Assembly: GCA_902541435.1 (NCBI GenBank) | Contig: CACBQR010000002.1 | Location: 515-64,514, forward strand | Source: an uncultured Alphaproteobacteria bacterium | GTDB taxonomy: Bacteria > Pseudomonadota > Alphaproteobacteria > HIMB59 > GCA-002718135 | Length of the DNA stretch: 64,000 nt | Reading direction: 5' to 3' | In this document: positions 1 through 64,000 of the stretch, one piece after another | How the letters are laid out: each line of letters starts with the position of its first letter | How positions within the stretch are numbered: the first letter of the stretch is position 1 | Translations under genes and position numbers: made by a program | The notes under the pieces: generated by a model | Databases searched by the model: none | What the model was told of the DNA's origin: nothing | Seen by the model: the letters and a program-made list of their open reading frames with translations, nothing else

Positions 1-501
1 ATCAAAAATGAAGATACGCATCAATTAGCTGATGGAAGGAAAGTACTGATTACACACGGAGATGAATTTGATGCTGTGATCATTAATGCGAGGTGGTTAG
101 CCAAAGTGGGATCAGCACTTTATGAATATTTACTAAAGTTAAATAATGTATTTAATTTTATTCGACGAAAGATGGGCTTGTCTTACTGGTCACTGTCTCA
201 ATATTTAAAAAAGAAAACAAAGCATGCAACTAACTTTATTAGTAATTTTGAGTTTGCTGTATCTGATAGAGCTAGAAGAGAAAATGCCGATGTTGTTGTA
301 TGTGGGCATATACATAGACCAGAAATAAAAGAATTAAATGGTGTTCTCTATTGTAATGATGGTGACTGGATTGAAAGTTGTACAGCACTTGTTGAAGATG
401 AAATTGGCAATTTATCAATTCTTAATTGGCCCGAAGAAAGAGAAAATTTAAAATTAATTTCTTTAGAAGAAAGACGAAAAATAAAAGAGGATGCAGCCTA
501 A
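1..501 (+). CDS. plcP: PlcP-like metallophosphoesterase (LpxH / UDP-2,3-diacylglucosamine diphosphatase family), 5'-truncated by window edge
   Basis: Frame 1 is open from nt 1 (IKNEDTHQLADGRKVLITHGDEFDAV...). It aligns along its length with the C-terminal ~165 aa of the complete 268-aa paralog at 6941-7747 (HGDEFD, VVCGHIH, NDGDW). It overlaps the downstream GT gene by 11 nt. Confidence 0.85.
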   Translation: MKNEDTHQLADGRKVLITHGDEFDAVIINARWLAKVGSALYEYLLKLNNVFNFIRRKMGLSYWSLSQYLKKKTKHATNFISNFEFAVSDRARRENADVVVCGHIHRPEIKELNGVLYCNDGDWIESCTALVEDEIGNLSILNWPEERENLKLISLEERRKIKEDAA

Positions 502-1492
502 AAAAATCGCATTAATTAGTGATGCGTGGGTTCCTCAGGTAAATGGCGTAGTTACGACATTTCAAAGCGTTATACCTATTCTAGAAAAAAAAGGTTTTGA
601 AATTAAAATATTACATCCTGAGATGTTTAATAATTTTAGTTATCCTAGGTACAAAGAAATAAAGATTTCTTACAACACTAAGAAAGTTACTGAAAAATTT
701 TTTAAAGAATTTAATCCAGATATTGTTCATATAATGACTGAAGGTCCAGTAGGTTTTGCTGGTCGTAAGTACTGTCTTAAAAATAAACTACAATATACTT
801 CTTCCTTTCACACTCGTTTTCCTGACTACATTAAGCAAAGAGCTTTTATCCCAAAGAGATTTACTTATTCCATATTAAGAAAACTACATAGTGATTCTGA
901 AAAAGTTCTTGTTCCATCAGTTTCAATGCTAAATGAGTTAAAAAAATATAATTTTAAAAATTTAGTAGTTTGGAACAGAGGTGTTGATACAGAATTATTT
1001 AATCCAAATAAAAGAGACACAAACAGTAAAGATAGACAACTGACTTATGTTGGAAGAGTAGCAATTGAAAAAAATATTGAAGAATTTTTAAAACTTAAAG
1101 GAAATTATAATAAAATAGTTGTGGGGGATGGTCCTGAATTAGAAAAATATACTAATAAGTATCCTGAAGTAAATTTTGTTGGTTTAAAAACCGGAGAAGA
1201 ATTAGCAAAGTATTATGCAAACGCAGATGTGTTTGTATTTCCTTCTAAAACAGACACTTTAGGAAATGTAATACTTGAAGCATTGGCTAGTGGAACACCA
1301 GTTGCTGCATATCCAGTAACTGGGCCTATAGATGTATTAACAGATGAGAAGATTAACACTTTAGATAATGACTTATTACAATCAATTAAAAAAGCGCTTA
1401 AAGTAAAAAGGGTTGATTGTAGAAATTTTACACTTAATTTAACATGGGATAAATGCGTGAAAGAATTTTTAGAATACATGGTAAACGTCTAG
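491..1492 (+). CDS. GT4-family glycosyltransferase (Agt-like glycolipid synthase candidate), copy 1
   Basis: 333 aa. N-terminus has SDAW.PQVNGVV. C-terminus has the EKNI...GDGPE...FVFPS.TDT.GNV.LEA.ASG.PV GT-B retaining-GT signature. Roughly 60% aa identity by eye to 5949-6944. Coupled to the PlcP-like gene. Confidence 0.85.
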   Translation: MQPKKIALISDAWVPQVNGVVTTFQSVIPILEKKGFEIKILHPEMFNNFSYPRYKEIKISYNTKKVTEKFFKEFNPDIVHIMTEGPVGFAGRKYCLKNKLQYTSSFHTRFPDYIKQRAFIPKRFTYSILRKLHSDSEKVLVPSVSMLNELKKYNFKNLVVWNRGVDTELFNPNKRDTNSKDRQLTYVGRVAIEKNIEEFLKLKGNYNKIVVGDGPELEKYTNKYPEVNFVGLKTGEELAKYYANADVFVFPSKTDTLGNVILEALASGTPVAAYPVTGPIDVLTDEKINTLDNDLLQSIKKALKVKRVDCRNFTLNLTWDKCVKEFLEYMVNV

Positions 1493-1512
1493 TTATTTAG
1501 GGTAATTTTGTA

Positions 1513-2169
1513 ATGACATATTCTTTAAGACAAAAAATACTAGCAGAATTTATTGGGACATATTTTCTTGTACTAACAGTTGTAGGTAGTGGAATTATGG
1601 GAGAGTTAATGTCAAATGACCTTGGTATAATATTACTAGGAAACACAATTGCAACAGGTGCCATTTTATTTGTAATTATTTCTATGTTTATTAATATCTC
1701 AGGGGCATACTTTAATCCTGCTGTTGTATTAAGTGATATTATTCAAAAAAATATTCCTATTAATTATGGAATAATTTTTATTTTTACTCAGATTATTGCT
1801 GGTATATTTGGTTGTTTAACTGCAAATTGGTATTTTGAATATCCCATAATTGAATGGTCACTCAATGAAAGAGTTGGTGTATTTAAATTCTTTTCAGAAA
1901 TAATTGCAACTGTTGGATTATTATTAACTATTTTTATATTAAAAGAGGTAAACAAGGAAAGAATAGCTATTGGTGTCGCTCTATTTATTACTGCAGGATA
2001 TTGGTTTACATCATCAACAAGTTTTGCAAATCCAGCAGTAACCATAGGAAGAATGTTTACAGATAGTTTTAGTGGAATAAGTCCATCAAGCGTTATAGGT
2101 TTTATTTTAGCTCAGATTATTGGGGCTCTTATTGCTACAGTTACTGTTAGATTGTTTTTTAAAAATTAA
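1513..2169 (+). CDS. MIP-family channel (aquaporin/aquaglyceroporin-like)
   Basis: 218 aa and hydrophobic, with two NPA boxes (YFNPAV and FANPAVTIGR) in the expected half-repeats. Confidence 0.85.
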   Translation: MTYSLRQKILAEFIGTYFLVLTVVGSGIMGELMSNDLGIILLGNTIATGAILFVIISMFINISGAYFNPAVVLSDIIQKNIPINYGIIFIFTQIIAGIFGCLTANWYFEYPIIEWSLNERVGVFKFFSEIIATVGLLLTIFILKEVNKERIAIGVALFITAGYWFTSSTSFANPAVTIGRMFTDSFSGISPSSVIGFILAQIIGALIATVTVRLFFKN

Positions 2170-3071
2170 TTCAACATATCATGTAAATAACCTTCACGAA
2201 TTCCATATCTTACAAAAATAATATTTTTAATATTATAAAATGAAGCAAGGCTAAATAAAATATATGTAGATAATTTTAATTTATCTAATCGATTTGGTTG
2301 GACAACATTCAATTTTTTAATTTGTTTTTTATCCATAGAGTATAATTTGTGATAGAATATTTCTAACTCTGAAAATGGTATCAGGTAGCCATGTAGTTTA
2401 TTTTTCTTGATGCCATTTAGATGTAAATGTAGTTTTGCAAGATTGCGCCACATGCCTCCAATAACATAAATATTTCCGACGTTTTTAGAAAATTTAAGAG
2501 ATTGGTTTTTAAATTTCGAAAATAAAAAATTATCAAATTTAATTTTAGTAGTTTTGTACATATCAGATTCACTTCTTAAGATGCCAATTTTTAAACTTTT
2601 AGTCTCAAGTATGTTCTTATTTTTTATAGTACTAAGTTCTAAACTTCCACCTCCCAAGTCTGCAACTAAACCGATTGGATTTTTTATTGAACTAATTACA
2701 CCTAGGGATCCACATTTAGCCTCATTTTTTGGTGAGAGCACTTCTACTCTTACTGACTTTCTTTTCTTGAAAGGCTCAATAATTTCTTTTCCATTTATTG
2801 TTTCACGAATTGCGGCCGTTGCAATTATATGAATATCTAAGGACTCATAATCTTTTGCAATCTTAATATATTCTTCTAAGCATTTTATAGCTTCTTTTAT
2901 TTTTATCGATGGGAGTTTACCTGTGTTAATACTTTCACCTAATTTTAAAAATTCTCTTTTTTGATAAAGTATTGGAAAAGGATAAATAGCTTGCTCATAT
3001 ATAACCAGTCTAAATGTATTAGAACCTAGATCAATCACTGTTATGGGATTTTTGTTTTTCATTTTAGCCAT
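2166..3071 (-). CDS. ppx: Ppx/GppA-family phosphatase (exopolyphosphatase-like, short form)
   Basis: 301 aa. N-terminal ITVIDLGSNTFRLVIYE and DLGGGSLEL match ASKHA-fold Ppx/GppA motifs. 4-nt convergent overlap with the MIP gene. Confidence 0.75.
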   Translation of the reverse strand: MAKMKNKNPITVIDLGSNTFRLVIYEQAIYPFPILYQKREFLKLGESINTGKLPSIKIKEAIKCLEEYIKIAKDYESLDIHIIATAAIRETINGKEIIEPFKKRKSVRVEVLSPKNEAKCGSLGVISSIKNPIGLVADLGGGSLELSTIKNKNILETKSLKIGILRSESDMYKTTKIKFDNFLFSKFKNQSLKFSKNVGNIYVIGGMWRNLAKLHLHLNGIKKNKLHGYLIPFSELEIFYHKLYSMDKKQIKKLNVVQPNRLDKLKLSTYILFSLASFYNIKNIIFVRYGIREGYLHDMLN

Positions 3072-3103
3072 GGAAATGTATATATCTAAAGTATTAAACT
3101 CGA

Positions 3104-3562
3104 ATGCTACAAGTTTATTTATTACGTCATGCCAAATCTAGTTGGGATAATTTAGAGCTTGATGACATTGATAGACCTCTCAATAAAAGAGGTATGAGAA
3201 ATGCAAAACAATTTTCTAAAATATTAGATAAAAGAAAATTTCAAATTGGTCAGATAATATGTTCTCCTTCTAAAAGAACAACTAGCACATATAATATAAT
3301 TTCTAACTCGTTTGATCGCTCAGTAAAATTTACAATTGATAACGATATTTATGAATGTCCATCAAATATACTTGTAAGAAAAATTAAAAAATTAAAAAAA
3401 AATACTCTTATCATTGGACACAACCCTAGTTTGATAGAGTCAATTAATATTTTATGTAATTCAAATATTGAACATTTTCCAACCTGTGCTTTTGCTATAA
3501 TATCCTTTAAAAATAGCTGGACTATTGATAAAATTTTAAAACCAAAAAATAAAAATTATTAA
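3104..3562 (+). CDS. sixA: SixA-like phosphohistidine phosphatase (histidine phosphatase superfamily)
   Basis: 152 aa. N-terminal LLRHAKS (RH catalytic motif), D.DRPL..RG, later GHNP. Confidence 0.7.
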   Translation: MLQVYLLRHAKSSWDNLELDDIDRPLNKRGMRNAKQFSKILDKRKFQIGQIICSPSKRTTSTYNIISNSFDRSVKFTIDNDIYECPSNILVRKIKKLKKNTLIIGHNPSLIESINILCNSNIEHFPTCAFAIISFKNSWTIDKILKPKNKNY

Positions 3563-3622
3563 AGAAATATGAATTTTTTATGAACATGTTTTTTTTATAC
3601 CTAAAAAATATAAAAAAAAATT

Positions 3623-5722
3623 ATGTTAAAAAAAAATACCGCTTATAACTATGCAAACAGGGAATTGTCTTGGCTAAAATTCAATGAAAGAGTCTTAAGT
3701 CAGACATCTGATAGTAAAATTCCACTTTTAGAAAGGGTTAGATTTTTATCAATAGCATTCTCTAATTTAGATGAATTTTTTATGGTTAGAGTAGCAGGAT
3801 TGAATGTTCAAAAATTTTCACGAAATAAAAGTTTTGATGGATTAACACCACAACAACAACTCAAGCTGATAGATAAAGAAACATCGAAGATGATTTCAAA
3901 TATAAAATCAATATGGATAGATTTACTAAGAGAGCTTTCAGAAAACAAAATCCATATAGATGTAGAAAAAACACTGAAAACAAAAGATAAAACATTTATT
4001 AAAAATTATTTAGAAGAAAATAATTGGGGGGTTTTAACGCCAATTATTATTGATCCATCTCACCCATTTCCTTTTATACCAAATAAAGAAACAACCTTAG
4101 TATGTCGTTTAATGAATAATAAAAAAACTTTTTATGGAATACTAAGAGTGCCAGAGGGATTAGAAAAATTTATTAAATTACCTGGTAAAAAAACACGTTT
4201 TGTATCTATGGAGACAGCCCTACTTATTTCTTTAAAAGAAATTTTCCAGTGTGATAGGGTTTTGGATAAAGGTGTTTTTAGACCAATTAGGAATAGTGAA
4301 TTAGAATTAGGGGGTGAAGGAGAAGATTTATTTTTAGTATTTCAAAAAGCTATTTTTGAGAGAAGAAGACAAGAGGTAATAAGAATTGATTTTGATGAAA
4401 GTATATCTAGTCACTTAATTAAATTCATAAATAAAAAACTTAACTATAAGGATGTAAATACATATAAACTGCCAATACCCGTTAATCTTTCGAGTATAGA
4501 GTCAATTTTTTTGAAAGATTTTAAAAAATTATTTTTTCCAAAATTTAAGGTACGATTTCCTGAAAGAATTAAAGATTTTAAAAATGATTATTTTAAAGCT
4601 ATAGCAAATAAAGATATTGTTATTCATCACCCTTTTGAATCTTTTGAAGTAGTGACGCAGTTTATTGATCAAGCTGCAGATGATCCAAAAGTCTTATCAA
4701 TAAAACATACTTTATATCGAACTACTGATGACTCACCAATAGAAGCAAGTTTAGTTAGAGCAGCACAAAAAGGAAAATTAGTAACTGTCATTATAGAGTT
4801 GCAAGCACGTTTTGATGAAGAGCGTAACTTAAAATGGGCAAAAGAATTAGAATTAGCTGGAGCGCAAGTTGTTTTTGGCAATATTGATATGAAAACTCAT
4901 GCAAAAATTACACTTGTAACAAGGAAGCAAATGAATTCTGTTGTAAATTACGCACATTATGGAACAGGTAATTATCACCCGAGAAATGCAAGAGTTTATA
5001 TGGATTTATCTTACTTCACCTGTGACAAAACATTAACAAATGATGCTGCAAAAATGTTTAATTATTTAACTAGTTATTCTGAACCAACAACAATAAAAAA
5101 AATAGTATATTCTCCAATAACTGCAAGAAACAAATTAAATGAACTAATTAGAAATGAAATTACAAATGCTGGAAAAAATAAACCATCTGGAATAGTATGT
5201 AAGTGTAATGCTCTTGTTGATAAACAAATTATTGATGAATTTTATAAAGCATCTCAAAAAAATGTAAAAATTGAATTGTTGATAAGAGGAATTTGCTCTC
5301 TAATACCTGGTAAAGAAAATCTATCAGAAAATATAGTTGTTAAAAGCATAATTGGTCGTTTTTTAGAACATACGAGAATATATTGTTTTTATAATGGTCA
5401 TAAATTCCCTCATAGAAAAAATATCTTGTTTATTTCTTCTGCCGATTTAATGCAAAGAAATCTAGATAGGCGGGTTGAAACATTTATTCCTATTGAAAAT
5501 GAAACTGTACATGAACAAATATTAAATCAGATTTTAATTGCCAGTATGACAGATAATACAAATTCTTGGCAAATGTTAAGTAATGGCAATTATCAGAAAA
5601 AAGAAATATCAAGCAAAGAGAAAAAATTTTCCTCTCACAATTTTTTTATCAAAAATCCAAGCTTGTCTGGGAGGGGTTCAGCAAAACTCAAATCTAGAGC
5701 TAAGTCTAATTTAAAAATTTGA
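3623..5722 (+). CDS. ppk: polyphosphate kinase 1
   Basis: 699 aa. N-terminal NRELSWLKFNERVL, a central THAKITLV and C-terminal RFLEHTRIY PLD-like motifs are typical of Ppk1. Confidence 0.95.
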   Translation: MLKKNTAYNYANRELSWLKFNERVLSQTSDSKIPLLERVRFLSIAFSNLDEFFMVRVAGLNVQKFSRNKSFDGLTPQQQLKLIDKETSKMISNIKSIWIDLLRELSENKIHIDVEKTLKTKDKTFIKNYLEENNWGVLTPIIIDPSHPFPFIPNKETTLVCRLMNNKKTFYGILRVPEGLEKFIKLPGKKTRFVSMETALLISLKEIFQCDRVLDKGVFRPIRNSELELGGEGEDLFLVFQKAIFERRRQEVIRIDFDESISSHLIKFINKKLNYKDVNTYKLPIPVNLSSIESIFLKDFKKLFFPKFKVRFPERIKDFKNDYFKAIANKDIVIHHPFESFEVVTQFIDQAADDPKVLSIKHTLYRTTDDSPIEASLVRAAQKGKLVTVIIELQARFDEERNLKWAKELELAGAQVVFGNIDMKTHAKITLVTRKQMNSVVNYAHYGTGNYHPRNARVYMDLSYFTCDKTLTNDAAKMFNYLTSYSEPTTIKKIVYSPITARNKLNELIRNEITNAGKNKPSGIVCKCNALVDKQIIDEFYKASQKNVKIELLIRGICSLIPGKENLSENIVVKSIIGRFLEHTRIYCFYNGHKFPHRKNILFISSADLMQRNLDRRVETFIPIENETVHEQILNQILIASMTDNTNSWQMLSNGNYQKKEISSKEKKFSSHNFFIKNPSLSGRGSAKLKSRAKSNLKI

Positions 5723-5731
5723 AAATAGAAT

Positions 5732-5929
5732 TTAATCCCACTCACAATAATTGGACATAAGCAGGAAGAAATAATACTGCGAGTGGTAAGATGTAATTAA
5801 ATTTTATTTTTTACAGACGTGTTAATAGAATATTAAATTTTTATAAATTAAACTAATTTTTTAATTTATTGGTTTTCAAATAAATTTTTTAGTTCCTTCA
5901 ATTTTTGAAAATTGAATCTCTTACTTCTT
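5732..5929. repeat. Direct repeat copy 1 (~198 bp), homologous to 8743-8940; holds a hairpin plus a degenerate arsC 3' end
   Basis: By-eye alignment with 8743-8940 gives roughly 80-90% identity and few indels. The left edge nearly abuts the ppk stop (5722). The right edge lies 19 nt from the GT stop codon. Confidence 0.85.
5872..5929 (-). pseudogene. Relic of the 3' end of an arsC-like gene (frameshifted fragment)
   Basis: The reverse complement reads EVRDSIF then, after a 1-nt deletion, LKELKNLFEN in a shifted frame. The intact arsC C-terminus at 8880-8940 reads EVRDSIFDKLKELKNLFEN*. Confidence 0.6.
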
Positions 5930-5948
5930 AGTAACTATAATTTTAAAA

Positions 5949-6944
5949 TTAATTTTTTGCATTTACAACATTTGATAGAAATTGATTTGCACATTTATCC
6001 CAAGTAAATTGCATTGCAAATTTTCTACAATCTTTTCTATCAATCTTTAAGGCTTTATTAAGTGAGTTTTCAATATTATTATCAAGGCTATCAATTAATG
6101 AGTTTTCTAAAATATCTTTAGGACCTGTTACTGGGTAAGCAGCCACTGGTGTGCCAGAGGCTAAAGACTCTAAAATTACATTTCCAAATGTATCTGTTTT
6201 GGATGGGAATACCAATGCTTCAGCATTTGCATAATAGTTTGCTAGGTCTTGACCTTTTTTCATCCCAACGAAAGACACATATGGATATTTATTTTGTAAT
6301 CGTTGCTTTTCTGGACCATCTCCAACAACAATTTTATGCATCTTAGTTCTTATTTCTAAAAACGCTTCGATGTTTTTTTCTAATGAAACCCTACCAATGT
6401 AAACAATATACTTTTTCATTCCCTTTTTTCTTTTTAAAGGATTAAATAATTCAGTATTAACTCCCCTTGACCAAATTTTAAGATTTTGAAATTGATATTT
6501 AGTTAATTCGTTACGCATAGATATTGTTGGGACCAATACATTACATGCATTTTTATGAAAATTTTTTAAAAAAGAGTACCCAATTATTTTTGGTATCATT
6601 ATTCTTTGCTCTATATATTCTGGAAATCTCGTATGAAAAGAGGTTGTATATCTCAACTTATTATTCTCACAGAATTTTTTCCCCGCAATTCCAACTGGTC
6701 CTTCAGTGGCAATATGTATAACATCTGGATCATAATCACCAAAAAATTTTTCTGTTATTTTTTTTGTATTAATTGCTATTTTTATTTCCTTATACCAAGG
6801 ATAACTAAAATTAGTAAACATCATTGGGTGGAGTACTTCAATTTGATACTTTTGTTTTAAAAATGGATTAATATGTTGGTATGTATTTACCACACCATTA
6901 ACTTGGGGAAGCCAAGCATCGGTAATGATCGCTAATTTTTTCAC
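5949..6944 (-). CDS. GT4-family glycosyltransferase (Agt-like), copy 2
   Basis: 331 aa, collinear with 491-1492 (TDAWLPQVNGVV..., VVGDGPE, FPSKTDTFGNVILESLASGTPVAAYPVTGP). 4-nt overlap with the upstream PlcP-like gene. Confidence 0.85.
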   Translation of the reverse strand: MKKLAIITDAWLPQVNGVVNTYQHINPFLKQKYQIEVLHPMMFTNFSYPWYKEIKIAINTKKITEKFFGDYDPDVIHIATEGPVGIAGKKFCENNKLRYTTSFHTRFPEYIEQRIMIPKIIGYSFLKNFHKNACNVLVPTISMRNELTKYQFQNLKIWSRGVNTELFNPLKRKKGMKKYIVYIGRVSLEKNIEAFLEIRTKMHKIVVGDGPEKQRLQNKYPYVSFVGMKKGQDLANYYANAEALVFPSKTDTFGNVILESLASGTPVAAYPVTGPKDILENSLIDSLDNNIENSLNKALKIDRKDCRKFAMQFTWDKCANQFLSNVVNAKN

Positions 6945-7747
6945 ACTAATACACTTTCTGCTAGTTTGTTATGTTTATGTTGAAAAATTTTTTCTCTTTC
7001 AATTGACCAGTCAATAAGGGATAATTGTCCCTCATTATTTTCCACTAGTGCAGAACAACTCTCAACCCAATCACCATCATTGCAATATAAAACTCCATTT
7101 AATTTTTTTATAATGGGCTTATGAATATGGCCGCACACAACAACATCAGCATTTGCTCTTTTAGCACTATCAGATACGGCAAACTCAAAGTTAGAAATAA
7201 AATTCGTGGCTCTTTTTGTTTGATGTTTGAGAAATTGAGATAATGACCAATAAGATAGACCTAGTTTTCTTCTGACAAAATTTAGATAGTTATTCAACTT
7301 TAATATAAATTCGTATAGAGATGACCCAATACTTGCCAGCCATTTAGCGTTTAATATAACTGCATCAAATTCATCACCATGTAAAACAAGGGCATTTCTT
7401 CCATCAGCTAATTTGTGTGTAAACTTATTTTTTATTGATATATTCCCTAGTGAAAAACTTGTGTAACTTTTCACAAGTTCGTCATGATTACCTGGGATAA
7501 ATATTACTTTTGTACCTTTTCTTGCTTTACGCAAAATCTTCTGGATAATGTCATTATGAGTTTGATGCCAATAAATTTTTTTTTTCATTCTCCATGCATC
7601 AATAATATCGCCAACTAAAAATAAATATTTTGAATCTGTTGATCTCAAAAATTCAAGAAGCATTTCACTCTTGCTATTTTCTGTTCCAAGATGAAGATCA
7701 GATATCCATATAGTTCTATAATATGAAACTGATTGCTGATCTTTCAT
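6941..7747 (-). CDS. plcP: PlcP-like metallophosphoesterase (LpxH family), complete copy 2
   Basis: 268 aa. Calcineurin-like motifs ISDLHLG, VGDIIDAW, PGNHDE, HGDEFD, CGHIH, NDGDW. Gene pairing with a GT matches the phosphate-starvation phospholipase C/glycolipid module known from marine bacteria. Confidence 0.85.
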   Translation of the reverse strand: MKDQQSVSYYRTIWISDLHLGTENSKSEMLLEFLRSTDSKYLFLVGDIIDAWRMKKKIYWHQTHNDIIQKILRKARKGTKVIFIPGNHDELVKSYTSFSLGNISIKNKFTHKLADGRNALVLHGDEFDAVILNAKWLASIGSSLYEFILKLNNYLNFVRRKLGLSYWSLSQFLKHQTKRATNFISNFEFAVSDSAKRANADVVVCGHIHKPIIKKLNGVLYCNDGDWVESCSALVENNEGQLSLIDWSIEREKIFQHKHNKLAESVLV

Positions 7748-7825
7748 TTTATTAATAAATAATAGAAAGAATTTGTTAAAATTTTATTTCAATTACATTA
7801 ACTAAATTTTTTTTTTACAGAAGTA

Positions 7826-8668
7826 TTAATTAAATATTGAGTTTTTATTACTTGGATCTAATCTATAAGTGCTATTCCTTAAAAATTTTGTAATCTCAAT
7901 AAGATTGCCAATTTCTTTTATGGTTTCAAAGGGTATTCTTTGTCCAATATGAACATCAATTTTTTTTCCCATTCTTCTTTTAAGTTCATATATCATTAAA
8001 GAATATCGAAAGACTTGCCCAATTTTATCAGCAACATGAAAAAGTTCGCTATTTTGTCCTTCAAAAAAAATTGGGAGGACAGGTGATTGAGTTTTCATTA
8101 TTATTTTTGAAGTAAATTGTTTCCATTCACGATCTATTGCTTTGATTCCTTTTTTTAATTTTGGTTTCGTTGAAACTGATCCTGATGGAAAAATGATTAG
8201 TGCCCCATTATTTCTTAAGTGTTCTTCGCATTCTTTACGTGCAGCGATATTATTTATTAAAGCATTTCTATTTTTTGAAAAATCAAGAGGAATAATTTTA
8301 TTCTTAATAAGATCTGCTCCTTGTAAAACTTTATGCGTAATAATTTTGTAATCTTGTCTAATTTTACTAATTAAAGAGCATATTGTAAGACCATCAGCTA
8401 TTCCAAATGCATGGTTAGCGATTACTACAAGTTTGCCATTTTTAGGAATATTACTTTTAGAATGATAATGTGTCTGAATACGGAGACCTAATCTTTCAAT
8501 TGCATCATGCCAAAAATTCTCTGGAGGTAAATTTTCTCTTAAATAATCCTCATACAACTTACGTAACTTAATTTTACCCGTTCCCAATTCGGTTAATTGA
8601 ATAATAATCTTTCCAACAGGATTAACTTCGGAGTTAGAAAAGGTAAGCGCTGGTTTATTAATTTTCAT
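7826..8668 (-). CDS. lysophospholipid (PlsC/OlsA-like) acyltransferase family protein
   Basis: 280 aa. HX4D-type motif NHAFGIADG and a downstream FPSGSVS block are typical of glycerolipid/aminolipid O-acyltransferases. Confidence 0.7.
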   Translation of the reverse strand: MKINKPALTFSNSEVNPVGKIIIQLTELGTGKIKLRKLYEDYLRENLPPENFWHDAIERLGLRIQTHYHSKSNIPKNGKLVVIANHAFGIADGLTICSLISKIRQDYKIITHKVLQGADLIKNKIIPLDFSKNRNALINNIAARKECEEHLRNNGALIIFPSGSVSTKPKLKKGIKAIDREWKQFTSKIIMKTQSPVLPIFFEGQNSELFHVADKIGQVFRYSLMIYELKRRMGKKIDVHIGQRIPFETIKEIGNLIEITKFLRNSTYRLDPSNKNSIFN

Positions 8669-8742
8669 AAAATTTACTTTAAATTCTTAATTTTATAATG
8701 TTAAACAATTGTTAAAGTACTCGAAAAAGGAGAAATAAAAAA

Positions 8743-8940
8743 TTAATCCCACTCACAATTATTGGTAATTAGCAGGAGGAAATAATACTGTGAGTGGTAA
8801 GAAACATTTAAATTTTATTGTTTACAAATAGATTAATGGAATATTAAATTTTTATAAATTTAATTAATTTTTAACTTCATTAATTCTCAAATAAATTTTT
8901 TAGTTCTTTCAATTTATCAAAAATTGAATCTCTTACTTCT
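8743..8940. repeat. Direct repeat copy 2 (~198 bp); overlaps the genuine 3' end of arsC
   Basis: See copy 1. Contains hairpin 8749-8797 and the last ~20 codons of arsC. Confidence 0.85.
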
Positions 8941-9299
8941 CTAAATTTATCTAATTGGTTTGAATTAAAATGATCTGATGCCGGATCATCAAATGGTATT
9001 GAAAATATCTGAGCTTTGGAATTTAAAACTGGACATACCTCTTCTTTACAAAGCGTAAAAACGGTATTTAATTCATCTCTGAATTTGTTGTCTAAACTTT
9101 CAAAATCTTTTGAATAATGTTTTGATATATCAATATCGATTTCACCCATAACCTCGATAGCATTAGGATTAACTTCTTTGGGCACTGATCCTGCACTTTG
9201 AATAATGCAATTAGGATATAATTTTTTTGCAATTCCTTCAGCCATTTGACTTCTTGCTGAATTAGCAACACACATAAAAAGAATATTTTTATTTTTCAT
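8880..9299 (-). CDS. arsC: arsenate reductase, LMW-PTP (thioredoxin-coupled) type
   Basis: 139 aa. CVANSARSQMAEG is a CX5R(S) P-loop near the N-terminus. Two further Cys lie in LCKEEVCP. Confidence 0.8.
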   Translation of the reverse strand: MKNKNILFMCVANSARSQMAEGIAKKLYPNCIIQSAGSVPKEVNPNAIEVMGEIDIDISKHYSKDFESLDNKFRDELNTVFTLCKEEVCPVLNSKAQIFSIPFDDPASDHFNSNQLDKFREVRDSIFDKLKELKNLFEN

Positions 9300-9523
9300 G
9301 TTAGCAAATAAATATATCCAAAAATAAATAGTGGGAGTTGTAAACCAAAGTTTGTGAGCAGAGCTCTATCTTTTGTCATATAACCAACAATTGACCAACC
9401 AACAGCACCTGTACCGTGAATAATTATGTTAATTGGATACGCATTTAAATTGGTTAATAATATTCCTGATAAAATTAACGCGGTGCTAAACCACTTAATT
9501 CTATTAATTGATAAATCTGTCAT
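9296..9523 (-). CDS. small hydrophobic membrane protein (about 3 predicted TM segments), unknown function
   Basis: 75 aa, three hydrophobic stretches, 4-nt overlap with the arsC start. No recognisable motif. Confidence 0.45.
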   Translation of the reverse strand: MTDLSINRIKWFSTALILSGILLTNLNAYPINIIIHGTGAVGWSIVGYMTKDRALLTNFGLQLPLFIFGYIYLLT

Positions 9524-9579
9524 ATCTTCTCCTAAATTCTATAGATTGCGAATATTACACTTTACTTAAAGATAAAGAT

Positions 9580-9607
9580 ATTAATCAAATTGTAACAAAA
9601 ATTTAAC
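9580..9607 (+). promoter_or_regulatory. Candidate Pho-box-like element (three direct hexamers at 11-bp spacing)
   Basis: ATTAAT(9580) / TGTAAC(9591) / TTTAAC(9602), each followed by an A/T spacer, about 40 nt upstream of the DUF47-PiT start. The architecture resembles 7+4 bp PhoB boxes. Confidence 0.35.
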
Positions 9608-9646
9608 ATTTCTTTCTTTTTTTTTGAAAAGTTCTATAAGCACTCC

Positions 9647-10309
9647 ATGTTTGGATTAAAAAGTGCATCATTATTTGGTGATACCAAAAAGCTTGAAAGA
9701 GAAATTGATGAGTTTGTTGATATTGTCTCTGAAGTGGGCTTAGTATTTAAATCGATAGTTCCAACTTATCTCAATCATTCTGCCAATGGTAAATTTGAGG
9801 AAATGGTTGAAAAAGTAAAAGAAATGGAAAGTAAGGCTGACAAAATTACGAAAGATGTTGAGCATACTCTTTATGAAGAAACACTAATCCCAGATGCAAG
9901 AAGTGATGTGTTACGACTTCTAGAACACATCGACGAATTAATTGGAATGTACCAAGGGAATTGTTATCACTTCTCTATTCAAAAACCTAATTTTCCAAAA
10001 GAGTTTCACCAAGATTTAATTGAGTTAACAGAGACAGTTGTAAACTGTGTTGAGTCACTTTGTTTGACTGTCCGATCATTTTTTAGAGATATTAAATCTG
10101 TTAGAGATAATGCTCATAAAGTAACTTTTTATGAAAAAGAATCTGATATAAAATTTAGTTCTCTTGCAAGAAGAATTTTTGATTCTGAATTACCTCTAGA
10201 TCAAAAAATGCATCTTCGTTATTTTGTAGAGAAGATTGATCGTATTTGTGATCAAGCAGAAGACATAGCTGACGAGGTTCAAATTTACGCTATTAAACGT
10301 TCCGTTTAA
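9647..10309 (+). CDS. DUF47 / TIGR00153-type PhoU-like phosphate-transport regulator
   Basis: 220 aa helical protein directly preceding a PiT transporter, which is the canonical pairing. The C-terminal D.ADE...Y ending is typical of the family. Confidence 0.75.
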   Translation: MFGLKSASLFGDTKKLEREIDEFVDIVSEVGLVFKSIVPTYLNHSANGKFEEMVEKVKEMESKADKITKDVEHTLYEETLIPDARSDVLRLLEHIDELIGMYQGNCYHFSIQKPNFPKEFHQDLIELTETVVNCVESLCLTVRSFFRDIKSVRDNAHKVTFYEKESDIKFSSLARRIFDSELPLDQKMHLRYFVEKIDRICDQAEDIADEVQIYAIKRSV

Positions 10310-10315
10310 TTTTCA

Positions 10316-11368
10316 ATGGAAATTACAATTCTAATTTTTTTATTTGGTGGTCTTTTTTTAGGTTGGTCACTTGGCGCCAATGATGCAGCAAATGTTTTTG
10401 GAACTGCAGTTGGAACACGAATGGTTAGTTTCACAAGTGCAGCAATAATTTGTAGTGTCTTTGTTATTCTAGGTGCAATTATTAGCGGAGCAGGCACAAC
10501 AGAAACTTTAGGTAAGTTAGGTGCTATTAATGCATTGCCTGGTGCTTTTGCAGCATGTGTGGCTGCGGGAATATCTGTATATTTAATGACCAAAGTTGGC
10601 TTGCCTGTTTCAACAACGCAAGCGATTGTTGGAGCAATTGTTGGTTGGAATTTATACACGGGATCTTCAACTAATCTTCAAGTTTTAATTACTATTTTAG
10701 GAACATGGATACTCTGTCCTATTATTGCAGGAGTTATTGCAATGGGTTTATTTACTTTTACAAAAAGAGTTATACTCAATAGAAAGTTACATATTCTCAG
10801 ACTTGATGCCTATACAAGAACAGCTTTACTTTTAGCGGGTACTTTTGGTGCTTATAGTTTAGGTGCAAACAATATTGCCAATGTAATGGGTGTCTTCGTA
10901 CCTATATCACCGTTTACTGATGTTACTATTGGAAATTTATTTGTCTTTTCCTCAAAAGAACAATTATTTCTTCTAGGTGGTTTAGCAATAGCTGTTGGTG
11001 TTTTTACTTACTCGAAAAGAGTTATGTTTACCGTTGGTAATGATCTCTTAAAAATGACACCAGTGGCAGCATTTATTGTTGTTATATCGCATTCTATTGT
11101 TTTATTTTTATTTGCATCCCAGGGTATAAGTGCTTTTTTACAATCTATAAATCTTCCCTCTATACCTTTGGTACCAGTATCAAGTTCCCAAGCTGTTGTC
11201 GGCGGCGTAATTGGAATTGGTCTTTTAAAAGGAGGAAAAGAGGTTCAATGGTCAATTGCAGGTAGAATTTCTTTGGGTTGGATGACGCTACCTATAATTG
11301 CAGCTTTAATTTCTTTAATTGTTTTATTTATTCTAGAAAATATTTTTAATTTAACGGTCTCTTTTTAA
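10316..11368 (+). CDS. pit: inorganic phosphate transporter, PiT family
   Basis: 350 aa polytopic. GANDAANVFGTAVG in the first half and GANNIANVMG in the second half are PiT signature repeats. Confidence 0.9.
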   Translation: MEITILIFLFGGLFLGWSLGANDAANVFGTAVGTRMVSFTSAAIICSVFVILGAIISGAGTTETLGKLGAINALPGAFAACVAAGISVYLMTKVGLPVSTTQAIVGAIVGWNLYTGSSTNLQVLITILGTWILCPIIAGVIAMGLFTFTKRVILNRKLHILRLDAYTRTALLLAGTFGAYSLGANNIANVMGVFVPISPFTDVTIGNLFVFSSKEQLFLLGGLAIAVGVFTYSKRVMFTVGNDLLKMTPVAAFIVVISHSIVLFLFASQGISAFLQSINLPSIPLVPVSSSQAVVGGVIGIGLLKGGKEVQWSIAGRISLGWMTLPIIAALISLIVLFILENIFNLTVSF

Positions 11369-11889
11369 TTAACTGCTCGATAAGAAAAAATAAAATCTTC
11401 TTGGATTTTTGACTCAATAGCTCCTTTTCTTCTTGCTCGCACTAGATCAATAGCTTCTTGTTTTTCATAATTAAATTCAACAAGTAAAATAGCAGCTATA
11501 GTGCCAGCTCTTCCTTTTCCTCCACGGCAATGTAAAACTATGTTTTTACCATCTATCAATTCGTTCTTTAATAAAACTTTTGTTGTTTCCCATTTATATT
11601 TAAAATCTTTATCTGGTGCTCCCATGTCATAAATGGGTAAATGGTACCAATGTAATTTATGTTCATAAATATTTTTGACAAACAAAGTTTTATCACACAA
11701 TTTTTCAAATTCGCTATCTTCAACAAAAGAAGTAATAGAACTACAATTATTATTTTTAAATATTTCTAATTCGTTTGCTAAAATTGTTTCTTCAAATAAA
11801 CCATTAGAGTTAAGACCTGGGAAAGAAGTTAATATAATTTTGCCTGCAAATGACTTAGAGTCAATAAAATCATAATTGCTAAATTGCAT
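11365..11889 (-). CDS. Cys-based (dual-specificity/CDKN3-like) protein phosphatase family protein
   Basis: 174 aa. HCRGGKGRAGT is a CX5R P-loop with an upstream D (YDMGAPD). The start codon directly abuts the stop of the phnZ-like gene (TAAATG on the minus strand). Confidence 0.75.
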   Translation of the reverse strand: MQFSNYDFIDSKSFAGKIILTSFPGLNSNGLFEETILANELEIFKNNNCSSITSFVEDSEFEKLCDKTLFVKNIYEHKLHWYHLPIYDMGAPDKDFKYKWETTKVLLKNELIDGKNIVLHCRGGKGRAGTIAAILLVEFNYEKQEAIDLVRARRKGAIESKIQEDFIFSYRAVN

Positions 11890-12465
11890 TTACGCTTGTT
11901 TAGCTAAAAAAGACTGTCTTGCTTCTTCTAAATAGGGGCGGAAATGTTCAACATCGGGAGTTTTTTTATCTAGAATTTTTGCTAAATCATCAAATCTTCT
12001 AAGCTCTACTGCTTCATCCATAAAAGGTTTGCTTATAAACGCATCTGCTTCTTCTTTTGTGAAAGGACCACCTTGAACTTTTAACGAAAGTTTCGATGCT
12101 TCTGATAGACTATCATAATAACCTTCTTCAACACTTGATAAATATCTTTTTGAGTCAACATGTGCTCTAATTGGTAGAATAACATCCTCACCAAAATATT
12201 TTTTTAAAAAATCAGCACCTAAATTTTCATGATGACCATCTTTCCCTTCATGAATGGGATCGCCGTCCTCATAGATAAGGTGGCCAACATCATGCAGTAA
12301 TGCTGCAGCAATTGTTGGTCCTGGTAATTTATGTTTTTCAGCAAGTTCAGCACATTGGAGTGCGTGCTCAAGCTGGGTCACATCCTCATTACCATATTGA
12401 ATATCAGCACCTTTTGTTTTCAAAAGATGTAAGAGATAGTCTACAATATTTTCTTCCATTTTCAT
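11890..12465 (-). CDS. phnZ: PhnZ-family HD-domain (mixed-valent diiron) oxygenase, phosphonate C-P cleaving type
   Basis: 191 aa. QLEHALQCA, AALLHDVGH, HHENLGADFL, AHVDSKRYL and GGPF match the H...HD...H...H...D ligand pattern and spacing of PhnZ/TmpB-type proteins. Confidence 0.75.
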   Translation of the reverse strand: MKMEENIVDYLLHLLKTKGADIQYGNEDVTQLEHALQCAELAEKHKLPGPTIAAALLHDVGHLIYEDGDPIHEGKDGHHENLGADFLKKYFGEDVILPIRAHVDSKRYLSSVEEGYYDSLSEASKLSLKVQGGPFTKEEADAFISKPFMDEAVELRRFDDLAKILDKKTPDVEHFRPYLEEARQSFLAKQA

Positions 12466-12553
12466 TTATAATTAACTTATTAGAAAATAAATTCAATTCC
12501 AACTTTAATAAGATTGATCAAATTTATAATAATATTTATTAAGTAAATATTTA

Positions 12554-13651
12554 ATGGATAAAAAATTATTAACCCCTGGTCCTCTCACGACATCGATGTC
12601 AACAAAAGAGGCTATGCTTCATGATTGGGGTTCGAGAGATACAAAATTTATTGATCTCAATGCATCAATTAGAGATTCCCTTGTTAAATTAATAGACGGT
12701 GAAGATAAATATCAATGTGTTCCAATGCAGGGAAGTGGAACTTTTGCCGTAGAGTCGATGGTAAGCTCTCTTACTCAAAAAGATTCTAAAATTCTGATTC
12801 TGATCAATGGTGCTTACGGACAAAGAATGAAAAAAATGTGCACATATTTAGGGAGAGATTTTATTGAATATGAAGTTGCTGAACATGAAGTACATGACAT
12901 CAATAAAATTGAAGACTTAATTGATAGCAACAACTTAACACACGTCTTTGCCGTATATTGTGAAACAACATCGGGTATTTTAAATCCTATTGAAGACATT
13001 GCAAAATTGGTTGAGGGGAAAAATTTATCGTTATTCATCGATGCAATGAGTGCCTTTGGTGCATTACCCTTAAGTTCTAAAACAATTACTTTTGATGCTG
13101 TAGCCGCTTCATCAAACAAATGCTTAGAAGGTGTGCCAGGTGTTGGTTTCATTCTTGTTAAAAATGAAGTTATTCAAAATGCAAAAGGCAATAGTCACTC
13201 ACTAAGTCTAGACTTGTATGATCAATGGCAAGCAATGGAAAAAAATAAACAATGGCGATTTACACCTCCAACACACGTATTAGCTGCATTCAACCAAGCT
13301 ATTGAAGAACATAAAGAACAAGGCGGTGTAAAAGGAAGAGGTAAAAGATATAAAAAAAATTGTGAAATTATTTGTAATGGAATGAAAGAGTTGGGATTTG
13401 AGCAACTACTTCCTGATAATTTACAAGCACCAATTATTATTACGTTTAAACAACCTAATGATCCTAAATTTAACTTTGAGAAATTTTATAATGCTCTTAG
13501 TGAAAAAGATTTTTTAATTTATCCAGGAAAACTAACAGTGGCAGAAACTTTTAGAATTGGGTGTATTGGTAATTTAGATGAACAAGACATGATGGATACA
13601 ATAAAAGCTGTAAAAGAAGTCGTTACTGAATTGGGATTAACATTAAACTAA
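12554..13651 (+). CDS. phnW: 2-aminoethylphosphonate--pyruvate transaminase
   Basis: 365 aa. LLTPGPLTTS, YCETTSGILNP, SSNKCLEGVPG (PLP Lys), WRFTPPTH, FRIGCIG. Confidence 0.9.
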   Translation: MDKKLLTPGPLTTSMSTKEAMLHDWGSRDTKFIDLNASIRDSLVKLIDGEDKYQCVPMQGSGTFAVESMVSSLTQKDSKILILINGAYGQRMKKMCTYLGRDFIEYEVAEHEVHDINKIEDLIDSNNLTHVFAVYCETTSGILNPIEDIAKLVEGKNLSLFIDAMSAFGALPLSSKTITFDAVAASSNKCLEGVPGVGFILVKNEVIQNAKGNSHSLSLDLYDQWQAMEKNKQWRFTPPTHVLAAFNQAIEEHKEQGGVKGRGKRYKKNCEIICNGMKELGFEQLLPDNLQAPIIITFKQPNDPKFNFEKFYNALSEKDFLIYPGKLTVAETFRIGCIGNLDEQDMMDTIKAVKEVVTELGLTLN

Positions 13652-13658
13652 CAAAATA

Positions 13659-14291
13659 ATGACAAAAGAAATTGAAATACCATTAGTTAAAGCAACAAAT
13701 GAAAATCTTAAAGGATACGGATATTTAATCGATAGTTTTGAAAATAGTGATATTGAAATTGTTACTTGGCCAAAACAAGGATGGCGCGACATAGAAGAGG
13801 GAACTGGTAATGAAGGTGGAACTACCGAAGGTTCTTTTGATACCTGGTGGCAAGGTGATGTGCTTTATGGACAAAATAATGCTGTCCAACATAAGAGCGA
13901 TTATGAAGTAGATGGAAAATATATACTGGGTTATGCCAATAACCCCGATCAAGAATTGCAAAAAGATAAATATTCAGATCCAACAAAAATATTTCTATGG
14001 CATGCAAATTATCATCCTGATGGAGGTCAGCTTTTTTTTCCTGCAGAAAATAAACCATTTATTTGTCCTTTAGCTTTACCAACAGACGACATCGAACCAG
14101 AACATTTCAAAGCATTTTATTGTGATGGATCAAAAGGTTTGTATATTCATCCAAACATTTGGCATGAAGGGGTGTTTCCAGTTAAAGAAAAACAATCATT
14201 TCATGGAAAACAAGGTAAAGTACATGCAAGAGTTAGCATCGACTTAAAAGAGGAATTTAATAAGTATATTTATTTTAAAACTGCGATCTAA
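13659..14291 (+). CDS. ureidoglycolate lyase (AllA)-like beta-barrel protein, function here unknown
   Basis: 210 aa. N-terminal L..AT.ENLKGYGYLI, NYHPDGGQLFFP and GLYIHPNIWHEGVF parallel AllA blocks (AYG.VI, ERHP...Q.F.P, GVNYH..VWH.P). 7 nt downstream of phnW. Confidence 0.5.
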   Translation: MTKEIEIPLVKATNENLKGYGYLIDSFENSDIEIVTWPKQGWRDIEEGTGNEGGTTEGSFDTWWQGDVLYGQNNAVQHKSDYEVDGKYILGYANNPDQELQKDKYSDPTKIFLWHANYHPDGGQLFFPAENKPFICPLALPTDDIEPEHFKAFYCDGSKGLYIHPNIWHEGVFPVKEKQSFHGKQGKVHARVSIDLKEEFNKYIYFKTAI

Positions 14292-14311
14292 TTATAAATT
14301 TGTATAAAATA

Positions 14312-15100
14312 ATGAAAATTATTCATCTTTCAGACCCTCATATTTATATAGATAAGATTCATGGCATAGATCCTGTCAGTAAATTTAAAAAAGCATTAAG
14401 TCATATAAAAAATAATCATGGTGATGCAGATTTATTTGCCATCACTGGCGATATTACAGACTTAGGTGATAAAGATTCTTATCAGTTATTTATAAAAATC
14501 ATTGATGAAGCAGAGCTGCCAAAGAATTTAAATCCTCAACTCATTATAGGTAATCATGATAACAGAGATGAGTTTAAAATAAACTTTCCTAATATTGAAA
14601 CCGATCCAAATGGCTTTATTCAATACTTTAAGGATATAGATAATAAACGTTTAATTTTTATAGATACTAATCTGATTAATACTCACCAAGGACATTACTG
14701 TGAAGAGAGGCAAGAATGGTTAAATAATATTTTAGGTAAAACTAATACAGATACGTACATCTTTATGCATCATAATCCACTGGCATTAGTAAAAGAGGAA
14801 AGTGATGGAATAGGATTACAACAAAAAAAAGAGTTTCAACAAATTTTAACTAAAAATAATAAGATAATAAAACATATTTTTTTTGGTCATCAACACATTA
14901 CAAGTTCTGGTTCTTATTGTGGTATTACTTTTTCCTCCCCAAGAAGTACTTGGTCTCCTCTAATACCTAACTTTTCAAATGAATATCGTTTAGGAACGGC
15001 TAATACAGATACAAATTATAATGTTGCAATAATTCGATCTGACGCCTTAATTATTCATACAGAGGATTTTTTAAAAACAGAAGTTAATTGGTTTAAATAA
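14312..15100 (+). CDS. GpdQ/CpdA-like metallophosphoesterase (phosphodiesterase)
   Basis: Motifs HLSDPH, GDITDLG, GNHDN, FMHH and GHQH appear in GpdQ-like order. The ATG at 14312 is preferred over the TTG at 14300 reported by the ORF track. Confidence 0.75.
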   Translation: MKIIHLSDPHIYIDKIHGIDPVSKFKKALSHIKNNHGDADLFAITGDITDLGDKDSYQLFIKIIDEAELPKNLNPQLIIGNHDNRDEFKINFPNIETDPNGFIQYFKDIDNKRLIFIDTNLINTHQGHYCEERQEWLNNILGKTNTDTYIFMHHNPLALVKEESDGIGLQQKKEFQQILTKNNKIIKHIFFGHQHITSSGSYCGITFSSPRSTWSPLIPNFSNEYRLGTANTDTNYNVAIIRSDALIIHTEDFLKTEVNWFK

Positions 15101-15104
15101 AAAA

Positions 15105-16211
15105 TTATTTTTTTTCAATTACAAATATTTCATTGTTAAAATAAAGGCCTTTATTTTTAGCAACAATATTTTGAACTACTTTTTCGTAATTTTTTGTTTT
15201 TTCTACCTTCATTACTTTATCATCATCCATTTGATTGACATATATGGAGGCATTCCAAGCAGAAAAAACTAATGATGTCGCTATACCTCCACTGATTTCT
15301 GTTGGTAGAGCTCTCAATTTATATTTAATAATTTTTTTTTCTCCAAAAGATAAATTACTTAATAAATCTTTATCTAAATTTTTCTTAAGATAAGAAATGA
15401 TACTATTTCCAAGAGAAGGAAAAGGGTCCTCTTTTGGCCAAATTTTACGAATTATTTCATTAGCAGGATCTTTTCCTGAAGCATGAATAGTTAATAATTT
15501 CCCTTTTGATTTTAACGCTCGAATCATTGGTTCGATGACATATTTTGATTTCTTTTCTGCTGAAATTCTTGAACGATAAGGCTGTGAAGCAATAATAAGA
15601 TCAAATTTATTATCTGATTTTTTTTTGGTTGGTATTAATTCATTAACATTAAATTCTTGATCTTCACGGTAAATAACCATGACTGAAGGCTCCTTATAAG
15701 TATGGTTACCTGACTTTTTATTAATTTCTATATTCCATTTTTTTTCTAAAAATTCATTTTGTTTTCTTAATTGTTGGGCAAATTCAAGAGAGGTGTCACC
15801 TTTTAATTTAATAATATTCCAATTAATTTTTTTCTGTTTAACGTCATTTTTTGATTTTAGGTTTGCGGCTTCAGCGTAGTGTAAATTTGAAATTACAAAA
15901 ACAGTATTCTTATGCTCAACAAACCTATCGGGTAATTTTTCCAAACCTAATCTTACATCTTCAATACTTATTTCTTTTGTGCAAACTAATAGAGGTACGT
16001 TAGGCCTGGCCTCGTGGCACTGACGCATAACATTCATAAGTAAGGAACCATCACCCATACCAGCATCAAATATTTTTATACCAGGTTTTTGCGGTTTAAT
16101 TTTATTTACGTGAGGGCGTATCGCATCAGCAATTTGATTTTTTTCATTTGTTGTTGTGACAAATAATAAGTATTTTTGTCTGTTATCATAAAACCTGAAA
16201 TTTTTTTTCAT
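15105..16211 (-). CDS. class-I SAM-methyltransferase-like protein, unknown substrate
   Basis: 368 aa. IFDAGMGDGS looks like motif I and IIASQPY resembles an (N/D/S)PPY-like motif IV. Otherwise not recognisable. Confidence 0.45.
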   Translation of the reverse strand: MKKNFRFYDNRQKYLLFVTTTNEKNQIADAIRPHVNKIKPQKPGIKIFDAGMGDGSLLMNVMRQCHEARPNVPLLVCTKEISIEDVRLGLEKLPDRFVEHKNTVFVISNLHYAEAANLKSKNDVKQKKINWNIIKLKGDTSLEFAQQLRKQNEFLEKKWNIEINKKSGNHTYKEPSVMVIYREDQEFNVNELIPTKKKSDNKFDLIIASQPYRSRISAEKKSKYVIEPMIRALKSKGKLLTIHASGKDPANEIIRKIWPKEDPFPSLGNSIISYLKKNLDKDLLSNLSFGEKKIIKYKLRALPTEISGGIATSLVFSAWNASIYVNQMDDDKVMKVEKTKNYEKVVQNIVAKNKGLYFNNEIFVIEKK

Positions 16212-16213
16212 TA

Positions 16214-17326
16214 CTAATAAAGTCCCATTGATTTAGCAGAAGAGATGAAGGCTTCTTTATTGCCAATAAAGTTTTTACCTCGTTCTCCTAAAAACGCATC
16301 ATCTACTATATTATTCCATTCTTGAACAGGAACTTTTATTTCATTTAAGTTAAGAGGAACCTCTAAAGAACGCATAAATTCACTCAGATGATTTGCGGCA
16401 TTCTCTAGGTTATCGTTAAAAATTAGTTTTAGTCTTTCTTCAGCTACACTATCAATTCCAACCATACTTTTAGTAATCATGGGTAATGTAAATGAGCAAG
16501 CAATACCATGTTGAATGCCGTAATTGAGCGTCACAGGGTATGATAGATTGTGCGCAATAGCAGTTTTTGTATTGGAAAACGCTAAGCCAGCATGAACGCA
16601 TGCCAGTGCAATGTTTGAACGTAATTCAACGCTTCTTAAATCTTTAGCGAGAAGTGGTAAATTTTCTAATACTAATTTTGATGCTTGTATTGCATGAGAA
16701 GCAGAAATTGGGTTTGCATTAATATTCCAAATACTTTCCATTGAATGAGAGAGAGCATCTAAACCTGTTGAAATGGTCAAGCCTAAAGGCTTATCAACCA
16801 TAATTGATGGATCGATAATTGCTTTTTCTGCATAAAGAGATTTATGCGCCAAAGATAATTTATTGTTTTTTTCTTTATCCCAAATTGTGGCCCAACACGT
16901 AAGCTCACTTGATGTTCCTGAAGTTGTAGGTATTGCAATAATCTTGATTGGATTTTCGACTCTTGGACTTTTCTTATTGCGAACGAAATCTGTTAGATAT
17001 TCTTGTTTATCTTTAAAAGCAGCAATTGCTTTAGCTGTGTCTGTAACAGAGCCACCACCTATAGCTAAAATATAATCTACCGATTCATTGATTGAAGAAA
17101 ATTTTTTTTGTAGCTCTAAAATATCCTTATAATCTGGATTAGGTTGAACATCCGTCATAATGGATAGTGGTGGATTTGAAGAAGATTTTAATTCATCGCT
17201 ATATTTTTTAAAAATTTCTTCTGGATGAGTGATTATGATGTAGTTCTTATTTTTAAGAGCATCATGTACTTCTTTAAATCTATTTTCTCCAAAGATAATT
17301 TCAACAGGATTAAAATAATTCCACAT
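16214..17326 (-). CDS. iron-containing (group III) alcohol dehydrogenase
   Basis: 370 aa. AIGGGSVTDTAK is the GGGS NAD(P) loop. Metal-binding His blocks are DALSHSMES, AHNLSYP and HGIAC. Confidence 0.85.
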   Translation of the reverse strand: MWNYFNPVEIIFGENRFKEVHDALKNKNYIIITHPEEIFKKYSDELKSSSNPPLSIMTDVQPNPDYKDILELQKKFSSINESVDYILAIGGGSVTDTAKAIAAFKDKQEYLTDFVRNKKSPRVENPIKIIAIPTTSGTSSELTCWATIWDKEKNNKLSLAHKSLYAEKAIIDPSIMVDKPLGLTISTGLDALSHSMESIWNINANPISASHAIQASKLVLENLPLLAKDLRSVELRSNIALACVHAGLAFSNTKTAIAHNLSYPVTLNYGIQHGIACSFTLPMITKSMVGIDSVAEERLKLIFNDNLENAANHLSEFMRSLEVPLNLNEIKVPVQEWNNIVDDAFLGERGKNFIGNKEAFISSAKSMGLY

Positions 17327-17330
17327 TACA

Positions 17331-18410
17331 TTAAATTGATTTTGCCGCTTTAGTTAAAATTGTCATTTTCTCAATTGCTTGTTCTCGAGTAAAGAAACCT
17401 AAACCACAATCTGGTGCAGCTATTAAGCGGTGTTCATCAATATGTTCAAGTGAATCTTTGATACGAACTCTTACTTCTTCAACAGATTCCATTCTGCTTT
17501 TTGCAATATCAATAAATCCAAAAATTACTTTTGTTTTAGTAAATTTTTCTAAAAGATTTAAATCATTATGCCTATGTGAATCTTCTAAAGATACTTCATC
17601 AATAGTTGAATCATCTACAAGTGATGCAATTCTATCATAAGCATCTAAATCAGCCTTTTTATAACCTTCTGAATCTAATGAATTAGGATAACCACAACAA
17701 ATATGGCAAACACGTTGCACTTCTTTAGGTATACCATGCATCATTCTTTCTAAATTTTCCATACCATATGAATGAGCTTCATCAGGCTTTCTAGCAAATA
17801 CTGGTTCATCAATTTGAATATACTGACAACCTGCATTTACAAGTGCTTTAACTTCTTTATTAAGGGCTAATGCTAAATCAAAACCAAGTTTTTTCATGTC
17901 ATCATAGTAGTTGTTAGCAATTGAATCTGTTATTGTCATTGGTCCAGGTAGGGTAATTTTAACTGGATTTTTTGTAAATTGTTGTGCACTCTTCCAGTCT
18001 AGATGCATACGTATTTCTTTACTTGAAATCGGTGCAACAATAGTTGGAAGATCAGCTTCGAACGCGCCTTGTCTTACTGACTTATGTGTAACTTCTTTAA
18101 AACTTACTCCATTTAAAAATCGACATTGATATAATACGTAACTCTCACGTCTGACTTCTCCATCTGTTGGAACATCAATACCCGCATTTACTTGATCAGT
18201 TATAACTTCTTTAATTGCTGCTAAAAATAATTTTTCAGCATCTGCACCTGCAGACTCTAATGCTTTTTCATATGCGCCAGGTGACCAATTTGATAATAAT
18301 CCTTTTGACGCTTTTCTCTCTTCTTCTGATTTTGTCCCTAAAAACCAATCTTGAATAGGTGTTTGTTTCGGTTTTGGATAAGCACCTATTGTAGTTGTTT
18401 TAAGAGGCAT
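17331..18410 (-). CDS. short cobalamin-independent methionine-synthase-like (MetE C-terminal domain) Zn-dependent methyltransferase
   Basis: 359 aa. N-terminal TTTIGAYPKP. Zn-ligand motifs HICCGYP and APDCGLGF. Confidence 0.75.
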   Translation of the reverse strand: MPLKTTTIGAYPKPKQTPIQDWFLGTKSEEERKASKGLLSNWSPGAYEKALESAGADAEKLFLAAIKEVITDQVNAGIDVPTDGEVRRESYVLYQCRFLNGVSFKEVTHKSVRQGAFEADLPTIVAPISSKEIRMHLDWKSAQQFTKNPVKITLPGPMTITDSIANNYYDDMKKLGFDLALALNKEVKALVNAGCQYIQIDEPVFARKPDEAHSYGMENLERMMHGIPKEVQRVCHICCGYPNSLDSEGYKKADLDAYDRIASLVDDSTIDEVSLEDSHRHNDLNLLEKFTKTKVIFGFIDIAKSRMESVEEVRVRIKDSLEHIDEHRLIAAPDCGLGFFTREQAIEKMTILTKAAKSI

Positions 18411-18442
18411 CTATTTTTACTCCCATTTAAATTTAAAATAAA

Positions 18443-18467
18443 ACAGCGGCTTTTATAAAGCCGCTGT
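18443..18467 (-). terminator. Rho-independent terminator downstream of the SBP gene
   Basis: ACAGCGGC-loop-GCCGCTGT (8-bp GC-rich stem), followed on the minus strand by TTTTATTTT. Confidence 0.7.
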
Positions 18468-18497
18468 AATAAAAAGTTAATAATAAATAATCTCAAA

Positions 18498-19751
18498 TTA
18501 CATAAGATCGTTTATTTCTTCCATCATTTCTTCTTGGAGATCACCCATATCATCAGCGTCGCCTGTAGCAATTTCTTCTGTGTAATCATAGATTACCTGC
18601 GTAACAGCTAATCCATTTTCTCCAGGATATGCAAACCAATCTGCAAGAAGTGGAAGTTGTTCAACTGCAGTAAGTTTATTAGGGTTTTTACTATAGAAAT
18701 CACCTAATAATTCATTCGCTGCTTTGTTTGGTGGAACATATCCAGTTGTTTCAGCAACTAATGCAGCACCGATACCTGATGTAATGAACTTTAAGAAAGT
18801 CCATGCAGCATCAACTCTTGCTGGATCATCAGATGTAGACACTAACATTGCAGCGTTTCCACCTGCTGGTAATCTTGCAGGTGTTCCATTGTTAACTCCA
18901 GCCATTCCAGGGAATGGTGCAGTCTTTAAAACAAAGTCTGCCTTTGCAGCATTAACTGAACCCAAGCTTGAAGTAGACCAGAACATCATACCAATTGTAC
19001 CTGCGTTAAACGCAGCTTGACCATCAGCAATTGAATAGTTTGGCATATTACATCCGCTCATGATTGCTTTCATTTGCTCTAACGTTGCAAGTCCTGCATC
19101 ACCACCCATATTTACAGCCCCATCTTTAACCATTGGAACATTCTGAGTGTGCATTAATGCTTGGTGGAACCAGTTACCTGTGATGTTCCAACCAAAGTAT
19201 AGAGTTCCTTTACCTGCTGCTTCCAATTTATTACATGCTGCAATAACTTCGTCCCAGTTAGTTGGAATACTATTTACACCTGCTTCAGCTAATAAATCCA
19301 TGTTATAATATCCAACTGGCGTTGATACAGAAAATGGTAATCCATAAACTTCACCACCAAATGTTGAAAGACTTAACATAGCAGAATGGTAACCATCTTT
19401 TTCAAAAGCAGCTTCTTTTGCAATAAATGGCTCTAAAGACTTAGCAATACCTTTGTCAACTAGAGGTGCTTGTCTGTTAAGACCTTGCATTGTTACATCT
19501 GGTAAATTACCTGAAGTAGACTCTCTGAAGATTGTTGCAGTTGCATCCTCATAGTTTTCATAAGTTGCTCTAAATTTAACTTGAATATCTGGATGTGCTT
19601 TTTCAAACTCTGGCATAATAGCTTGGAAAGTTACATCGAATAATCCTGAATAAGGATAAGCAACTTCTATTTCAATAGACTTAGCTGAATTAACAGAACC
19701 ATAAAAACCAAAAGCTAATACGGCTGCAAATCCTGTAATTAATTTTTTCAT
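18498..19751 (-). CDS. ABC transporter substrate-binding protein, family 1 (UgpB/CUT1-like); ligand unknown
   Basis: 417 aa with an N-terminal signal peptide (MKKLITGFAAVLAFGFYGSVNSA). Family-1 SBP architecture, noticeably higher GC than its surroundings, own terminator. Confidence 0.8.
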   Translation of the reverse strand: MKKLITGFAAVLAFGFYGSVNSAKSIEIEVAYPYSGLFDVTFQAIMPEFEKAHPDIQVKFRATYENYEDATATIFRESTSGNLPDVTMQGLNRQAPLVDKGIAKSLEPFIAKEAAFEKDGYHSAMLSLSTFGGEVYGLPFSVSTPVGYYNMDLLAEAGVNSIPTNWDEVIAACNKLEAAGKGTLYFGWNITGNWFHQALMHTQNVPMVKDGAVNMGGDAGLATLEQMKAIMSGCNMPNYSIADGQAAFNAGTIGMMFWSTSSLGSVNAAKADFVLKTAPFPGMAGVNNGTPARLPAGGNAAMLVSTSDDPARVDAAWTFLKFITSGIGAALVAETTGYVPPNKAANELLGDFYSKNPNKLTAVEQLPLLADWFAYPGENGLAVTQVIYDYTEEIATGDADDMGDLQEEMMEEINDLM

Positions 19752-19802
19752 TTAATCCCTCCGATTCAAATATAATATTAAACTAACACGTAGCCTCAAA
19801 GG

Positions 19803-19830
19803 GTTACAATTTTATTACGAAAATATTACT
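19803..19830 (-). promoter_or_regulatory. Candidate Pho-box-like element (three direct repeats at exact 11-bp spacing)
   Basis: Minus strand reads AGTAAT-N5-CGTAAT-N5-TGTAAC (plus-strand GTTAC 19803, ATTAC 19814, ATTAC 19825). It lies 52-79 nt upstream of the SBP start, and a GGAGGG RBS follows. Confidence 0.4.
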
Positions 19831-19887
19831 AAAAAATAAGCTTATTTTTCCACAGCATTAAGAAAAATTAGAGAAAAACTGGTTTAT

Positions 19888-21330
19888 TTACCAAGGTAGC
19901 GAAAAGGTTTTTACATTAGTAAAACTTTTCATTGCTTCAATAACACCCTCTTTGTAACCAAGACCTGAATCTTTAATTCCTCCAAAAGGAGACATTTCAA
20001 TTCTATAACCTGGAACCTCCCAAATATTTACCGTACCAACATTTAAACCTTGAATATATTTTTTTGCTCGCATGAAGTTATTTGTACATACACCAGATGA
20101 TAATCCGAATGCGGTTGAATTAGATATTTTCATTACAGCTTCATCGTCATTAGGCACACGAATGATTGGGATAACTGGACCAAATGTTTCTTCTAAAACT
20201 AATTCACTTTTAGGATCAACATGATCTACAACTATTGGAGGTAACAAAGCACCCTTTCTTCCAGGGTGATATAAAATTTTTGCGCCGTCTTCTTCAGCCA
20301 TAGAAACTCTTTTATCAAAAAGTTCTGCAGCTTGAGCATTAACAACTGTACCTAAGTCTGTTTCCATATTCATAGGATCACCAAATTTAATTTTCTTTGC
20401 ACGCTCAAGAGCCATTTCAACAAATTGATCTGCAATGGATTCTTGAACCAATATTCTTTTAACAGCTGTACAACGTTGACCAGAATTTTTCGTTGCTCCC
20501 GTAACAGCTAGTTCAACAGCTTTTTTAAGATCATCACCATCTAAGTCATTTAAAACAATTAATGGATCATTACCACCTAACTCAAGAACAGTTCTTTTGT
20601 ATCCAGCTTGTTCAGCAATTAATTTTCCTACACCCACACTGCCTGTAAAAGTAATTAGATCAATGTTTGGATTTTTGATCATTTCTGATCCAATGTCTTG
20701 AGGCCATCCAGTTACAACTGAAAACATTTCGGGTGGCAGGCCTGCTTCATATAAAACATCGGCGAGTACCATTGCTGTTAAAGGTGTTAATTCTGTTTGT
20801 TTACATACAGTACAATTATTAGTTGCAATTGAAGGTGCAATTTTATGCGCTACCATATTCAAAGGATGATTAAATGGGGTGATTGCTGAGATTGCCGTTA
20901 AAGGTTCTCTTATGGTAAATATTTTTCTGGCTTTTCCATGTGGAGTTAAATCACAAGAAAATATTTCTCCATCATCATGAATACAAAGTTGAGCCGTTAA
21001 TGAAAATACATCGAAAGCTCTTCCTACTTCGTATAAAGAATCTTGTTTTGAGATACCAAGTTCTAAAGTAATAATATCAGAAATTTCTTCTTTTCTTTTA
21101 ACAAGTACTTCTGCAGCAGTTTGAAGAATTTTTTGTCTCTCATATCTTGTAAGTTTAGGCTGATAATTTGCAGCTATATCTAAAGCCTTTCTTGCATGCT
21201 CTGCGGTACCGGCTGGAACCGTTCCGATTACTTCACCTGTAAAAGGGTACTCAACATTTATTGTTTTATCTGAAGTAACTTTTTCTCCAGCAATACGCAT
21301 TGCTTCATTAATCATTTTTTTGTGCATCAT
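19888..21330 (-). CDS. phnY: phosphonoacetaldehyde dehydrogenase (aldehyde dehydrogenase family)
   Basis: 480 aa ALDH. ELGGNDP and GQRCTA (catalytic Cys) are present. 4-nt overlap with phnA upstream. Specific function is inferred from context. Confidence 0.75.
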
Positions 21331-22568
21331 AGGGCTCCATTTATTGCATAATAAAATGCATCATAGTTATATAATTGTTTGCTAGTATCTAAGTTTTGTA
21401 ATTTTAAATTTGATATGAATGGCACTTCTCTTTCATGGAGTCCTCCATGAGAACGTAAAGGTTCATTTAATCCAGAAAGATTGTGTTTATCTTCCGATGA
21501 ACCAATAGTCATAAATTCTGAAGACATACATATAATATCTCCCATTCTATCAGGAGGTAAATTGTAAGTAGAGCATCCTTCATCTTTTGTTAAAACAACT
21601 TCTATATCTTTTATTTCTTTAATAGCATTTACAACTGAATCTACCTTGCTCTTGTCTTCTAAATAAATTGTTGCAAAAGAACCAAGTGAACCATGATGAA
21701 CAACATATGGATCTGTAATTGGTAGGATGACTTTAGCCATGTTTGGTTCAAATTTTTTATCTAAATAATCTTGTAAAAATATTGCATTAGGTGAACCATC
21801 TTCTTTTGATTTTGGTTTCATTCCGTGATCTGCTGTGATGATTATAGAAACATTCTCATTATTTAAAAGACCAATATATTTATCAAACATTGCATAAAAT
21901 TTATTTGCTGTTTCATTTCCCGGTGCATATTTGTGTTGAATATAATCCGTAGTCGATAAATACATAATATTTGGTTTAAACTCTTCAAGAAGTTTTACAC
22001 CTGCAGCCATCACAAATTCAGAGAGTCCTTCAGAATATACTTCTGGCACTGGCATCCCCAACCAATCGTTTACATTATCTATACCATTGAGATCTTTTGT
22101 TGCTTGATCAGATTTTTCAGCAGAAAAACAAATAGCTCTCTCATCATCAAAACTTAATCCGTTTCCTAAAAGTGTTCTCAACTTGTCTTTTGCAGTAACA
22201 AGAGCAATTTTAGAACCAGAATTGTAAAATTTTTCAAAAATAGTTGGTGCTCGCATATATTTTGGGTCATTCATCATAACTTCTTCACCAGTCTCAGGTG
22301 TATAAAAGAAGTTTCCGCATATACCGTGTACAGAACTTGGTTGGCCTGTTACAATCGAAATGTTATTTGGATTTGTAAAACTTGGAATAGCGCTGTGAAC
22401 AAGTAGGTTTTCACCACTTGCAATTAATTTATCAAGATTTGGTGTAAGATTAGATTTTGATGCTTCTTCGAGATACTCTTTTTGACTACCATCAAGGCAT
22501 ATAACAATAGCAGTTTTTGAGAAAGAGTTTGGATATTCTCTTTTATTAATTTCTAAATTATCGGACAC
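21327..22568 (-). CDS. phnA: phosphonoacetate hydrolase (alkaline-phosphatase superfamily)
   Basis: 413 aa, GTG start. [42 protein letters not shown]. Confidence 0.85.
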
Positions 22569-22744
22569 GAATTCAACTAATATATATTATTAAAAATACG
22601 AATTTATAGTTATCTGCTAGTTAAACTCAATCATAATTTGAATATTTGTTAATAAAATTGAAATAAAACTGAAATAAATAGATTTAAAATATTCTCAAAT
22701 TTAATAAAATTTTGTAGATTAAAGTTAAGATACAGGGGGAATGA

Positions 22745-23878
22745 GTGGGGACAATATCACTTAAAAATATTTCAAAGTCATTTGGGTCTACACAAGTACT
22801 TAATAATTTGAATGTTGATATAAACGATGGAGAATTCTTAACGTTAGTTGGTCCATCTGGTTGTGGTAAATCTACATTACTTAGAATAATTGCAGGATTG
22901 GAACAGCAGACTTCAGGTGATGTATTAATAGATAATAAAAATGTAAATAGAGTTAGAGCCAGTGAAAGAGATTTGGCAATGGTCTTCCAATCATATGCTC
23001 TTTATCCTCATCTCACAGTAAGAAGAAATTTAGAAACTCCATTAAGACTCAGGGATTATAATGCATTTGAAAGACTGCCCTTGATTGGTAATTTTTCTCC
23101 AAGCAAAAAAGAGAAAACAGAATCTATAAATCAATTAGTAAATAAAACTTCTGAAACTCTAAAAATTTCAGAACTATTGGATAGAAAACCAGGACAATTG
23201 TCAGGTGGTCAAAGACAAAGAGTTGCTCTTGGTCGTGCTATGGTTAGAGAGCCTGTTGCCTTTTTAATGGATGAGCCTCTTTCAAATTTAGATGCAGCTT
23301 TGAGAGTTCACATGCGATCTGAACTATCTGAACTTCATAATTCACTTAAAACTACTTTTGTGTACGTAACACATGATCAAGCAGAAGCGTTAACTATGTC
23401 TTCTAGAATGGCAGTTATGATTGATGGAAATTTATTACAACTAGATACACCTCAAGAAGTATATGATAATCCTTCCTCATTAAGTGTAGCTCAGTTTGTT
23501 GGAAGTCCAAAAATAAATATATTTAAAGGAACTTCGGACTCAAGTGGGACAGTAAGTTTTCTCAACGTTAATTTAAAAAGAAAAAGTTCTGAAAGTAATA
23601 CAGATTTACATATTGGTATTCGACCAGAACATTTAGAAATTACAAATGAAAGTAATGAAAATACATTTAGTGGAACAGTTGCATATAGAGAAAATTTAGG
23701 TTCAGATATTTTCTTTCATGTAAATATTGAAGACGGTTCAAATAAAATAATTGTAAGGGGCTTACCACAATTTACTCACCAAATTTCAAACGGTTCAAGT
23801 GTAAATATAAAAAGAGTTTCAGATAAAGCATTACTATTTAATCAAGCAGGAATGAGGGTTCAATTTACTAATGCATAA
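22745..23878 (+). CDS. ABC transporter ATP-binding protein, UgpC/MalK type
   Basis: 377 aa, GTG start after a GGGGGA RBS. GPSGCGKST, LSGGQRQR, FLMDEP, plus a C-terminal TOBE-like extension. Confidence 0.9.
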   Translation: MGTISLKNISKSFGSTQVLNNLNVDINDGEFLTLVGPSGCGKSTLLRIIAGLEQQTSGDVLIDNKNVNRVRASERDLAMVFQSYALYPHLTVRRNLETPLRLRDYNAFERLPLIGNFSPSKKEKTESINQLVNKTSETLKISELLDRKPGQLSGGQRQRVALGRAMVREPVAFLMDEPLSNLDAALRVHMRSELSELHNSLKTTFVYVTHDQAEALTMSSRMAVMIDGNLLQLDTPQEVYDNPSSLSVAQFVGSPKINIFKGTSDSSGTVSFLNVNLKRKSSESNTDLHIGIRPEHLEITNESNENTFSGTVAYRENLGSDIFFHVNIEDGSNKIIVRGLPQFTHQISNGSSVNIKRVSDKALLFNQAGMRVQFTNA

Positions 23879-24827
23879 TTCAAAAGCTCACATATGGTTT
23901 ATTGCTCCAGCAATCATACTGATGATAATTATTTTAATTTTTCCTCTTTTTCTTGCAGGAGGAATTTCTTTTACTGACTATAATTTGGGAAACAAAACAT
24001 TCGAGTGGGTTGGACTAGAAAATTATGACAAGATGTTCAATCGAAAAACATATGTCAAAATGATTTGGGCCACAGCGACGTATGTTATTATTGTCGTTCC
24101 AATTTCTGTTGTACTTGGATTATGTGCTGCAATGCTCTTAAATTCACTAAGGTTTGGCGCTGATATATATAAAACAATTTTCTTTCTTCCAGTTATGGCA
24201 ACTCTTCTTGCAATGGCAATTGCATGGGAATTTACTCTTCATCCAACATTAGGAATTGTAAATAGTTTTTTAGCAAATGGGTGTGGAGGAGTTAGGGAAT
24301 TCATTCTTGGTTTTCATTGGTTGCCGTGGGTAGACTCACAAGAAAGCTGGTATGCTGTAGCATGTGCAAACAACATGGATTTTCCATATTGGTTAAAACA
24401 AAAAAATACAGCGATTTGGACAGTATGTTTCATCGGAATTTGGCAGGCTTTTGGTTTTAACATGGTTTTATATTTAGCTGGCTTAACAAGTATACCAAGA
24501 GAGTTATACCAAGCAGCAGAAATGGATGGGGCTAAATCTACATGGGAACAATTTAAACTTGTTACATGGCCAATGCTTGGTCCAACAACGTTGTTTGTTG
24601 TGACTATTACTACCATTAGAACATTTCAGGTATTTGATACAATCGAAATACTGACCAAAGGTGGTCCATCAAAAACAACGTATGTCATGATGTATGCAAT
24701 TTTTGAAAAAGCTATTCAACAAAACTTAACAAGTATCGGTGCAGCAATCACTGTTGTCTTTATTGGATTTATTCTTGTGTTAACGTTTTTCCAAAGATAT
24801 GTCATTGAGAAGAGGGTTCATTATTAA
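23871..24827 (+). CDS. ABC transporter permease, UgpA/MalF-like
   Basis: 318 aa, 6 TM, EAA-type loop AAEMDGAKSTWEQFKLVTWP. Confidence 0.85.
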   Translation: MHNSKAHIWFIAPAIILMIIILIFPLFLAGGISFTDYNLGNKTFEWVGLENYDKMFNRKTYVKMIWATATYVIIVVPISVVLGLCAAMLLNSLRFGADIYKTIFFLPVMATLLAMAIAWEFTLHPTLGIVNSFLANGCGGVREFILGFHWLPWVDSQESWYAVACANNMDFPYWLKQKNTAIWTVCFIGIWQAFGFNMVLYLAGLTSIPRELYQAAEMDGAKSTWEQFKLVTWPMLGPTTLFVVTITTIRTFQVFDTIEILTKGGPSKTTYVMMYAIFEKAIQQNLTSIGAAITVVFIGFILVLTFFQRYVIEKRVHY

Positions 24828-25720
24828 TGGAAGCTAAACAATATATTGGGGAAGGTTGGAAGCATGCAATCTTAATAATTGGTGCTATCGTAGTAATGCT
24901 CCCTTTTTATATGATGGTTTCAATGTCATTAAAATCTCAGCAAGAAATCCAATCAATTTCTGGTGGTCTCATTGGTGCGCAAGAAACTCAAACGTTTCCC
25001 GTATGTGTTAAAACTGGCTATTCAGAAGAAACATGTACAATGAAGCCATATCAATACAACTATTGGTTTGCTTTTGAAAAAGCTCCTATTCCTAGATACT
25101 TAATGAATGGTGTCATTGTTACTTTATCAATCTTCATCATTCAGGTTTTAGTCGCCTTACCATGTGCGTATGCACTCGCAAAGTTACGGTTTTACGGACG
25201 AGAATTTGTTTTCTCGATGGTTTTATTTTGCTTGCTCATTCCAGTTCACGGAATTGCGCTTCCATTATATGTTATGTTGGCTCAGGCAGGATTAGTTGAC
25301 ACCTATTCCGCCTTGATACTTCCCTGGACTATATCGGTGTTTGGAATTTTTTTAATGCGACAATTTTTTATGACTGTGCCCGATGAATTAATTGACGCCG
25401 CCAGGATGGATGGAATGGGAGAGTATGCTATAGTCTGGAAAGTAATGCTTCCAACTGCAATACCAGCATTACTTGCTTTTGCAATATTCTCAGTTGTTGC
25501 ACACTGGAATGATTATTTCTGGCCTCGTATGGTAATAACAGGAAATAGAGATCTCTTTACTCCACCACTTGGTATCAGAGAATTCAGAGGTGGAATTGAT
25601 AGTGACGAATTTGGTCCAATGATGGCTTCGATAGTTACTGTAACTGTTCCTCTTATTGTTGCTTTTATAATCGCGCAAAAACGATTTATTGAAGGAATTA
25701 CTTTGACAGGCATGAAGTAA
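24827..25720 (+). CDS. ABC transporter permease, UgpE/MalG-like
   Basis: 297 aa, EAA loop AARMDGMGEYAIVWKVMLP. Confidence 0.85.
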   Translation: MEAKQYIGEGWKHAILIIGAIVVMLPFYMMVSMSLKSQQEIQSISGGLIGAQETQTFPVCVKTGYSEETCTMKPYQYNYWFAFEKAPIPRYLMNGVIVTLSIFIIQVLVALPCAYALAKLRFYGREFVFSMVLFCLLIPVHGIALPLYVMLAQAGLVDTYSALILPWTISVFGIFLMRQFFMTVPDELIDAARMDGMGEYAIVWKVMLPTAIPALLAFAIFSVVAHWNDYFWPRMVITGNRDLFTPPLGIREFRGGIDSDEFGPMMASIVTVTVPLIVAFIIAQKRFIEGITLTGMK

Positions 25721-25734
25721 ATTCTTATCTACTG

Positions 25735-26583
25735 ATGACATTGTCAGTAAATTTTATTTTTATCTTAATTCTTGTATCTGCTCTATGTCACGCAGTTTGG
25801 AGTGCTATAATAAAATCAAGTAAGAACCCTTTATCGTTAATGGGTATAACATCTGTCTTAGAAGTTACTATTTTTTTACCCTTAACATTTACTGTTCCAT
25901 TTCCAACTTTGGAGGTTTGGTATTTTTTAATTGCAACTGTAATCATTCATGTCTTCTACAGACTAAATGTTATCTACTCATATAGGTACGGTGATCTCTC
26001 TTACATATATCCAATTTCTAGAGGAAGTTCATGTTTGTTTGTAGCGATCATTAGTATTTTATTTTTAAGTTCTGATATTAGTGTTGCTGGTTTCGTAGGA
26101 ATTTTAATTGTTTGTATTGGGTTATTTTTAATTTCTTATTCTAAAAATTTATCTTTTAACTTCAGAGGTTTTGCTCTCGCAATATCAACGGCTATTCTAA
26201 TTACTGCTTACACTTTAGTTGACGGAGTCGGGGTGAGACTTTCTGAAAATGGTTTTTCCTATATTTACTGGCTCTTCACACTTAATGGAATACCTTTGCT
26301 AATTATTGGTTTGATCTCGAAAGATGGTTTACGAAAAAGAGAAACATACACATTTAGATCGGGGATTGCTGCTGGTGTATTTGCAACAAGTAGTTACGCA
26401 ATTGTTGTTTGGAGTATGCAATTTATAGAAATAGCGTATGTCTCAAGTATCAGAGAAATCAGTATTGTCTTTGCCACCATTATTGGAATGGTTTTTTTAT
26501 TTGAAAGAAATGCTAAATCGAGAATAATTCCCTCTATTTTAATAGTAAGTGGTATTTCAGTGGTCTATTTTCAAATTCTTTAG
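25735..26583 (+). CDS. EamA/DMT-family transporter
   Basis: 282 aa, about 10 TM, two-repeat DMT architecture. Confidence 0.65.
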   Translation: MTLSVNFIFILILVSALCHAVWSAIIKSSKNPLSLMGITSVLEVTIFLPLTFTVPFPTLEVWYFLIATVIIHVFYRLNVIYSYRYGDLSYIYPISRGSSCLFVAIISILFLSSDISVAGFVGILIVCIGLFLISYSKNLSFNFRGFALAISTAILITAYTLVDGVGVRLSENGFSYIYWLFTLNGIPLLIIGLISKDGLRKRETYTFRSGIAAGVFATSSYAIVVWSMQFIEIAYVSSIREISIVFATIIGMVFLFERNAKSRIIPSILIVSGISVVYFQIL

Positions 26584-26627
26584 TTAAAAAACATAGACAT
26601 TTTGGGTTAAAATTTTATATGAGTTTT

Positions 26628-26789
26628 ATGGCAGATGATATTGTTGAAGTTGATCCTAAAACTGAAACTATCTCTTGCGATGGTGGTGAAGATGGTTTAG
26701 GACATCCCGCAGTTTATTATACCTTCAATAATGAGAATAAAATTATTTGTGGTTATTGTGGTAAAATATTTATAAGAAAAGAAGATTAA
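26628..26789 (+). CDS. zinc-finger (zf-CHCC) small protein; not in the ORF track
   Basis: 53 aa: MADDIVEVDPKTETISCDGGEDGLGHPAVYYTF..ICGYCGKIF. The C-x8-H...C-x2-C pattern is typical of alphaproteobacterial zf-CHCC proteins. An in-frame alternative ATG lies at 26619. Confidence 0.65.
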   Translation: MADDIVEVDPKTETISCDGGEDGLGHPAVYYTFNNENKIICGYCGKIFIRKED

Positions 26790-26790
26790 A

Positions 26791-27144
26791 ATGTATAAAG
26801 AATCCTGGGGTAATAAAAGAACGTGTCCGTGCAATAAGATACAATATTATGATCTTAATTTAGATAAAATGGATTGTCCTGAGTGTGGTAAAGAAATTGA
26901 AGTAACAACACTAGCTAGACCGCGAAGAGGGAGAAAGCCAGGAAGTACAAACGCGGCGCCACTCGCAAATCCAATTCCCCCAAAACCAAAAGAAAAAGAT
27001 GATGATCTTGATATCGATAATTTGGATGTAGATGACAATGAAGACAATCTTGAAGATGATACTGTTTTATTAGAAGATGAAACAGAAATTGATCCAATAG
27101 CTGAAGGTATTAAACCTAAAGACGACGGCGAAGAAGAATACTAA
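26791..27144 (+). CDS. FYDLN_acid (TIGR02300) family protein
   Basis: 117 aa. N-terminal CPC..I.YYDLN....CPECG zinc ribbon followed by an acidic D/E-rich tail. Confidence 0.7.
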   Translation: MYKESWGNKRTCPCNKIQYYDLNLDKMDCPECGKEIEVTTLARPRRGRKPGSTNAAPLANPIPPKPKEKDDDLDIDNLDVDDNEDNLEDDTVLLEDETEIDPIAEGIKPKDDGEEEY

Positions 27145-27166
27145 AATTTCAATAAAAATTTAGAAG

Positions 27167-28405
27167 ATGTTTAAGGTACTACAAAACACTTGGGCTCTTT
27201 TTTTTGGCTTTGCATTAATTAGTCTTGGTCATGGTTTGCAAGGAACACTAATTGGTGTTCGTTCTGTTTTAGAAGGTTTTAGTTTTTTTGCATCTGGACT
27301 TATTATAGCTGGTTATTACGTTGGATACTTAACTGGTGCATTAACAATTCCAATTTTTTTACAACGTGTTGGTCACATAAGAGTTTTTGCCGCTTTAGCA
27401 TCGCTTGCTTCTATTGCTATATTATTACACTCAGTATTTGTTCATCCCTATTCATGGATGTTTATACGAATATTAACTGGTTTAAGTCTTGCCGGAATTT
27501 ATGTCATCATGGAGAGTTGGTTAAATGAAAAATCAACTAATCAAACTCGTGGTCAGTTACTTTCCGTTTATATGATTATAACATTTGTATTTGTTGGAGC
27601 AGGACAATTTTTATTAAATTTAGGTGATCCAGCTAAAGTTGATTTATTTATTTTAGTCTCAATCTTATTATCATTCGCACTTCTTCCTATTCTTTTATCT
27701 TCAACAGAACAGCCAAATACAGAAAGTCCTAAATTTTTTTCTTTGAGCGAATTTTATACTGTTTCACCCTTAGGTTTTGTTGGCGCGTTAGCAACTGGTT
27801 TATCGCATAGTGCAGTTTTTGGGTACGGTGCAATTTATGCATCATCTATTAATTTAAGCTTATTTGAAATTTCTCTGTATATGATGATTATAACGTCAGC
27901 TGGCGCTCTATCCCAATGGCCTATTGGATATTTATCAGATAGAATTGATAGACGTGTTATTCTTATTGGTGTTTCTTTTATGGCTGCTGGTTTGAGTTTA
28001 TTTTTTGTTTTTGCAAACTTTATGCCACTAACATTATTCTTAATTTTTACTGGTCTTTTTTCAGTTGCTTGTTTACCAATGTATTCACTAACGATTGCTC
28101 ATACAAATGACTTCTTACAACCTAATGAGATAGTATCAGCGAGTGCAACCTTTGGCATACTTATTGGTATTGGATCAATTATCGGACCTTTGTTTGTTTC
28201 TGGTTTCATGGAAATTTTGGGAGCAGTAGGTTTTTACATCTATTTATTTTTAATACATGGACTGCTAGGTCTGTTTGGTTTGTATAGAATGACACAAAGA
28301 ACTAAACCACGTGATCTTGAATCACAATATAATCCTTTACCACGAAATATTAGTCCTGCTGGTATGGAAATGAACCCCGTTACTGAGCCAACTGAGGACG
28401 AGTAA
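27167..28405 (+). CDS. MFS transporter
   Basis: 412 aa, about 12 TM, with an MFS-like G..SDR.DRR loop (YLSDRIDRRV). Confidence 0.75.
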   Translation: MFKVLQNTWALFFGFALISLGHGLQGTLIGVRSVLEGFSFFASGLIIAGYYVGYLTGALTIPIFLQRVGHIRVFAALASLASIAILLHSVFVHPYSWMFIRILTGLSLAGIYVIMESWLNEKSTNQTRGQLLSVYMIITFVFVGAGQFLLNLGDPAKVDLFILVSILLSFALLPILLSSTEQPNTESPKFFSLSEFYTVSPLGFVGALATGLSHSAVFGYGAIYASSINLSLFEISLYMMIITSAGALSQWPIGYLSDRIDRRVILIGVSFMAAGLSLFFVFANFMPLTLFLIFTGLFSVACLPMYSLTIAHTNDFLQPNEIVSASATFGILIGIGSIIGPLFVSGFMEILGAVGFYIYLFLIHGLLGLFGLYRMTQRTKPRDLESQYNPLPRNISPAGMEMNPVTEPTEDE

Positions 28406-28985
28406 GTCTTTTAAATATTCTGTGAATTAACAAGAGAATAATTATTCCCATATAAATGACTGGTTCGGTTTTATCAGCGCGAACTAAAACATAAAAATGC
28501 ATACTGGCCAGAATAGCTACTGGGTAAATTAAATAATGAATTTTCTTCCATAATTTAAAACCTAGTCGTTTAATCATATTGTTTGTTGAAGTACTAGCAA
28601 GCGGGATTAAAAAAAGAAAACTTATAAAACCAAAAGTTATAAACGGTCTTTTTATAATATCTTGTATGATAAATTGTATATCTAAAAAATGATCTAAAAC
28701 TATGTAAGTGGAGAAATGCAAACAGACATAATAGAAAGCAAAAAGTCCAATCATTCTTCGTAATACAACTATCGATTTTAAAGTTCTAATATTTGATAGA
28801 GTAGTAATCATAAGAGTTATTATTATTAATCTGAGTGCCATTAGACCTAACTCATCCATTAGTTTTTCAATTGGATTTACTCCAAGATTCCCAGTAACAA
28901 ATTGGTATGCCCAGAGTAGACTAGGAAATAGAATTAAAATAAATAAGACAGGTTTACTGCGATTAAAATTTCTTGTTGAAAACAT
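28380..28985 (-). CDS. msrQ: protein-methionine-sulfoxide reductase heme-binding subunit MsrQ (YedZ)
   Basis: 201 aa ferric-reductase-like membrane protein immediately downstream of msrP. Confidence 0.75.
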   Translation of the reverse strand: MFSTRNFNRSKPVLFILILFPSLLWAYQFVTGNLGVNPIEKLMDELGLMALRLIIITLMITTLSNIRTLKSIVVLRRMIGLFAFYYVCLHFSTYIVLDHFLDIQFIIQDIIKRPFITFGFISFLFLIPLASTSTNNMIKRLGFKLWKKIHYLIYPVAILASMHFYVLVRADKTEPVIYMGIIILLLIHRIFKRLTRPQLAQ

Positions 28986-28988
28986 TCA

Positions 28989-29906
28989 TTAATAAAATTT
29001 AGTCAAATCTAAATCTTTATAGAGATGTGCTACTTCTTCTTCATAGCCATTAAACATAAGTGTTTCTCTTCTTTTAAACTCTCCAATTCGTCTCTCTGTT
29101 CCTTGACTCCATCTTGGATGATTAACATTAGGATTAACATTAGCATAAAAACCATATTCCCAAGGAGCTAAAGTTTCCCAAGATGTTTCAGGTTGAGTAT
29201 CTAAAAATCTTATTTCCACAATTGATTTAATTGATTTAAAACCATACTTCCATGGAACTACTAATCTGATGGGTGCACCATTTTGATTAGGCATTTCATG
29301 ACCATACAATCCAGTTGCTAATATTGTTAGAGGATTCATTGCTTCATCCATTCGAAGTCCTTCTCTATATGGCCAAATAATTGTTCTCTTTTGCTGACCT
29401 GGCATTTCTTCCGGCCTGAACACAGTTACAAATTGAACATACTTTGCTGAACTTAAAGGTTCGGCCATTTTTATAAGTTCAGATAACTGAAAACCTTGCC
29501 AAGGAATAACCATGGACCATGCTTCAACACATCTTAATCTATAAACCCTATCTTCTATTGTTACATTTGATAAAATTTTTTCTAAGTCAAATGTTTGAGG
29601 CTTTTTCACAAGACCATCTATTTTTATTGTCCATGGCCTAGGTTTAAAATTTCCAGAATTTAAATGGGGATGTTTTTTATGAGTTCCAAACTCATAAAAA
29701 TTATTGTACGTTGTGATTTCTTCGTAAGAATTAAGTTTGTCGTTTTCATTTAGATTTTTAGTATAAATTGAAAGATCACTATCGTGGTTTGCAAATGCTG
29801 ATGAGGTAACCGTTGCTAGCATGGCGCTAGCTAAAGATCCCTTTATAAACTTACGTCTATTTAAATATGTCTTATAGGGTGTGATTTCAGATCCTAAAAT
29901 TTTCAT
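28989..29906 (-). CDS. msrP: protein-methionine-sulfoxide reductase catalytic subunit MsrP (YedY, molybdopterin)
   Basis: 305 aa. Tat-like RRKFIKGSLA signal. YNNFYEFG, RLRCVEAWSMVIPW and PIRLVVPWKYGFKS are characteristic YedY blocks. Confidence 0.85.
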   Translation of the reverse strand: MKILGSEITPYKTYLNRRKFIKGSLASAMLATVTSSAFANHDSDLSIYTKNLNENDKLNSYEEITTYNNFYEFGTHKKHPHLNSGNFKPRPWTIKIDGLVKKPQTFDLEKILSNVTIEDRVYRLRCVEAWSMVIPWQGFQLSELIKMAEPLSSAKYVQFVTVFRPEEMPGQQKRTIIWPYREGLRMDEAMNPLTILATGLYGHEMPNQNGAPIRLVVPWKYGFKSIKSIVEIRFLDTQPETSWETLAPWEYGFYANVNPNVNHPRWSQGTERRIGEFKRRETLMFNGYEEEVAHLYKDLDLTKFY

Positions 29907-29957
29907 AATAATAATATATATCTTAAATATTAAAATTGAAGATTTGCTTCAATAATC

Positions 29958-30365
29958 TTAGCTTTTAAAATGGGAGTTATATTTATTTAGTATTTTTTCT
30001 GGCCATGTACTTTTGATAAATTCAAGAATAGACCAAACATCGTCATCTGATAACGCATCATTACCAAGCATTTTACCTTCATAATCAGGATTTGATTTTT
30101 TAAAACCATATTTAATGACATGAAATAATTGTGCAGGAGAGTGGTGCCAAGTATGCCCAGTGCCATTAAGAGGAGGTGCTCTTCTATGGCCATCTTCATC
30201 TAACGATTTATCCCACTCTTCATGACCTGCTAAATTACCCATATGACACCCTGCACAATTTTCAGCATATAGTTTCATACCTTTAAAAATATCAACTTCT
30301 GCTGCATGAATACTATGTCCAATACATAATATTATAAGTACCGAAATTAATTTAAGGGTTTGCAT
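29958..30365 (-). CDS. c-type cytochrome (class I-like)
   Basis: 135 aa, signal peptide, CAGCH heme-binding motif. Confidence 0.75.
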   Translation of the reverse strand: MQTLKLISVLIILCIGHSIHAAEVDIFKGMKLYAENCAGCHMGNLAGHEEWDKSLDEDGHRRAPPLNGTGHTWHHSPAQLFHVIKYGFKKSNPDYEGKMLGNDALSDDDVWSILEFIKSTWPEKILNKYNSHFKS

Positions 30366-30433
30366 TCTACTTATATAATTTTCTAAATTTATATTTCATT
30401 ACAAATCTGTCTTTTTTTTGATAGGATATATCT

Positions 30434-32224
30434 ATGAAAAAATTTCTAATCGCATTTGCCATTTTAACTTCAATAATTGCACTTAACAAACATGCGTACA
30501 GTGATAAAGTTCACGGTATTGCAATGCATGGAACACCAAAGTATGCCAGTGATTTTGAAAATCTAGATTATGTAAACCCAAATGCACCTAAAGGTGGAAC
30601 GGTAAAATTTGGATCATATGGTTCTTTTGATAATCTTAATAGAGTAGCATTTAAAGGTTCTAAAGCTGCTGGTCTTGGGTATGTTAATGATACGTTAATG
30701 AGAAGAGTATGGGATGAAGCATTCTCTCTCTATGGTTTAATAGCTGAAAAAGTAGAATTGCCTGAAGATAGATCATCTATAACTTTTTATTTAAATGCAA
30801 ATGCAACCTTTCATGATGGCTCACCAATAACACGCGATGATGTATTGTTTAGTCTAGAAACATTTCAAACAAAAGGTACTCCAAATCAGAAAAAAACATA
30901 TGGCAAAGTTGTTGAAACTCAATTGATTGGAAATGATGGAATAAAAATGATTTTTGAAAATAATGAAGATAAAGAATTGCCTCTTATTATTGCGGGCTTT
31001 CTTCCTATCATTCCAAAAAAGTTTTATGAAAATCTTGATGTTACAAAAACATTTTTAGATATCCCTCTAGGCAGTGGTCCATACCAAGTTGATAGTCTCG
31101 ATCCAGGCCGTCAAATAAAATACAAACGCGTTGAAAATTATTGGGCAAAAGATTTACCAGTAAATAAAGGTCTCTATAATTTTGATACAATTATTTATGA
31201 TTATTACAAAGACTCAAATGTCTTAGTTGAAGCATTTAAGGTTGGTGAATACGACTTTAGAAGAGAGTACAATGTTAAACGTTGGTTATCAGAATATGAT
31301 TTCAAAGCTGTTCAGAATGGAGAGGTAATACTGACAGAAATGAATAACGATAGACCTGTTGGAATGAATGGTCTTGTGATGAATACAAGACGTGACATAT
31401 TTAATAATAGAAATGTAAGACTTGCTTTAAGTTATGCCTATGATCATGAATGGATTAATAAAACAATATATCAAAATGCTTATGTGAGAACAGATAGTTA
31501 TTTTGATAATTCACCATTAGCCTCTTCAGGCTTACCGTCAAAAAATGAGTTAGAATTACTGAATGTATGGAAAGATGAAATTCCAGCAGAGGTATTTACG
31601 GAATCATTTACGCCACCTATTACGGATGGAAGTGGTAATGACCGTAAAAATTTATTGAAAGCAAAAGAAATACTTGAAAAAGAGGGATGGTTTGTTGAAA
31701 ATGGAAAACTGGTAAAAGATGGAAAAGAATTCAAGTTTGAGTTCTTGATTGTCAGTCCATCTGATGAGAAAATTGCCTTAGCCTATCAAAGTAATTTAAA
31801 AAAACTTGGCATTACAATGGATGTAAGAACTGTTGATTCATCACAGTATCAAGAACGTTTGTTAAGTTATGATTTTGATATGATTAAAAGATATTGGGGT
31901 GTCAGTTTAAGCCCAGGAAATGAGCAACAATTTTATTGGGGATCAGAAGTTGGTCAAAAAGATGGAAGCAGAAATTATCCTGGTATCAATAGTCCAGCAG
32001 TTGATGCATTAATTGAAAAACTAATTAGTGCAACAAATAGAGAAGAATTAACAACGGCGATCCACGCACTTGATAGAGTATTGTTATGGGGTCACTATGT
32101 AGTTCCTCTTTATCATAGCAACAAAGACAGAATTGCTTATTGGGATTTTTTTGAATACCCAGACGAAATTCCACTTTACGGAATTGTAATTGAGTCTTGG
32201 TGGATTAATAAAGATAAACAATAA
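30434..32224 (+). CDS. ABC transporter substrate-binding protein, family 5 (peptide/YejA-like), orphan
   Basis: 596 aa with signal peptide. Family-5 SBP size and layout. No adjacent permease genes. Confidence 0.7.
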   Translation: MKKFLIAFAILTSIIALNKHAYSDKVHGIAMHGTPKYASDFENLDYVNPNAPKGGTVKFGSYGSFDNLNRVAFKGSKAAGLGYVNDTLMRRVWDEAFSLYGLIAEKVELPEDRSSITFYLNANATFHDGSPITRDDVLFSLETFQTKGTPNQKKTYGKVVETQLIGNDGIKMIFENNEDKELPLIIAGFLPIIPKKFYENLDVTKTFLDIPLGSGPYQVDSLDPGRQIKYKRVENYWAKDLPVNKGLYNFDTIIYDYYKDSNVLVEAFKVGEYDFRREYNVKRWLSEYDFKAVQNGEVILTEMNNDRPVGMNGLVMNTRRDIFNNRNVRLALSYAYDHEWINKTIYQNAYVRTDSYFDNSPLASSGLPSKNELELLNVWKDEIPAEVFTESFTPPITDGSGNDRKNLLKAKEILEKEGWFVENGKLVKDGKEFKFEFLIVSPSDEKIALAYQSNLKKLGITMDVRTVDSSQYQERLLSYDFDMIKRYWGVSLSPGNEQQFYWGSEVGQKDGSRNYPGINSPAVDALIEKLISATNREELTTAIHALDRVLLWGHYVVPLYHSNKDRIAYWDFFEYPDEIPLYGIVIESWWINKDKQ

Positions 32225-32245
32225 AATAAGTAATCAAATATTTTT

Positions 32246-33130
32246 ATGAGTCATACAAGAGCTAACATACTCATGTTAATTGCCTCACTTATATGGGGAA
32301 CAGCTTTTGTAAGCCAAACTACTGGAATGGGAGCCATAGGTCCTTTTACTTTTAGCTTTGGAAGATTCTTTTTTGCTTTTTTAACAGTAATTCCATTTGC
32401 GATTTATCTAGAACAACAAAATATTGTTAAAATATTAAGTGATAGAAAAAAAGTTTATCTTTGTTTAGCTACAGGTTTTTTTCTTTTTGGTGGTATGGGT
32501 CTTCAACAATACGCTTTACAAAAATCATTAATATCAAATGCTGCTTTTCTTAGCACTCTTTACGTTCCTTTTGTTGGTATAATTTCAAGATTCATAATTA
32601 AAAAACAGGTACACTGGATTATCTGGATTGCTATTTTACTTTGTTTGTATGGATCATATCTTTTGTCCTCTAATCAATCAGTTGAAATTCAACAATCAGA
32701 TTCACTCTTGTTTATTGCTGCTTTATTTTTTGCCTTACATATTATTTGTATCGATATTTTTATGAAAGAACTTAACAGTCCTTTTTTATTTGGAAGTATT
32801 CAGTACTTTATTGTTTTTATTTTATCTATGATCTTAGCTTTTATGTGGGAGGAACCAAAGCTGTCAAATATGCAAATTGAATGGTTTGAAATTTTATATA
32901 CAGGTATTTTTTCTGCTGGCATTGGGTATACACTTCAAATTATTGCTCAACATAAAGCTAATCCTGCTCCTGCTGCTATCATTTTATCAATGGAATCAGT
33001 CTTTGCTGCAATAGCAGGTTGGATACTTTTAAATCAAATTTTAGACACACAAAAAATACTTGGATGCCTTGCAATATTTGTTGGAGTCATTATAGTACAA
33101 TTAGTACCTATAATAATTAAACAAAAATGA
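32246..33130 (+). CDS. EamA/DMT-family transporter
   Basis: 294 aa, 10 TM, LIWGT.F in the first helix. Confidence 0.7.
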   Translation: MSHTRANILMLIASLIWGTAFVSQTTGMGAIGPFTFSFGRFFFAFLTVIPFAIYLEQQNIVKILSDRKKVYLCLATGFFLFGGMGLQQYALQKSLISNAAFLSTLYVPFVGIISRFIIKKQVHWIIWIAILLCLYGSYLLSSNQSVEIQQSDSLLFIAALFFALHIICIDIFMKELNSPFLFGSIQYFIVFILSMILAFMWEEPKLSNMQIEWFEILYTGIFSAGIGYTLQIIAQHKANPAPAAIILSMESVFAAIAGWILLNQILDTQKILGCLAIFVGVIIVQLVPIIIKQK

Positions 33131-34101
33131 GTGATAAATTAGATGTAGTTGGAATTGGAAATGCTATGGTAGATGCCATAATTCCTTCCAATCAAAGTGA
33201 AATTGAAAAACATGAAATTAATAGAGATTCTATGAATCTTATTGATGAAAATTTGAAAAATAATTTGCATGAAAGTTATTCCATCAGAGAAATGGCTGGT
33301 GGAGGTTCCCTTGGTAACTCCATGTTTGGTATCACCTCTTTTGGCGGTAATGGAAGTTTTATTGGAAAAATTAAAAATGATGAAATTGGAGTATATCTTC
33401 AAAAAGATATGATCCGGGAAGGATTAAAATTTCCATTGGGATTTACATCTCCTGATATTTCAACTGGATGTTGTACAATTTTTGTTGAAGAAGATGGAAC
33501 AAGAACAATGTGTACTTTTCTTGGTGCTGGAACATTAATAGGTCCTGAAGATATAAAAGAGGATGATATTAAAAATCATAAGATTGCATATTTAGAAGGC
33601 TACTTGTGGGACAATGAGAATGCAAAAAAGGCTATGAAAAAAATGGTAGATATTTGTAAGGCTGATAATCAAAAAATTGCATTTACTTTATCTGATCTTT
33701 TTTGTGTTGATAGACACAGAGACTCTTTTAAAGAATTAATAACTGAGAATGTTGATATTCTTTTTGCTAACGAAGATGAAATCAAAGCAATGGCACAAAC
33801 AGAAAGTTTTGAAGAAGGTCTAGAATATGCAAAATCATTAAATATAATTGCTGCTATTACTAAAGGAAGTAGTGGATCAGTTATTGTTTCTGGTACTGAC
33901 ATCACTGAAGTTGCTGCAAAAAAAGTAGAAAAAGTTGTAGATACAACTGGAGCTGGAGATTTATTTGCAGCTGGTTTTTTATTTGGTTATTCTAAAGGTA
34001 AAGCAATGGATGAATGCGGTAATTACGCTTCAATTGCTGCCGCAGAAATTATTTCTCATTATGGTGCAAGACCTTTAGTAAAATTATCTAGTTTAATTTA
34101 G
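33127..34101 (+). CDS. PfkB-family kinase, adenosine kinase-like
   Basis: 324 aa. N-terminal VVGIGNAMVD and C-terminal DTTGAGDLFAAGFLFG. Confidence 0.75.
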   Translation: MSDKLDVVGIGNAMVDAIIPSNQSEIEKHEINRDSMNLIDENLKNNLHESYSIREMAGGGSLGNSMFGITSFGGNGSFIGKIKNDEIGVYLQKDMIREGLKFPLGFTSPDISTGCCTIFVEEDGTRTMCTFLGAGTLIGPEDIKEDDIKNHKIAYLEGYLWDNENAKKAMKKMVDICKADNQKIAFTLSDLFCVDRHRDSFKELITENVDILFANEDEIKAMAQTESFEEGLEYAKSLNIIAAITKGSSGSVIVSGTDITEVAAKKVEKVVDTTGAGDLFAAGFLFGYSKGKAMDECGNYASIAAAEIISHYGARPLVKLSSLI

Positions 34102-35068
34102 TTAATAATTTATTTTTATTTTCATCATCGCAAAAAGAATATTTTATTGCGTTATGAGTAAGGGAAGTTAGCTCCTTTTCATTTAAACCTAAATCTTCCA
34201 TGACTTTATATTCACCGTTTATCGTTGCATTAAAAAAAGGAGGATCATCAGAATTGACTGTTACTTTTACTCCTTGATCAAATAACGCTTTCACAGGATG
34301 ATCTACATAATCTTCATAAATCTTAGTTGCAATATTACTTGTTGGACAAGTTTCTAGAATAATATCTTTATCAATTATTTCTTTTACTAAATCAGGATCC
34401 TCTATTGATCGAACTCCGTGGCCTAATCTTGTTGGATGCAGTAGGTTAATAGCATTTCTTATATTTACAGGACCATCCCATTCACCTGCATGAACAGTGA
34501 TTGGAAAATTTTCTTTTTTTAACATATCAAATGTTTCAACAAATAAATTTGGTGGAAAATGCAATTCATCCCCAGCCAAACCAAAACCAACTAAACAAGG
34601 ATGAGGATTATTTAAAACTTCTTTTGCAGTTCCTTGAACTGACTCTGGTCCTAAATGTCTGATGCCATTCATTATGTAACGTGAAACAATACCAAAATCC
34701 TCTTCAGCTTTTTTGGAAGCTTCATAGACTCCTTCAATAAAAGAATGATAAGTCATGCCTTTTTCTTTAGCATGAGTTGAGGAAATCATTGCTTCGACAT
34801 AAAGAACATTATTAGCGGCACAATCTTTTAAATATTCATACGTTAATTCAAAATAATCTTCTGGCGTGTGTATTACAGAAGTAACAATGTCATACTTTTT
34901 TATAAAATCATAAAAATCATCCCATTGGTATGCGTATTTTGAACCAAACATTTCATCAGGTATTTCATGATTATTACGTTTGGCAAATTTCTTACATAAA
35001 TCTGGCGTAATGGTTGCTTCTAAATGAACATGAATTTCTGCTTTTTTAACTGCATTAAAAATATTCAT
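34088..35068 (-). CDS. add: adenosine deaminase
   Basis: KAEIHVHLEA, VGFGLAGDE, HAGE and NSDDPPFF. The start is moved to the ATG at 35068 (MNIFNAVKK...) rather than the ORF-track start at 35107. Confidence 0.85.
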   Translation of the reverse strand: MNIFNAVKKAEIHVHLEATITPDLCKKFAKRNNHEIPDEMFGSKYAYQWDDFYDFIKKYDIVTSVIHTPEDYFELTYEYLKDCAANNVLYVEAMISSTHAKEKGMTYHSFIEGVYEASKKAEEDFGIVSRYIMNGIRHLGPESVQGTAKEVLNNPHPCLVGFGLAGDELHFPPNLFVETFDMLKKENFPITVHAGEWDGPVNIRNAINLLHPTRLGHGVRSIEDPDLVKEIIDKDIILETCPTSNIATKIYEDYVDHPVKALFDQGVKVTVNSDDPPFFNATINGEYKVMEDLGLNEKELTSLTHNAIKYSFCDDENKNKLLTKLN

Positions 35069-35097
35069 ATAAATAAAATTACCTATATAATAATAAT

Positions 35098-36009
35098 ATG
35101 GAAGCAAGAATAAACAGAAGAAGCTTTGTTTTTGGCGCTAGTTGCTCTTTATGTGGTTCTGTGATTTTACCTTCTTGTACACAGGTACCATTAACAAATC
35201 GAAGTCAACTTAATTTATATGATAGCAACCTACCTATAATTTTAATGGGAGGTGGTGTTCTTGGTACTCCAAAAATTTATCCCAATGAAAGATCTCTAAA
35301 TCAAGAAGTTGAGAAAACATATTCAAGATTTTTATCAAAAGCTAAAGAAGATAAAATTTTATTAGATAACACAGATGAATCTAAAAAAATTGAAGAAATT
35401 GGAAAAGAAATTTATACCTCTCTGGATACGTTTTATCTTAATAAGCGTGAAAAAAATCCTGTAGAAAATTTTAATTGGCAATTTGCTCTAATTGAATCTG
35501 ATACAAAAAATGCATGGTGTATGCCTGGTGGTAAAATTGCTTTCTATACTGGCATACTTCCTGTTTGTAAAAATGATGACGGGATTGCTGCAGTTATGGG
35601 TCATGAAATTGCACATGCATTTGCTAGACACACAGTAGAAAAATTAACTCAAGCATCTATGATGCAAATGGCAACAATTGGAATATCGCGAAGTAAATAT
35701 GCAGAACTTCTTAATAAATCTTTTAGAGTAGGAAATGTAGGAGGTAATGTTTACAACTCCGTTGTAAAGTATGGTATTTTTCTTCCATTTAGTAGAAAGA
35801 TGGAAAGTGAAGCTGATTACTTAGGCATGGGATTTATGAATCTTGCTGGATTTAATATTAAAGAACCAGCTAAATTATGGCAAAGAATGATGTCAGGTCA
35901 AGAAGGGAGGGTGTCTGAATTTATGGGATCACATCCAAGTCCTGATAATAGATCAAAAAAGTTTCTTGAATGGGAAAGTGAAATTTTAGATAAATTTCCC
36001 CAAGTTTAA
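35098..36009 (+). CDS. M48-family Zn metallopeptidase (lipoprotein-like)
   Basis: 303 aa. Signal/lipobox-like N-terminus (ASCSLCGS), HEIAHAFARH zinc motif, distal E.EAD. Confidence 0.75.
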   Translation: MEARINRRSFVFGASCSLCGSVILPSCTQVPLTNRSQLNLYDSNLPIILMGGGVLGTPKIYPNERSLNQEVEKTYSRFLSKAKEDKILLDNTDESKKIEEIGKEIYTSLDTFYLNKREKNPVENFNWQFALIESDTKNAWCMPGGKIAFYTGILPVCKNDDGIAAVMGHEIAHAFARHTVEKLTQASMMQMATIGISRSKYAELLNKSFRVGNVGGNVYNSVVKYGIFLPFSRKMESEADYLGMGFMNLAGFNIKEPAKLWQRMMSGQEGRVSEFMGSHPSPDNRSKKFLEWESEILDKFPQV

Positions 36010-36030
36010 TTTTAGTGTAATAGGTATTTT

Positions 36031-37077
36031 ATGATTGCTGTTGAAGTTAAAGATCTTACTCATTCAATTAATAATAAAAAAATTTTAAATAATATTAATT
36101 TTAATCTCAATAAAGATAGTATCTCTTGTATTTTGGGACCGTCAGGTAGTGGAAAAACTACTTTATTAAAGCTCATAGCAGGTCTTGAAAAAGTACAATC
36201 AGGTAAAATTATTATTAATGGTGAAGAAGTAAGCAGTACTGCAAAACACTTACCTACAGAAAAAAGAAAAATTGGTTTTTTATTTCAAGATTACGCTCTA
36301 TTCCCACATTTGACAGTAAAAGAAAATTTGAGATTTCCAACTAACGCTAAAAATTCAACTAATAATGTTGATGAAATTATTGAATTAATAAAATTACCTA
36401 ATTCACTAGATAAATACCCACACGAGTTAAGTGGTGGTGAACAACAAAGAGTTGCACTTGCACGATCTATAATTTCACAACCCGATTTACTTTTATTAGA
36501 TGAGCCTTTTTCAAGTTTAGATTTAAGCCTTCGAGAAGAGGTGAGAGATGATACGCTGCATCTATTACAAAAATCAAATGTGACTGTAATTATAGTCACT
36601 CATGATCCTTTCGAGGCAATGTTTATCTCAAATCATATAAATATTTTTGATAAATCAGGTTCGATTGTACAGTCAGGAACTCCAAATGATCTCTATAACA
36701 ATCCAAAAAATTCATATGTTACAGGTTTTTTTGGTGAAACAAATAAATTTGAAGGTGTCGTTAAAGAATCTCACATTTACACACCGGTTGGGAAAATTAA
36801 AACACCTGGAAATTTAGAAGGTGAAAAAGTTGTGGTACACATAAGACCTCAAGGTATAAAACTCAACAAACAACCAACACCAGTTAATGGAATTAAGGGA
36901 ACTGTTATGGCGTCAAAATTAATGGGGTCATTTAGTTTTATCCATTTATCTGTGTTAGATAATAATAATGAAGTTGTTCATGTTCATAGCCACATGCCTG
37001 CTGACTTTAATCCAAAACAATCGTCTGCAGTCGAGATAGAAATTGATAATGATCAGGCTTACATTTTTAAGAATTAA
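36031..37077 (+). CDS. ABC transporter ATP-binding protein, Fe3+/polyamine (FbpC/PotA) type
   Basis: 348 aa. GPSGSGKTT, LSGGEQQRV, LLLDEP, TOBE-like C-terminus. Convergent with the Fe3+ permease gene. Confidence 0.85.
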   Translation: MIAVEVKDLTHSINNKKILNNINFNLNKDSISCILGPSGSGKTTLLKLIAGLEKVQSGKIIINGEEVSSTAKHLPTEKRKIGFLFQDYALFPHLTVKENLRFPTNAKNSTNNVDEIIELIKLPNSLDKYPHELSGGEQQRVALARSIISQPDLLLLDEPFSSLDLSLREEVRDDTLHLLQKSNVTVIIVTHDPFEAMFISNHINIFDKSGSIVQSGTPNDLYNNPKNSYVTGFFGETNKFEGVVKESHIYTPVGKIKTPGNLEGEKVVVHIRPQGIKLNKQPTPVNGIKGTVMASKLMGSFSFIHLSVLDNNNEVVHVHSHMPADFNPKQSSAVEIEIDNDQAYIFKN

Positions 37078-37080
37078 GTT

Positions 37081-38676
37081 TTAGTTTTTTATTGATTTAG
37101 TAATTGTTCTGTTAAGAAAAATTACCGGTCCTAATCCAGCAATAACGATAATTAGAGCTGCAAATGCTGACTCCTCCAACATTTCATCAGAGGCATATTG
37201 ATAAACATAGGTTGCTAGTGTCTCAAAATTAAATGGTCTTAATAAAAGTGTTATTGGAAGTTCTTTTAAGATATCTACGAAAACTAATATTCCTCCAACT
37301 AATAAATTTGTATACAGCAAGGGTAATATAATTTTTCTTATACTTTTGAAAAAGCTAACACCCATTGTTCTTGATGCATCTAATAAGTTTGGATGAATTC
37401 TTGAAATACCTGATGAAATTGCTCCATTACCAACAGCTAAAAATCTTATACTATACGCGAATAATAAAATTATAAATCCACCAACAGCATAACTCATACG
37501 AAAATAAATTAAATCATTAAGCCACCCAACAAATACCACTATTCCAACAGCAAGAATTGTTCCTGGAAAAGCATAACCAGAAGAAGCAAAAAATATTAAA
37601 ATTTTATGGAAATTATTTGATTTATATGCCCCAACTATAATCATTAATAAGGATAGCAACATAATGAATGATGAAGAAATAAATGCTAAAGATATACTTG
37701 ATAGTGTTATTTGAAAAATTTCAAAAAAATTTATTATAGAATAACCTTTAATTACAAAATTCAATAAAATTGAAACAGGTATTATAAAACCAAGACTTAA
37801 AGGTATTAGGCAAATCAAAAACAATAAAGAATTTTTGACACCAGAAACTGTTTGGGTTGGTGTATAAGATGCACCACTATATTTTTCATGAAATTTTCTG
37901 CTACGCCTACCCAAATACTCTAAAGTTAAAAGTACTATAACAATCATAAATAAAATACTAGAAATCTGTGATGCGCCAGATAGACTATTCATTCCTAGCC
38001 AAACATTAAACACACCTAAGGTTAATGTTTCAATTGCAAAATAATCAACTGTCCCAAAATCAGAAATTGTTTCCATTAGTACTAATGCCAAACCTGCAAT
38101 TATACCCGGACGACCAAATGGAATAGCAACGTTGAAGAAGGAATTCCTTCCGTAAATAGAACTAGTTTGAAAAAAAGATATAGGTGTCGTTATAAATGAT
38201 GCTCTAGTCATTAAATATACATATGGATACAGTACAGAGGACATTACCAAAATTGCACCTCCCATTGATCGCACATTTGGAAACCAGTAATCTTTCGTGC
38301 TCGTCCAACCAAATATGTCTCTTAACAATGATTGAAGAGGGCCAGCATATTCAAAAAAGTCGGTATAAGTATAGGCAATAATATAGGCTGGGACAGCAGC
38401 TGGTAATAATAACATCCATTCAAAAAATTTTTTCCCAAAAAAATTATATCTTGTCACTATCCAAGCAGTAGTTAAACCAAAGACTAAACTCAATCCTCCA
38501 ACACCAAACATTAGAATTATTGTATTGGTCAGATATCTGGGCAAAACAGTTGAGAATAAATGTGGCCATAGTGATGTATCGCCTAAGATCGCGTAATAAA
38601 ATATTGAAAAAATAGGGGCGATAATTACTAAAGCAATTATCGCCACAGAATTGGACCATAAATTAAAATTTATCAA
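37081..38676 (-). CDS. Fe3+ ABC transporter permease (fused two-domain, FbpB-like)
   Basis: 531 aa, about 12 TM, duplicated BPD-type permease modules. Confidence 0.8.
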   Translation of the reverse strand: MINFNLWSNSVAIIALVIIAPIFSIFYYAILGDTSLWPHLFSTVLPRYLTNTIILMFGVGGLSLVFGLTTAWIVTRYNFFGKKFFEWMLLLPAAVPAYIIAYTYTDFFEYAGPLQSLLRDIFGWTSTKDYWFPNVRSMGGAILVMSSVLYPYVYLMTRASFITTPISFFQTSSIYGRNSFFNVAIPFGRPGIIAGLALVLMETISDFGTVDYFAIETLTLGVFNVWLGMNSLSGASQISSILFMIVIVLLTLEYLGRRSRKFHEKYSGASYTPTQTVSGVKNSLLFLICLIPLSLGFIIPVSILLNFVIKGYSIINFFEIFQITLSSISLAFISSSFIMLLSLLMIIVGAYKSNNFHKILIFFASSGYAFPGTILAVGIVVFVGWLNDLIYFRMSYAVGGFIILLFAYSIRFLAVGNGAISSGISRIHPNLLDASRTMGVSFFKSIRKIILPLLYTNLLVGGILVFVDILKELPITLLLRPFNFETLATYVYQYASDEMLEESAFAALIIVIAGLGPVIFLNRTITKSIKN

Positions 38677-38693
38677 AACAGTTAACCTATAAT

Positions 38694-39707
38694 TTACCAG
38701 CCTACTCTATCAATGATTTTCTGAGCTACGGGAGCAAGTTCTGCAAGTTTTTCAACAGGCAGTTTATCTTCTTTAAACTCGCCCCATGATTTTAACTCAT
38801 CAGTCAATTGCATATCTGGATTAACCGGATATTCATAGTTTATAGAACTGTAAAGGACTTGTGCTTTTGGCTGAGTAAGAAATTCAAGTAGTGCAATCGC
38901 ATTGTCTTTATTTTTAGAGTACTTAATCACACCTCCGCCAGCAACATTAATGTGATTCCCTCTATCTTTTTGATTAGTAAAAACCAACTCTATTGAGTTA
39001 GCCCACTCTTTTTGTTCCGGATTCTTTTCATTAAATTTCATTTTTCCAAAATAATATGTATTCATTACAGCAATATCACAGACACCTTCATAAATTGCTT
39101 TTGCTTGAGCTCTATCATTACCCTCAGGTTTACGTGCTAAATTTGCAACAATGCCTGCAGCCCATTCTTCAGCAATAACTTCTCCATTTGCAGCAATTAT
39201 TGAAGCTAAAAGTGATCTATTGTAGTCATGGCTACCAGGTCTTGTACAAATTTTACCTTTCCATTTTGGATCAGATAAATCTTCTATTCTTTTAATTGAG
39301 TCTGTAGATACTCTTTCTTTTGATATTGCAACAATTCTAGCTCTCTTTGAAAGTGCAAACCATTTATTATTACTATCTCTTAAATGATTTGGGATATTCA
39401 TATTCAAAATATCTGAGTTAATTGATTGCAAAATATCCTTTTCAACAAATTGGTTTAACCTTGCTATATCAACTGTTAATACCAAGTCAGCAGGTGTATC
39501 TTCACCTTCAGCTAAAACTCTTTCTAGCAATCCTTTTTTTGCATGTAAAACATTTACCTTTATGCCAGTCAATTTTGTAAATTCCTCAAAGAAAGGATCT
39601 ATTAAAATTGGCTGCCTGTAAGAATAAACATTAACCTCTTTGGCAAACAAGTTTAGTGAAATTGTAGATGCAATTAGTATCAATAGTAATCTAAAAATAA
39701 TTTTCAT
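38694..39707 (-). CDS. Fe3+ ABC transporter substrate-binding protein (FbpA/AfuA/SfuA-like)
   Basis: 337 aa with signal peptide. VNVYSYRQP...L and other FbpA-type blocks. Confidence 0.8.
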   Translation of the reverse strand: MKIIFRLLLILIASTISLNLFAKEVNVYSYRQPILIDPFFEEFTKLTGIKVNVLHAKKGLLERVLAEGEDTPADLVLTVDIARLNQFVEKDILQSINSDILNMNIPNHLRDSNNKWFALSKRARIVAISKERVSTDSIKRIEDLSDPKWKGKICTRPGSHDYNRSLLASIIAANGEVIAEEWAAGIVANLARKPEGNDRAQAKAIYEGVCDIAVMNTYYFGKMKFNEKNPEQKEWANSIELVFTNQKDRGNHINVAGGGVIKYSKNKDNAIALLEFLTQPKAQVLYSSINYEYPVNPDMQLTDELKSWGEFKEDKLPVEKLAELAPVAQKIIDRVGW

Positions 39708-39724
39708 ATAACCTTCTTTTTTTT

Positions 39725-39747
39725 GTGGAGATAATAAATATCTCCAC
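39725..39747 (-). promoter_or_regulatory. Perfect 8-bp-stem hairpin / inverted repeat in the leader of the Fe3+ SBP gene
   Basis: GTGGAGAT-AATAAAT-ATCTCCAC, 18 nt upstream of the start codon at 39707. The core GATAAT...ATATC is loosely Fur-box-like. Confidence 0.4.
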
Positions 39748-40005
39748 GTTCTATGATTAAGAATCTAATTAAAAATTATCAGAATACTTATCTAGATCTA
39801 TATAAATTTTTTTTTGATATCAGTGTTGTTAAAATTTATGAAATTAGATTTATTCTAAATTTAAAGTAAAAAATGTTGGGGTTGATTTATTTTATAATGA
39901 AACTGTCTAGAATAAGTTAAGTTAATTTTAAAAAAATTATAAATCGTAATGTTTGTTAAAATAAGGAAATTCATTATGTATCAATCTACTTCTATCTAAT
40001 ACAAA

Positions 40006-41184
40006 GTGACATATCAGATAGAAAAAATTATAAAATTATTGATATGGATAATAATATGTCTAATAAAACCGGTTATGTATAAATTAATAGATTTATTGCT
40101 TAGAGATAATCAAATCCTAAGTATTGCCAATATTTCTTCCATAAACAGTATTGATAAATCCAAACTTAACTATCAAGCATATTTAGAAATAGAAAATCTA
40201 AACATCGAAAGTTTCATTAGCAAAAATAAAAATACATATGATCTAATAATTTTTGACATCAAAGATAATGAAGCTCAAAAAAATTTTCCTGATAATCTTA
40301 AAAAAATTATTAAGTTTTGCTCAAATACTATTATTCTAAAAGTAGATTACTCAAATTCTGGTGAGAAAAATAAAAACCTTTTAGAAACTAATAAGCTAAA
40401 GACAATAATTTTAGAAATTATTAAAAAAGATTTTGCTTTCCAATTATTTCCAGCACAAGAAAATCAATTACAACAAAATTTTGTTTTAATTGCAAAAAGT
40501 AATATTTCTCTTTCTAGGCCAAATCCTTTAAATATCAATCATGCAATAACAGACTTTAGTGCCATAAAAGATGATTATTTTTATGTTGCAGAAGGTTTTA
40601 AAGCAAATAATTTGAGAAAAGAAGTTAATGAATGTTTACCTTTTGTAAGGTCAAAGAACCATGCTATTGATGTTGGAGCTAGACATGGTTGCTTTACTAG
40701 AGCTCTTTTTAATGAAGGTTTTAAGAAAGTTACATCCTTTGAATTAGTTAGTCACTTTAGAGAGGCTTTCCTTAAAAATGTTGACACTAGAAATGTAGAT
40801 TTTTTCAATACTGGACTTTACGATAAAAAAACCCGGATTAAATTTGAAGGAAGAGCTGGTAAAGGAATAGCTGGTGTAAATGTTAATGATGGAAAGTTAG
40901 TCTATAGTCTGGATTGTTTTGATTTCACAGAATTAGATTTATTAAAAATCGATGTTGATGGGTGTGAAAGACAAATACTTAGGGGAGCAAAAAATTTAAT
41001 AAAAAAATTTAAACCTGTAGTGCATATTGAAACTGAAGATATTCAACTAAGACATGACCCAGAAAATCTTAAAAGGATTGAAGATATTTACCAATGGCTT
41101 TTAGATAATGAGGGTTATAAAATTGGGGTAAAAAATAATACAAAAGTTAGCAGAGGCAGAAATACTGTTTTGTACTACACCTAA
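40006..41184 (+). CDS. FkbM-family methyltransferase with uncharacterised N-terminal ~190-aa extension
   Basis: The C-terminal half has AIDVGARHGCFT...LLKIDVDGCE..IL.GA......KP.V.IE, typical of the FkbM family. One TM-like N-terminal helix. GTG start is uncertain (alternative ATG at 40075). Confidence 0.6.
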   Translation: MTYQIEKIIKLLIWIIICLIKPVMYKLIDLLLRDNQILSIANISSINSIDKSKLNYQAYLEIENLNIESFISKNKNTYDLIIFDIKDNEAQKNFPDNLKKIIKFCSNTIILKVDYSNSGEKNKNLLETNKLKTIILEIIKKDFAFQLFPAQENQLQQNFVLIAKSNISLSRPNPLNINHAITDFSAIKDDYFYVAEGFKANNLRKEVNECLPFVRSKNHAIDVGARHGCFTRALFNEGFKKVTSFELVSHFREAFLKNVDTRNVDFFNTGLYDKKTRIKFEGRAGKGIAGVNVNDGKLVYSLDCFDFTELDLLKIDVDGCERQILRGAKNLIKKFKPVVHIETEDIQLRHDPENLKRIEDIYQWLLDNEGYKIGVKNNTKVSRGRNTVLYYT

Positions 41185-41287
41185 TAAGTTTTAGTAACAT
41201 TTTAAGTTAAATATTATTTATAAATTTTAGCTAGTGTAATCATTTAGAACAAATGTTTTTATTAGGTTGCAACCTAAATAAATTGCT

Positions 41288-41308
41288 AGGGGCCACACTT
41301 TGGCCCCT
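41288..41308. terminator. GC-rich hairpin between convergent genes (candidate bidirectional terminator)
   Basis: AGGGGCC-ACACTTT-GGCCCCT, located between the FkbM-like (+) and hsp20 (-) 3' ends. The flanking T-tracts are weak. Confidence 0.5.
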
Positions 41309-41316
41309 ATCCAAAA

Positions 41317-41754
41317 CTACTTTATTGAAATTAATCTAGCTTTTTTTTCTTCTGGAATAATTCTCTCCAAATCAATCGCTAAAAGTCCATTCTTCAATTC
41401 AGCATCTTTAACTTTGATATCTTCTGAAATTGTGAACGATCTTTCAAACTGTCTTGTTGAGATTCCTTTATGGATTACACCATTACCATTTTCATTAACC
41501 ACTTTTTCTTTAGGTTTATTTCTAACAGTTAGGTTGTTTTCTTTTAATTCAATCTCAATATCTTCTTTACTATATCCAGCGAGAGCAACTTCAATTTTAT
41601 AGTTATGCTCATCAACTCTATGAATATTGTAGGGTGGATAATTTGTATTGTATCTTTCCGTAGACTCCAACATTCTATCAAATTCATCAAAAATTGAGTC
41701 AAATCCAACAGAAAATGGTCTTAGAGAATTCCAAACGGATAGGTTTCTAGTCAT
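41317..41754 (-). CDS. small heat-shock protein, Hsp20/IbpA family
   Basis: Alpha-crystallin domain YKIEVALAGYSKEDIEIEL...GLL.I.LER. The start is taken at the internal ATG (MTRNLSVWN...) rather than 41796. Confidence 0.8.
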   Translation of the reverse strand: MTRNLSVWNSLRPFSVGFDSIFDEFDRMLESTERYNTNYPPYNIHRVDEHNYKIEVALAGYSKEDIEIELKENNLTVRNKPKEKVVNENGNGVIHKGISTRQFERSFTISEDIKVKDAELKNGLLAIDLERIIPEEKKARLISIK

Positions 41755-41851
41755 AATAACTCCTTTATTAAGCAAGTTTATTTTGCCTGCACCCACAATG
41801 GCATACAGACATATATTATGTGGGGATGATTGTGTTTAATTCAAGTCTTTG

Positions 41852-42508
41852 TTATTTTTTTCTTATAAACGACAATCCATCAGAGAGTGGTAAAAGAGAG
41901 AATTCCACTCTTGTATCATTTTGTATTTTTAAATTTAAATCACGGATAGTTTTTGTTTGAGAGTCTTGTTTAGTTTCATCTGCCACATCACCATGCCAAA
42001 GCATATTATCAATAATTATTATCCCATTAGAGACTAATAAATTCAGAGACAATTCATAATAATTTGGATAATTATTTTTATCAGCATCTATAAAAATTAA
42101 GTCATAACTCTGTTGACGGTCTATCATGCTTTGCATTACCTCAACACCATCTCCAATAATCGATTCAATTTTTGAGCTCATTTTATCTAATTCCCAATAT
42201 TTTTTTGCTAAGGATAAAAATTCATCTGAATTATCAACAGTTACGATTTTCCCTGATTCAGGTATACCTCTAGCCAAAAACAAAGTGCTCATCCCTGTAA
42301 ACCTTCCAATTTCTAAACAGTTTTTAGCATTAGAAATTTTAGTTATCATTTCTAAAAACTGACCTTGTTCTTTTGCAATCTGCATTTGGGAAACACTACC
42401 AAGTTTTAAAGTTTCATTTTCTAGTTCAGTAATTATTTTATCTTCTCGGTAACCTACGCTTTGTAAGTATTGCACAAGTGCTTCATTAATTTCAGTTTGA
42501 GTGCTCAT
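41852..42508 (-). CDS. class-I SAM-dependent O-methyltransferase (caffeoyl-CoA OMT-like, Methyltransf_3)
   Basis: 218 aa. LEIGRFTGMSTLFLA (motif I), FIDADK, NGIIIIDN.LW.G. 1-nt stop/start overlap with deoA. Confidence 0.75.
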   Translation of the reverse strand: MSTQTEINEALVQYLQSVGYREDKIITELENETLKLGSVSQMQIAKEQGQFLEMITKISNAKNCLEIGRFTGMSTLFLARGIPESGKIVTVDNSDEFLSLAKKYWELDKMSSKIESIIGDGVEVMQSMIDRQQSYDLIFIDADKNNYPNYYELSLNLLVSNGIIIIDNMLWHGDVADETKQDSQTKTIRDLNLKIQNDTRVEFSLLPLSDGLSFIRKK

Positions 42509-43818
42509 TAATTTATGGTTTCAAATATTTCAGATAGTTTTTGAGTTTTTTTATCTGAAATAATGAAACAGCCTTTTATTTTATTTATTAAATTATCATC
42601 TATATTTTTACTTGAGTATAAACTTAACAGAGGAGTTGAGGAATTTACTTCATCACCTATATTGAGAACATTATCATATCCAACTCCATAATTTATTTTA
42701 TCGGTAACCTGTTTTCTTCCACCTCCAAGTTCAATAAGTATAAGGCCTAATTCTCTGGTATGAATATTTTCTATCCACCCACCCTCCATAGAAAATATAT
42801 CTTTTTTAATAGATGTTATAGTTAGATCTTTTTCATAAGATGTTAAAATATTTTTTGGTCCACCCAAGGCTGCAACCATCATTTCAAATTTTTCTGCAGC
42901 TAGTCCATTATTAATAACAGTATTAATTTTATTATAAGCCTCTTCTTTTGAAATTTTATAAATGTTTACTAATAGCGAAGATATTAATTCATTAGTGATC
43001 TTCTCTAATCGATGATCTTTAAAATCATTTTTAATATATTTTATGCATTCTAATATCTCCAGTGTATGACCAGCACTTTTACCTAGGACCTGATTCATAT
43101 CCGTTAATATAGCTTCGCAATGTAAACCTGCTCCTTTAGCGACTCTTACTAAGGAGTTGGATAAATCTCTTGCTATATCAATAGTGCTATTAAAAGATCC
43201 ATTACCAACTTTTACATCAAGTACTAAAGATGAAAGACCGCTTGCAATTTTTTTTGAAAGAATAGATGATGTTATTAAAGGTAAAGATTCTACTGTACCT
43301 ACAATATCCCTTATAGAATATAATTTTTTATCAGCTGGTGCTAAATTAGAGGTTTGACCAATAATTGCACAACCAACGTCTTTTACAACTTTTTTAAAAG
43401 TTTCTAAATCAGGCTTTGTATTGTACCCAGGTATTGAATCAAATTTATCTAGAGTACCACCGGTATGACCCAAACCTCTACCTGAAATCATAGGTACATA
43501 CAGTCCACAAGCTGCAAGTATTGGTGCTAAAATAACGCTCGTCTTGTCTCCAACACCACCAGTTGAGTGCTTATCACAAACCAACTCAGAATCTACAATC
43601 TCAGACCAATTTAGTGTATCGCCTGAGTTCGTCATCGCTTCAGTTAAACAAACAGTTTCTTCAGGAGTCATTCCATTTGAAAATATTGCCATGCTCATTG
43701 CTGCAATTTGCGCATCTGAAAAAGATCCATTTGTTAAACCGTCTACAAAAAAGTTGATATCTTCTTTTGATAGATCTTTGTTGTCTCTTTTTTTTCTAAT
43801 TATCTCTTGAGGTATCAT
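42508..43818 (-). CDS. deoA: thymidine phosphorylase
   Basis: 436 aa. N-terminal QEIIRKKRD, HSTGGVGDKTS, SGRGLGHTGGTLDK. Confidence 0.9.
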   Translation of the reverse strand: MIPQEIIRKKRDNKDLSKEDINFFVDGLTNGSFSDAQIAAMSMAIFSNGMTPEETVCLTEAMTNSGDTLNWSEIVDSELVCDKHSTGGVGDKTSVILAPILAACGLYVPMISGRGLGHTGGTLDKFDSIPGYNTKPDLETFKKVVKDVGCAIIGQTSNLAPADKKLYSIRDIVGTVESLPLITSSILSKKIASGLSSLVLDVKVGNGSFNSTIDIARDLSNSLVRVAKGAGLHCEAILTDMNQVLGKSAGHTLEILECIKYIKNDFKDHRLEKITNELISSLLVNIYKISKEEAYNKINTVINNGLAAEKFEMMVAALGGPKNILTSYEKDLTITSIKKDIFSMEGGWIENIHTRELGLILIELGGGRKQVTDKINYGVGYDNVLNIGDEVNSSTPLLSLYSSKNIDDNLINKIKGCFIISDKKTQKLSEIFETIN

Positions 43819-44626
43819 CGAATTGAACTTCTTGTATAAATTGTTTAATTAAATTTAAAACATTGTTCTCTGCTAAACTTGCATTCTCTAAAGTTTCCTG
43901 ATGACTTAATTTTGTTTTATTCATACCAGCAGCTAAGTTGGTGATTACGCTGATACCAATAACGGGAAGTCCGCAATGATTAGCAACTAAAACTTCTGGT
44001 ACTGTAGACATTCCAACTGCATTTCCACCTATTACTTTTAAGGCATTGATTTCAGCAGGAGTTTCAAAATTTGGTCCTGAGTACATACAATAGATACCTT
44101 CATAAATTTTTTGATCTATTTTTTTAGCGACTTGTATTAACTGATCTCTATAAAACTTGTGATACCCATCACTCATATCATGAAAGCGAGGGCCATACTC
44201 TTCAGCATTAGGTCCAATAAGTGGATTAAAACCACTCCAGTTAATATGATCTTTAATTGCCATTAAACTGCCAGCCGGCATAGCTTCATCTAAACTACCT
44301 GCTGCATTTGTAACAACTAATAACTTAGACCCAATGTCCTTTAATACTCTTATGGGTAAAGCTAAACTTTGAGGATTATGCCCCTCATAAATATGTGATC
44401 TTCCATACATACAAACAACATTTAAAGTATTTATTTTTCCTAAAACTAATTTACCTGCGTGACCCTTGACAGTTGGCTGTGGAAAATCAGCTAACTGTTC
44501 ATATGAGATTGATTCCTGAATATCTTTTTCTTCAAAAAAATTAGTTAGTCCGCTTCCTAAAATTACAGCAATGTCTGGTGAAGTATTACTAGTTATCTCT
44601 AAAAATTTTTTGGCCGAAGGTAACAT
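43796..44626 (-). CDS. purine nucleoside phosphorylase (trimeric PNP/PunA type)
   Basis: 276 aa. ILGSGL, GRSHIYEG, GPNFETPAE, VGMSTVPE. Confidence 0.85.
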   Translation of the reverse strand: MLPSAKKFLEITSNTSPDIAVILGSGLTNFFEEKDIQESISYEQLADFPQPTVKGHAGKLVLGKINTLNVVCMYGRSHIYEGHNPQSLALPIRVLKDIGSKLLVVTNAAGSLDEAMPAGSLMAIKDHINWSGFNPLIGPNAEEYGPRFHDMSDGYHKFYRDQLIQVAKKIDQKIYEGIYCMYSGPNFETPAEINALKVIGGNAVGMSTVPEVLVANHCGLPVIGISVITNLAAGMNKTKLSHQETLENASLAENNVLNLIKQFIQEVQFDDTSRDN

Positions 44627-45042
44627 TAAAGATTCTCTGGGCCAAAAGAATCTGGAAGTAATTCTTCGAGCGTAGATGTTTTCATATGACCATTTTCATT
44701 ACACATATGAATCTTAGTATCTAAAGTGGCAAATTCTCTTAACCTCTGTCTACAACCACCGCAAGGTGAGCATAATAATTCACCTGAGCCTATAACCACA
44801 ACTTCTAAAATTTTTTTGTTTCCATTAGATATCATATTTCCAATTGCAGTTGCTTCGGCACACTGGGATTGAGGATAGGCAGCATTTTCGACATTACAAC
44901 CAGTAATAATTTTACTATCTTCTGTTAGAAAAGCTGCTCCTACTTTAAAATTTGAATAAGGCACATGAGCTTGCTCTCTAACTTTTTTTGCAGCCTTGAA
45001 TAAACTATCAAAATTTTCTGAAACCATATTGTTGTTTAACAT
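44626..45042 (-). CDS. cdd: cytidine deaminase
   Basis: 138 aa. CAEATAI and PCGGCRQ zinc-binding motifs. Confidence 0.9.
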   Translation of the reverse strand: MLNNNMVSENFDSLFKAAKKVREQAHVPYSNFKVGAAFLTEDSKIITGCNVENAAYPQSQCAEATAIGNMISNGNKKILEVVVIGSGELLCSPCGGCRQRLREFATLDTKIHMCNENGHMKTSTLEELLPDSFGPENL

Positions 45043-45068
45043 GAAATTACTAAAAAAATTATTTATTT

Positions 45069-46220
45069 CTAAATCTTAAACAATTCTTGAGACAAATCAG
45101 GAAGTTCGTCTCCCCAAAAAACTTCTTTACGTAAAAATTCTGGATCTTGGTTAAAACAAACAGACATTGCAGAATTATAAACAGCCCTTGAGTCAATAGT
45201 CGAATTTAGATCTCTTCCCTCAAATAATTCTTTCTTTTTTAGTCCAGGCCAATCTGTATAAACTTGAGATTTTTTTAGCAAGCCTCCAGCCATTAGTATT
45301 GCACTTCCATATCCATGCTCAGTTCCATAACCTCCATTTTGTTTTATAGTTCGGCCAAATTCAGTCAGAGTGAGAATTAATGTATTATCAAATGCTTGGC
45401 CAAGATTTTCATGTAGAATAGTAACAATCTTATTTACTTCTTCTAGTTCATCAGCATGCGCTCCATCAACACCTCCTTGAGCAGCATGGGTATCAAAACC
45501 ATCTAAATCAAATACAGCAACTCGAGGACCACTTTGATCTTTTAATTGTTTAGCAGCTTCAAGAGCAAGTTTTTTTCTATCATCAGAGTCAGTAGCTATT
45601 TGCATAGACAATGGTCTTTGTCTTATTGTATCAAGTGTAGATTTAATTAGCTCGTTATGCTCACCCTTAAATTCATTATAAATTTGATCTATTAACTTTG
45701 TTTCAACAAAATCTGGTGATGGGAAGAAATTATTATTCTGTGGCACACCTCTTAGTAAAAGTGGCATTGGTAAAGATATTGCCAAACCTTTTCCTATAAT
45801 ATTTGAAGCTAGTAACCCCCTACCAAGCCATCCTGTTTTTTCTTTGTATGGAATGTGCGCTCCAGTTTCCATTAAATTTTGTCCATCAAAATGTGATCTG
45901 CCTGTGTAAGGAATATTTGTTGCATGAACAATTGCCGCTTGATTTTTTTGCCAGAGTTTATGAAAAATTTCTAATTTAGGATGAAGGCCGAAGTCACTGT
46001 TCAAATTAAGAACGTCTTCCAGAATGAGTTTTTTTCTTAATTTTTTGAGACGTTTATCTCCAATAACAGGAACAGCTGTTAAACCATCCATTCCTCCACG
46101 AAGTGATATAATAATTAGATTTTTTTTCTGCATTGAAGCAAAACTTATTTTTGGAAAATATCCAGAAAGAAACAATGTTGTTGATCCTCCAATTAAAAAA
46201 TTTCTTCTTGTGCAGTTCAT
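45069..46220 (-). CDS. DUF1501 domain protein (Tat-signal, sulfatase-fold-like)
   Basis: 383 aa. TRRNFLIGG twin-arginine N-terminus and a GFDTHA block. Paired with DUF1800, which is typical. Confidence 0.65.
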   Translation of the reverse strand: MNCTRRNFLIGGSTTLFLSGYFPKISFASMQKKNLIIISLRGGMDGLTAVPVIGDKRLKKLRKKLILEDVLNLNSDFGLHPKLEIFHKLWQKNQAAIVHATNIPYTGRSHFDGQNLMETGAHIPYKEKTGWLGRGLLASNIIGKGLAISLPMPLLLRGVPQNNNFFPSPDFVETKLIDQIYNEFKGEHNELIKSTLDTIRQRPLSMQIATDSDDRKKLALEAAKQLKDQSGPRVAVFDLDGFDTHAAQGGVDGAHADELEEVNKIVTILHENLGQAFDNTLILTLTEFGRTIKQNGGYGTEHGYGSAILMAGGLLKKSQVYTDWPGLKKKELFEGRDLNSTIDSRAVYNSAMSVCFNQDPEFLRKEVFWGDELPDLSQELFKI

Positions 46221-47653
46221 ATTTTTAATACTCCTGGCAAATTACAAATGACTCCATACTTTTGCCCTAAATCATAATCTGATGTGCCAAATCTAAAATT
46301 ATCAATAAGTGATGCCATATTTTCATGTTCTTCAAAATTATTTTTAAGACAAGATAAAATAAAACCATGGGATCTGTTTCCAGATTTAACAAGCATTGGA
46401 AGTTCGACTGAAGCAAACCAAAAGCGACGTAATAATAATTCTGGCGATACCCAATCTACCTCCAAATCACTCCAACCATTAGGTTGTTTAGCACGATAAG
46501 GTGAATGACCTATTTCTCTAAGTATCCAAGATAACTGTCTTTGTCTATTATTTGGCTTTATCTTAAAAGTATAATTCATTTTTTCAAATGAAAGCGGAAT
46601 ATTTAAATCAAACATTCTAGATAATTGCATTAACCATATTTCAGGTGGATGAAATTTATGTGTAATCTCATTATACTTATAAGCTTGCGTTATAACTGCT
46701 TTGTGAATTTCAATCAGGCTACCGTTGGATTTGTTCCATGCATCTATAACTGGGTTTATCATTTCATCTGTTGGTTCATCTGTAATAAAATGCCTGCATA
46801 ATTTTGTTGAAACAAATTTGATACATATTGGGTGTGTTGCCAAATCATGAATTACCTTTGCAAGTTCTCTTTTTGCATCATTTTTATATTTAACTCCTAA
46901 AACTACTTTATCTCCTTTTTGATGCATTTCCTGATCAAACCATATATCCCCGGTTTCTAAATTTTTTCTATCCCATTTGTGCGCCCAACCTGTCATGATA
47001 TAGGCTAACTGAATCACATCTTCCTGAGTGTATCCAGCATTTGGAGATACTGTATGTAATTCTAATAATTCTCTTGCATGATTTTCGTTTATCGTTTCTC
47101 CCCATTCCATTCCTTTTTTAGAATTGGGGCCAAAAGATTCTGAATTATCAAGGTGGTGAATCATACACCATGAAGTTGTAACTGACTGAACCATCTCTTC
47201 AAAAGTTTTAACCATGTTAGGTCTAATAATTTCACGCTGATAGGGTCCGGTACTAAACTCTGCTAAAAAATCTTTTTCACTTATTGCAAAATGATTTCCC
47301 CAAAAAAGCCAGAAACGCTCGAAAACGGGTTGTTTGGAATACTTTGTTTGAAAATGACGAATGGCATGTTCATTTAATTCAAAATATCTTTCTCCAGTTT
47401 TTATTCTTAATTCATCTTTTGCTTTCCTATAGGCATGTTTATCATTTTTAAATTTTTTTCTTAAAACTTCTCTATCTCCGTAGACCCATTCACCATATTT
47501 TTTTCTTAAATCTTTTTCTGTTGGGATTGTTCCAGGCCACAAGAGATCAGGGATGGTATCTAATTGATTTATTGCCCAATTAAGAGGATCTTTATCTGGT
47601 TTTTCATGTGGCGACAGGCCAAACGCTACTCGTCTATAAAAATTTAATGACAT
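46217..47653 (-). CDS. DUF1800 domain protein
   Basis: 478 aa. FWLFWGNHFA block. 4-nt overlap with the DUF1501 gene. Confidence 0.6.
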   Translation of the reverse strand: MSLNFYRRVAFGLSPHEKPDKDPLNWAINQLDTIPDLLWPGTIPTEKDLRKKYGEWVYGDREVLRKKFKNDKHAYRKAKDELRIKTGERYFELNEHAIRHFQTKYSKQPVFERFWLFWGNHFAISEKDFLAEFSTGPYQREIIRPNMVKTFEEMVQSVTTSWCMIHHLDNSESFGPNSKKGMEWGETINENHARELLELHTVSPNAGYTQEDVIQLAYIMTGWAHKWDRKNLETGDIWFDQEMHQKGDKVVLGVKYKNDAKRELAKVIHDLATHPICIKFVSTKLCRHFITDEPTDEMINPVIDAWNKSNGSLIEIHKAVITQAYKYNEITHKFHPPEIWLMQLSRMFDLNIPLSFEKMNYTFKIKPNNRQRQLSWILREIGHSPYRAKQPNGWSDLEVDWVSPELLLRRFWFASVELPMLVKSGNRSHGFILSCLKNNFEEHENMASLIDNFRFGTSDYDLGQKYGVICNLPGVLKI

Positions 47654-47705
47654 ATATAAAAAAAAATAGTTTACATATATTTATAATTTTTAAAAATAAA
47701 ATTTA

Positions 47706-48356
47706 ATGAAAAATATACCCCTAAAAATTTGTGGCGTAACAAATGTAAAGTCTGTTGAAGTGGCACATAAAAATAAAATAAAATCATTGGGTTTTGCAAG
47801 TAAAAATTTGAATGGACCAAACACAGTTAGTGATAAAAAAATACAATCATTAATTAAAGAATGTAAAAATTATAAGATAGAATCAGTACTTCTGACTCGG
47901 TATGTCTCTTTAGACAAGCTAATAGAACAAATAGATTTTACAAAACCAAAGACAATTTCATGTTCATATCATTTTCCCAAAAAAGATTTATTAAAAATAA
48001 AAAAAATATTTAGAAGATTAAAAATAGGTATTGCTATTAATCCAGAAAATTTTGATAAAAAGTACATTGAATCAATTAGAAAAATTGTTGATGTTATTTA
48101 TTTTGATATGAATGTTTATAGAAAAAAGAGTATTAAAAAATATTCATTGAGAAAAAGTATTAAACAAATACAATTTATAAAAAGTAAAAATATTCCAGTT
48201 TATATTGGTGGCGGTATAGACAAAAAAAATGTTTCAAACATTCTAAAACAAATAATACCTTTTGGATTAGATATTTCTAGAAGTTTGAAAAATCAGAGAA
48301 ATTTAATTTCTAAATCAAAACTCAAAGATTTTTTAAATCAAATTTCGGTAGGATAA
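47706..48356 (+). CDS. phosphoribosylanthranilate isomerase (TrpF)-like protein, divergent
   Basis: 216 aa. N-terminal LKICGVTN (catalytic Cys context), LGFA, and C-terminal VYIGGGID..NV......PFGLDISRSL parallel TrpF blocks. Very Lys/Ile/Asn-rich. Confidence 0.55.
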   Translation: MKNIPLKICGVTNVKSVEVAHKNKIKSLGFASKNLNGPNTVSDKKIQSLIKECKNYKIESVLLTRYVSLDKLIEQIDFTKPKTISCSYHFPKKDLLKIKKIFRRLKIGIAINPENFDKKYIESIRKIVDVIYFDMNVYRKKSIKKYSLRKSIKQIQFIKSKNIPVYIGGGIDKKNVSNILKQIIPFGLDISRSLKNQRNLISKSKLKDFLNQISVG

Positions 48357-48833
48357 TCTTTTAATAATATATTTATTTTGCAACTCTTTCGATAATACTT
48401 TTATTGATTTTTTTTCGATCGGATGTCTGAGAAAAGGATCAATATCAAGTATTGGATATAACACGAAGTCTCTTTCAGCTGCTCTAGGGTGAGGAATTAT
48501 TAAATTTTTTTTATTAAATATTTGTTTGCCAAAAAAAATAATATCTAAATCAATAATTCTTGGACCATTGATTATTTTTTTATTTTTTTTTAATTTTTTT
48601 TCAATTTCATAAATATTATTTATTAATTCTAATGGCTGCTGATTGGTTAATAGTTTAATTGCGGTGTTAAAAAAATTACTTTGCGATTTGTATCCATAAG
48701 GAGAAGAAATATAAATATTAGCAATTTTTTTTATATTACCAATATTTTCTAACTCTCTAACGGCAGAGCGTAAATTAAATATAGTATTACCTAGATTTGA
48801 GCCAAGTGCGATTATTGTTTCAGTTTGATACAC
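48333..48833 (-). CDS. folK: 2-amino-4-hydroxy-6-hydroxymethyldihydropteridine pyrophosphokinase
   Basis: 166 aa. IIALGSNLGN, GPRIIDLDIIFF, IPHPR. Confidence 0.85.
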   Translation of the reverse strand: MYQTETIIALGSNLGNTIFNLRSAVRELENIGNIKKIANIYISSPYGYKSQSNFFNTAIKLLTNQQPLELINNIYEIEKKLKKNKKIINGPRIIDLDIIFFGKQIFNKKNLIIPHPRAAERDFVLYPILDIDPFLRHPIEKKSIKVLSKELQNKYIIKRLSYRNLI

Positions 48834-49164
48834 TTAGTGATTCAGCTCCATATTTTTTTGCTACAGCTGTTTTATTAATTGTAATTTTAACTTTTTTTAT
48901 TTTAAATTTTTTTTCAAGAGCATTGGATGTTTTTATTATTAAATTCTCAAGAGTATGTGATTGAGATTCCTTTATGAAAGTTTTTAAATATTTAGTAATA
49001 GATGAATAATCCTTCACATTATTTATATTATTTAAATCTAGTGAGTTTTTAACAGGATAACTAAATTCTAATGTTACCTTTAATAACTGTTTTTTCTTTC
49101 GCTCTTGAGCAGTGATACCTATGTTTGCACTGATGGATAAGTTTTTAATTTCTACTTTGAACAT
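48820..49164 (-). CDS. folB: dihydroneopterin aldolase
   Basis: 114 aa. IGITAQER near the N-terminus, a DY tetrad context, position between folP and folK. Confidence 0.7.
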   Translation of the reverse strand: MFKVEIKNLSISANIGITAQERKKKQLLKVTLEFSYPVKNSLDLNNINNVKDYSSITKYLKTFIKESQSHTLENLIIKTSNALEKKFKIKKVKITINKTAVAKKYGAESLSVSN

Positions 49165-49970
49165 AGTTTTTCAAAAATTTTTAATGATTGAGACGTTTCT
49201 TTTATGTCGTGAACTCTAAATATATCAACTCCCTTTTGATAACAATATAATGCAGAAGCGATTGAACCTCCCAATCTTTGATTTGTTTCACTCTTATCTA
49301 TGAAGTTGATCCAGCTTTTTCTAGATGATCCTAATAATAATCCATATCCCTTAAACTTAAACTGATTAATTTTTTGCATAATTTCTATATTTTGTTTTAA
49401 ATTTTTACCAAAACCAATACCTGGGTCAAACCAAACTTTGGATGAAGGAATTTTTATTTTTTCTAATTGTTTAATTTTCTGAAGAAATATTTTTTTAATA
49501 TCTTGTACAACATTATTATATGAGTGTATTTTCTTTTGCATCGTTTTGGGTGGTGCAGGTGTGTGCATTAAAATTAAACCAGTTTTAAATTTTTTACTTA
49601 AAAAGAATAAATCTTCTGAGCCGCCGAAGACATCATTTATAATATGTGCTCCCATATTTAATGCATATTCTTGAGTTTCAATTTTATTAGTATCAACCGA
49701 TATGACAAATTTATTTTTTGGCAATTTTTTTAATATTGGTTCTAATCTTTTAACTTCTTCTTTGTGTGTTAATGGATCTGAACCAGGTCTTGTACTTTCA
49801 GCCCCAATGTCAATAATACTTGCTCCATTTTTGACCATTTCTTTAATATTTTTTAGTGCATCTAAACTTTTAAAACTCTTTCCACCATCACTAAAAGAGT
49901 CAGGAGTAACATTGCATATTCCCATTACCGTTGGACTAGTTAGTTTAAAATTATATTTTCCTAATTTCAT
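49152..49970 (-). CDS. folP: dihydropteroate synthase
   Basis: 272 aa. MGICNVTPDSFSDGG, IIDIGAESTRPG, DPGIGFGK. Confidence 0.9.
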   Translation of the reverse strand: MKLGKYNFKLTSPTVMGICNVTPDSFSDGGKSFKSLDALKNIKEMVKNGASIIDIGAESTRPGSDPLTHKEEVKRLEPILKKLPKNKFVISVDTNKIETQEYALNMGAHIINDVFGGSEDLFFLSKKFKTGLILMHTPAPPKTMQKKIHSYNNVVQDIKKIFLQKIKQLEKIKIPSSKVWFDPGIGFGKNLKQNIEIMQKINQFKFKGYGLLLGSSRKSWINFIDKSETNQRLGGSIASALYCYQKGVDIFRVHDIKETSQSLKIFEKLCSK

Positions 49971-50722
49971 TTCAATAATATTTTTGAATATTTTTTTGAT
50001 AAAAAATTATATATTTTTATAGAAGATCTATACCAATTAAATTGTTTAATAAAAGAAATACTAACCACCCCTTTGCCAGAGCCAACTAAAAGTATTTCAC
50101 TAAATTGATGTAAACTAGAAAAATTAATATCTGTTTTATAAATTTTATAAGGTAGATTTTTAATTAAGTATCCTAGAGTAATACCATAATAATAGTAATT
50201 TTTTGGTATAAATAATTTATTACCATTTACAAAAATTAAATTGGTCGTAGAGCCTTCTAAAATTTTATTGTTAAAGTAAAAAAGAATTTCTTCTTTTTGT
50301 AAATTAATTTTTTTTTGTAAAGAAATTATTTTTTTGTACTGTAAGTTTTTGAAGTTAGGTAAAGACCGCTGGTATCTAAAAAATTCTGCAGTAAAATACT
50401 TATGATCTTTGTTTCGTTTACGTACAGATAATGAAATTATTTTTTTTGTGACTGCAATTCTTAATAGGTGGTCGTAATTTTTAATTTTAGAATATTTATT
50501 TAAAAAATTAGTTAAAAGATTTTTTGAAATTTTAATATCAATGCCAAAATATCTTAAATCTCTATTTAGTTTTTTTAAATGCTTATCAACTAAGATAAAA
50601 TTTGGCTCTTTGCCAAATAGTCGAATAGTTGTAAAGATACCCTTGTATCCCCAAAGAGAATTGAACTTAAGTAATTTAAAATTCTTAGCGTGAAAGGATT
50701 TTTTTAATAAGATATTTTCCAT
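49967..50722 (-). CDS. pabC: aminodeoxychorismate lyase-like (class IV aminotransferase fold)
   Basis: 251 aa. ILEGSTTNLIFV...L.IP....YYGITLGYL and the E.LLVGS.KGVV.I tail. Sits between pabA and folP. Confidence 0.6.
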   Translation of the reverse strand: MENILLKKSFHAKNFKLLKFNSLWGYKGIFTTIRLFGKEPNFILVDKHLKKLNRDLRYFGIDIKISKNLLTNFLNKYSKIKNYDHLLRIAVTKKIISLSVRKRNKDHKYFTAEFFRYQRSLPNFKNLQYKKIISLQKKINLQKEEILFYFNNKILEGSTTNLIFVNGNKLFIPKNYYYYGITLGYLIKNLPYKIYKTDINFSSLHQFSEILLVGSGKGVVSISFIKQFNWYRSSIKIYNFLSKKYSKILLK

Positions 50723-51242
50723 GTGGAGTTAAAAATGAATCTGGGTGAAACTGTAATCCATACACTTTATTAATATCATCTTCAACCGCCATTGCTACAT
50801 TTGTTTTTACACAACGCATTGTAATTATCATTGATTGAGAAACAAATGGTTCAGCCATTTTTAAGGAATGATATCGACCTCCTAAAAAATTAAAATTTTT
50901 TTTAAAAATTGATTTATCGTTAGTAACTTTAATATGACTCTGATAACCATGAAGAATATTTTTTTGTTGAACTATTTTAGCTCCCTCACAAAAAACTATT
51001 TGTTGGAAACCTAAACATATTCCTAATATTTTTTTCTTTCCTTTATATTTATTGTAAATCTTTGTTGTTAATGGATAATCTTTTGGTTCACCAGGGCCTG
51101 GTGAAAGAACGATGGTCGAAGATTTTTCTAGTTTTGTTTGATCTATTTCATAATAATTTGAAACAAATGTTGGCTCAATACTATCTAGTAGATGAGCTAA
51201 ATTGTATGTGAATGAGTCTTCGTGATCAATGAGATAAATCAT
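50685..51242 (-). CDS. pabA: aminodeoxychorismate/anthranilate synthase glutamine amidotransferase component
   Basis: 185 aa. LGICLGFQ (nucleophile Cys), LQFHPDS. Confidence 0.85.
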   Translation of the reverse strand: MIYLIDHEDSFTYNLAHLLDSIEPTFVSNYYEIDQTKLEKSSTIVLSPGPGEPKDYPLTTKIYNKYKGKKKILGICLGFQQIVFCEGAKIVQQKNILHGYQSHIKVTNDKSIFKKNFNFLGGRYHSLKMAEPFVSQSMIITMRCVKTNVAMAVEDDINKVYGLQFHPDSFLTPHGKYLIKKILSR

Positions 51243-52447
51243 TAGTTAAATAGATCTAAAAGTGATTTAGCTTTAATATAATTTTCATTATATTCTTTTT
51301 TTGCGGTACTCCCTAAGATCACACCACTGGCAACTGATAATTCAATATCATTTTTAAAATTAAGTAGTGTTCTAATCATTATGTTAAATCGCATATCCCC
51401 ATTTGAATGTATAATTCCAAAACTGCCTGTATAAATATTTCTGTCAAATTTTTCTTTTCTATTTAGAAGTTGAATAGTACTAATTTTTGGACAACCAATG
51501 ACTGAACCACCTGGCATTAAAGAAGAAATTATATCATGGTTACTGATATTATTTTTTATAACTCCCTTGATTGTCGTAACGTAATGAAAAAGATCACGAT
51601 ATTCCTCAACTTTTTTTAGTTTATCTATTTTTACAGATCCTGTTTTACAAATTTTAGACAGATCATTTCTTTCCATATCAACAATCATATTATGTTCTTT
51701 GGTTTCTTTTTCATTTGTTCTAAAGAATGTGAGAGCTTTATTTTTATTTAACTGCTTTGTTTTTCTTAATGTTCCAGCAATAGGTTTAGTTCTAATTATG
51801 TTATTTTTTTTCAATATGAGTGTCTCTGGTGAACAACTTACAATATTATAGTCTTTTTCCCTGATAAGAAAACTTTCAGGCGATTCATTCATTTTCATTA
51901 GTTTCCAAAAAAGATCAATAGAATTGATATTACCTTTTTTCGAATATGTTTGAGCTATTTTAATTTGATAAGTTTTTCCCTGCTTAATATTTTTAGAGAA
52001 ATCGTTAAATATCTTAGAGTACTGCTTTAAAGATAAATTAAGATTAAACTTTTTATTTAACTGTAAATATTTTTTTGTATTTATACTTATATTTCTAAAA
52101 TTGGCTTTAATGCTTTTGATTATTATTTTTTTACCAATACTAATTTTAGTTTGTGGCTTGTAAAATACGCCGCTAGGAAAATTTTTAGATTGCTGTTTTG
52201 GAAACTTTATTCCTATATTTTCACAAAGAAGTTTATAACCAAAGAAACCAACATAACAATTCAATTCTTCAATCTTAGATTTTTTTGATTTTGATTGGAT
52301 ATTAAGAAAATATTTTAGATTTTTTTTGTTAATAATAATTCTTCTAGAAAAATCAGTATAGATGTCATAGCCCTTATCAGTTTTATAAATTATAAGAGGA
52401 TTATCTGATTGATATAGTGTATTTAGATATTCTTTATTGTTCAGCAC
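51242..52447 (-). CDS. pabB: aminodeoxychorismate synthase component I (chorismate-binding), short form
   Basis: 401 aa. KPIAGT, E...EH.MIVD..RND, PGGSVIGCPK. Confidence 0.75.
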   Translation of the reverse strand: MLNNKEYLNTLYQSDNPLIIYKTDKGYDIYTDFSRRIIINKKNLKYFLNIQSKSKKSKIEELNCYVGFFGYKLLCENIGIKFPKQQSKNFPSGVFYKPQTKISIGKKIIIKSIKANFRNISINTKKYLQLNKKFNLNLSLKQYSKIFNDFSKNIKQGKTYQIKIAQTYSKKGNINSIDLFWKLMKMNESPESFLIREKDYNIVSCSPETLILKKNNIIRTKPIAGTLRKTKQLNKNKALTFFRTNEKETKEHNMIVDMERNDLSKICKTGSVKIDKLKKVEEYRDLFHYVTTIKGVIKNNISNHDIISSLMPGGSVIGCPKISTIQLLNRKEKFDRNIYTGSFGIIHSNGDMRFNIMIRTLLNFKNDIELSVASGVILGSTAKKEYNENYIKAKSLLDLFN

Positions 52448-52475
52448 TTGATTCTATTATAATTAGGATACTTAT

Positions 52476-52898
52476 ATGAAAAGTTTTTTTACTAAAATAT
52501 TCTTTTTTTGCTTAACAGTCACATGGTCTTTAGGTCTTTTTGCACATGGAACTATCATTTTTCCAAATGTAGAACATGGTGATGGTTACATTGATGTTAA
52601 GATATATGACTCAAAAGAGAGCTTTTTGGATGAAGAATTAGCAATTGAGAGCGTTAGAAAAAGAGTGCAAAAGGGTGAGGTTGTAGTTCCTTTGAGTAAG
52701 ATACATGAAGGAAAAATAGCAATTGTTGCCTATCATGATGAAGATTCAGATGGAAAATTAAAGACTGGATTATTCTGGAGACCAAAAGAAGGTTTTGCCT
52801 TTAGTAATAATTATCAACCAAAAGGTCCCCCATCATTTGAAAAAGCTTCAATCATTTTAGTTCATGGCGAACCCGTGGTAATAGAACTTAATTATTAA
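52476..52898 (+). CDS. DUF2141 domain secreted protein
   Basis: 140 aa with signal peptide. IAIVAYHDEDSDGKL......P.EGFAFSNN....GPPSFE.A is typical of DUF2141. Confidence 0.65.
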   Translation: MKSFFTKIFFFCLTVTWSLGLFAHGTIIFPNVEHGDGYIDVKIYDSKESFLDEELAIESVRKRVQKGEVVVPLSKIHEGKIAIVAYHDEDSDGKLKTGLFWRPKEGFAFSNNYQPKGPPSFEKASIILVHGEPVVIELNY

Positions 52899-52909
52899 AA
52901 AATATATTG

Positions 52910-54292
52910 ATGTCGTTACAGTTACAAAACACATTAAGTGGTAAAAAAGAATTTTTTAAACCAGTTAATCCAGATCATGTAAGAATATATGCTTGCGGTC
53001 CAACTGTTTACAATTTTGCGCACATAGGTAATGCGCGTATGGCAGTTGTAAATGATTTATTAGTCCGTGTATTAAAAACACAATTTAAACAAGTGACCTA
53101 TGTATCTAATATCACTGATATTGATGACAAAATAATAGAAGCTTCTAAAGAAACAGGTGAGGACATTAGTTCTATCACAAATAAATATACAGAGATTTAC
53201 AATAATGACATGAGTGCACTTGGCGTTAATCTTCCTGATATTCAACCAAGGGCAACTGATCATATTAAAGAAATGATCGAGTTGATAAAAAAATTAATTG
53301 ATGAAAATAAAGCTTATGAAAAAGAGGGTCATGTTTTATTTCATGTGCCAAGTTTTGATAATTATGGAATTCTTTCAAAAAGAAATAGAGATGAACAAAT
53401 AGCTGGAAGCCGTGTTGAAGTAGCGCCGTTCAAAAAAGATCCAGCAGATTTTATTTTATGGAAACCTTCTCCCTCACCCTTACCTGGTTGGGATTCACCT
53501 TGGGGATTTGGAAGACCAGGATGGCATTTAGAATGCTCAGTTATGTCAGAAAAATCATTAGGTCTTCCTTTTGATATCCATAGCGGTGGTATTGACTTGG
53601 TGTTTCCGCATCATGAAAATGAAATAGCACAAACTTGTTCTATATCTGAAAATAAAGATCCTAAAGATTTTGCAACTTATTGGTTTCATAATGGATTTGT
53701 TAATGTTGAGGGAGAAAAAATGTCAAAGTCAATTGGTAATATTAGACTCGTTCATGATCTCAATAAAAAATACAAGGGAGAGGTTTTGCGATTAACATTG
53801 TTGTCAGCACATTACAAACAGCCATTGAACTGGACAGAAGAAATCATTGAACAAAATAGCAAAATGATAGATCGACTTTATAGAGTTCTATTAGAGCTGT
53901 CAGAAGTTGAAATAAATTTTAACTTACCTTCTGATACTATAATGGAATCATTTTTAGATGATTTGAATACACCCAAAGTCATTGCAAAACTTAATGAAGA
54001 AGCAAATGATGCTTCATCTGCATCTGATGAAAGAAAAAAAGAAATCAAAAAAAATCTTCTTTCTGCCGGTAAAATATTAGGTATTCTTGAAGATGATCCA
54101 AGAAATTGGCTAGGTTATAATCAAAAAGATACTGAAAATGCTGAAGAAATTGAAAGGTTGATAAATGAACGTAATGAAGCTAGACGCAGTAAAAATTTTA
54201 ATTTGGCAGATACTATTAGGGACACATTAAAAGATAAAGGCATAGAAATAGAAGATACTGATAAAGGAACGATTTGGCGGAAATCTAGATGA
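52910..54292 (+). CDS. cysS: cysteine--tRNA ligase
   Basis: HIGNAR (HIGH) and KMSKS motifs. The ATG at 52910 is preferred to the TTG at 52907. Confidence 0.95.
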
Positions 54293-56214
54293 GTGAAAAG
54301 ATAATAATTACATTTCCAGATGGAAATAAAAAGGAAGTTGATAAAGGCATCAATGGTCTTGAATTGGCATCACAAATTTCTAAATCTCTTGCCAAAGAAT
54401 CAGTTGCTATAAAAATTAATAATGAGATAAAAGATATTAGTTTACCTATTAATGGTAATGCATCTGTAGTGATTCTAAAGAGAGATAGCGAGGAAGCACT
54501 TGAATTAATACGACATGATTGTGCTCATGTAATGGCAGAAGCTGTCCAGGAATTATTCCCTGGAACACAAGTTACAATTGGTCCAGCAATTGAAAATGGT
54601 TTTTATTATGATTTTGCAAGAGATGAACCTTTTACTGTTGCAGATCTTCCAAAAATTGAAAAGAAGATGCACGATATCATTCAAAGAAATAAAAATTTCA
54701 TTAGAGAAGTGTGGTCTAAAGAGGAATCGATAAAATATTTTAAAGACAAAGGTGAAAACTACAAAGTTGAATTAATTAATGATCTGCCTGATATTGAGGA
54801 AATTAGTATTTACAAACAAGGTGATTGGTTAGACTTGTGCCGAGGCCCTCATATGGTTTCAACAAAACAAATTGGTAAAGCATTTAAATTAATGAAAGTT
54901 GCTGGCGCTTACTGGCGAGGTGATTCATCTAATACAATGCTAACAAGAATTTATGGAACGGCCTGGGCAACAGAAAAGGATCTTGAACAACACCTTTTAC
55001 AAATTGAAGAAGCGGAAAAAAGAGATCACCGAAAACTAGGAAGAGAAATGGATTTATTTCATTTTCAGGAAGAGGCTCCTGGAGCGGTGTTTTGGCATCC
55101 TAAGGGTTGGACATTATTCCAATCGCTAATAAATTATATGCGAAACAGACAAGACAAGGCAGGTTACGTAGAAACTAATACACCAGACATGATGGATAAG
55201 TCTCTATGGGAAACGTCTGGTCACTGGGACAAATTTAGTGACATGATGTTTAGAACAGAAGCAAAAGACGATAAAATTTATGCTATCAAACCAATGAATT
55301 GTCCTGGTGCTGTAGAAATTTTTAAACAAGGATTAAAAAGTTATAGAGACTTACCATTTCTATTGTCTGAATTCGGAAAAGTACATCGTTATGAACCATC
55401 AGGTGCTCTTCATGGATTAATGAGGGTGAGAGCATTCACACAAGATGATGCACATATATTTTGTACAGAAGATCAAATTACACAAGAGAGTAAAACAGTA
55501 TGTGATTTGATACTTAGTATCTATAAGGATTTTGGTTTCAATAATGTTAGAATTAAATTTTCTGACCGTCCTGAAAAACGCGTAGGGGATGATGCTATTT
55601 GGGATAAAGCTGAGGCTGCATTAATGCAAGCCATGGAAGCAACAGGTCTTGAGTATACACTCAACCCAGGAGAAGGTGCATTTTACGGTCCAAAATTAGA
55701 GTTTGTTTTACGTGATGCAATTGGCAGAGACTGGCAATGCGGAACACTGCAAGTAGATTTAAATTTACCTGGAAGATTGGGAGCCACTTATATTGGAGAA
55801 GATGGTAATAAAAAAATACCAGTTATGTTGCATAGAGCTCTATTTGGTTCCTTAGAGAGATTCACTGGTATTCTAATTGAACATTATGCAGGCCATCTTC
55901 CGTTTTGGCTTTCACCATTGCAAGCTGTAGTTGCTACAATTACATCTGATACAGATGGGTATGCTTATGAGGTACAAAAAGCATTAGTATCAAAAGGAAT
56001 TAGGGCCGAAATAGATACACGTAATGAAAAAATTGGTTATAAAATACGTGAACACAGTAATAGTAAAGTACCAGCAATTATTGCTGTCGGAAAAAAAGAA
56101 GCTGAAGATAAAACAGTATCTGTTAGAAGAATTGGATCCTCTGAAACAAAGACCTTTAAATTAGAAGATATTGTTACTAACTTATCTAAAGAAGCAAAAT
56201 CACCAATAGAATAA
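54289..56214 (+). CDS. thrS: threonine--tRNA ligase
   Basis: 641 aa. TGS domain (ITFPDG), editing-domain HDCAH, class II core ([24 protein letters not shown]). Confidence 0.95.
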
Positions 56215-56217
56215 AAA

Positions 56218-57219
56218 ATGAATAACATGCAAGGCAAGTTTCCAAGTACAAGACTTAGACGTAATAGAATGAAAGAATTTTCTCGTCGTTTAGTTGCTGA
56301 AAATACACTTAGTGTTAATGATTTAATCTTGCCTCTATTTGTATGCGAGGGAAAGAAGGTTGATGATCCTATTAATTCGATGCCTGGTGTAAGCAGATAC
56401 TCTATTGATAAACTTTTAAGTGAAGTAGAAAAAGCTGTTAAATTTAATATTCCTGCTATTGCAATTTTTCCGCAAATTGAAAGTGGCCTTAAAAATTCTG
56501 AGGGAAGTTTAGCTATAGATGAAAACAATTTGGTATGCAGATCAATTAAAAGTATCAAAAAAGATTTTCCAAATATTGGTATTGTATGTGATGTTGCGTT
56601 AGATCCTTTTACGGACCATGGGCATGATGGTTTAGTTATAAATGATAAAATAGATAATGATAAAACTTTGGACATTTTGGAACAACAAGCTCTAATCCAA
56701 GCGAATGCTGGTTGTGATGTAATCGCCCCATCAGATATGATGGACGGTAGGGTTGGAAGAATAAGAAATGCGTTAGATTCAAATAATTTAACTGATACCC
56801 TAATACTTTCTTATGCTGCAAAATACGCTTCAGGTTTTTATGGACCTTTTAGAGATGCTATAGGTTCTGGTTCTAGTTTAGGTAAAGATGGTAAATTAAC
56901 ATATCAAATGGATCCAGCAAACAGTGAGGAAGCGATTAGAGAAGTTGGATTAGATATAAGTGAAGGAGCAGATATGGTAATGGTTAAGCCTGGTATGCCC
57001 TATCTTGACATTATTTCTAGAATAAAATCAGAATTTAAAGTTCCAACTTTTGCCTACCAAGTATCTGGTGAATATTCGATGATAAAAGAATCAATCAATA
57101 AAGGTTGGGTCAATGAAAAAGTTATAATGGAATCTCTTTTGTCTTTTAAAAGAGCTGGGGCAAATGGTATACTAACTTACTTTGCATTAGAGGCTGCTGA
57201 AAGATTAAAATATGAATAA
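56218..57219 (+). CDS. hemB: porphobilinogen synthase (delta-aminolevulinate dehydratase)
   Basis: 333 aa. [38 protein letters not shown]. Confidence 0.95.
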
Positions 57220-57685
57220 CATTCAATTTGAAAAAAGAAAATCTGTAGAACAAGTTGAAGAGTCAAATGAACTGGCTCCGAAATTTGATTCAAATGGTCT
57301 AATACCAGTTGTGACAACAGATTTTTCATCTGGTGAACTACTTATGCAAGGTTATATGAATGAAGAAGCTTTTAAAAAAACTATAAGTTTGGGGGAAGCA
57401 GTTTATTTTTCTAGAAGTAGAAATACACTTTGGCATAAGGGTAAAACAAGTGGATTAACGCAGAAGATAAAAGAAATAAGAATTGATGATGATCAAGATT
57501 GTGTTTGGTTAAGGGTTGATGTCAAAGGTGGTGCTAGCTGTCATGTAGGATATAGATCATGTTTTTATAGAAGTATTCCATTGGATAATTCTAACTCTAA
57601 AGTTGTTCTTAAATTTGAAGAAAAAGAAAAAGTTTTTAATCCTGAAGAAGTATATAAAGATGCCCCAAATCCTACTAAACTATAA
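57212..57685 (+). CDS. hisI: phosphoribosyl-AMP cyclohydrolase
   Basis: 157 aa. GLIPVV, MQGYMN.EA, SRSR..LW.KG.TSG, CH.GYRSCFY. Confidence 0.85.
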
Positions 57686-58275
57686 TGTCAGACAAATTAA
57701 AGTTTATTGAGACTAGTAAACTTCCAACAGATATTGGAGAGTTCACTGTACATGCCTTTACAGATGAAAATGAATCTAAAGATCATTTAGCAATATGTAT
57801 GGGTGACTTGCTTACCGATGAGCCAGTTTTATCAAGAATTCATTCGCAGTGTATTACAGGGGAATCTTTTTTTAGTATGAGATGTGATTGTAGATTCCAA
57901 CTAACTGAATCATTAAAACAAATTGCTCAAAATGGAAGAGGGGCTATTTTTTATCTTCAACAAGAGGGAAGAGGCATTGGTCTTTCAAACAAAATTAAAG
58001 CATATAGTTTACAAGATAAGGGACTAGATACCGTTGAAGCTAATCATCAATTAGGTTTCAAAGATGATGAGAGAACATATGAAAATATTGCTGGAATGGT
58101 AAAATATCTAGCAATCAAAAAATTGGATTTGATGACTAATAATCCAAAAAAAATAAAAGCGCTTGAAGATATGGGTATTAAAGTAAACCAAAGAGTTCCT
58201 ATTTTCTCAGACACAAATAAATATAATGAAAAATATATCTCAACTAAGAAAAGTAAACTTGGTCATTTAATCTAA
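57685..58275 (+). CDS. ribA: GTP cyclohydrolase II
   Basis: 196 aa. RIHSQCITGE, CDCRFQL (Zn Cys), LQQEGRGIGL, MTNNPKK. Confidence 0.9.
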   Translation: MSDKLKFIETSKLPTDIGEFTVHAFTDENESKDHLAICMGDLLTDEPVLSRIHSQCITGESFFSMRCDCRFQLTESLKQIAQNGRGAIFYLQQEGRGIGLSNKIKAYSLQDKGLDTVEANHQLGFKDDERTYENIAGMVKYLAIKKLDLMTNNPKKIKALEDMGIKVNQRVPIFSDTNKYNEKYISTKKSKLGHLI

Positions 58276-58680
58276 GTGGAAGCAGATAATTTAATTAAAA
58301 AACTCAATATGATTAGTCATCCTGAAGGAGGGCATTATGTTGAAAATTTTAAGAATGATAATGTTAGTCAAATTTATTACCTATTAAAAAGGAACGAAAA
58401 ATCACATTGGCATCGATTAACTAAAAATGAAATATTACATTTTTATTCAGGAGATCCTCTAGAAGTTTTCACATCAAATGACGGAGTTAATTATCGAGTT
58501 TTTTGTTTAGGGTCAGATAATAATTATATTTACACCGTAACAGCGAACACATGGTTTGCTATGAGATCTTCGGGTGCTTTCAGTTTAATTGGATGCACTG
58601 TCGCACCTGCTTTTGATTTTGATGATTTTGAACTTGCACCTGCGACGTGGCGACCTGAAAATTTCAAAATTGAGTTATAG
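58276..58680 (+). CDS. cupin, DUF985 (YML079w-like) family
   Basis: 134 aa, GTG start. HPEGGHY, IYYLL, HWHRL, E.LHFY.G, GCTVAPAFDFDDFEL. Confidence 0.75.
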   Translation: MEADNLIKKLNMISHPEGGHYVENFKNDNVSQIYYLLKRNEKSHWHRLTKNEILHFYSGDPLEVFTSNDGVNYRVFCLGSDNNYIYTVTANTWFAMRSSGAFSLIGCTVAPAFDFDDFELAPATWRPENFKIEL

Positions 58681-58740
58681 TTTTCACTTTTCTTTAATTT
58701 AAATTCTTTATATATTAGTATTAAATAACGGAGGTTCTAA

Positions 58741-60876
<2,136 letters not shown>

Positions 60877-60899
60877 AAATAATTTAAATTAATTTAAAA

Positions 60900-60925
60900 G
60901 TGGAACTTAGAGTTCCACTTTTTTT
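60900..60925 (+). terminator. Rho-independent terminator after katG
   Basis: GTGGAAC-TTAGA-GTTCCAC followed by TTTTTTTATTTT. It overlaps the stop codon region of the convergent gene. Confidence 0.75.
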
Positions 60926-61244
60926 ATTTTGGCATATTGGTTGCCCCAGTTTCTAATGAAATTATTTTGCCATCTTTATATTTGTATACTGCCATCACAG
61001 CTTGTGTGTTACCATCTTTAAAAGTAACGAAAGAGTGATATATCCCAATCTCGTCATTTTCGTATACAATTCTAGACTTATCATCATTAATGTCGTCACT
61101 CATAGCCCAGCCTATAACATCAGACTTTGATAAAACATTACCAGTAGAATGCATTGTAAACTTGAAATTATCATGGATAATTTCGTTCATTCCTGCTTCA
61201 TCTTTTTCATTAAATACCTTCATGTATTTTTCAAGTATTGACAT
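60924..61244 (-). CDS. small NTF2/SnoaL-like fold protein (hypothetical)
   Basis: 106 aa. Size and the alternating beta-strand pattern at the C-terminus suggest an NTF2-like fold. No catalytic motif recognised. Confidence 0.4.
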   Translation of the reverse strand: MSILEKYMKVFNEKDEAGMNEIIHDNFKFTMHSTGNVLSKSDVIGWAMSDDINDDKSRIVYENDEIGIYHSFVTFKDGNTQAVMAVYKYKDGKIISLETGATNMPK

Positions 61245-61299
61245 ATTTTCTCCTAGTATCAGTAATGTATATAGGAACTTTTTTTAAATAAATATTTAA

Positions 61300-62271
61300 T
61301 TATCGCTCTTTAATGTAAGGTTGACCAATAGCATTAGGCGCAATTGCTTTTCCAACAAAACCAGCAAGCAATACTACTGTTAATATGTATGGAAGTGCTT
61401 GTATTAATTGAACAGGTATCTCACCAATTGCAGGTAGTTCAACACCTTGCAATCTAATTTGAAGAGCATCTGTAAATCCAAAGAGTAAGCAAGCAATTAA
61501 AGCTGTTTTAGGGTGCCATTTTCCAAAGATCATTGCTGCTAGTGCTAAGTATCCTCTACCAGCTGACATTTCTCTGAAGAAATTTGCATTAACGGCAGTT
61601 GATAAATGAGCTCCCGCAAAAGCAATTAAAACTCCATTGATTGCTAGTGCTTTATATCTCATAGTAAAGACATTGATTCCAGCAGTATCTACTGCACTTG
61701 GATTTTCTCCGACTGCTCTTAGACGCAAACCAAAGCTAGTTTTAAATACTATCCAAAAAACTAGTGGGACAGAAAGATATGCTAAATAAACAAAAACATA
61801 ATGACCACTTAATATATCACTATAAAGTGTTCCAATAACCGGAATATCTCTCAGTGCATCAGCAAAAGGAAGATGAATTTCTAAAAAACGCTGATCTTCA
61901 TTTAAAGTTGGCGTCAGACCTGCTTGCCCAAACCACGCAGCTGCTAATGCAGTTGTTAAACCAATAATTAAAATATTTATAGCAACACATGATACTACTT
62001 GATCACCTTTATGTGTTACCGAGGCAAATCCATGTAACATTGATAAACACACACATACAATTATAGCTAATAATAAACCTAACCATGGGTTACCTAAATA
62101 GTAAGAACCAACAGCTGCTACAAATGCGGCCATAAGCATTTTACCTTCTAAGCTAAAATCTATTACGCCAGATCTTTCAGCAAATATACCAGCCATTGCT
62201 GCAAAAACTAAAGGTGTAGATATTCTTAATGTAGAATTAATTAAAGAAGCAATATCAGATAAAAATTCCAT
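61300..62271 (-). CDS. ABC transporter permease (BMP/nucleoside-simple sugar type)
   Basis: 323 aa polytopic. Paired with a second permease and a duplicated-domain ATPase, as in nucleoside (BMP-family) importers. Confidence 0.75.
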   Translation of the reverse strand: MEFLSDIASLINSTLRISTPLVFAAMAGIFAERSGVIDFSLEGKMLMAAFVAAVGSYYLGNPWLGLLLAIIVCVCLSMLHGFASVTHKGDQVVSCVAINILIIGLTTALAAAWFGQAGLTPTLNEDQRFLEIHLPFADALRDIPVIGTLYSDILSGHYVFVYLAYLSVPLVFWIVFKTSFGLRLRAVGENPSAVDTAGINVFTMRYKALAINGVLIAFAGAHLSTAVNANFFREMSAGRGYLALAAMIFGKWHPKTALIACLLFGFTDALQIRLQGVELPAIGEIPVQLIQALPYILTVVLLAGFVGKAIAPNAIGQPYIKER

Positions 62272-63392
62272 TACACATTTACCTCTCTATTAAGTCTTCT
62301 AACAATAAAGCTTTCTATTTGTGGTCTAAAAAGATTTTCTAATGCACCACTAAATAATATTATTAATCCCTGAACAGCAACAAACATGTATCTAGTTATG
62401 TTTGGCATTTCGAAGGTAACTTCTGATCCTCCTTGGTATAAAATTCCAAATAAAAATGCTGCTGGTAAAATACCAATCGGATGATTTCTGCCCATTAATG
62501 CAACTGCAATTCCTGTGAATCCATATCCTGCTGGAAAGCCTGCTTGAATTTTATGGCTTACACCAAGAATTTCGTTGACGCCAAGTAGGCCTGCTAAACC
62601 TCCAGAAATACACATTGCGATGATAATATTTTTATGTGGTGATATTCCTGCATAAATTGCTGCTTGAGTATTATGTCCTACTGCTCGCATTTCATAACCC
62701 CATTTAGTTTTCCAAACTAAAAACCAAACAAAAAATAATGATGCAATTGCTAATAAAAAAGTCAGATTAAGTGGAGAATATCTTATTTTGATTCCAAGAA
62801 TTCCAGAGAATGCCTCAAAGCTTGGCAACCAAATTTCTTCTGGAAGCTTTACTGTATGAGGTGCCATTTGATTTGTATCTCTAATCACATCTACAAGTAA
62901 GAAAATCATTAAAGATGAAGCAATAAAATTAAACATTATTGTTGTAATAACAACATGACTTCCTCTTTTTGATTGAAGATAAGCAGGTATGTAAGCCCAT
63001 GCTGCACCAAATAAAAATGCACCAAAGATTGCCAAAAGCCAAACGATTGGAACAGGAAGAAAACTTAAATTTATTGCTACTAAAAAAACACCAAGACCAC
63101 CTATATACGCTTGTCCTTCCCCACCAATATTAAAAAGTCTGCAATGAAAGGCTACAGCAAAAGCTAGCCCAGTAAAAATAAAATTTGTTGTGTAATAAAG
63201 TGTATAAGCAAATCCTTGGATATAACCAAATGATCCATAAATAATTAACTTAACAGCTTCTATTGGATTTTCACCTGCAATAAAAACAAAAAGTCCTGAA
63301 ACTAATAACGCTAATGATAAGTTTACTAATGGAACAATAACATTAGAGACCCACCATGGAACTTTTGACTTATCGACTACAATATTACTCAT
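62271..63392 (-). CDS. ABC transporter permease (BMP/nucleoside-simple sugar type)
   Basis: 373 aa polytopic. 1-nt overlaps with both neighbours. Confidence 0.75.
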   Translation of the reverse strand: MSNIVVDKSKVPWWVSNVIVPLVNLSLALLVSGLFVFIAGENPIEAVKLIIYGSFGYIQGFAYTLYYTTNFIFTGLAFAVAFHCRLFNIGGEGQAYIGGLGVFLVAINLSFLPVPIVWLLAIFGAFLFGAAWAYIPAYLQSKRGSHVVITTIMFNFIASSLMIFLLVDVIRDTNQMAPHTVKLPEEIWLPSFEAFSGILGIKIRYSPLNLTFLLAIASLFFVWFLVWKTKWGYEMRAVGHNTQAAIYAGISPHKNIIIAMCISGGLAGLLGVNEILGVSHKIQAGFPAGYGFTGIAVALMGRNHPIGILPAAFLFGILYQGGSEVTFEMPNITRYMFVAVQGLIILFSGALENLFRPQIESFIVRRLNREVNV

Positions 63393-64000
63393 TATGCAAC
63401 ACCAGCCATTAGCAATCCTAGCTCACGATCAGTAACATTTTTATTTTCCTTTTCTCCAACAATTTTTCCATCAAACATAACGATGATTCTGTCAGATAAG
63501 GATAAGATTTCATCTAACTCAACTGATGCTAATAGTATCGCTGCACCTTTATCTCTCATATCAATAAGACGTTGATGAATAAACTCGATTGCTCCAATAT
63601 CTACACCTCTTGTTGGCTGCCCCACTAAAAGAACTTTTGGATTTTCATTAAGCTCTCTACTCAAAATAATTTTTTGTTGATTACCACCTGAAAAATTAGA
63701 TGTTATTAAGTTTGGAGAATTAGGTCTAACATCATATTCTTGCATGACCTTATTTGAATATTCAGTAATTTCTTTATTGTTCAAAATTGCAGATTTTGAA
63801 TATGGCTCTTGATCATGATAACCAAAAATTAAATTTTCATGAGCCTTGAAATCACTTATTAAACCCATTCTTTGCCTGTCTTCAGGTACATGTGCTAAAC
63901 CTTTTTCTTTAAGCATTCTTGGGTTTAAGAAATTATTCTGATCAGAAATTTTTTCACCAAATAATTCAATACTTCCTGACTCTACTTTTCTAATCCCAGA
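63392..64000 (-). CDS. ABC transporter ATP-binding protein (second ABC domain seen), 5' end beyond window
   Basis: The frame stays open to nt 64000. FSGGNQQK signature and LLVGQPTRGVD Walker B. The ORF-track Met at 63916 is internal. Confidence 0.8.
   Translation of the reverse strand, partial: SGIRKVESGSIELFGEKISDQNNFLNPRMLKEKGLAHVPEDRQRMGLISDFKAHENLIFGYHDQEPYSKSAILNNKEITEYSNKVMQEYDVRPNSPNLITSNFSGGNQQKIILSRELNENPKVLLVGQPTRGVDIGAIEFIHQRLIDMRDKGAAILLASVELDEILSLSDRIIVMFDGKIVGEKENKNVTDRELGLLMAGVA

Follow-up and report, generated by a model that had tools for sequence, protein, structure and literature searches.

The window analysed here is a stretch of 64,000 nucleotides (31% G+C) from a streamlined marine bacterium, an uncultured alphaproteobacterium. 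In this window, two convergent genes, ppk for polyphosphate kinase 1 (3623-5722, plus strand, four PPK domains in Pfam) and arsC (8880-9299, minus strand), form the right and left anchors of a segment that holds three further genes, all on the minus strand. The arsC product is an arsenate-reductase-like member of the LMW-phosphatase family (Pfam LMWPc), and its match to the NCBIfam arsenate reductase (thioredoxin) model (1e-26) lies below the cut-off. Next to ppk is agt (5949-6944), a GT4 glycosyltransferase gene (Pfam GT4/GT1), followed by a plcP-like metallophosphoesterase gene (6941-7747; Pfam Metallophos; LpxH-like in NCBIfam, below cut-off) and a gene for an HX4D acyltransferase (7826-8668; Pfam PF19576 and PF01553) that resembles the OlsF N-domain or GlsA (NCBIfam OlsF 5.8e-42 and GlsA 2.4e-25, both below cut-off). 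We refer to plcP-agt as pair B or module M2, and the acyltransferase gene (acylT) belongs to module M1. A paralogous core copy, pair A (1-1492, plus strand), lies inverted relative to pair B on the far side of MIP-ppx-sixA-ppk. The two pairs share about 68% nucleotide identity; agt is 61% identical in amino acids to its paralogue at 491-1492, and plcP is 73% identical to the partial paralogue at 1-501. L088 and L102, which have no pair B, do carry pair A.

The three genes are bracketed by direct repeats, copy 1 adjoining ppk (5713-5929, minus strand) and copy 2 adjoining arsC (8724-8940, minus strand). In a blastn comparison of positions 5600-6000 with 8600-9000, segments 5713-5928 and 8724-8940 gave a single dominant alignment with 83.4% identity over 217 columns (35 mismatches, 1 gap, E = 8.6e-64). 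A repeat search of the window also picked out this pair, with 82% identity over 199 ungapped nt and a spacing of 3011/3012, and a MAFFT alignment of the two copies agrees with that search. The local alignment score of the pair was 144, compared with a mean of about 20 and a maximum of 30 for Markov-1 shuffles and a mean of about 15 and a maximum of 25 when 400-nt pieces were drawn at random from this AT-rich window. The preliminary description of this DNA, which had claimed direct repeats of about 198 bp, 3011 bp apart and roughly 80-90% identical, enclosing acyltransferase, PlcP-like and glycosyltransferase genes on the minus strand, is borne out by these alignments, which stand far above the AT-rich null, and by the gene calls and Pfam. 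Strong homology extends from about 5732/8743 to 5929/8940 and weakens across the 20 nt closest to ppk; its arsC-proximal edge is a perfect 21-nt block (5908-5928 = 8920-8940) that follows a 1-nt indel.

Copy 2 contains the last 20 codons of arsC in functional form, ending ...EVRDSIFDKLKELKNLFEN*, followed by a divergent spacer S and a hairpin T. Copy 1 contains S and T of the resident type together with a decaying relic of the last ~20 arsC codons (a3', 5866-5929, minus strand), which in minus-strand translation reads EVRDSIF, loses frame through a 1-nt deletion at about 5905-5907, and continues as LKELKNLFENQ*. Both the real arsC end with its downstream spacer in copy 2 and the frameshifted relic in copy 1, between the ppk stop (5722) and agt, had been proposed from the sequence, and translation, alignment and coordinates recover them exactly. 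The left joint of the relic, ...TAGTTACTA|[A/G]AAGTAAGAG, is identical in the window and in the related loci L084, L095 and L098. L084, L095 and L098 keep the homologous relic in frame, and in L098 it matches the functional arsC end of L088 at 58/60 positions. The shared joint and the near-L088 relic of L098 point to a single ancestral joint, formed in a genome of the resident type. Three independent single-cell assemblies (L081-L083) show the arrangement of the window, and homologous arrangements occur in two further SAGs and two metagenome contigs. Because the same arrangement recurs in independent assemblies, the repeat pair is not an assembly artefact; it is a real recombination scar.

Hairpin T copy 1 (5729-5794, minus strand; stem 5738-5749/5775-5786; -18.5 kcal/mol, z -3.95) follows the ppk stop and lies ~160 nt downstream of the agt stop, and copy 2 (8740-8804, minus strand; stem 8749-8759/8787-8797; -15.1 kcal/mol, z -2.86) lies between the arsC stop (8880) and the downstream acylT. 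Both have a stem of 11-12 bp and a loop of 25-27 nt and score 80.4 and 81.1 bits, respectively, with our covariance model R1, and in a comparison of relatives 3 of the 11 stem pairs have changed in a compensatory way. The hairpin is kept downstream of arsC in every variant, including the genomes in which arsC converges with MIP. Outside these junctions, R1 detected no copy in the 64-kb window and 20 related loci (420 kb), Rfam held no match, and no contig of the viral collection carried the hairpin. A consensus terminator scan did not call it because the loop is long; its position and structure nevertheless predict a bidirectional terminator for ppk and arsC. On the same kind of evidence, region U (8669-8723, minus strand), between hairpin T and the acyltransferase start, is a putative cassette promoter. 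It contains the direct repeat TTTAACA-N4-TTTAACA (8699-8716), a motif not enriched beyond chance in the window, and a sigma-70-like site (8704-8676). U is kept upstream of acylT in L084, L087 and L095, and a homologous U'' precedes p470, a 470-aa gene of some relatives. A third, partial copy of the spacer, S' (7803-7868, minus strand, repeat family D2), overlaps the acyltransferase stop, so that the final seven codons (NKNSIFN) come from S-like sequence; S' is 75-78% identical to the S copies of L084 (blastn), and L086 has a full S and hairpin at this position. S-T-U is also duplicated either side of acylT.

An ancestral convergent junction of ppk and arsC, as proposed earlier, exists without the cassette in three relatives. 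In the distant MAG L001 (ppk 75% identical), ppk is followed by a 142-nt spacer with an orthologous hairpin and then by arsC. In the near-identical single-cell genomes L088 and L101, both from the same population as the window, the two convergent genes flank only the hairpin; arsC is 97% identical in L088 and 98% in L101, and L088 has 99.7% amino acid identity in ppk and ~97-100% nucleotide identity in the flanks. The predicted presence/absence polymorphism is therefore real within one population. Against L088, copy 1 is 95% identical in S and in T (94-95% for S + T), and copy 2 is 83% identical in S and 90% in T. Mismatch density relative to L088 is ~2% in the arsC body, ~17% in copy 2, 6-9% in copy 1 and ~1% in ppk, and the rise from ~2% to ~17% occurs at roughly 8930-8890. 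Copy 2 does not differ from its counterpart in L084 (100% identity), where the divergent tract extends ~280 nt past the patch into arsC, and is at most 84% (S) or 90% (T) identical to all other alleles. These values suggest that the repeats are two diverged junction alleles lying side by side rather than duplicated sequence, although part of the divergence of copy 2 could stem from a promoter-proximal spacer evolving faster instead of from import. Since copy 1 is resident-type and copy 2 foreign-type, no crossover fell inside the spacer or the hairpin, and the homologous exchange must have taken place at the extreme arsC edge, deeper in arsC, or in a ppk 3' end that has since been lost. The junction of L101 is itself a hybrid, with L088-type arsC codons, copy-2-type sequence from around the stop through the initial 25 nt of S, and copy-1-type sequence thereafter; therefore, the repeats or alleles do recombine.

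The three enclosed genes had been regarded as a cassette acquired in a single event, a view that the variants contradict. L087 has the order arsC-S-T-U-acylT-[last ~20 codons of p470]-hairpin2-ppk, without plcP-agt. In L084 and L085, the order is arsC-[a3 S T U]-acylT-[S' U'']-p470-hairpin2-[57-nt ppk relic]-X-plcP-agt-[a3' S T]-ppk, and L095 likewise has acylT-p470-[57-nt ppk 3' relic]-plcP-agt. Removing exactly 1772 bp from L084 gives the arrangement of the window; the missing piece comprises p470 and the ppk 3' relic, and the joint is at 7804/7805. Otherwise, the two are a mosaic of identical tracts and tracts with 5-10% divergence. Because simpler forms can arise anew by deletion between repeats or by swapping of alleles, L087 or L088 could be derived rather than ancestral. 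We found no donor genome carrying B-type plcP-agt in its native context, and one metagenome locus was usable; agt homologues at least 90% identical were found only adjoining ppk, and the nearest other homologues are 60-67% identical.

We consider the locus to be, quite probably, a multi-step insertion scar that was anchored by homology, without a recombinase, at the ancestral ppk/arsC junction. The ancestor would have had convergent ppk and arsC sharing one spacer and one long-loop hairpin. Copy 1 would be this resident junction, still contiguous with ppk, and copy 2 would have arrived on foreign DNA and now completes arsC. From the variants, module M1 (acylT and p470 with its own hairpin) can be placed between the hairpin and the ppk stop, and module M2 has the ppk 3' relic on one side and the arsC 3' relic on the other. 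In the lineage of the window, a microhomology deletion then removed the 1772 bp and produced the three-gene form. Each acquisition may have involved one homologous exchange in the arsC or ppk flank and one illegitimate joint, candidates for the latter being agt|a3' (5929/5930) and, in L084, ppk-relic|X. Once the insert was in place, either copy of the hairpin would still terminate the genes on both of its sides and U would serve as the promoter of the cassette; a persisting terminator role would explain why S and T of copy 1 are kept while the arsC codons decay. For the form of the incoming DNA, we tentatively and slightly favor a linear molecule. A circularised fragment integrating in the Campbell style is possible, if somewhat doubtful, and is not needed, because one crossover and one illegitimate linear joint give the same structure.

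Homology-facilitated illegitimate recombination, in which a one-sided homologous anchor is combined with an illegitimate joint, occurs in naturally transformable bacteria. The locus resembles its products in the gradual switch within arsC (~8930-8965 in the window, ~280 nt deeper in L084), in the single abrupt non-homologous joint (5929/5930), and in that a recombinase is unnecessary. However, the classic outcome of this process replaces or deletes recipient DNA, whereas here the joint would lie on the anchor side of the homology end, so that the resident junction was kept and a repeat formed.

The preliminary description had proposed that one circle carrying the three genes and a ~200-bp patch integrated into the empty junction by a single Campbell crossover inside the patch. 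Part of this proposal holds: as in Campbell-type integration, the insert lies between direct repeats of a homologous patch, which carries the 3' end of the target gene and so leaves that gene intact, and the event is reversible by repeat-repeat recombination, which fits the empty sites L088 and L101, the hybrid junction of L101 being the expected product of excision. The 21-nt perfect block at the arsC-proximal edge is also in keeping with it. Furthermore, the whole junction of L084 (arsC end, S, T and ppk end) is formally duplicated around plcP-agt, as expected if a junction-carrying circle had crossed over in the 57-nt ppk end. However, a crossover within the patch should leave reciprocal chimeras, and copy 1 is wholly resident-type, with divergent sequence throughout both S and T of copy 2. 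Such a crossover would be confined to the first ~12 nt of the patch, and the divergence of L084 continues ~280 nt beyond it into arsC. For a circle to bear the patch, a comparable structure must also have existed beforehand, and the separate histories of the three genes (L087, L084, L086) require several nested events. We regard the single circle as unlikely.

It appears improbable that the junction was first duplicated in tandem within the genome, through slippage or unequal sister exchange, and that genes were inserted between the copies later, with copy 2 then diverging in place. L084 can be written as junction-M2-junction', S-T-U is repeated around acylT, and another lineage (L099) has tandem plcP-agt pairs. 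However, two copies of equal age should be about equidistant from L088, and their spacers are 95% and 83% identical to it. In addition, copy-2-type sequence occurs in the cassette-free L101 and so circulates as an allele, and a separate illegitimate insertion would still be required for each module.

It is highly improbable that a site-specific element (an integrase island, or a tycheposon-like or integron-like element) used the hairpin or gene 3' ends as its attachment site, with a recombinase encoded elsewhere or lost. Restoration of the target 3' end with the displaced end left as a relic is classic for integrative elements; the conserved hairpin stands between successive genes (arsC|acylT, acylT|p470 in L086, agt|ppk), and several breakpoints fall at its edge (the L095/L084 breakpoint 6 nt after the hairpin; the M1 insertion at its tail). 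However, in agreement with the earlier remark that no integrase or transposase is present, no recombinase-type Pfam family was recorded among the genes within ±10 kb in any variant, and no tRNA was found in positions 1-20000 of the window. The repeat lengths vary with the event (57, ~200 and ~217 nt) and match the reach of shared homology, not a fixed core, and hairpin copies were lacking elsewhere in the 420 kb and on viral contigs. The tycheposons and other tRNA-targeting islands of Prochlorococcus reportedly use tyrosine recombinases and tRNA genes. The present locus is like them in bringing nutrient-stress genes, phosphorus genes among them, to streamlined marine bacteria, and in partial target-gene repeat arrays that record successive insertions at one hotspot, but it differs in having neither recombinase nor tRNA and in repeats of variable length formed by protein-gene 3' ends and a terminator.

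Single-cell amplified genome assemblies can carry chimeric joins, and the SAG table in PMC10734472 and the accession series suggest that the present assemblies are of this kind. Chimeric assembly, chance resemblance in DNA of 31% G+C, or convergence of a spacer with promoter-like and Pho-box-like motifs is nevertheless refuted, with next to no probability left, by the alignment statistics, by the recognisable arsC coding sequence within the repeat, and by the recurrence of the same joints in at least five SAGs and two metagenome contigs.

Lipid remodelling by PlcP-Agt is known from marine heterotrophs, SAR11 among them (Sebastian et al. 2016, PMC4796936; Wei et al. 2021, PMC8231724). The plcP-agt genes described here share with that system a metallophosphoesterase gene, an overlapping GT4 glycosyltransferase gene and an association with Pho-regulated genes, but they have only ~45% amino acid identity to the Pelagibacteraceae pairs recovered and occur as at least two paralogous pairs per genome, and their role in lipid remodelling is putative.

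The site is best read as part of the known phosphate flexible genomic island (fGIp, versions A-H) of the order HIMB59 (Molina-Pardines et al. 2023, PMC10734472). An arsC relative from the same synteny group occurs in SAG-MED31, which the SAG table of that study places in HIMB59 / GCA-002718135. The two share ppk, SixA, Ppx/GppA, GlpF/MIP, an LMW tyrosine-phosphatase-type gene, and an 'LpxH'-type metallophosphoesterase and a GT4 glycosyltransferase with core paralogues; a SET methyltransferase, phoR and the pst operon adjoin in both, and Pit is common in family GCA-002718135. Both keep a fixed position with gene content that differs among cells of one population, and both lack IS and tRNA hallmarks, from whose absence alone homologous recombination was deduced for fGIp (PMC10734472). 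The published description, at the level of gene content, includes neither the acyltransferase nor the 470-aa gene and mentions no direct repeats, gene-end relics or joints. Variation of the phosphate island is thus already known. At this site, its fine structure is not one of simple replacement, the insertions and deletions being additive and nested, and continuing recombination of the repeats and alleles gives rise to the empty, hybrid-empty and partly filled alleles that occur in one population.

The direct repeats that the preliminary description placed on either side of three genes are real, and its account of how they arose is partly supported. When 5600-6000 was compared with 8600-9000 by blastn, a single dominant match joined 5713-5928 (copy 1, beside ppk) to 8724-8940 (copy 2, beside arsC), with 83.4% identity over 217 columns, 35 mismatches, 1 gap and an E-value of 8.6e-64. 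The local score of 144 lies far above the null maxima of 30 for Markov shuffles and 25 for random pieces of the same window (31% G+C), which excludes a random AT-rich resemblance, and a repeat search and MAFFT concur with blastn. The arsC-proximal edge is a perfect 21-nt block (5908-5928 and 8920-8940) of conserved coding sequence; the repeats left by other events at the locus measure 57 and about 200 nt, and their ends differ. As had been proposed, copy 2 contains the true last 20 codons of arsC, an arsenate-reductase-like member of the LMW-phosphatase family (8880-9299, minus strand), and translation of the aligned copy 1 recovers the same codons as a relic frameshifted by a 1-nt deletion (EVRDSIF and LKELKNLFENQ, followed by a stop). 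The two copies enclose the expected genes, namely the GT4 glycosyltransferase gene agt (5949-6944), the PlcP/LpxH-like metallophosphoesterase gene plcP (6941-7747) and acylT (7826-8668), whose product, an HX4D acyltransferase, is similar to the OlsF N-domain and to GlsA.

The locus belongs to a variable island that has already been described. The phosphate flexible genomic island (fGIp) of order HIMB59, family GCA-002718135, includes ppk, sixA, ppx, MIP, an LMW phosphatase, and an "LpxH" and glycosyltransferase pair with core paralogues; SET-phoR-pst adjoins it and Pit is common (PMC10734472). The gene set of the window matches this description, with the SET-phoR-pst neighbourhood just outside the window, and the gene tables of L082, L087, L088 and L089-94 show, as in a version H-like fGIp, a gene set at a fixed position beside SET-phoR-pst whose content varies between cells. 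A relative syntenic at arsC (arsC 68%) occurs in SAG-MED31, which is classified in HIMB59 / GCA-002718135 (PMC10734472). The window ppk shares only 47% identity with its counterparts in Pelagibacteraceae single-cell genomes (SAGs), where the gene order differs and ppk does not adjoin arsC. By homology, the cargo would serve PlcP-Agt lipid remodelling, which is established in SAR11 and Phaeobacter (PMC4796936, PMC8231724), together with an aminolipid-type O-acyltransferase. The plcP-agt genes of the cassette are only about 45% identical to the Pelagibacteraceae pairs. A second pair in the window (1-1492, plus strand; plcP cut by the window start) shares 73% and 61% amino acid identity and about 68% nucleotide identity with the cassette pair, is inverted relative to it, and lies on the far side of MIP-ppx-sixA-ppk; it is a core paralogue, present in cassette-free relatives. 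Homologues of the cassette agt with at least 90% identity were found only beside ppk, and the next relatives, at 60-67%, belong to the same order; therefore, the source of the cassette pair is an unsampled related lineage. A metagenome scan with agt returned one relevant locus, the contig L095, and no donor context for this plcP-agt pair. In another lineage, L099 and L100 (3-3642) carry two tandem plcP-agt pairs followed by MIP, ppx, sixA and ppk, so paralogous pairs arise repeatedly in the island.

Junctions in relatives, all compared with arsC on the plus strand, form an allele series. When the genome collection was scanned with ppk, L001 was the only informative relative; no other match exceeded 49% identity. 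L001 (ppk 75%) is empty, with ppk, a 142-nt spacer carrying a hairpin, and arsC. In two closer loci, arsC is directly convergent with ppk: L088 (arsC 97%, ppk 99.7% amino acid identity, left flank 97-100% nucleotide identity to the window) and L101 (arsC 98%), whose junction is a hybrid. These empty sites beside filled alleles confirm both the ancestral ppk-arsC junction and the presence/absence polymorphism in populations that the preliminary description had predicted. The one-gene allele L087 consists of arsC, spacer, hairpin, the region U upstream of acylT, acylT, the last ~20 codons of a 470-aa gene (p470), the p470 hairpin, and ppk. The four-gene alleles, L084 and L085, run from arsC with its 3′ end, spacer, hairpin and U through acylT, a second spacer and U segment, p470, a second hairpin, a 57-nt ppk 3′ relic, a region X, and plcP-agt to the arsC relic, spacer, hairpin and ppk. 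The window, which is identical to the GORG single-cell assembly contig L081, and two further SAGs (L082 and L083) correspond to L084 minus exactly 1772 bp, with the joint (7804/7805) at 3-4 nt of microhomology. In L095, a ugpB-ugpA-ugpE-like ABC transporter operon (1-3500) replaces the whole arsC side of the cassette, with a breakpoint 6 nt past the copy-2 hairpin; no arsC lies within 3.5 kb of locus upstream of acylT, and the arsC relic beside ppk persists. L086 carries acylT, a full spacer with hairpin, and p470 elsewhere in the genome, with neither arsC nor ppk. In L089-94, L102 and L103, which have no ppk block, arsC is convergent with MIP. The gap is 7 nt in L102 (880-900) and L103, where arsC is 94% identical and there is no spacer, hairpin, ppk, sixA or ppx. 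Separately, L085 (9107-9146) is without the PhoU_div-Pit pair found in the window (9647-11368) between a dual-specificity phosphatase gene and DUF6552, which is another indel polymorphism of the same island. The cassette agt of L082 (5457-6453) is split into ORFs of 241 and 88 aa, and ppx is split in L088 (13218-14119); these splits reflect either genuine pseudogenes or errors of single-cell assembly.

The filled alleles show that the three genes, previously treated as one cassette, comprise at least two modules, acylT with p470 and plcP with agt, and that the three-gene form of the window is secondarily reduced. The p470 gene (L084 10951-12363, between acylT and plcP; also in L085, L095 and L086) encodes a protein with a hydrophobic N-terminal segment and a high content of acidic residues and Gly, for which neither Pfam nor NCBIfam gave a match; the gene is missing from the window. 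Directly past the p470 hairpin GAAGCTGGATATATTCCAGCTTC, inside the L084 cassette, lies the 57-nt ppk relic (12386-12442; the last 14 codons and stop), which marks an older convergent p470-ppk junction. For the adjoining region X (12443-12637), upstream of plcP, none of the loci compared showed homology, and no ORF in it is convincing. In L084 a complete junction, whose limits are set 20 codons ahead of the arsC stop and 14 codons ahead of the ppk stop, flanks the plcP-agt module on both sides; in the left copy, the acylT-p470 module separates the hairpin from the ppk stop. L084 can therefore be parsed as arsC, a junction copy with acylT-p470 lodged inside it, plcP-agt, a second junction copy with the arsC relic, and ppk. 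Within the acylT-p470 module, spacer, hairpin and U are repeated on either side of acylT, in full in L086 and with the hairpin deleted in L084 and the window. Thus, at least three joints cluster about a single putative terminator, all in a space of a few hundred bases. Moreover, the acylT reading frame (window 7826-7850) runs 7 codons (NKNSIFN) past the family end LDPS into the S-like spacer; therefore, the native acylT stop was replaced at the joint.

The repeats are paired alleles and not one copied sequence. Copy 1 is of the resident, empty-site type: L088 matches it at 95% in both spacer and hairpin, and L087 at 92% in the spacer. Copy 2 is of a divergent type, with a spacer at most 84% identical to everything but copy 2 of L084 (100%) and a hairpin 90% identical to L088. 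In a site map of the window against L088, mismatch is about 2% in the body of arsC and switches to about 17% from about 8930-8890 through copy 2; it is 6-9% in copy 1 and about 1% in ppk. The arsC relics of the window, L084, L095 and L098 have a common abrupt joint (5929/5930 in the window), which reads ...TAGTTACTA, then the break, then A or G and AAGTAAGAG. In L098 the relic is in frame, 58 of its 60 positions being identical to the functional arsC end of L088. All these relics therefore go back to one ancestral illegitimate joint, formed in a junction of the resident type. Later decay was independent, through a frameshift in the window and loss of the stop codon in L084, and the relic of L098 is still intact.

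Hairpin T occupies 5738-5786 in copy 1 and 8749-8797 in copy 2, with a stem of 11-12 bp and a loop of 25-27 nt in both copies. Both hairpins are stable relative to shuffled sequence, compensatory changes occur in 3 of 11 stem pairs, and an orthologous hairpin lies 3′ of arsC in every relative examined for it, MIP-partnered genomes included. In L001, T-rich runs can be read beyond the hairpin on both strands. These features suggest a putative bidirectional terminator, which a consensus terminator scan misses because the loop is long (more than 8 nt). After insertion, the copy 1 hairpin would still terminate ppk and now agt too, and that of copy 2 would terminate arsC. Rfam returned nothing relevant, only weak snoRNA noise (gathering search of the whole window; E-value search of 5600-9000), and a viral collection searched with the hairpin gave no match. 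The covariance model of the hairpin matches junction copies alone in the window and 20 loci (420 kb); therefore, a dispersed element or repeat is ruled out. The loops (5750-5775 and 8760-8786) contain the motif UUUC(C/U)UCCU on the arsC strand (AGGAGGAAA on the ppk strand), kept in the window, L086, L087 and L001 and not in L089; a reading of the loop as a small ORF or a Shine-Dalgarno sequence was rejected, the AGGAGG on the ppk strand having no conserved ORF across copies. Region U (8669-8723) has a sigma-70-like site and the repeat TTTAACA-N4-TTTAACA, and is probably the promoter of the cassette. The repeat (7+4+7, a Pho-box-like spacing) is at 8699-8716 on the minus strand, upstream of acylT; a one-mismatch version lies at 9591-9608 (plus strand), 39 nt upstream of PhoU_div-Pit, and a degenerate one inside the spacer at 5820-5837. 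A Pho-box reading was rejected, the total count in the window being not above chance.

Among known insertion classes, a site-specific integrative element (integrase island, tycheposon or integron cassette) fits least, since no integrase or transposase Pfam family occurs among the called genes within ±10 kb in L081, L084, L085, L087, L088 and L089-94, as the preliminary description had noted for the locus, no tRNA lies in window 1-20000, and the hairpin model, confined in 420 kb to these junctions, gives no sign of a recurrent attI/attC-type target. A single Campbell-type crossover within the repeat, which the preliminary description preferred, accounts for direct repeats of a common homologous segment and for the unoccupied single-copy site in L088, L101 and L001. 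Its reversal would leave one hybrid copy, as in L101, whose single junction (8360-8590) has L088-type arsC codons, a copy-2-type stop and first 25 nt of spacer, and copy-1-type sequence after that; allele-by-allele recombination gives the same result. This is the expected footprint either of recombination between copy 2 and copy 1, that is, cassette loss, or of recombination between filled and empty alleles. However, such a crossover should leave reciprocal donor/recipient chimeras that switch inside the repeat, and these were not found: copy 1 is of the resident type from end to end, copy 2 diverges across its spacer and hairpin and switches left of 8928, and in L084 the switch is well inside arsC, the divergent tract extending about 280 nt past the patch. 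The presence of at least two modules also speaks against one crossover. The homologous exchange therefore took place in one of three places: the outermost edge of the patch, a point deeper inside arsC, or the 3′ end of ppk. The 57-nt relic of L084, which the window has lost, marks the third of these.

Homology-facilitated illegitimate recombination, which combines one homologous exchange with one abrupt non-homologous joint, agrees with the gradual switch in arsC and the abrupt joint of the relic. Each gain would use one homologous exchange in arsC or ppk and one illegitimate joint. Linear DNA entering in this manner and a circularised fragment integrating in Campbell style both fit, and each needs two illegitimate joints overall; we slightly favour linear entry because the divergent tract of L084 exceeds the repeat and copy 1 is purely resident-type. 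Homologous exchange also appears in the comparison of the window with L084, a mosaic in which nearly identical tracts (8899-8500, 1 mismatch) alternate with tracts of 5-10 mismatches per 100 nt. The locus records an ancestral junction, common illegitimate joints, stepwise modular content, the 1772-bp deletion and mosaic homologous exchange.

Although mobile elements are nearly absent from SAR11, HIMB59 and other streamlined bacteria of the ocean, nutrient-stress islands exist in many versions within their populations, and the routes by which genes enter and leave have mostly been inferred from a lack of hallmarks. For the fGIp, homologous recombination was inferred from missing IS and tRNA hallmarks, and repeats and relics are not mentioned (PMC10734472). 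The ecological link is already published: gene-content versions track phosphate concentration, phosphate-stress genes being more numerous where phosphate is scarcest (PMC10734472). The present locus adds, at unusual resolution, one more homology-dependent insertion scar, a type of event already known, in an island already known to vary. One population holds empty, hybrid-empty, one-gene, three-gene, four-gene and left-flank-replaced alleles, linked by common joints, by relics of the arsC and ppk 3′ ends, and by mosaic tracts of recombination. Therefore, gain at this convergent-gene terminator is additive, through homology and occasional illegitimate joints, and the leftover repeats permit loss. 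Exchange by homologous recombination thus becomes a testable prediction for long-read metagenomes, with the caution that such repeats should not be taken for simple duplications.

The locus also gives a hint of a recombinase-free, terminator-anchored stacking mechanism. In its strongest form, which we consider rather unlikely, the arsC/ppk terminator junction (the last ~15-20 codons of each gene and the hairpin) would be a reusable docking site. Every incoming module would carry or gain part of the junction, and insertion would restore an intact one, so that acylT, p470 and plcP-agt could stack; the direct repeats would let RecA-type recombination release modules as circles able to enter other cells. 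If this is true, streamlined marine bacteria without mobile elements would possess a homology-only "cassette" route for the additive growth and shrinkage of islands, and fossil gene-end relics could be read as an insertion log.

Follow-up and report, generated by a model that had tools for sequence, protein, structure and literature searches.

A conserved SAR11 island with a predicted role in two-carbon phosphonate degradation and a sugar-type importer paired in other bacteria with a phosphoesterase

The stretch of DNA analysed here (the window, 64,000 nucleotides) contains, at 11365-26583, 15 genes in four transcription units, in which genes for the breakdown of two-carbon phosphonates are interleaved with those of a sugar-type ABC importer and of several other families. 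This raises the question of which phosphorus compounds the locus handles and in what form they are taken up. The boundaries proposed in an earlier sequence-only reading agreed exactly with the open reading frames. The surroundings form a phosphorus-stress block (Ppk, Ppx, a Metallophos+GT4 gene pair and PHO4/PhoU_div), and the region is, to judge by its gene families, a conserved phosphorus-scavenging island of SAR11 (Pelagibacterales) ocean bacteria that would degrade two-carbon phosphonates. Its features are:

11365..11889, minus strand: dual-specificity/PTP-like Cys-phosphatase, 174 aa (Pfam PTP-SAK 49 bits; PDB SsoPTP E 3.4e-10)
11890..12465, minus strand: HD-domain oxygenase, PhnZ/TmpB family, 191 aa (TIGR03276 201.5 bits, cut-off 214.6)
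12554..13651, plus strand: PhnW, 2-aminoethylphosphonate:pyruvate transaminase (NF010006 511 bits, cut-off 296; TIGR02326 459 bits, cut-off 401)
13659..14291, plus strand: AllA (ureidoglycolate lyase) superfamily protein, 210 aa (Pfam Ureidogly_lyase 42 bits, C-terminal half only)
14300..15100, plus strand: GpdQ/SpdA-like metallophosphoesterase (MPE), 266 aa (Metallophos 62 bits; PDB GpdQ 2zo9 E 6.6e-13)
15105..16211, minus strand: X368, 368-aa protein with a class I SAM-methyltransferase fold (no Pfam family; AF2 pLDDT 83, pTM 0.85)
16214..17326, minus strand: PhpC-type Fe-ADH, 2-hydroxyethylphosphonate dehydrogenase / phosphonoacetaldehyde reductase (TIGR03405 362 bits, cut-off 424)
17331..18410, minus strand: core (short) MetE-like zinc thiol methyltransferase, 359 aa (Meth_synt_2 122 bits; PDB 3rpd E 7e-44)
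18443..18467, minus strand: terminator-like hairpin directly 3' of the SBP gene, 11-bp stem and T-run (consensus scan)
18498..19751, minus strand: family-1 (CUT1) solute-binding protein (SBP), 417 aa (SBP_bac_8/1 ~120 bits)
19888..21330, minus strand: PhnY, phosphonoacetaldehyde dehydrogenase (TIGR03250 798.7 bits, cut-off 635.65)
21327..22568, minus strand: PhnA, phosphonoacetate hydrolase (TIGR02335 468.6 bits, cut-off 407.55)
22745..23878, plus strand: MalK/UgpC-like ATPase with OB_MalK and TOBE_2 domains
23871..24827 and 24827..25720, plus strand: two UgpA/UgpE-like permeases
25735..26583, plus strand: EamA/DMT membrane protein (best family TIGR03340, 'phosphonate utilization associated', 142.5 bits, cut-off 288)

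PhnW, PhnY and PhnA, already named in the sequence-only reading, proved genuine: all three exceed NCBIfam equivalog cut-offs, and the PhnW scores of 511, 465 and 459 bits each exceed the cut-off of the respective model. As members of these families, PhnW would transaminate 2-aminoethylphosphonate (2-AEP), PhnY would convert phosphonoacetaldehyde to phosphonoacetate, and PhnA would split the latter into acetate and phosphate. The Fe-ADH had been regarded as having no role in described phosphonate pathways; it matches TIGR03405 best (phosphonate-associated Fe-ADH, PhpC type), with the second family at 159 bits, and the PhpC-type enzyme is described as a 2-hydroxyethylphosphonate (2-HEP) dehydrogenase (Lockwood 2022, Piazza 2026; PMC13576164; mentioned in PMC9381506), in agreement with the additional suggestion that the ADH might process 2-HEP. 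By family membership it would oxidise 2-HEP, and both two-carbon phosphonates would be funnelled to phosphonoacetaldehyde and then to phosphate.

The HD protein is most similar in the PDB to TmpB (6npa, E 2.6e-32) and PhnZ (4mlm, E 7.5e-29), and scored 154 bits with the TmpB and 152 bits with the PhnZ1 model of NCBIfam. No PhnY*/TmpA partner was found near its gene; a phnZ standing alone in degradative clusters has a precedent (PMC13576164, Fig. 2 legend). Given its family, such a stand-alone oxygenase may cleave the C-P bond of environment-derived 1-hydroxy-alkylphosphonates. The Cys-phosphatase gene is translationally adjacent to it, and this pairing is kept in SAR11 variants at 69-87% identity. 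Both the Fe-ADH and the HD protein score slightly under their curated cut-offs, which counts against the explanation preferred below. These two have described roles, so that the seven genes once listed as unassigned are reduced to five: those for the AllA-like protein, the MPE, X368, the MetE-like protein and the Cys-phosphatase.

The gene neighbourhood was surveyed in 75 SAR11 species genomes bearing a window-type SBP. The full island was present in 35 of them, showing that synteny between phnWYA and the accessory genes extends across SAR11 lineages. In six of the 75 genomes an inserted cassette separated the esterase gene from the AllA-like gene, and three had a divergent esterase, with phnW beyond the flank. 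A further variant (type B, 15/75) consists only of the ABC genes and PhnA-PhnY-SBP-MetE-like-ADH; here the Fe-ADH accompanies phnY-phnA, and neither phnW nor an esterase gene was found within 10 kb of the 15 loci. Because the same gene order persists in SAR11 (L005 and L079) with proteins 52-88% identical to those of the window, the arrangement is not due to chance. On the minus strand, the gene set was as previously described, but the order had to be corrected to phnA-phnY-SBP-MetE-like-ADH-methyltransferase in the direction of transcription. The hairpin, one of nine such sites in a scan for which 7.9 were expected, is likely an attenuator between phnA-phnY-SBP and MetE-like-ADH-X368. The EamA gene stays beside phnA even in the minimal variant L004, where the ABC importer is absent.

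Several accessory genes, namely those for the methyltransferase, the MetE-like, the AllA-like and the Cys-phosphatase proteins, had no place in the original scheme. The AllA-like profile matched AllA in the PDB (1xsr, E 2e-9; common motifs HP.G.Q.F.P and G..YH.N.WH), and its gene lies 3' of phnW in every phnW-bearing SAR11 variant examined; in Paraburkholderia, by comparison, the gene of a 52%-identical homologue adjoins one of the MFS type, with no phn genes around it. X368 carries the motif FDAGMGDG and an invariant ASQPYRSR, and matched (E<=1e-3) only 785 clusters (50% identity) among 1.84 billion representatives. With the AF2 model as query, Foldseek found histamine N-methyltransferase (1jqe, E 5.5e-10, TM 0.47-0.62), so the modelled fold resembles small-molecule N-methyltransferases. 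The MetE-like protein has no folate-binding N-terminal domain and retains the Zn ligands H236-x-C238 and C335 (DCG); its gene is replaced by a PF02574 homocysteine methyltransferase (BHMT-family) in the SAR11 variant L006. The MetE-like protein and X368 together suggest a methyl-transfer module tied to homocysteine/methionine.

The family matches bore out that the importer is CUT1/Ugp-like and not PhnCDE-like. The best NCBIfam match of the SBP is UgpB, yet at only 65 bits (cut-off 411), and its best PDB match is the glycerol-3-phosphate (G3P)-binding protein 9lff. Judged by sequence, the SBP, with 560 relatives in GTDB species genomes, belongs to a tight orthologous group that spans Alpha- and Gammaproteobacteria. 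An AepX-type SBP, offered earlier as the conservative alternative, is ruled out by family: AepX, PhnS and AepS belong to pfam13343 (PMC8316502), the window SBP to SBP_bac_1/8.

Outside SAR11, the SBP orthologues occur in stand-alone ATPase-permease-permease-SBP cassettes, in which the next gene usually encodes an MPE of the same subfamily or a MetE-like protein of the same family; SBPs with differing neighbour genes share 62-77% pairwise identity. In every context, conservation of the SBP extends to the ATPase and permeases, which show 50-69% identity outside SAR11. The MPE subfamily adjoins SBP orthologues in at least six lineages. Such cassettes were found in Phaeobacter inhibens, P. porticola, Tritonibacter mobilis, two Hyphomicrobiales MAGs and one JGI metagenome contig, with SBPs 61-68% identical to that of the window (64% for the Phaeobacter orthologue), and a 42%-identical SBP of Tistrella mobilis likewise stands in an MPE cassette. 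The esterases of the non-SAR11 cassettes are 30-36% identical to the window MPE and share its HxGH(Y/F)CxxRxxWL motif. In L090, L176 and L178 the SBP is accompanied by a MetE-like protein (52-60% identity), in L090 and L178 without an esterase.

These pairings suggest that derivatised, not free, phosphonates are imported. Comparative genomics points to the MPE or the MetE-like protein as the cognate cytoplasmic enzyme of this SBP group, and the species taken up by the CUT1 importer would therefore most likely be an esterified or derivatised phosph(on)ate, not the free acid. We propose that the MPE acts on the imported ligand as a diesterase or phosphonate-monoesterase and would thereby free the phosphonate inside the cell. 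Since the coupling of the importer to a GpdQ-like esterase is supported by the cassettes and the shared motif, the ester hypothesis of the sequence-only reading finds partial support; nothing singles out glycerol-AEP as the ester. We give an even chance to the whole reading, i.e., a modular SAR11 island combining two-carbon phosphonate catabolism, import of esterified or derivatised phosph(on)ate and intracellular release by the MPE. The MPE itself counts against it, being far under the SpdA cut-off (174 bits, cut-off 400) and remote from GpdQ (52 bits).

Further observations speak against ester import or for a different, unlikely but serious explanation, that the CUT1 SBP diverged from a G3P-type binder to free 2-HEP and/or 2-AEP, the MPE being an independent phosphodiester scavenger in the same phosphorus-stress island. 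The SBP gene belongs to the phnA-phnY operon and the esterase gene to the phnW operon. In type B, the SBP gene stands with those of PhnY, PhnA and the ADH while an esterase is lacking, which is what a self-sufficient HEP cluster should look like. L004 retains the esterase and lacks the importer; esterase and SBP can thus be separated in SAR11. A further point against ester import is L001, where an SBP orthologue has genes for a GABA transaminase, a Zn-ADH and also an isomerase beside it, again without an esterase. In favour of uptake of the free compounds, no AepX-type SBP was found in the window, where the sole pfam13343 SBP is an FbpA iron binder, and another AEP importer is therefore needed. 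However, the 61-68%-identical SBPs occur without any C-P-cleaving enzyme, with only an MPE or MetE-like partner, and free HEP or AEP would therefore be a dead end there.

It is less probable still that the importer and esterase form a passenger cassette for ordinary phosphodiesters such as glycerophosphocholine and glycerophosphoethanolamine, with head-group methyls (choline to betaine to methionine) passing to the MetE-like/PF02574 proteins and X368, and with proximity to phnWYA reflecting only a shared phosphorus-stress hypervariable region. The UgpB and 9lff matches of the SBP fit this, as do the BHMT-family gene in L006, a second Ugp-like cassette inserted at this site in SAR11 L006, L040 and L008 (with a GDPD diesterase in one case), and partners elsewhere that include a BADH/SSADH-like aldehyde dehydrogenase, a Zn-ADH, a HAD phosphatase and an MttB-family gene. 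But the SAR11 SBP, MetE-like and ADH genes lie between phnY and X368 in one co-oriented, short-gap string and remain with phnY-phnA in type B, and phosphonate models outscore those for betaine-aldehyde/choline dehydrogenases (799 versus 311 bits for the aldehyde dehydrogenase, 362 versus 123 bits for the ADH).

We consider very improbable a route for N,N,N-trimethyl-2-aminoethylphosphonate or its esters, in which MetE-like/PF02574 proteins would demethylate the quaternary amine, or glycine betaine that a TmpB-like HD oxygenase had formed, onto homocysteine, and PhnW would take the demethylated product. Although TmpB is the best PDB match of the HD protein, two unrelated homocysteine-methyltransferase folds alternate at one place and X368 resembles amine N-methyltransferases, neither a TmpA/PhnY*-type hydroxylase nor an N-methyl oxidase (PbfB/C/D type) was detected in the island with Pfam and NCBIfam, the HD protein scores 201 bits on the general PhnZ model versus 154 on the TmpB equivalog (cut-off 300), and SAM-dependent methyltransferases do not carry out demethylation. 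Hardly credible is interconversion, with phnW and phpC making 2-HEP from scavenged 2-AEP to supply the cell's own phosphonates and X368 methylating a product (Lockwood et al. 2022): it was proposed for phpC genes within phnW operons (PMC9381506), the PhpC reaction is reversible with HEP thermodynamically favoured (PMC13576164) and X368 has a SAM methyltransferase fold, but Pfam and NCBIfam revealed no pepM, aepY, mpnS, hepD, cytidylyl- or glycosyl-transfer genes in the island, phnY-phnA occur and are conserved, no phnW lies within 10 kb in type B, and the surroundings are those of phosphorus scavenging.

For the catabolic part of the preferred reading, a described counterpart exists: the type-B loci, without phnW, have the architecture of the published HEP-dedicated clusters (PMC13576164, section 2.1).

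The island spans 11365-26583, the open reading frame (ORF) boundaries coinciding exactly with the limits set in a sequence-only reading of the window. From ORFs, Pfam and NCBIfam, we divided it into four transcription units, listed here in transcription order.

11890-12465, minus strand, unit a: HD gene encoding a PhnZ/TmpB-like protein
11365-11889, minus strand, unit a: Cys-phosphatase
12554-13651, plus strand, unit b: phnW
13659-14291, plus strand, unit b: AllA-like gene
14300-15100, plus strand, unit b: GpdQ/SpdA-like metallophosphoesterase (MPE)
21327-22568, minus strand, unit c: phnA
19888-21330, minus strand, unit c: phnY
18498-19751, minus strand, unit c: family-1 (CUT1) substrate-binding protein (SBP)
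17331-18410, minus strand, unit c: MetE-like core zinc thiol methyltransferase
16214-17326, minus strand, unit c: iron-type alcohol dehydrogenase (Fe-ADH)
15105-16211, minus strand, unit c: X368, a 368-residue protein of the SAM-methyltransferase fold
22745-23878, plus strand, unit d: ATPase
23871-25720, plus strand, unit d: two permeases
25735-26583, plus strand, unit d: EamA protein

Genes overlap or are at most 14 bases apart in units b and d and in the MetE-like-ADH-X368 stretch, and the intergenic regions of the island are AT-rich in a window with a G+C content of about 30%. Between the SBP stop and the MetE-like start lies a strong terminator-like hairpin (18443-18467, minus strand; 11-bp stem with 6 GC pairs and a T-run). 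Such a hairpin after a binding-protein gene is a common route to its over-expression relative to the downstream genes, and this one is probably an attenuator yielding surplus SBP transcript.

The left 11 kb of the window (1-11368) contains the following genes.

491-1492: GT4 glycosyltransferase
1513-2169: MIP channel
2166-3071, minus strand: Ppx/GppA
3104-3562: His_Phos_1 histidine phosphatase
3623-5722: polyphosphate kinase Ppk1
5949-6944, minus strand: GT4 glycosyltransferase, paired with the next gene
6941-7747, minus strand: Metallophos protein
7826-8668, minus strand: acyltransferase
8880-9299, minus strand: LMWPc/ArsC-like (LMW-PTP-like) gene
9647-11368: PhoU_div and PHO4 phosphate transporter

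Since Ppk1, Ppx/GppA, PHO4 and others are encoded there, the island lies within a larger phosphorus-stress block. We take the GT4 and Metallophos pair to resemble the PlcP/Agt lipid-remodelling genes of SAR11. A 117-residue ORF with a GTG start (10306-10659, minus strand) is wholly contained in the opposite-strand PHO4 gene and is probably a spurious antisense ORF.

The PhnW-PhnY-PhnA route is indeed complete, as all three proteins exceeded the curated NCBIfam equivalog cut-offs by wide margins: PhnW reached 459 bits with TIGR02326 (cut-off 401) and 511 bits with NF010006 (cut-off 296), PhnY 798.7 bits with TIGR03250 (cut-off 635.65), and PhnA 468.6 bits with TIGR02335 (cut-off 407.55). The adjoining phnA and phnY genes overlap by 4 nt in an operon-like manner. 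The Fe-ADH scored 362.4 bits with TIGR03405 (phosphonate-associated, PhpC type; cut-off 423.7), which was its top family by more than 200 bits, and its gene belongs to the same co-oriented string as phnA-phnY, being retained in SAR11 loci without phnW. The genes phpC, phnW, phnY, phnA and phnZ have been catalogued in single-cell genomes of Pelagibacterales, with phpC noted inside phnW operons (Lockwood et al. 2022, PMC9381506), and in degradative clusters, often without phnW, PhpC-type enzymes convert 2-hydroxyethylphosphonate (HEP) to phosphonoacetaldehyde (Piazza et al. 2026, PMC13576164, which does not cover SAR11). By best family and location, the island Fe-ADH is predicted to be a PhpC-type HEP dehydrogenase/phosphonoacetaldehyde reductase. 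The HD protein scored 201.5 bits with TIGR03276 (cut-off 214.6), and 154 and 152 bits with the TmpB and PhnZ1 equivalogs (cut-off 300), and showed full-length homology to TmpB (PDB 6npa, E 2.6e-32) and PhnZ (PDB 4mlm, E 7.5e-29). No Fe/2-oxoglutarate hydroxylase (PhnY* or TmpA) was found among the island genes by Pfam or NCBIfam; a stand-alone phnZ has precedent in HEP-type degradative clusters (PMC13576164, Fig. 2 legend). At least two of the seven genes that the sequence-only reading left unassigned, those for the Fe-ADH and the HD protein, fall in families with described roles, which leaves five: the AllA-like protein, MPE, X368, the MetE-like protein and the Cys-phosphatase.

The importer is CUT1/Ugp-like and not PhnCDE-like, as had been proposed. 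Pfam and NCBIfam identified the family-1 SBP, two MalFG-type permeases and an ATPase with a regulatory TOBE tail; the ATPase scored 139 bits with ABC_phnC versus 388 with UgpC, and neither PhnD nor PhnE was matched. All Ugp equivalogs remained below their cut-offs (UgpB 65 versus 411, UgpA 104 versus 335, UgpE 128 versus 297, and UgpC 388 versus 432 bits), and the top PDB matches of the SBP were weak (E 1e-17 to 1e-18). An AepX-type SBP for free 2-aminoethylphosphonate (2-AEP), suggested earlier as the conservative alternative, is ruled out by family, since the 2-AEP-binding proteins AepX, PhnS and AepS belong to pfam13343 (SBP_bac_6; PMC8316502) and the island SBP matches SBP_bac_1/8 only. 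Elsewhere in the window, an ABC transporter (36031-39707) gave only weak NCBIfam matches to PhnS, PhnT2 and PhnU2 (SBP, fused permease and ATPase). We rejected it as an AepXVW-like 2-AEP transporter, since its SBP (38694-39707), the sole pfam13343 SBP in the window, is an FbpA ferric-iron binder (PDB 1q35, E 2e-86).

To survey the neighbourhood, we scanned one genome per GTDB species by SBP alignment. SAR11 single-cell genomes were the nearest relatives of the window; the scan returned 560 relatives, and 75 of the best 80 of these, which were fetched, were SAR11. Gene presence in these 75 loci was scored with a tblastn matrix of all island proteins, including 10-kb flanks. The accessory genes proved to be syntenic with phnWYA: 35 of the 75 loci held the full island, six had an extra ABC cassette between the MPE and AllA-like genes, three had a divergent MPE with phnW outside the 10-kb flank, 15 were of a second type (type B), 15 were truncated contigs, and one was arranged otherwise. 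The complete gene order was kept even in two loci (L005 and L079) whose proteins are just 52-88% identical to those of the window. SAR11 genomic-island papers describe a C-P lyase cluster but no island of this type.

Type B consists of ATPase-permease-permease and phnA-phnY-SBP-MetE-like-ADH, and no phnW, AllA-like, MPE, HD, phosphatase or EamA gene was found within 10 kb of these loci. This layout is the published signature of a HEP-dedicated cluster. Its setting is one of methyl-cycle genes, namely a PF02574 homocysteine methyltransferase, a 39%-identical paralogue of X368, MetK and AhcY; in another SAR11 lineage the type-B cluster (L062, 13504-18344) adjoins thioredoxin, MetK (SAM synthetase) and AhcY (SAH hydrolase) genes. 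L004 is a minimal variant made up of phnA-phnY-X368, MPE-AllA-like-phnW, HD-phosphatase and EamA; it lacks the ABC importer, SBP, MetE-like gene and ADH. In a further variant, L006, the MetE-like gene is missing, a PF02574 homocysteine S-methyltransferase gene follows X368, and the locus carries an inserted second Ugp-like cassette that includes a GDPD diesterase. These variants show that the island is modular: one module comprises phnW/AllA-like/MPE, HD/phosphatase, phnA-phnY-X368 and EamA, and the other ABC/SBP/MetE-like/ADH. The MPE/AllA-like junction is an insertion hot spot for CUT1 ABC cassettes (L008, 15586-18598; L040, 15708-21251; L006, 13221-19248), one type of which encodes a 479-residue GDPD glycerophosphodiesterase. 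The MPE alleles beside the insertions are just 61-68% identical to that of the window, while identity in the flanking genes reaches 95-99% in L008 and L040, which are close relatives.

Orthologues of the SBP, with 62-77% pairwise identity, occur across Alpha- and Gammaproteobacteria. Outside SAR11 their genes were always part of an ATPase-permease-permease-SBP cassette, mostly with a LysR regulator in front and recurrently near a Na/Pi-cotransporter gene, and the first gene after the SBP differed. A metallophosphoesterase gene follows in Phaeobacter inhibens and P. porticola plasmids, in Tritonibacter mobilis (where a HAD phosphatase comes next), in two Hyphomicrobiales MAGs and one JGI contig, and in Tistrella mobilis, even though the SBP is just 42% identical there. 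The LysR-linked cassettes of P. inhibens, P. porticola and Tritonibacter mobilis lie at L171 5741-11095, L172 5793-11135 and L174 5743-11925, respectively. The Phaeobacter and Tritonibacter cassettes, with SBP orthologues 61-65% identical, are on plasmids or megaplasmid-size replicons, and both Phaeobacter plasmid cassettes are flanked by mobile or unrelated genes. The P. inhibens SBP is 64% identical (WP_102877754 in strain P54). In two other loci (L090 and L178) the SBP is followed by a core-MetE-like gene 52-60% identical to that of the window, and in L176 a gene of the same family is divergent from the SBP cassette, together with a Zn-ADH. The marine Paracoccaceae cassette comes with a GABA transaminase, a Zn-ADH and a hydroxypyruvate-isomerase-like protein, and that of L088 with a CoA-transferase, an MBL hydrolase, an aldehyde dehydrogenase, a Zn-ADH and a HAD phosphatase.

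In several lineages the cassette contains the importer and the esterase and nothing else. The simplest reading is therefore that the esterase acts on the imported substance, which would be a phosphodiester-like compound. These cassettes are the strongest new support for the earlier idea that the island handles esterified phosphonates, an idea borne out in part; the importer-esterase coupling outside SAR11 speaks for it, and the cassettes do not give the identity of the ester. The support is weakened because the SBP and MPE are separable in SAR11 (type B and L004), because they belong to different operons in the window, and because some orthologous SBP cassettes have no esterase. As to the enzyme itself, the proposed GpdQ-like esterase has the calcineurin-like fold (Metallophos, 62 bits with Pfam) and all metal motifs (DxH, GD, GNH(D/E), H and GH.H, present as HLSDPH, TGDITD, GNHDNR, MHHNP and FGHQH), but a close relationship to the known diesterases was not borne out (GpdQ 52 bits, E 6.6e-13; SpdA NF050112 174.5 bits versus a cut-off of 400). 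The cassette esterases outside SAR11 are 30-36% identical to the window MPE, match MPE alone within the window, and share with it the motif HxGH(Y/F)CxxRxxWL. Phosphonate-monoester hydrolysis by GpdQ is cited in PMC9371700 (its ref. 50).

The AllA-like gene follows phnW in every phnW-bearing SAR11 variant examined. Its membership in the AllA superfamily is backed by Pfam (42 bits versus 23), and its C-terminal half carries AllA motifs, residues about 107-182 alone aligning to AllA. With NCBIfam it reached 35 bits versus AllA cut-offs of 160-282; a profile search of the PDB returned AllA only, and the single-sequence AlphaFold model had a pLDDT of 30. The only matches outside SAR11 were on Paraburkholderia chromids (52% identity), where the gene is beside an MFS gene and without phn genes. 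The Cys-phosphatase gene stays with the HD gene, and its homologues elsewhere, on plasmids, were uninformative. The top family of the EamA protein is TIGR03340, "phosphonate utilization associated".

X368 belongs to no Pfam family, with only a sub-threshold match to Methyltransf_31. Its AlphaFold model (pLDDT 83) has a Rossmann-like class I SAM-dependent methyltransferase fold with a glycine-rich motif I, and Foldseek returned many small-molecule methyltransferases of this class at probability 1.0, histamine N-methyltransferase first. With 785 clusters among 1.84 billion representatives, the family is a small one; its invariant segments are the motif I FDAGMGDG and the Arg-rich ASQPYRSR. ArsM, DhpI and BtaA were rejected as identities, as there are no invariant cysteines and no DUF3419, and none of the three was among the 50 Foldseek matches listed. 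A pairing with a MesD synthase, in the role of MesX, was discarded too, since Pfam gave no match to DUF1852 (MesX) in the island. The MetE-like protein consists of the Meth_synt_2 catalytic domain only (122 bits with Pfam), and five homologues share its zinc ligands H236, C238 and C335. Neither it nor X368 had tblastn matches on plasmids.

Distant homologues of X368 (about 470 residues, ~40% identical) were found in 80 GC-rich, apparently soil metagenome loci (L091-L170), none of which had phn genes around them. In 32 loci the gene after the X368 homologue encodes a relative of the PDB 7xg9 MTHFR (E 4e-44; for example, L107 2848-5142), and in 14 a core MetE is within a few genes. Together, distant X368, 7xg9-type MTHFR and core MetE form an undescribed three-gene module, which may be a methionine-synthase or methyl-cycle system. 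In SAR11, a PF02574 (BHMT/MmuM-type) homocysteine S-methyltransferase adjoins X368 or its paralogue where the MetE-like gene is missing (L006 11318-12223; L062 196-1266), a pattern that resembles non-orthologous displacement involving two folds of zinc-thiol methyltransferase. The SAR11 and distant-contig neighbourhoods thus show that X368 recurs beside homocysteine methyltransferases of two unrelated folds.

We infer that X368 and the MetE-like protein form a methionine/SAM-linked methyl-transfer module. It may methylate phosphonates, with homocysteine recycled by the neighbour; alternatively, the MetE-like enzyme may take a methyl group from an imported compound. A bolder reading, which we consider quite improbable, is that alkylated phosph(on)ates are what the importer brings in and the MetE-like enzyme is a thiol-dependent dealkylase, transferring methyl to homocysteine to give methionine and the free or demethylated phosphonate; substrates would be, for example, 2-HEP or 2-AEP methyl esters, or N-trimethyl-AEP, free or esterified. 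Such a dealkylase would offer a non-hydrolytic substitute for the metallophosphoesterase, whose gene has the same position after the SBP gene in other bacteria. If so, a single dissolved organic molecule would supply a SAR11 cell starved of sulfur and phosphorus with a methyl group for methionine as well as with phosphate.

To summarize, neither the biochemistry of the catabolic core, which serves AEP, HEP and 1-hydroxyphosphonates, nor its host is new. What is new is a conserved importer family previously undescribed in a phosphonate-island role, which comparative genomics predicts to be coupled either to an esterase of the GpdQ/SpdA-like kind or to a core-MetE-like enzyme. Also new are five conserved genes without an assigned step, where the described hydrolytic pathways for phosphonates may have gaps. 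No bacterial group is more abundant in the surface ocean than SAR11. The known 2-AEP transporters (PhnCDE/PhnD, PhnS, AepX and AepP) do not cover the CUT1 system of the island, and the SAR11 SBP screen of Clifton et al. (2024) does not mention phosphonates. If 2-HEP, 2-AEP or their esters entered cells by this system, a major route would be missing from gene-based estimates of phosphonate uptake in the sea, and the access of cells without C-P lyase to esterified phosphonates would be explained. Since Phaeobacter and Tritonibacter, which can be cultured, carry close SBP orthologues, the ligand can be tested directly in them with no need to grow SAR11.

The island has the same three enzymes as the hydrolytic PhnW-PhnY-PhnA (phosphonoacetate) pathway, but its phnW is in a separate, convergent unit with the AllA-like gene and MPE, a LysR/PhnR-type regulator is missing, and the importer is of none of the types PhnCDE, PhnSTUV and AepXVW. 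In contrast to PhnY*/PhnZ and TmpA/TmpB oxidative cleavage, the HD gene is partnered with a Cys-phosphatase and not with a 2-oxoglutarate dioxygenase. With the Ugp system (UgpBAEC and UgpQ) it shares the CUT1 layout, the TOBE-tailed ATPase, two permeases and a family-1 SBP; however, this SBP reaches just 65 of the 411 bits required of a UgpB equivalog, and the orthologous cassettes outside SAR11 are LysR-linked. In Enterobacter aerogenes, gpdQ presumably lies within a ugp-like operon; in cassettes orthologous to the island importer, a binuclear metallophosphoesterase follows the SBP, and the island MPE is remote from GpdQ (52 bits) and SpdA (174 bits on a model with cut-off 400). As in HEP-degradative clusters (PMC13576164, PMC9381506), an Fe-ADH with TIGR03405 as its best family is encoded next to phnY-phnA, and SAR11 type-B loci, with Fe-ADH and without phnW, have the architecture described as HEP-dedicated; the island ADH differs in being flanked by core-MetE-like and SAM-methyltransferase-fold genes and in scoring below the curated cut-off. 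Like the core methionine synthases MesA-D (Price et al. 2021, PMC7857596), the MetE-like protein is short (~360 residues), has the catalytic domain only and retains the zinc ligands, and its top structure match is the short MetE 3rpd. It differs in that neither DUF1852 (MesX) nor a corrinoid protein is near it, its recurrent neighbours being the CUT1 SBP cassette and, in SAR11, X368.

Follow-up and report, generated by a model that had tools for sequence, protein, structure and literature searches.

We found that two neighboring genes, one whose sequence marks its product as a genuine PhnZ/TmpB-family diiron oxygenase (the HD protein) and one for a CX5R Cys-phosphatase, form a real, tight, and conserved pair, and that the oxygenase gene has no adjacent or co-distributed Fe/2-oxoglutarate (Fe/2OG) hydroxylase. 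The account that we favor, which we hold at about an even chance of being right as a whole, is that a stand-alone PhnZ-family oxygenase acts on an imported hydroxy-aminophosphonate while the phosphatase works in parallel on a phosphomonoester.

The host is a streamlined ocean bacterium of the HIMB59/AEGEAN-169 group with a genome of about 1.5 Mb, and its assembly is 75% complete. The window, the whole 64-kb stretch that we analyzed, covers positions 515-64514 of a 68,004-bp contig (C2). The features of the island that bear on the two genes are as follows.

8880-9299: thioredoxin-type ArsC (LMW-PTP/ArsC gene)
9647..11368, plus strand: PhoU_div (DUF47) and PHO4/Pit-type phosphate transporter, convergent with the phosphatase gene (Pfam PF01865, PF01384)
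11365..11889, minus strand: CX5R Cys-phosphatase gene (predicted cytoplasmic, dual-specificity-type), 174 aa (ORF list and minus-strand read)
11887..11892, minus strand: TAAATG junction, HD stop abutting phosphatase start (read directly from the sequence)
11890..12465, minus strand: HD gene (PhnZ/TmpB-family, predicted mixed-valent diiron oxygenase), 191 aa (ORF list and minus-strand read)
12466..12553, no strand: divergent intergenic region, 88 bp, separating the HD-phosphatase operon from the phnW-cupin-esterase operon (sequence read)
12554..13651, plus strand: phnW (2-aminoethylphosphonate:pyruvate transaminase), divergent neighbor (NF010006, 511 bits, cut-off 296)
13659..14291, plus strand: AllA-family (ureidoglycolate-lyase-like) cupin (Pfam PF04115, 42 bits; 1XSR/1YQC, E 3.5e-9)
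19888..22568, minus strand: phnY (phosphonoacetaldehyde dehydrogenase; TIGR03250, 799 bits, cut-off 636) and phnA (phosphonoacetate hydrolase; TIGR02335, 469 bits, cut-off 408)
25735..26583, plus strand: phn_DUF6/EamA "phosphonate utilization associated" membrane protein (TIGR03340, 142 bits, below the cut-off of 288)

Reading the minus strand confirmed that the HD stop directly abuts the phosphatase start, as an initial sequence-only reading of this DNA had described: the junction is ...GCG TAA ATG CAA..., with the stop at 11890-11892 and the start at 11887-11889. This stop-only gap recurs within the genus (for example, in G147 at 153648/153652), and the gap is ~5-31 bp in other arrangements. 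Within 11000-13000, neither the junction nor the stretch past the two genes has a terminator-like site, and promoter-like matches in the same interval are at chance level (12, versus 9.9 ± 4.1 in shuffles). At the far end, the stop codons of the phosphatase gene and the convergent PHO4/Pit gene (10316-11368) overlap by 3 nt; with stops included, the two ORF intervals have 4 nt in common (11365-11368). We rejected a Pho-box-like element ahead of the HD-phosphatase operon: the GTAAY-N6-GTAAY repeat is absent from the upstream region (12466-12553) and the motif, found at 9581-9607 and 19803-19829, is barely above chance window-wide (27 matches, 19 ± 4 expected).

Of 151 genomes of the order, 71 carry the HD gene, and the same 71 carry the phosphatase gene; these co-occurrence data all come from one bacterial family, and the genomes are hence not independent. 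The two genes are adjacent in 84 of 86 loci, with both flanks variable. The coupling of phosphatase to oxygenase that the sequence-only reading had proposed thus holds across genomes. In every case, the phosphatase gene closes an operon that also contains the HD gene or the PhnT2U2 importer; it directly follows phnT2-phnU2, instead of lying in the HD operon, in seven genomes and two metagenome loci. On the left, phnW is the neighbor of the HD gene in 76/86 loci and is always directly followed by the AllA-family cupin, which is kept across loci. On the right, Pit adjoins the phosphatase gene in 73/86 loci and is absent there from 13 (6 with ArsC, 7 with another gene). Genomes without PhnU2 retain the phosphatase, as do six loci without an adjacent Pit and seven without an adjacent phnW. 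HD loci of relatives also carry PhnS2T2U2 (over cut-offs), phn_DUF6, and Phn_aa_oxid (the latter two as best matches under cut-offs). The phn_DUF6/EamA homologue directly adjoins the HD gene in other arrangements, and in some relatives the HD protein is the only phosphonate enzyme beside the PhnS2T2U2 importer.

The pairing seems to be undescribed, as the earlier reading had supposed: our literature search found no published description of phnZ paired with a dual specificity phosphatase, and the paper on the HIMB59 island is silent on it. Distant phosphatase homologues (27-44% identity) occur in 27 of 400 sampled genomes of other Alphaproteobacteria. The 20 inspected all lack an HD gene, PhnS2/U2, and Pit within 8 kb, and we rejected a wider phosphatase-phosphonate link in these bacteria.

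The HD protein scored 201.5 bits on NCBIfam TIGR03276 (Phn-HD; cut-off 214.6), a shortfall that does not separate it from true members, since the crystallised PhnZ fragment and TmpB reach 189 and 200 bits on the same model. TIGR03276 is also the best model for each full-length member of its clade that was scanned (200-206 bits, slightly below the cut-off). On the equivalog models for TmpB (NF049941) and GmPhnZ1 (NF052439), the protein reached 154.5 and 152.5 bits, below both 300-bit cut-offs; true TmpB scores 345 bits on the former. Its best PDB match is TmpB (6NPA, E 2.6e-32, 115.6 bits), with PhnZ (4MLM) at E 7.5e-29 and 104 bits. All diiron ligands (H34, H58, D59, H79, H102, and D159) are kept; they align with H34, H58, D59, H80, H104, and D161 of PhnZ and are invariant in seven aligned sequences. 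The substrate-gating YxxE loop, in which Tyr caps Fe2 and Glu binds the substrate amino group (PMC8177086), is present as Y24-G-N-E27 and is kept in the clade, PhnZ, and TmpB, while H62, K106, S124, S127, Q131, and R156, which align with the phosphonate pocket of PhnZ, are likewise conserved. Together, the intact ligands, loop, and pocket argue for a free phosphonate carrying a 2-amino group as the substrate. As ligand set, profile scores, and PDB matches agree, the protein is of the PhnZ/TmpB type and not an ordinary HD phosphohydrolase, the other identity that had been entertained for it. Oxidative C-P cleavage of a 1-hydroxyphosphonate is its predicted activity.

By phylogeny, the HD protein is not a canonical PhnZ, TmpB, or GmPhnZ1. 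It forms its own marine clade within the PhnZ/TmpB family (SH-aLRT 100), apart from the TmpB and TauD-fusion clades and loosely on the PhnZ side of the tree. The gene has a dN/dS of 0.03-0.17. Fusion proteins exist in which Phn-HD is joined to PhnX or to PhnN, showing that the family is an add-on to the hydrolytic and C-P-lyase routes.

A Pfam HMM search of the whole genome found nine PhyH and two TauD genes, none of them on contig C2. Thus, the reported absence of a TauD/PhyH-like dioxygenase from the window extends to the entire contig, which is only 4 kb longer, and a hydroxylase just outside the window was rejected. A gene-order screen of the 86 related loci likewise found no PhyH or TauD gene, in contrast to the canonical two-enzyme pathways (PhnY*/PhnZ, GmPhnY*/GmPhnZ1, and TmpA/TmpB). 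None of the eight PhyH genes scanned (all but the weakest, on C27) is PhnY*-like, the best scoring 61 bits against a 500-bit cut-off. The proposal that another enzyme of the island makes the hydroxylated substrate found no support; the AllA-like cupin, which we considered as the missing hydroxylase, matches ureidoglycolate lyases only, not oxygenases, in profile searches (its AF2 model has a pLDDT of 43).

A phnZ homologue without phnY* inside phnWAY/phnWX clusters is an already documented, common arrangement. In one survey, phnZ was present in 24 of 75 phnW-phnA-phnY clusters (32%), without phnY* and never together with pbfA, and only seven phnY*Z clusters were found (Zangelmi et al., 2021, Biochemistry 60:1214, PMC8154272, Table 1). 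The ancillary phnZ was read as a branch for environmental (R)-1-hydroxy-2-aminoethylphosphonate (HAEP), which PhnW-PhnX handles poorly (PMC8154272). In the present island, phnW, phnY, and phnA all score above cut-offs within about 10 kb of the HD gene, so that the hydrolytic route for 2-aminoethylphosphonate (AEP) is complete; phnY* is absent, and no class-III aminotransferase occurs among the island genes scanned. Since such clusters are on record, the orphan HD gene is no surprise. The sequence-only reading therefore stands on oxygenase identity, missing hydroxylase, and phosphatase coupling, but not on the novelty of the orphan state.

In the account that we favor, a free (R)-1-hydroxy-2-amino(alkyl)phosphonate, most likely HAEP, would be imported ready-made, and the HD oxygenase would oxidatively cleave its C-P bond to give glycine and phosphate. 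The enzyme would form a side branch beside the PhnW-PhnY-PhnA route, which would serve plain AEP and be unable to process the hydroxylated form. Among the substrate sources suggested from the sequence, the environment is the best supported. Since no characterised PhnZ, TmpB, or GmPhnZ1 falls within the clade, a different 1-hydroxyphosphonate, such as hydroxymethylphosphonate or N-methylated HAEP, is also a possible substrate. The phosphatase would be the obligatory last gene of an aminophosphonate uptake and cleavage module, freeing phosphate from a phosphomonoester that may be a look-alike of the imported aminophosphonates or another small phospho-compound or peptide. The two enzymes would work side by side, with the phosphatase not acting on the oxygenase product, as that product would already be inorganic phosphate. 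Weighing against this account, perfect co-occurrence with a single oxygenase is not what one would expect of a generic phosphate-scavenging phosphatase, and a Pho-box-like repeat is lacking upstream of the operon. In addition, most KAP/PRL/SsoPTP-type enzymes of the PTP fold are protein phosphatases, and alkyl phosphates are usually poor substrates for them.

The CX5R protein is predicted to be a catalytically competent cytoplasmic Cys-phosphatase. Its P-loop, VLHCRGGKGRAGT, spans residues 118-130. H120-C121-R-G-G-K-G-R127-A-G-T, together with D88 in a PIxD loop, is invariant in 13 sequences down to 55% identity, and the invariant residues of the protein include C121, R127, D88, and Q163. The loop is basic, with R122 variable and K125 nearly invariant. 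No signal peptide is visible in the sequence, and the gene has a dN/dS of 0.06-0.24. The protein scored 49.2 bits on Pfam PTP-SAK (cut-off 27). In a Foldseek search with its AF2 model (pLDDT 90.4, pTM 0.87), KAP/CDKN3 ranked first (TM 0.79), followed by PRL-1/2/3, SsoPTP, and Tk-PTP (TM 0.65-0.79 and probability 1.00 over the whole set, KAP included), while the sequence profile ranks SsoPTP, Tk-PTP, and PRL above KAP. Thus, the CDKN3-like label given earlier agrees with the top structural match but not with the score on PF05706 (CDKN3/KAP), which at 20.3 bits is under the gathering score of 20.7. The basic P-loop hinted at a PTEN/VSP/PFA-DSP-like lipid or inositol-phosphate phosphatase, which we rejected because profile and fold rankings lend it no support and R122 varies. 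We also rejected the identification of the CX5R gene with the island "tyrosine phosphatase (Wzb)" of Molina-Pardines et al. (2023), a label that fits the LMW-PTP/ArsC gene at 8880-9299.

The closeness of the pairing would suit a sequential pathway, in which both enzymes act on a single compound, for example an imported phosphonate that also bears a phosphoester (or is O-phosphorylated), whose 1-hydroxyphosphonate the phosphatase has to unmask for the oxygenase, making a new two-enzyme route. Co-occurrence is perfect (71/71), HD stop and phosphatase start abut, loss of importer, Pit, or phnW does not part the phosphatase from the HD gene, searches turned up no protein kinase, and APH-type small-molecule kinases adjoin the HD gene in some relatives (L098, L099, and L102). 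These points have to be set against the loci at which the phosphatase gene follows phnU2 outside the HD operon (seven genomes and two metagenome loci), the distant homologues of other Alphaproteobacteria without phosphonate context, and an HD protein with a fully intact PhnZ pocket, one suited to a free phosphonate whose 1-OH is free as well. Moreover, we know of no natural compound that combines phosphonate and phosphoester in this way, and to our knowledge, PhnZ-family enzymes elsewhere work without any phosphatase. We consider this pathway unlikely. A similarly low probability attaches to the broader proposal that the two enzymes make up an undescribed route, used by an abundant ocean lineage, on a natural product with a 1-hydroxyphosphonate and a phosphoester or phosphoanhydride, or that the phosphatase is required for oxygenase turnover in vivo.

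PRL phosphatases bind and regulate CNNM magnesium transporters. As the closest folds to the CX5R protein are KAP, PRL-1/2/3 (several in complex with CNNM), and archaeal protein phosphatases, it could be a regulatory phosphatase or pseudophosphatase that governs a phosphorus-island transporter or regulator and does not release nutrient phosphate. Such a role would fit a gene that always adjoins importer genes, either after PhnU2 or convergent with Pit. However, neither a Pkinase (PF00069) nor a BY-kinase (TIGR01007) scored over cut-off in the host genome (75% complete) and five relatives at least 90% complete, and the failure to find Hanks-type or BY-type kinases argues against a kinase-coupled signaling role. 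The protein also persists without PhnS2T2U2, and the gene persists at the six loci where Pit is no longer adjacent. We judge a regulatory function to be improbable.

Could the hydroxylase be encoded in trans? A TmpA-like dioxygenase gene lies unlinked on contig C21. Its best NCBIfam match is TmpA (314 bits, cut-off 400; GBBH, 267), and its best PDB match is TmpA 6NPB (162 bits, versus 137 for BBOX). If its product hydroxylated 2-(trimethylammonio)ethylphosphonate or a related aminophosphonate, the HD protein, whose own best PDB match is TmpB, would be a TmpB-like second step and not an orphan. However, the C21 protein is under the TmpA cut-off, its gene sits among sugar-metabolism genes, and orthologues occur in 58 of 80 HD-less genomes versus 56 of 70 HD-bearing ones. 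The sister family lacks the HD gene altogether, and 55 of its 71 genomes have an orthologue, as do HD-less genomes within the family that carries the HD gene; 14 of the 70 HD-bearing genomes, which are incomplete, have none. The HD protein itself falls short of the TmpB model and lies apart from the TmpB and TauD-fusion clades. We rejected the C21 gene as a dedicated partner because of its sugar-gene context and a distribution independent of the HD gene, and we put the chance of an in trans partnership as quite small. The sequence-only reading had held that a PhnY*/TmpA homologue outside the window or elsewhere, as a conserved partner, would overturn it: a TmpA-like gene does exist, but not as a conserved partner.

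It is very unlikely that the CX5R protein reduces or detoxifies arsenate entering via Pit during phosphate starvation: CX5R loops bind arsenate, and the gene is convergent with Pit in 73/86 loci and next to arsC in six, but the island already has a thioredoxin-type ArsC, the phosphatase has no second conserved cysteine (C49 and C65 vary), its fold is DSP and not rhodanese/Cdc25 or LMW-PTP, and the gene remains where Pit is lost.

These genes bear on how phosphonate use in the ocean is counted. In metagenomes, phnZ-like genes serve as markers of AEP oxidation, with estimates from <1% to about 20% of surface bacteria, a spread that depends on whether uncharacterised clades are counted (PMC10574752, PMC8316502, PMC9381506). 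The present HD clade is one of these. As it is without a hydroxylase, it cannot start from AEP, which points to a putative seawater pool of ready-hydroxylated aminophosphonates, and the linked phosphatase offers a handle for finding the real HD substrate. A phosphatase belonging to the HD pathway would mean new chemistry; one outside it would mean that a eukaryote-like signaling fold has been put to unusual use, scavenging nutrients for a cell with a genome of about 1.5 Mb. Were the two-enzyme or turnover proposal true, both the pathway and the substrate marked by the commonest ocean "phnZ" genes would be unlike textbook AEP oxidation.

Among characterised systems, PhnZ of uncultured bacterium HF130_AEPn_1 (4MLM/4MLN/4N6W), the HAEP oxygenase, has the same length and active site as the HD protein. 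The family is divergent (the best identity of canonical PhnZ to any sequence in the tree set is 43%), and canonical PhnZ is encoded beside PhnY* (PhyH family), whereas the present gene has a phosphatase instead and no hydroxylase. TmpB of Leisingera caerulea (6NPA) has the active-site set in common with the HD protein, but it pairs with TmpA; the HD gene has no adjacent tmpA, nor does the unlinked TmpA-like gene share its distribution. On the phosphatase side, KAP/CDKN3 (1FPZ), PRL-1/2/3, SsoPTP (2I6I), and Tk-PTP (5Z5A) share fold, HCX5R P-loop, general-acid Asp, and size with the CX5R protein at only 20-30% identity, and the present gene differs in lying in a bacterial phosphonate/phosphate scavenging operon of a genome without a recognisable Ser/Thr/Tyr kinase.

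A close parallel is offered by the phnWAY clusters with ancillary phnZ (Zangelmi et al., 2021), which likewise combine a full PhnW/PhnY/PhnA route with a PhnZ homologue and no Fe/2OG hydroxylase. The present HD protein differs in belonging to a separate marine clade and in its constant pairing with a CX5R phosphatase, a protein missing from the list in that survey, and the island adds the AllA-like cupin, a GpdQ-like esterase, and a UgpBAEC-like importer. PbfA, the (R)-HAEP ammonia-lyase of phnWX/phnWAY clusters, fills the same pathway slot, that of an accessory enzyme for hydroxylated AEP. PbfA, however, is an unrelated PLP lyase that returns phosphonoacetaldehyde to the main route, whereas the HD enzyme would release phosphate directly.

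The HD gene, which encodes an HD-domain diiron oxygenase of the PhnZ/TmpB family, and a gene for a CX5R Cys-based dual-specificity-type phosphatase form a pair within a phosphorus-scavenging island of a streamlined marine alphaproteobacterium (1.2-Mb assembly, 75% complete). The island begins with Ppk, PlcP-type lipid-remodelling genes, ArsC, PhoU_div and the PHO4-type phosphate transporter Pit, and the HD-phosphatase pair. It continues with phnW, an AllA-like cupin, a GpdQ/SpdA-like metallophosphoesterase, a methyltransferase-like protein, Fe-ADH, a short MetE-like protein and a UgpB-like binding protein, and ends with phnY, phnA, UgpCAE-like ABC components and a phn_DUF6/EamA membrane protein. 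Since phnW, phnY and phnA each score over the curated equivalog cut-off, the hydrolytic route for 2-aminoethylphosphonate (AEP) is complete.

Genes of the HD-phosphatase pair and the cupin gene
11890-12465, minus strand: HD gene, 191-aa ORF
11365-11889, minus strand: phosphatase gene, 174-aa ORF, directly 3′ of the HD gene without a spacer
13659-14291, plus strand: AllA-family cupin, 210 aa, directly 3′ of phnW

Read directly on the minus strand, the junction of the pair is GCG TAA ATG CAA, confirming the sequence-only reading that the HD gene's stop codon abuts the phosphatase start. The phosphatase stop codon overlaps the stop of the convergent PHO4/Pit gene. No terminator-like sites lie between or 3′ of the two genes, and promoter-like matches between or after them are at chance level. 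GTAAY repeats with 11-bp spacing, candidate Pho boxes of a pattern whose enrichment across the window is marginal (27 matches vs 19 expected), occur at 9581-9607 (plus strand), upstream of the PhoU_div-Pit operon, and at 19803-19829 (minus strand), upstream of the UgpB-like binding-protein gene; neither the HD-phosphatase operon nor the phnW operon is preceded by one.

The cupin gene always stands directly after phnW (also at L100:7178-7819, L101:628-1266 and other related loci), an order kept even in the non-streamlined organism of L100. Its product has invariant His/Asp-rich motifs (WHxNYHPDGGQ and HPNxWH), matches ureidoglycolate lyase structures only within residues 104-181, and gave an unusable AF2 model (pLDDT 43). 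The place of this cupin family in aminophosphonate clusters has no description.

Among family models, the HD protein scores highest on NCBIfam TIGR03276 ('phosphonate degradation HD-domain oxygenase'), reaching 201.5 bits where the cut-off is 214.6. Because the crystallised PhnZ fragment scores 189 bits and TmpB 200 bits on the same model, the HD protein fits the family as well as PhnZ does. Scores of 154 bits on the TmpB model and 152 bits on the GmPhnZ1 model (equivalog cut-offs 300; 345 bits for TmpB against its own model) indicate that it is an equivalog of neither. PDB matches were TmpB 6NPA (E 2.6e-32) and PhnZ 4MLM (E 7.5e-29). In the alignment, all six iron ligands are present (H34, H58, D59, H79, H102 and D159), setting the protein apart from ordinary HD phosphohydrolases that lack them, and H62, K106, S124, S127, Q131 and R156, whose PhnZ counterparts line the phosphonate pocket, are also kept. 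[quoted passage not shown] The aligned residues show a PhnZ-family active site that appears intact for a free 1-hydroxy-2-amino-type phosphonate. The family comprises 1,822 clusters at 50% identity (E <= 1e-10). When 124 representatives were placed in a tree, with PhnZ, TmpB and domain-fusion proteins serving as reference points, the HD protein falls in its own marine clade (SH-aLRT 100) on a long stem, weakly on the PhnZ side and separate from TmpB and from clades with TauD, PhyH, PhnX and PhnN fusions. This clade is a new branch within a known family.

We determined how tightly the two genes are linked. Across 151 genomes sampled from the order, the HD and phosphatase genes occur in exactly the same 71, with 70 of the 79 genomes of one family having them and none of the 71 of the other; all of the linkage data come from one bacterial family, whose genomes are related rather than independent. 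No sampled genome has the phosphatase without the HD gene. The two are adjacent at 84 of the 86 loci having both, where the left neighbour is phnW (76), EamA (7), another gene (2) or the contig end (1), and the right neighbour is Pit (73), ArsC (6) or another gene (7). Seven genomes and two metagenome contigs have an alternative order, HD, phnS2, phnT2-phnU2-phosphatase, Pit, with the phosphatase 27-38 bp 3′ of phnU2; in a third layout, phnS2 and phnT2U2 follow the HD-phosphatase pair. In all three layouts, the phosphatase gene closes an operon of the aminophosphonate module. PhnU2 is absent from our genome and four near-complete genus-mates (best 72 bits vs a 593-bit cut-off), all of which retain the pair; thus, the phosphatase outlasts the importer, as well as Pit and phnW as neighbours. 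Within this genus, the oxygenase is its one invariable partner. An HD orthologue (73% identity) in the different, non-streamlined organism of L100 has no phosphatase on its contig fragment. Distant phosphatase homologues (27-44% identity) occur in 27 of 400 other Alphaproteobacteria, with no phosphonate context at the 20 loci inspected. We found no description of the strict pairing of this oxygenase with a Cys-phosphatase in the searchable literature, in agreement with the sequence-only reading.

Some related loci carry additional genes. Between the phosphatase and Pit are a co-directional gene for a 335-aa secreted protein, 8 bp downstream (L068:10534-11541, also L070), and, on the other strand, a 290-aa NAD-dependent epimerase-like gene (L093:4550-5422). 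In some marine relatives, the HD gene has as divergent neighbours APH-fold small-molecule kinases (L098:8556-8954, L099:5173-6048, L102:923-2732), which are unexpected within a phosphorus-scavenging cluster; their best match is the guanitoxin N-oxide kinase GntI (153-158 bits), and they are also thiamine-kinase-like. A Phn_aa_oxid FAD oxidoreductase (TIGR03329, 587 bits) adjoins the HD gene at L102:2744-4159 and L158:1251-2657, in the latter lying between phnW and the HD gene and replacing the cupin.

The phosphatase, whose P-loop is VLHCRGGKGRAGT, scores 49 bits on Pfam PTP-SAK (cut-off 27), with DSPc, Y_phosphatase and CDKN3 weaker, and has no visible signal peptide. As H120, C121, R127, D88 and Q163 are kept in 13 homologues, down to 55% identity, and dN/dS against six orthologues is 0.06-0.24, it is predicted to be an active enzyme under purifying selection. 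Residues and gene order together show a phosphatase that appears catalytically intact and linked to the aminophosphonate module. Its AlphaFold model (pLDDT 90.4) resembles KAP/CDKN3 (TM 0.79), PRL-1/2/3, SsoPTP and Tk-PTP; by sequence profile, the highest ranks go to SsoPTP, a bacterial DSP, Tk-PTP and PRLs. Since no Hanks-type kinase or BY-kinase scored over cut-off in our genome (75% complete) or five relatives at least 90% complete, a classical kinase-phosphatase switch is unlikely.

In the model we prefer, the oxygenase would cleave imported (R)-1-hydroxy-2-aminoethylphosphonate (HAEP) or a close N-alkyl relative, yielding glycine (or its N-alkyl form) and phosphate, and the phosphatase would, in parallel, free phosphate from another phosphoester, imported or cellular, during the same starvation response. 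We consider this model as a whole evenly poised between right and wrong. Its phosphatase part is tentative; since the oxygenase product would already be inorganic phosphate, a parallel role is the likeliest. Set against it, a sequential two-enzyme route acting on a compound that bears both a phosphonate and a phosphoester group is unlikely. We also think it improbable that the phosphatase is a PRL-like regulator of transporters.

The preferred model has the oxygenase substrate imported already hydroxylated, and we asked if a hydroxylase could instead supply it. Whole-genome Pfam HMM searches found nine PhyH and two TauD genes, none on the window's contig (68,004 bp, of which the window covers all but ~4 kb), in line with the earlier claim that the window holds no such dioxygenase. 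At the 86 related loci, no gene order has a neighbour replaced by a hydroxylase. The HD gene is therefore locally an orphan. The eight PhyH genes scanned, all but the weakest (on contig C27), showed no resemblance to PhnY* (best 61 bits vs 500). One TauD-family gene, on contig C24, is GBBH-like and lies inside a betaine-type cluster. The other (358 aa; G000:C21:1742-2818, on contig C21 outside the window) best matches TmpA, both in NCBIfam (314 bits; cut-off 400) and in the PDB (162 bits vs 137 for BBOX), and could supply the HD substrate in trans. However, sugar-metabolism genes surround it, and orthologues at E < 1e-100 are encoded even in the sister family, where the HD gene is absent: 55 of its 71 genomes carry one. 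So do HD-less members of our own family (overall, 56/70 HD-bearing vs 58/80 HD-less genomes). Thus, a TmpA homologue does exist outside the window, but not as a conserved partner; it probably acts on some quaternary amine other than TMAEP, and supply in trans is quite unlikely. By these homology searches, the oxygenase has no dedicated hydroxylase and is encoded beside a complete AEP route.

Least probable of these readings is that the phosphatase handles arsenate. The island's LMW-PTP-fold gene (8880-9299, minus strand) best matches thioredoxin-type arsenate reductase (93 bits, under cut-off; Wzb 28 bits), and this ArsC-like gene is probably what the published account of the HIMB59 island calls 'Wzb tyrosine phosphatase'.

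A phnZ without a hydroxylase partner is not new. Pelagibacterales-type sequences make up 45% of marine phnZ, and in 30-50% of cases phnZ is accompanied by phnA or phnX (Lockwood et al., 2022). Of the subclades into which phnZ divides, the original alone is AEP-specific (Murphy et al., 2021). In the simplest layout among relatives, the HD protein is the sole phosphonate enzyme beside phn_DUF6 and the PhnS2T2U2 importer, whose three components each exceed the curated cut-off. This layout is consistent with a substrate that enters the cell in hydroxylated form. Fusions of the HD domain to PhnX (phosphonatase model, 344 bits) and PhnN among representative proteins show directly that non-oxidative routes use the family as an add-on. 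Fusion proteins (P0254, P0265, P0249, P0250, P0272, P0315) join the HD domain to PhnX phosphonatase, PhnN kinase, Zn-ADH, DUF5690, an MFS transporter and class II aldolase, and TauD and PhyH hydroxylases are further fusion partners; these fusions point to a wider partner range for PhnZ-type oxygenases than the textbook hydroxylase. In a survey of 19,425 complete genomes, phnZ was present in 24 of 75 phnWAY and 15 of 1,186 phnWX clusters, never alongside pbfA, and phnY*Z clusters numbered only 7 (Zangelmi et al., 2021; PMC8154272). R-HAEP is poorly processed by PhnW-PhnX, and these authors interpreted phnZ as giving (R)-HAEP, which occurs naturally, a route of its own (PMC8154272). The phnWAY clusters with phnZ in their survey and the island described here are alike: both lack phnY*, and both contain phnW, phnA and phnY.
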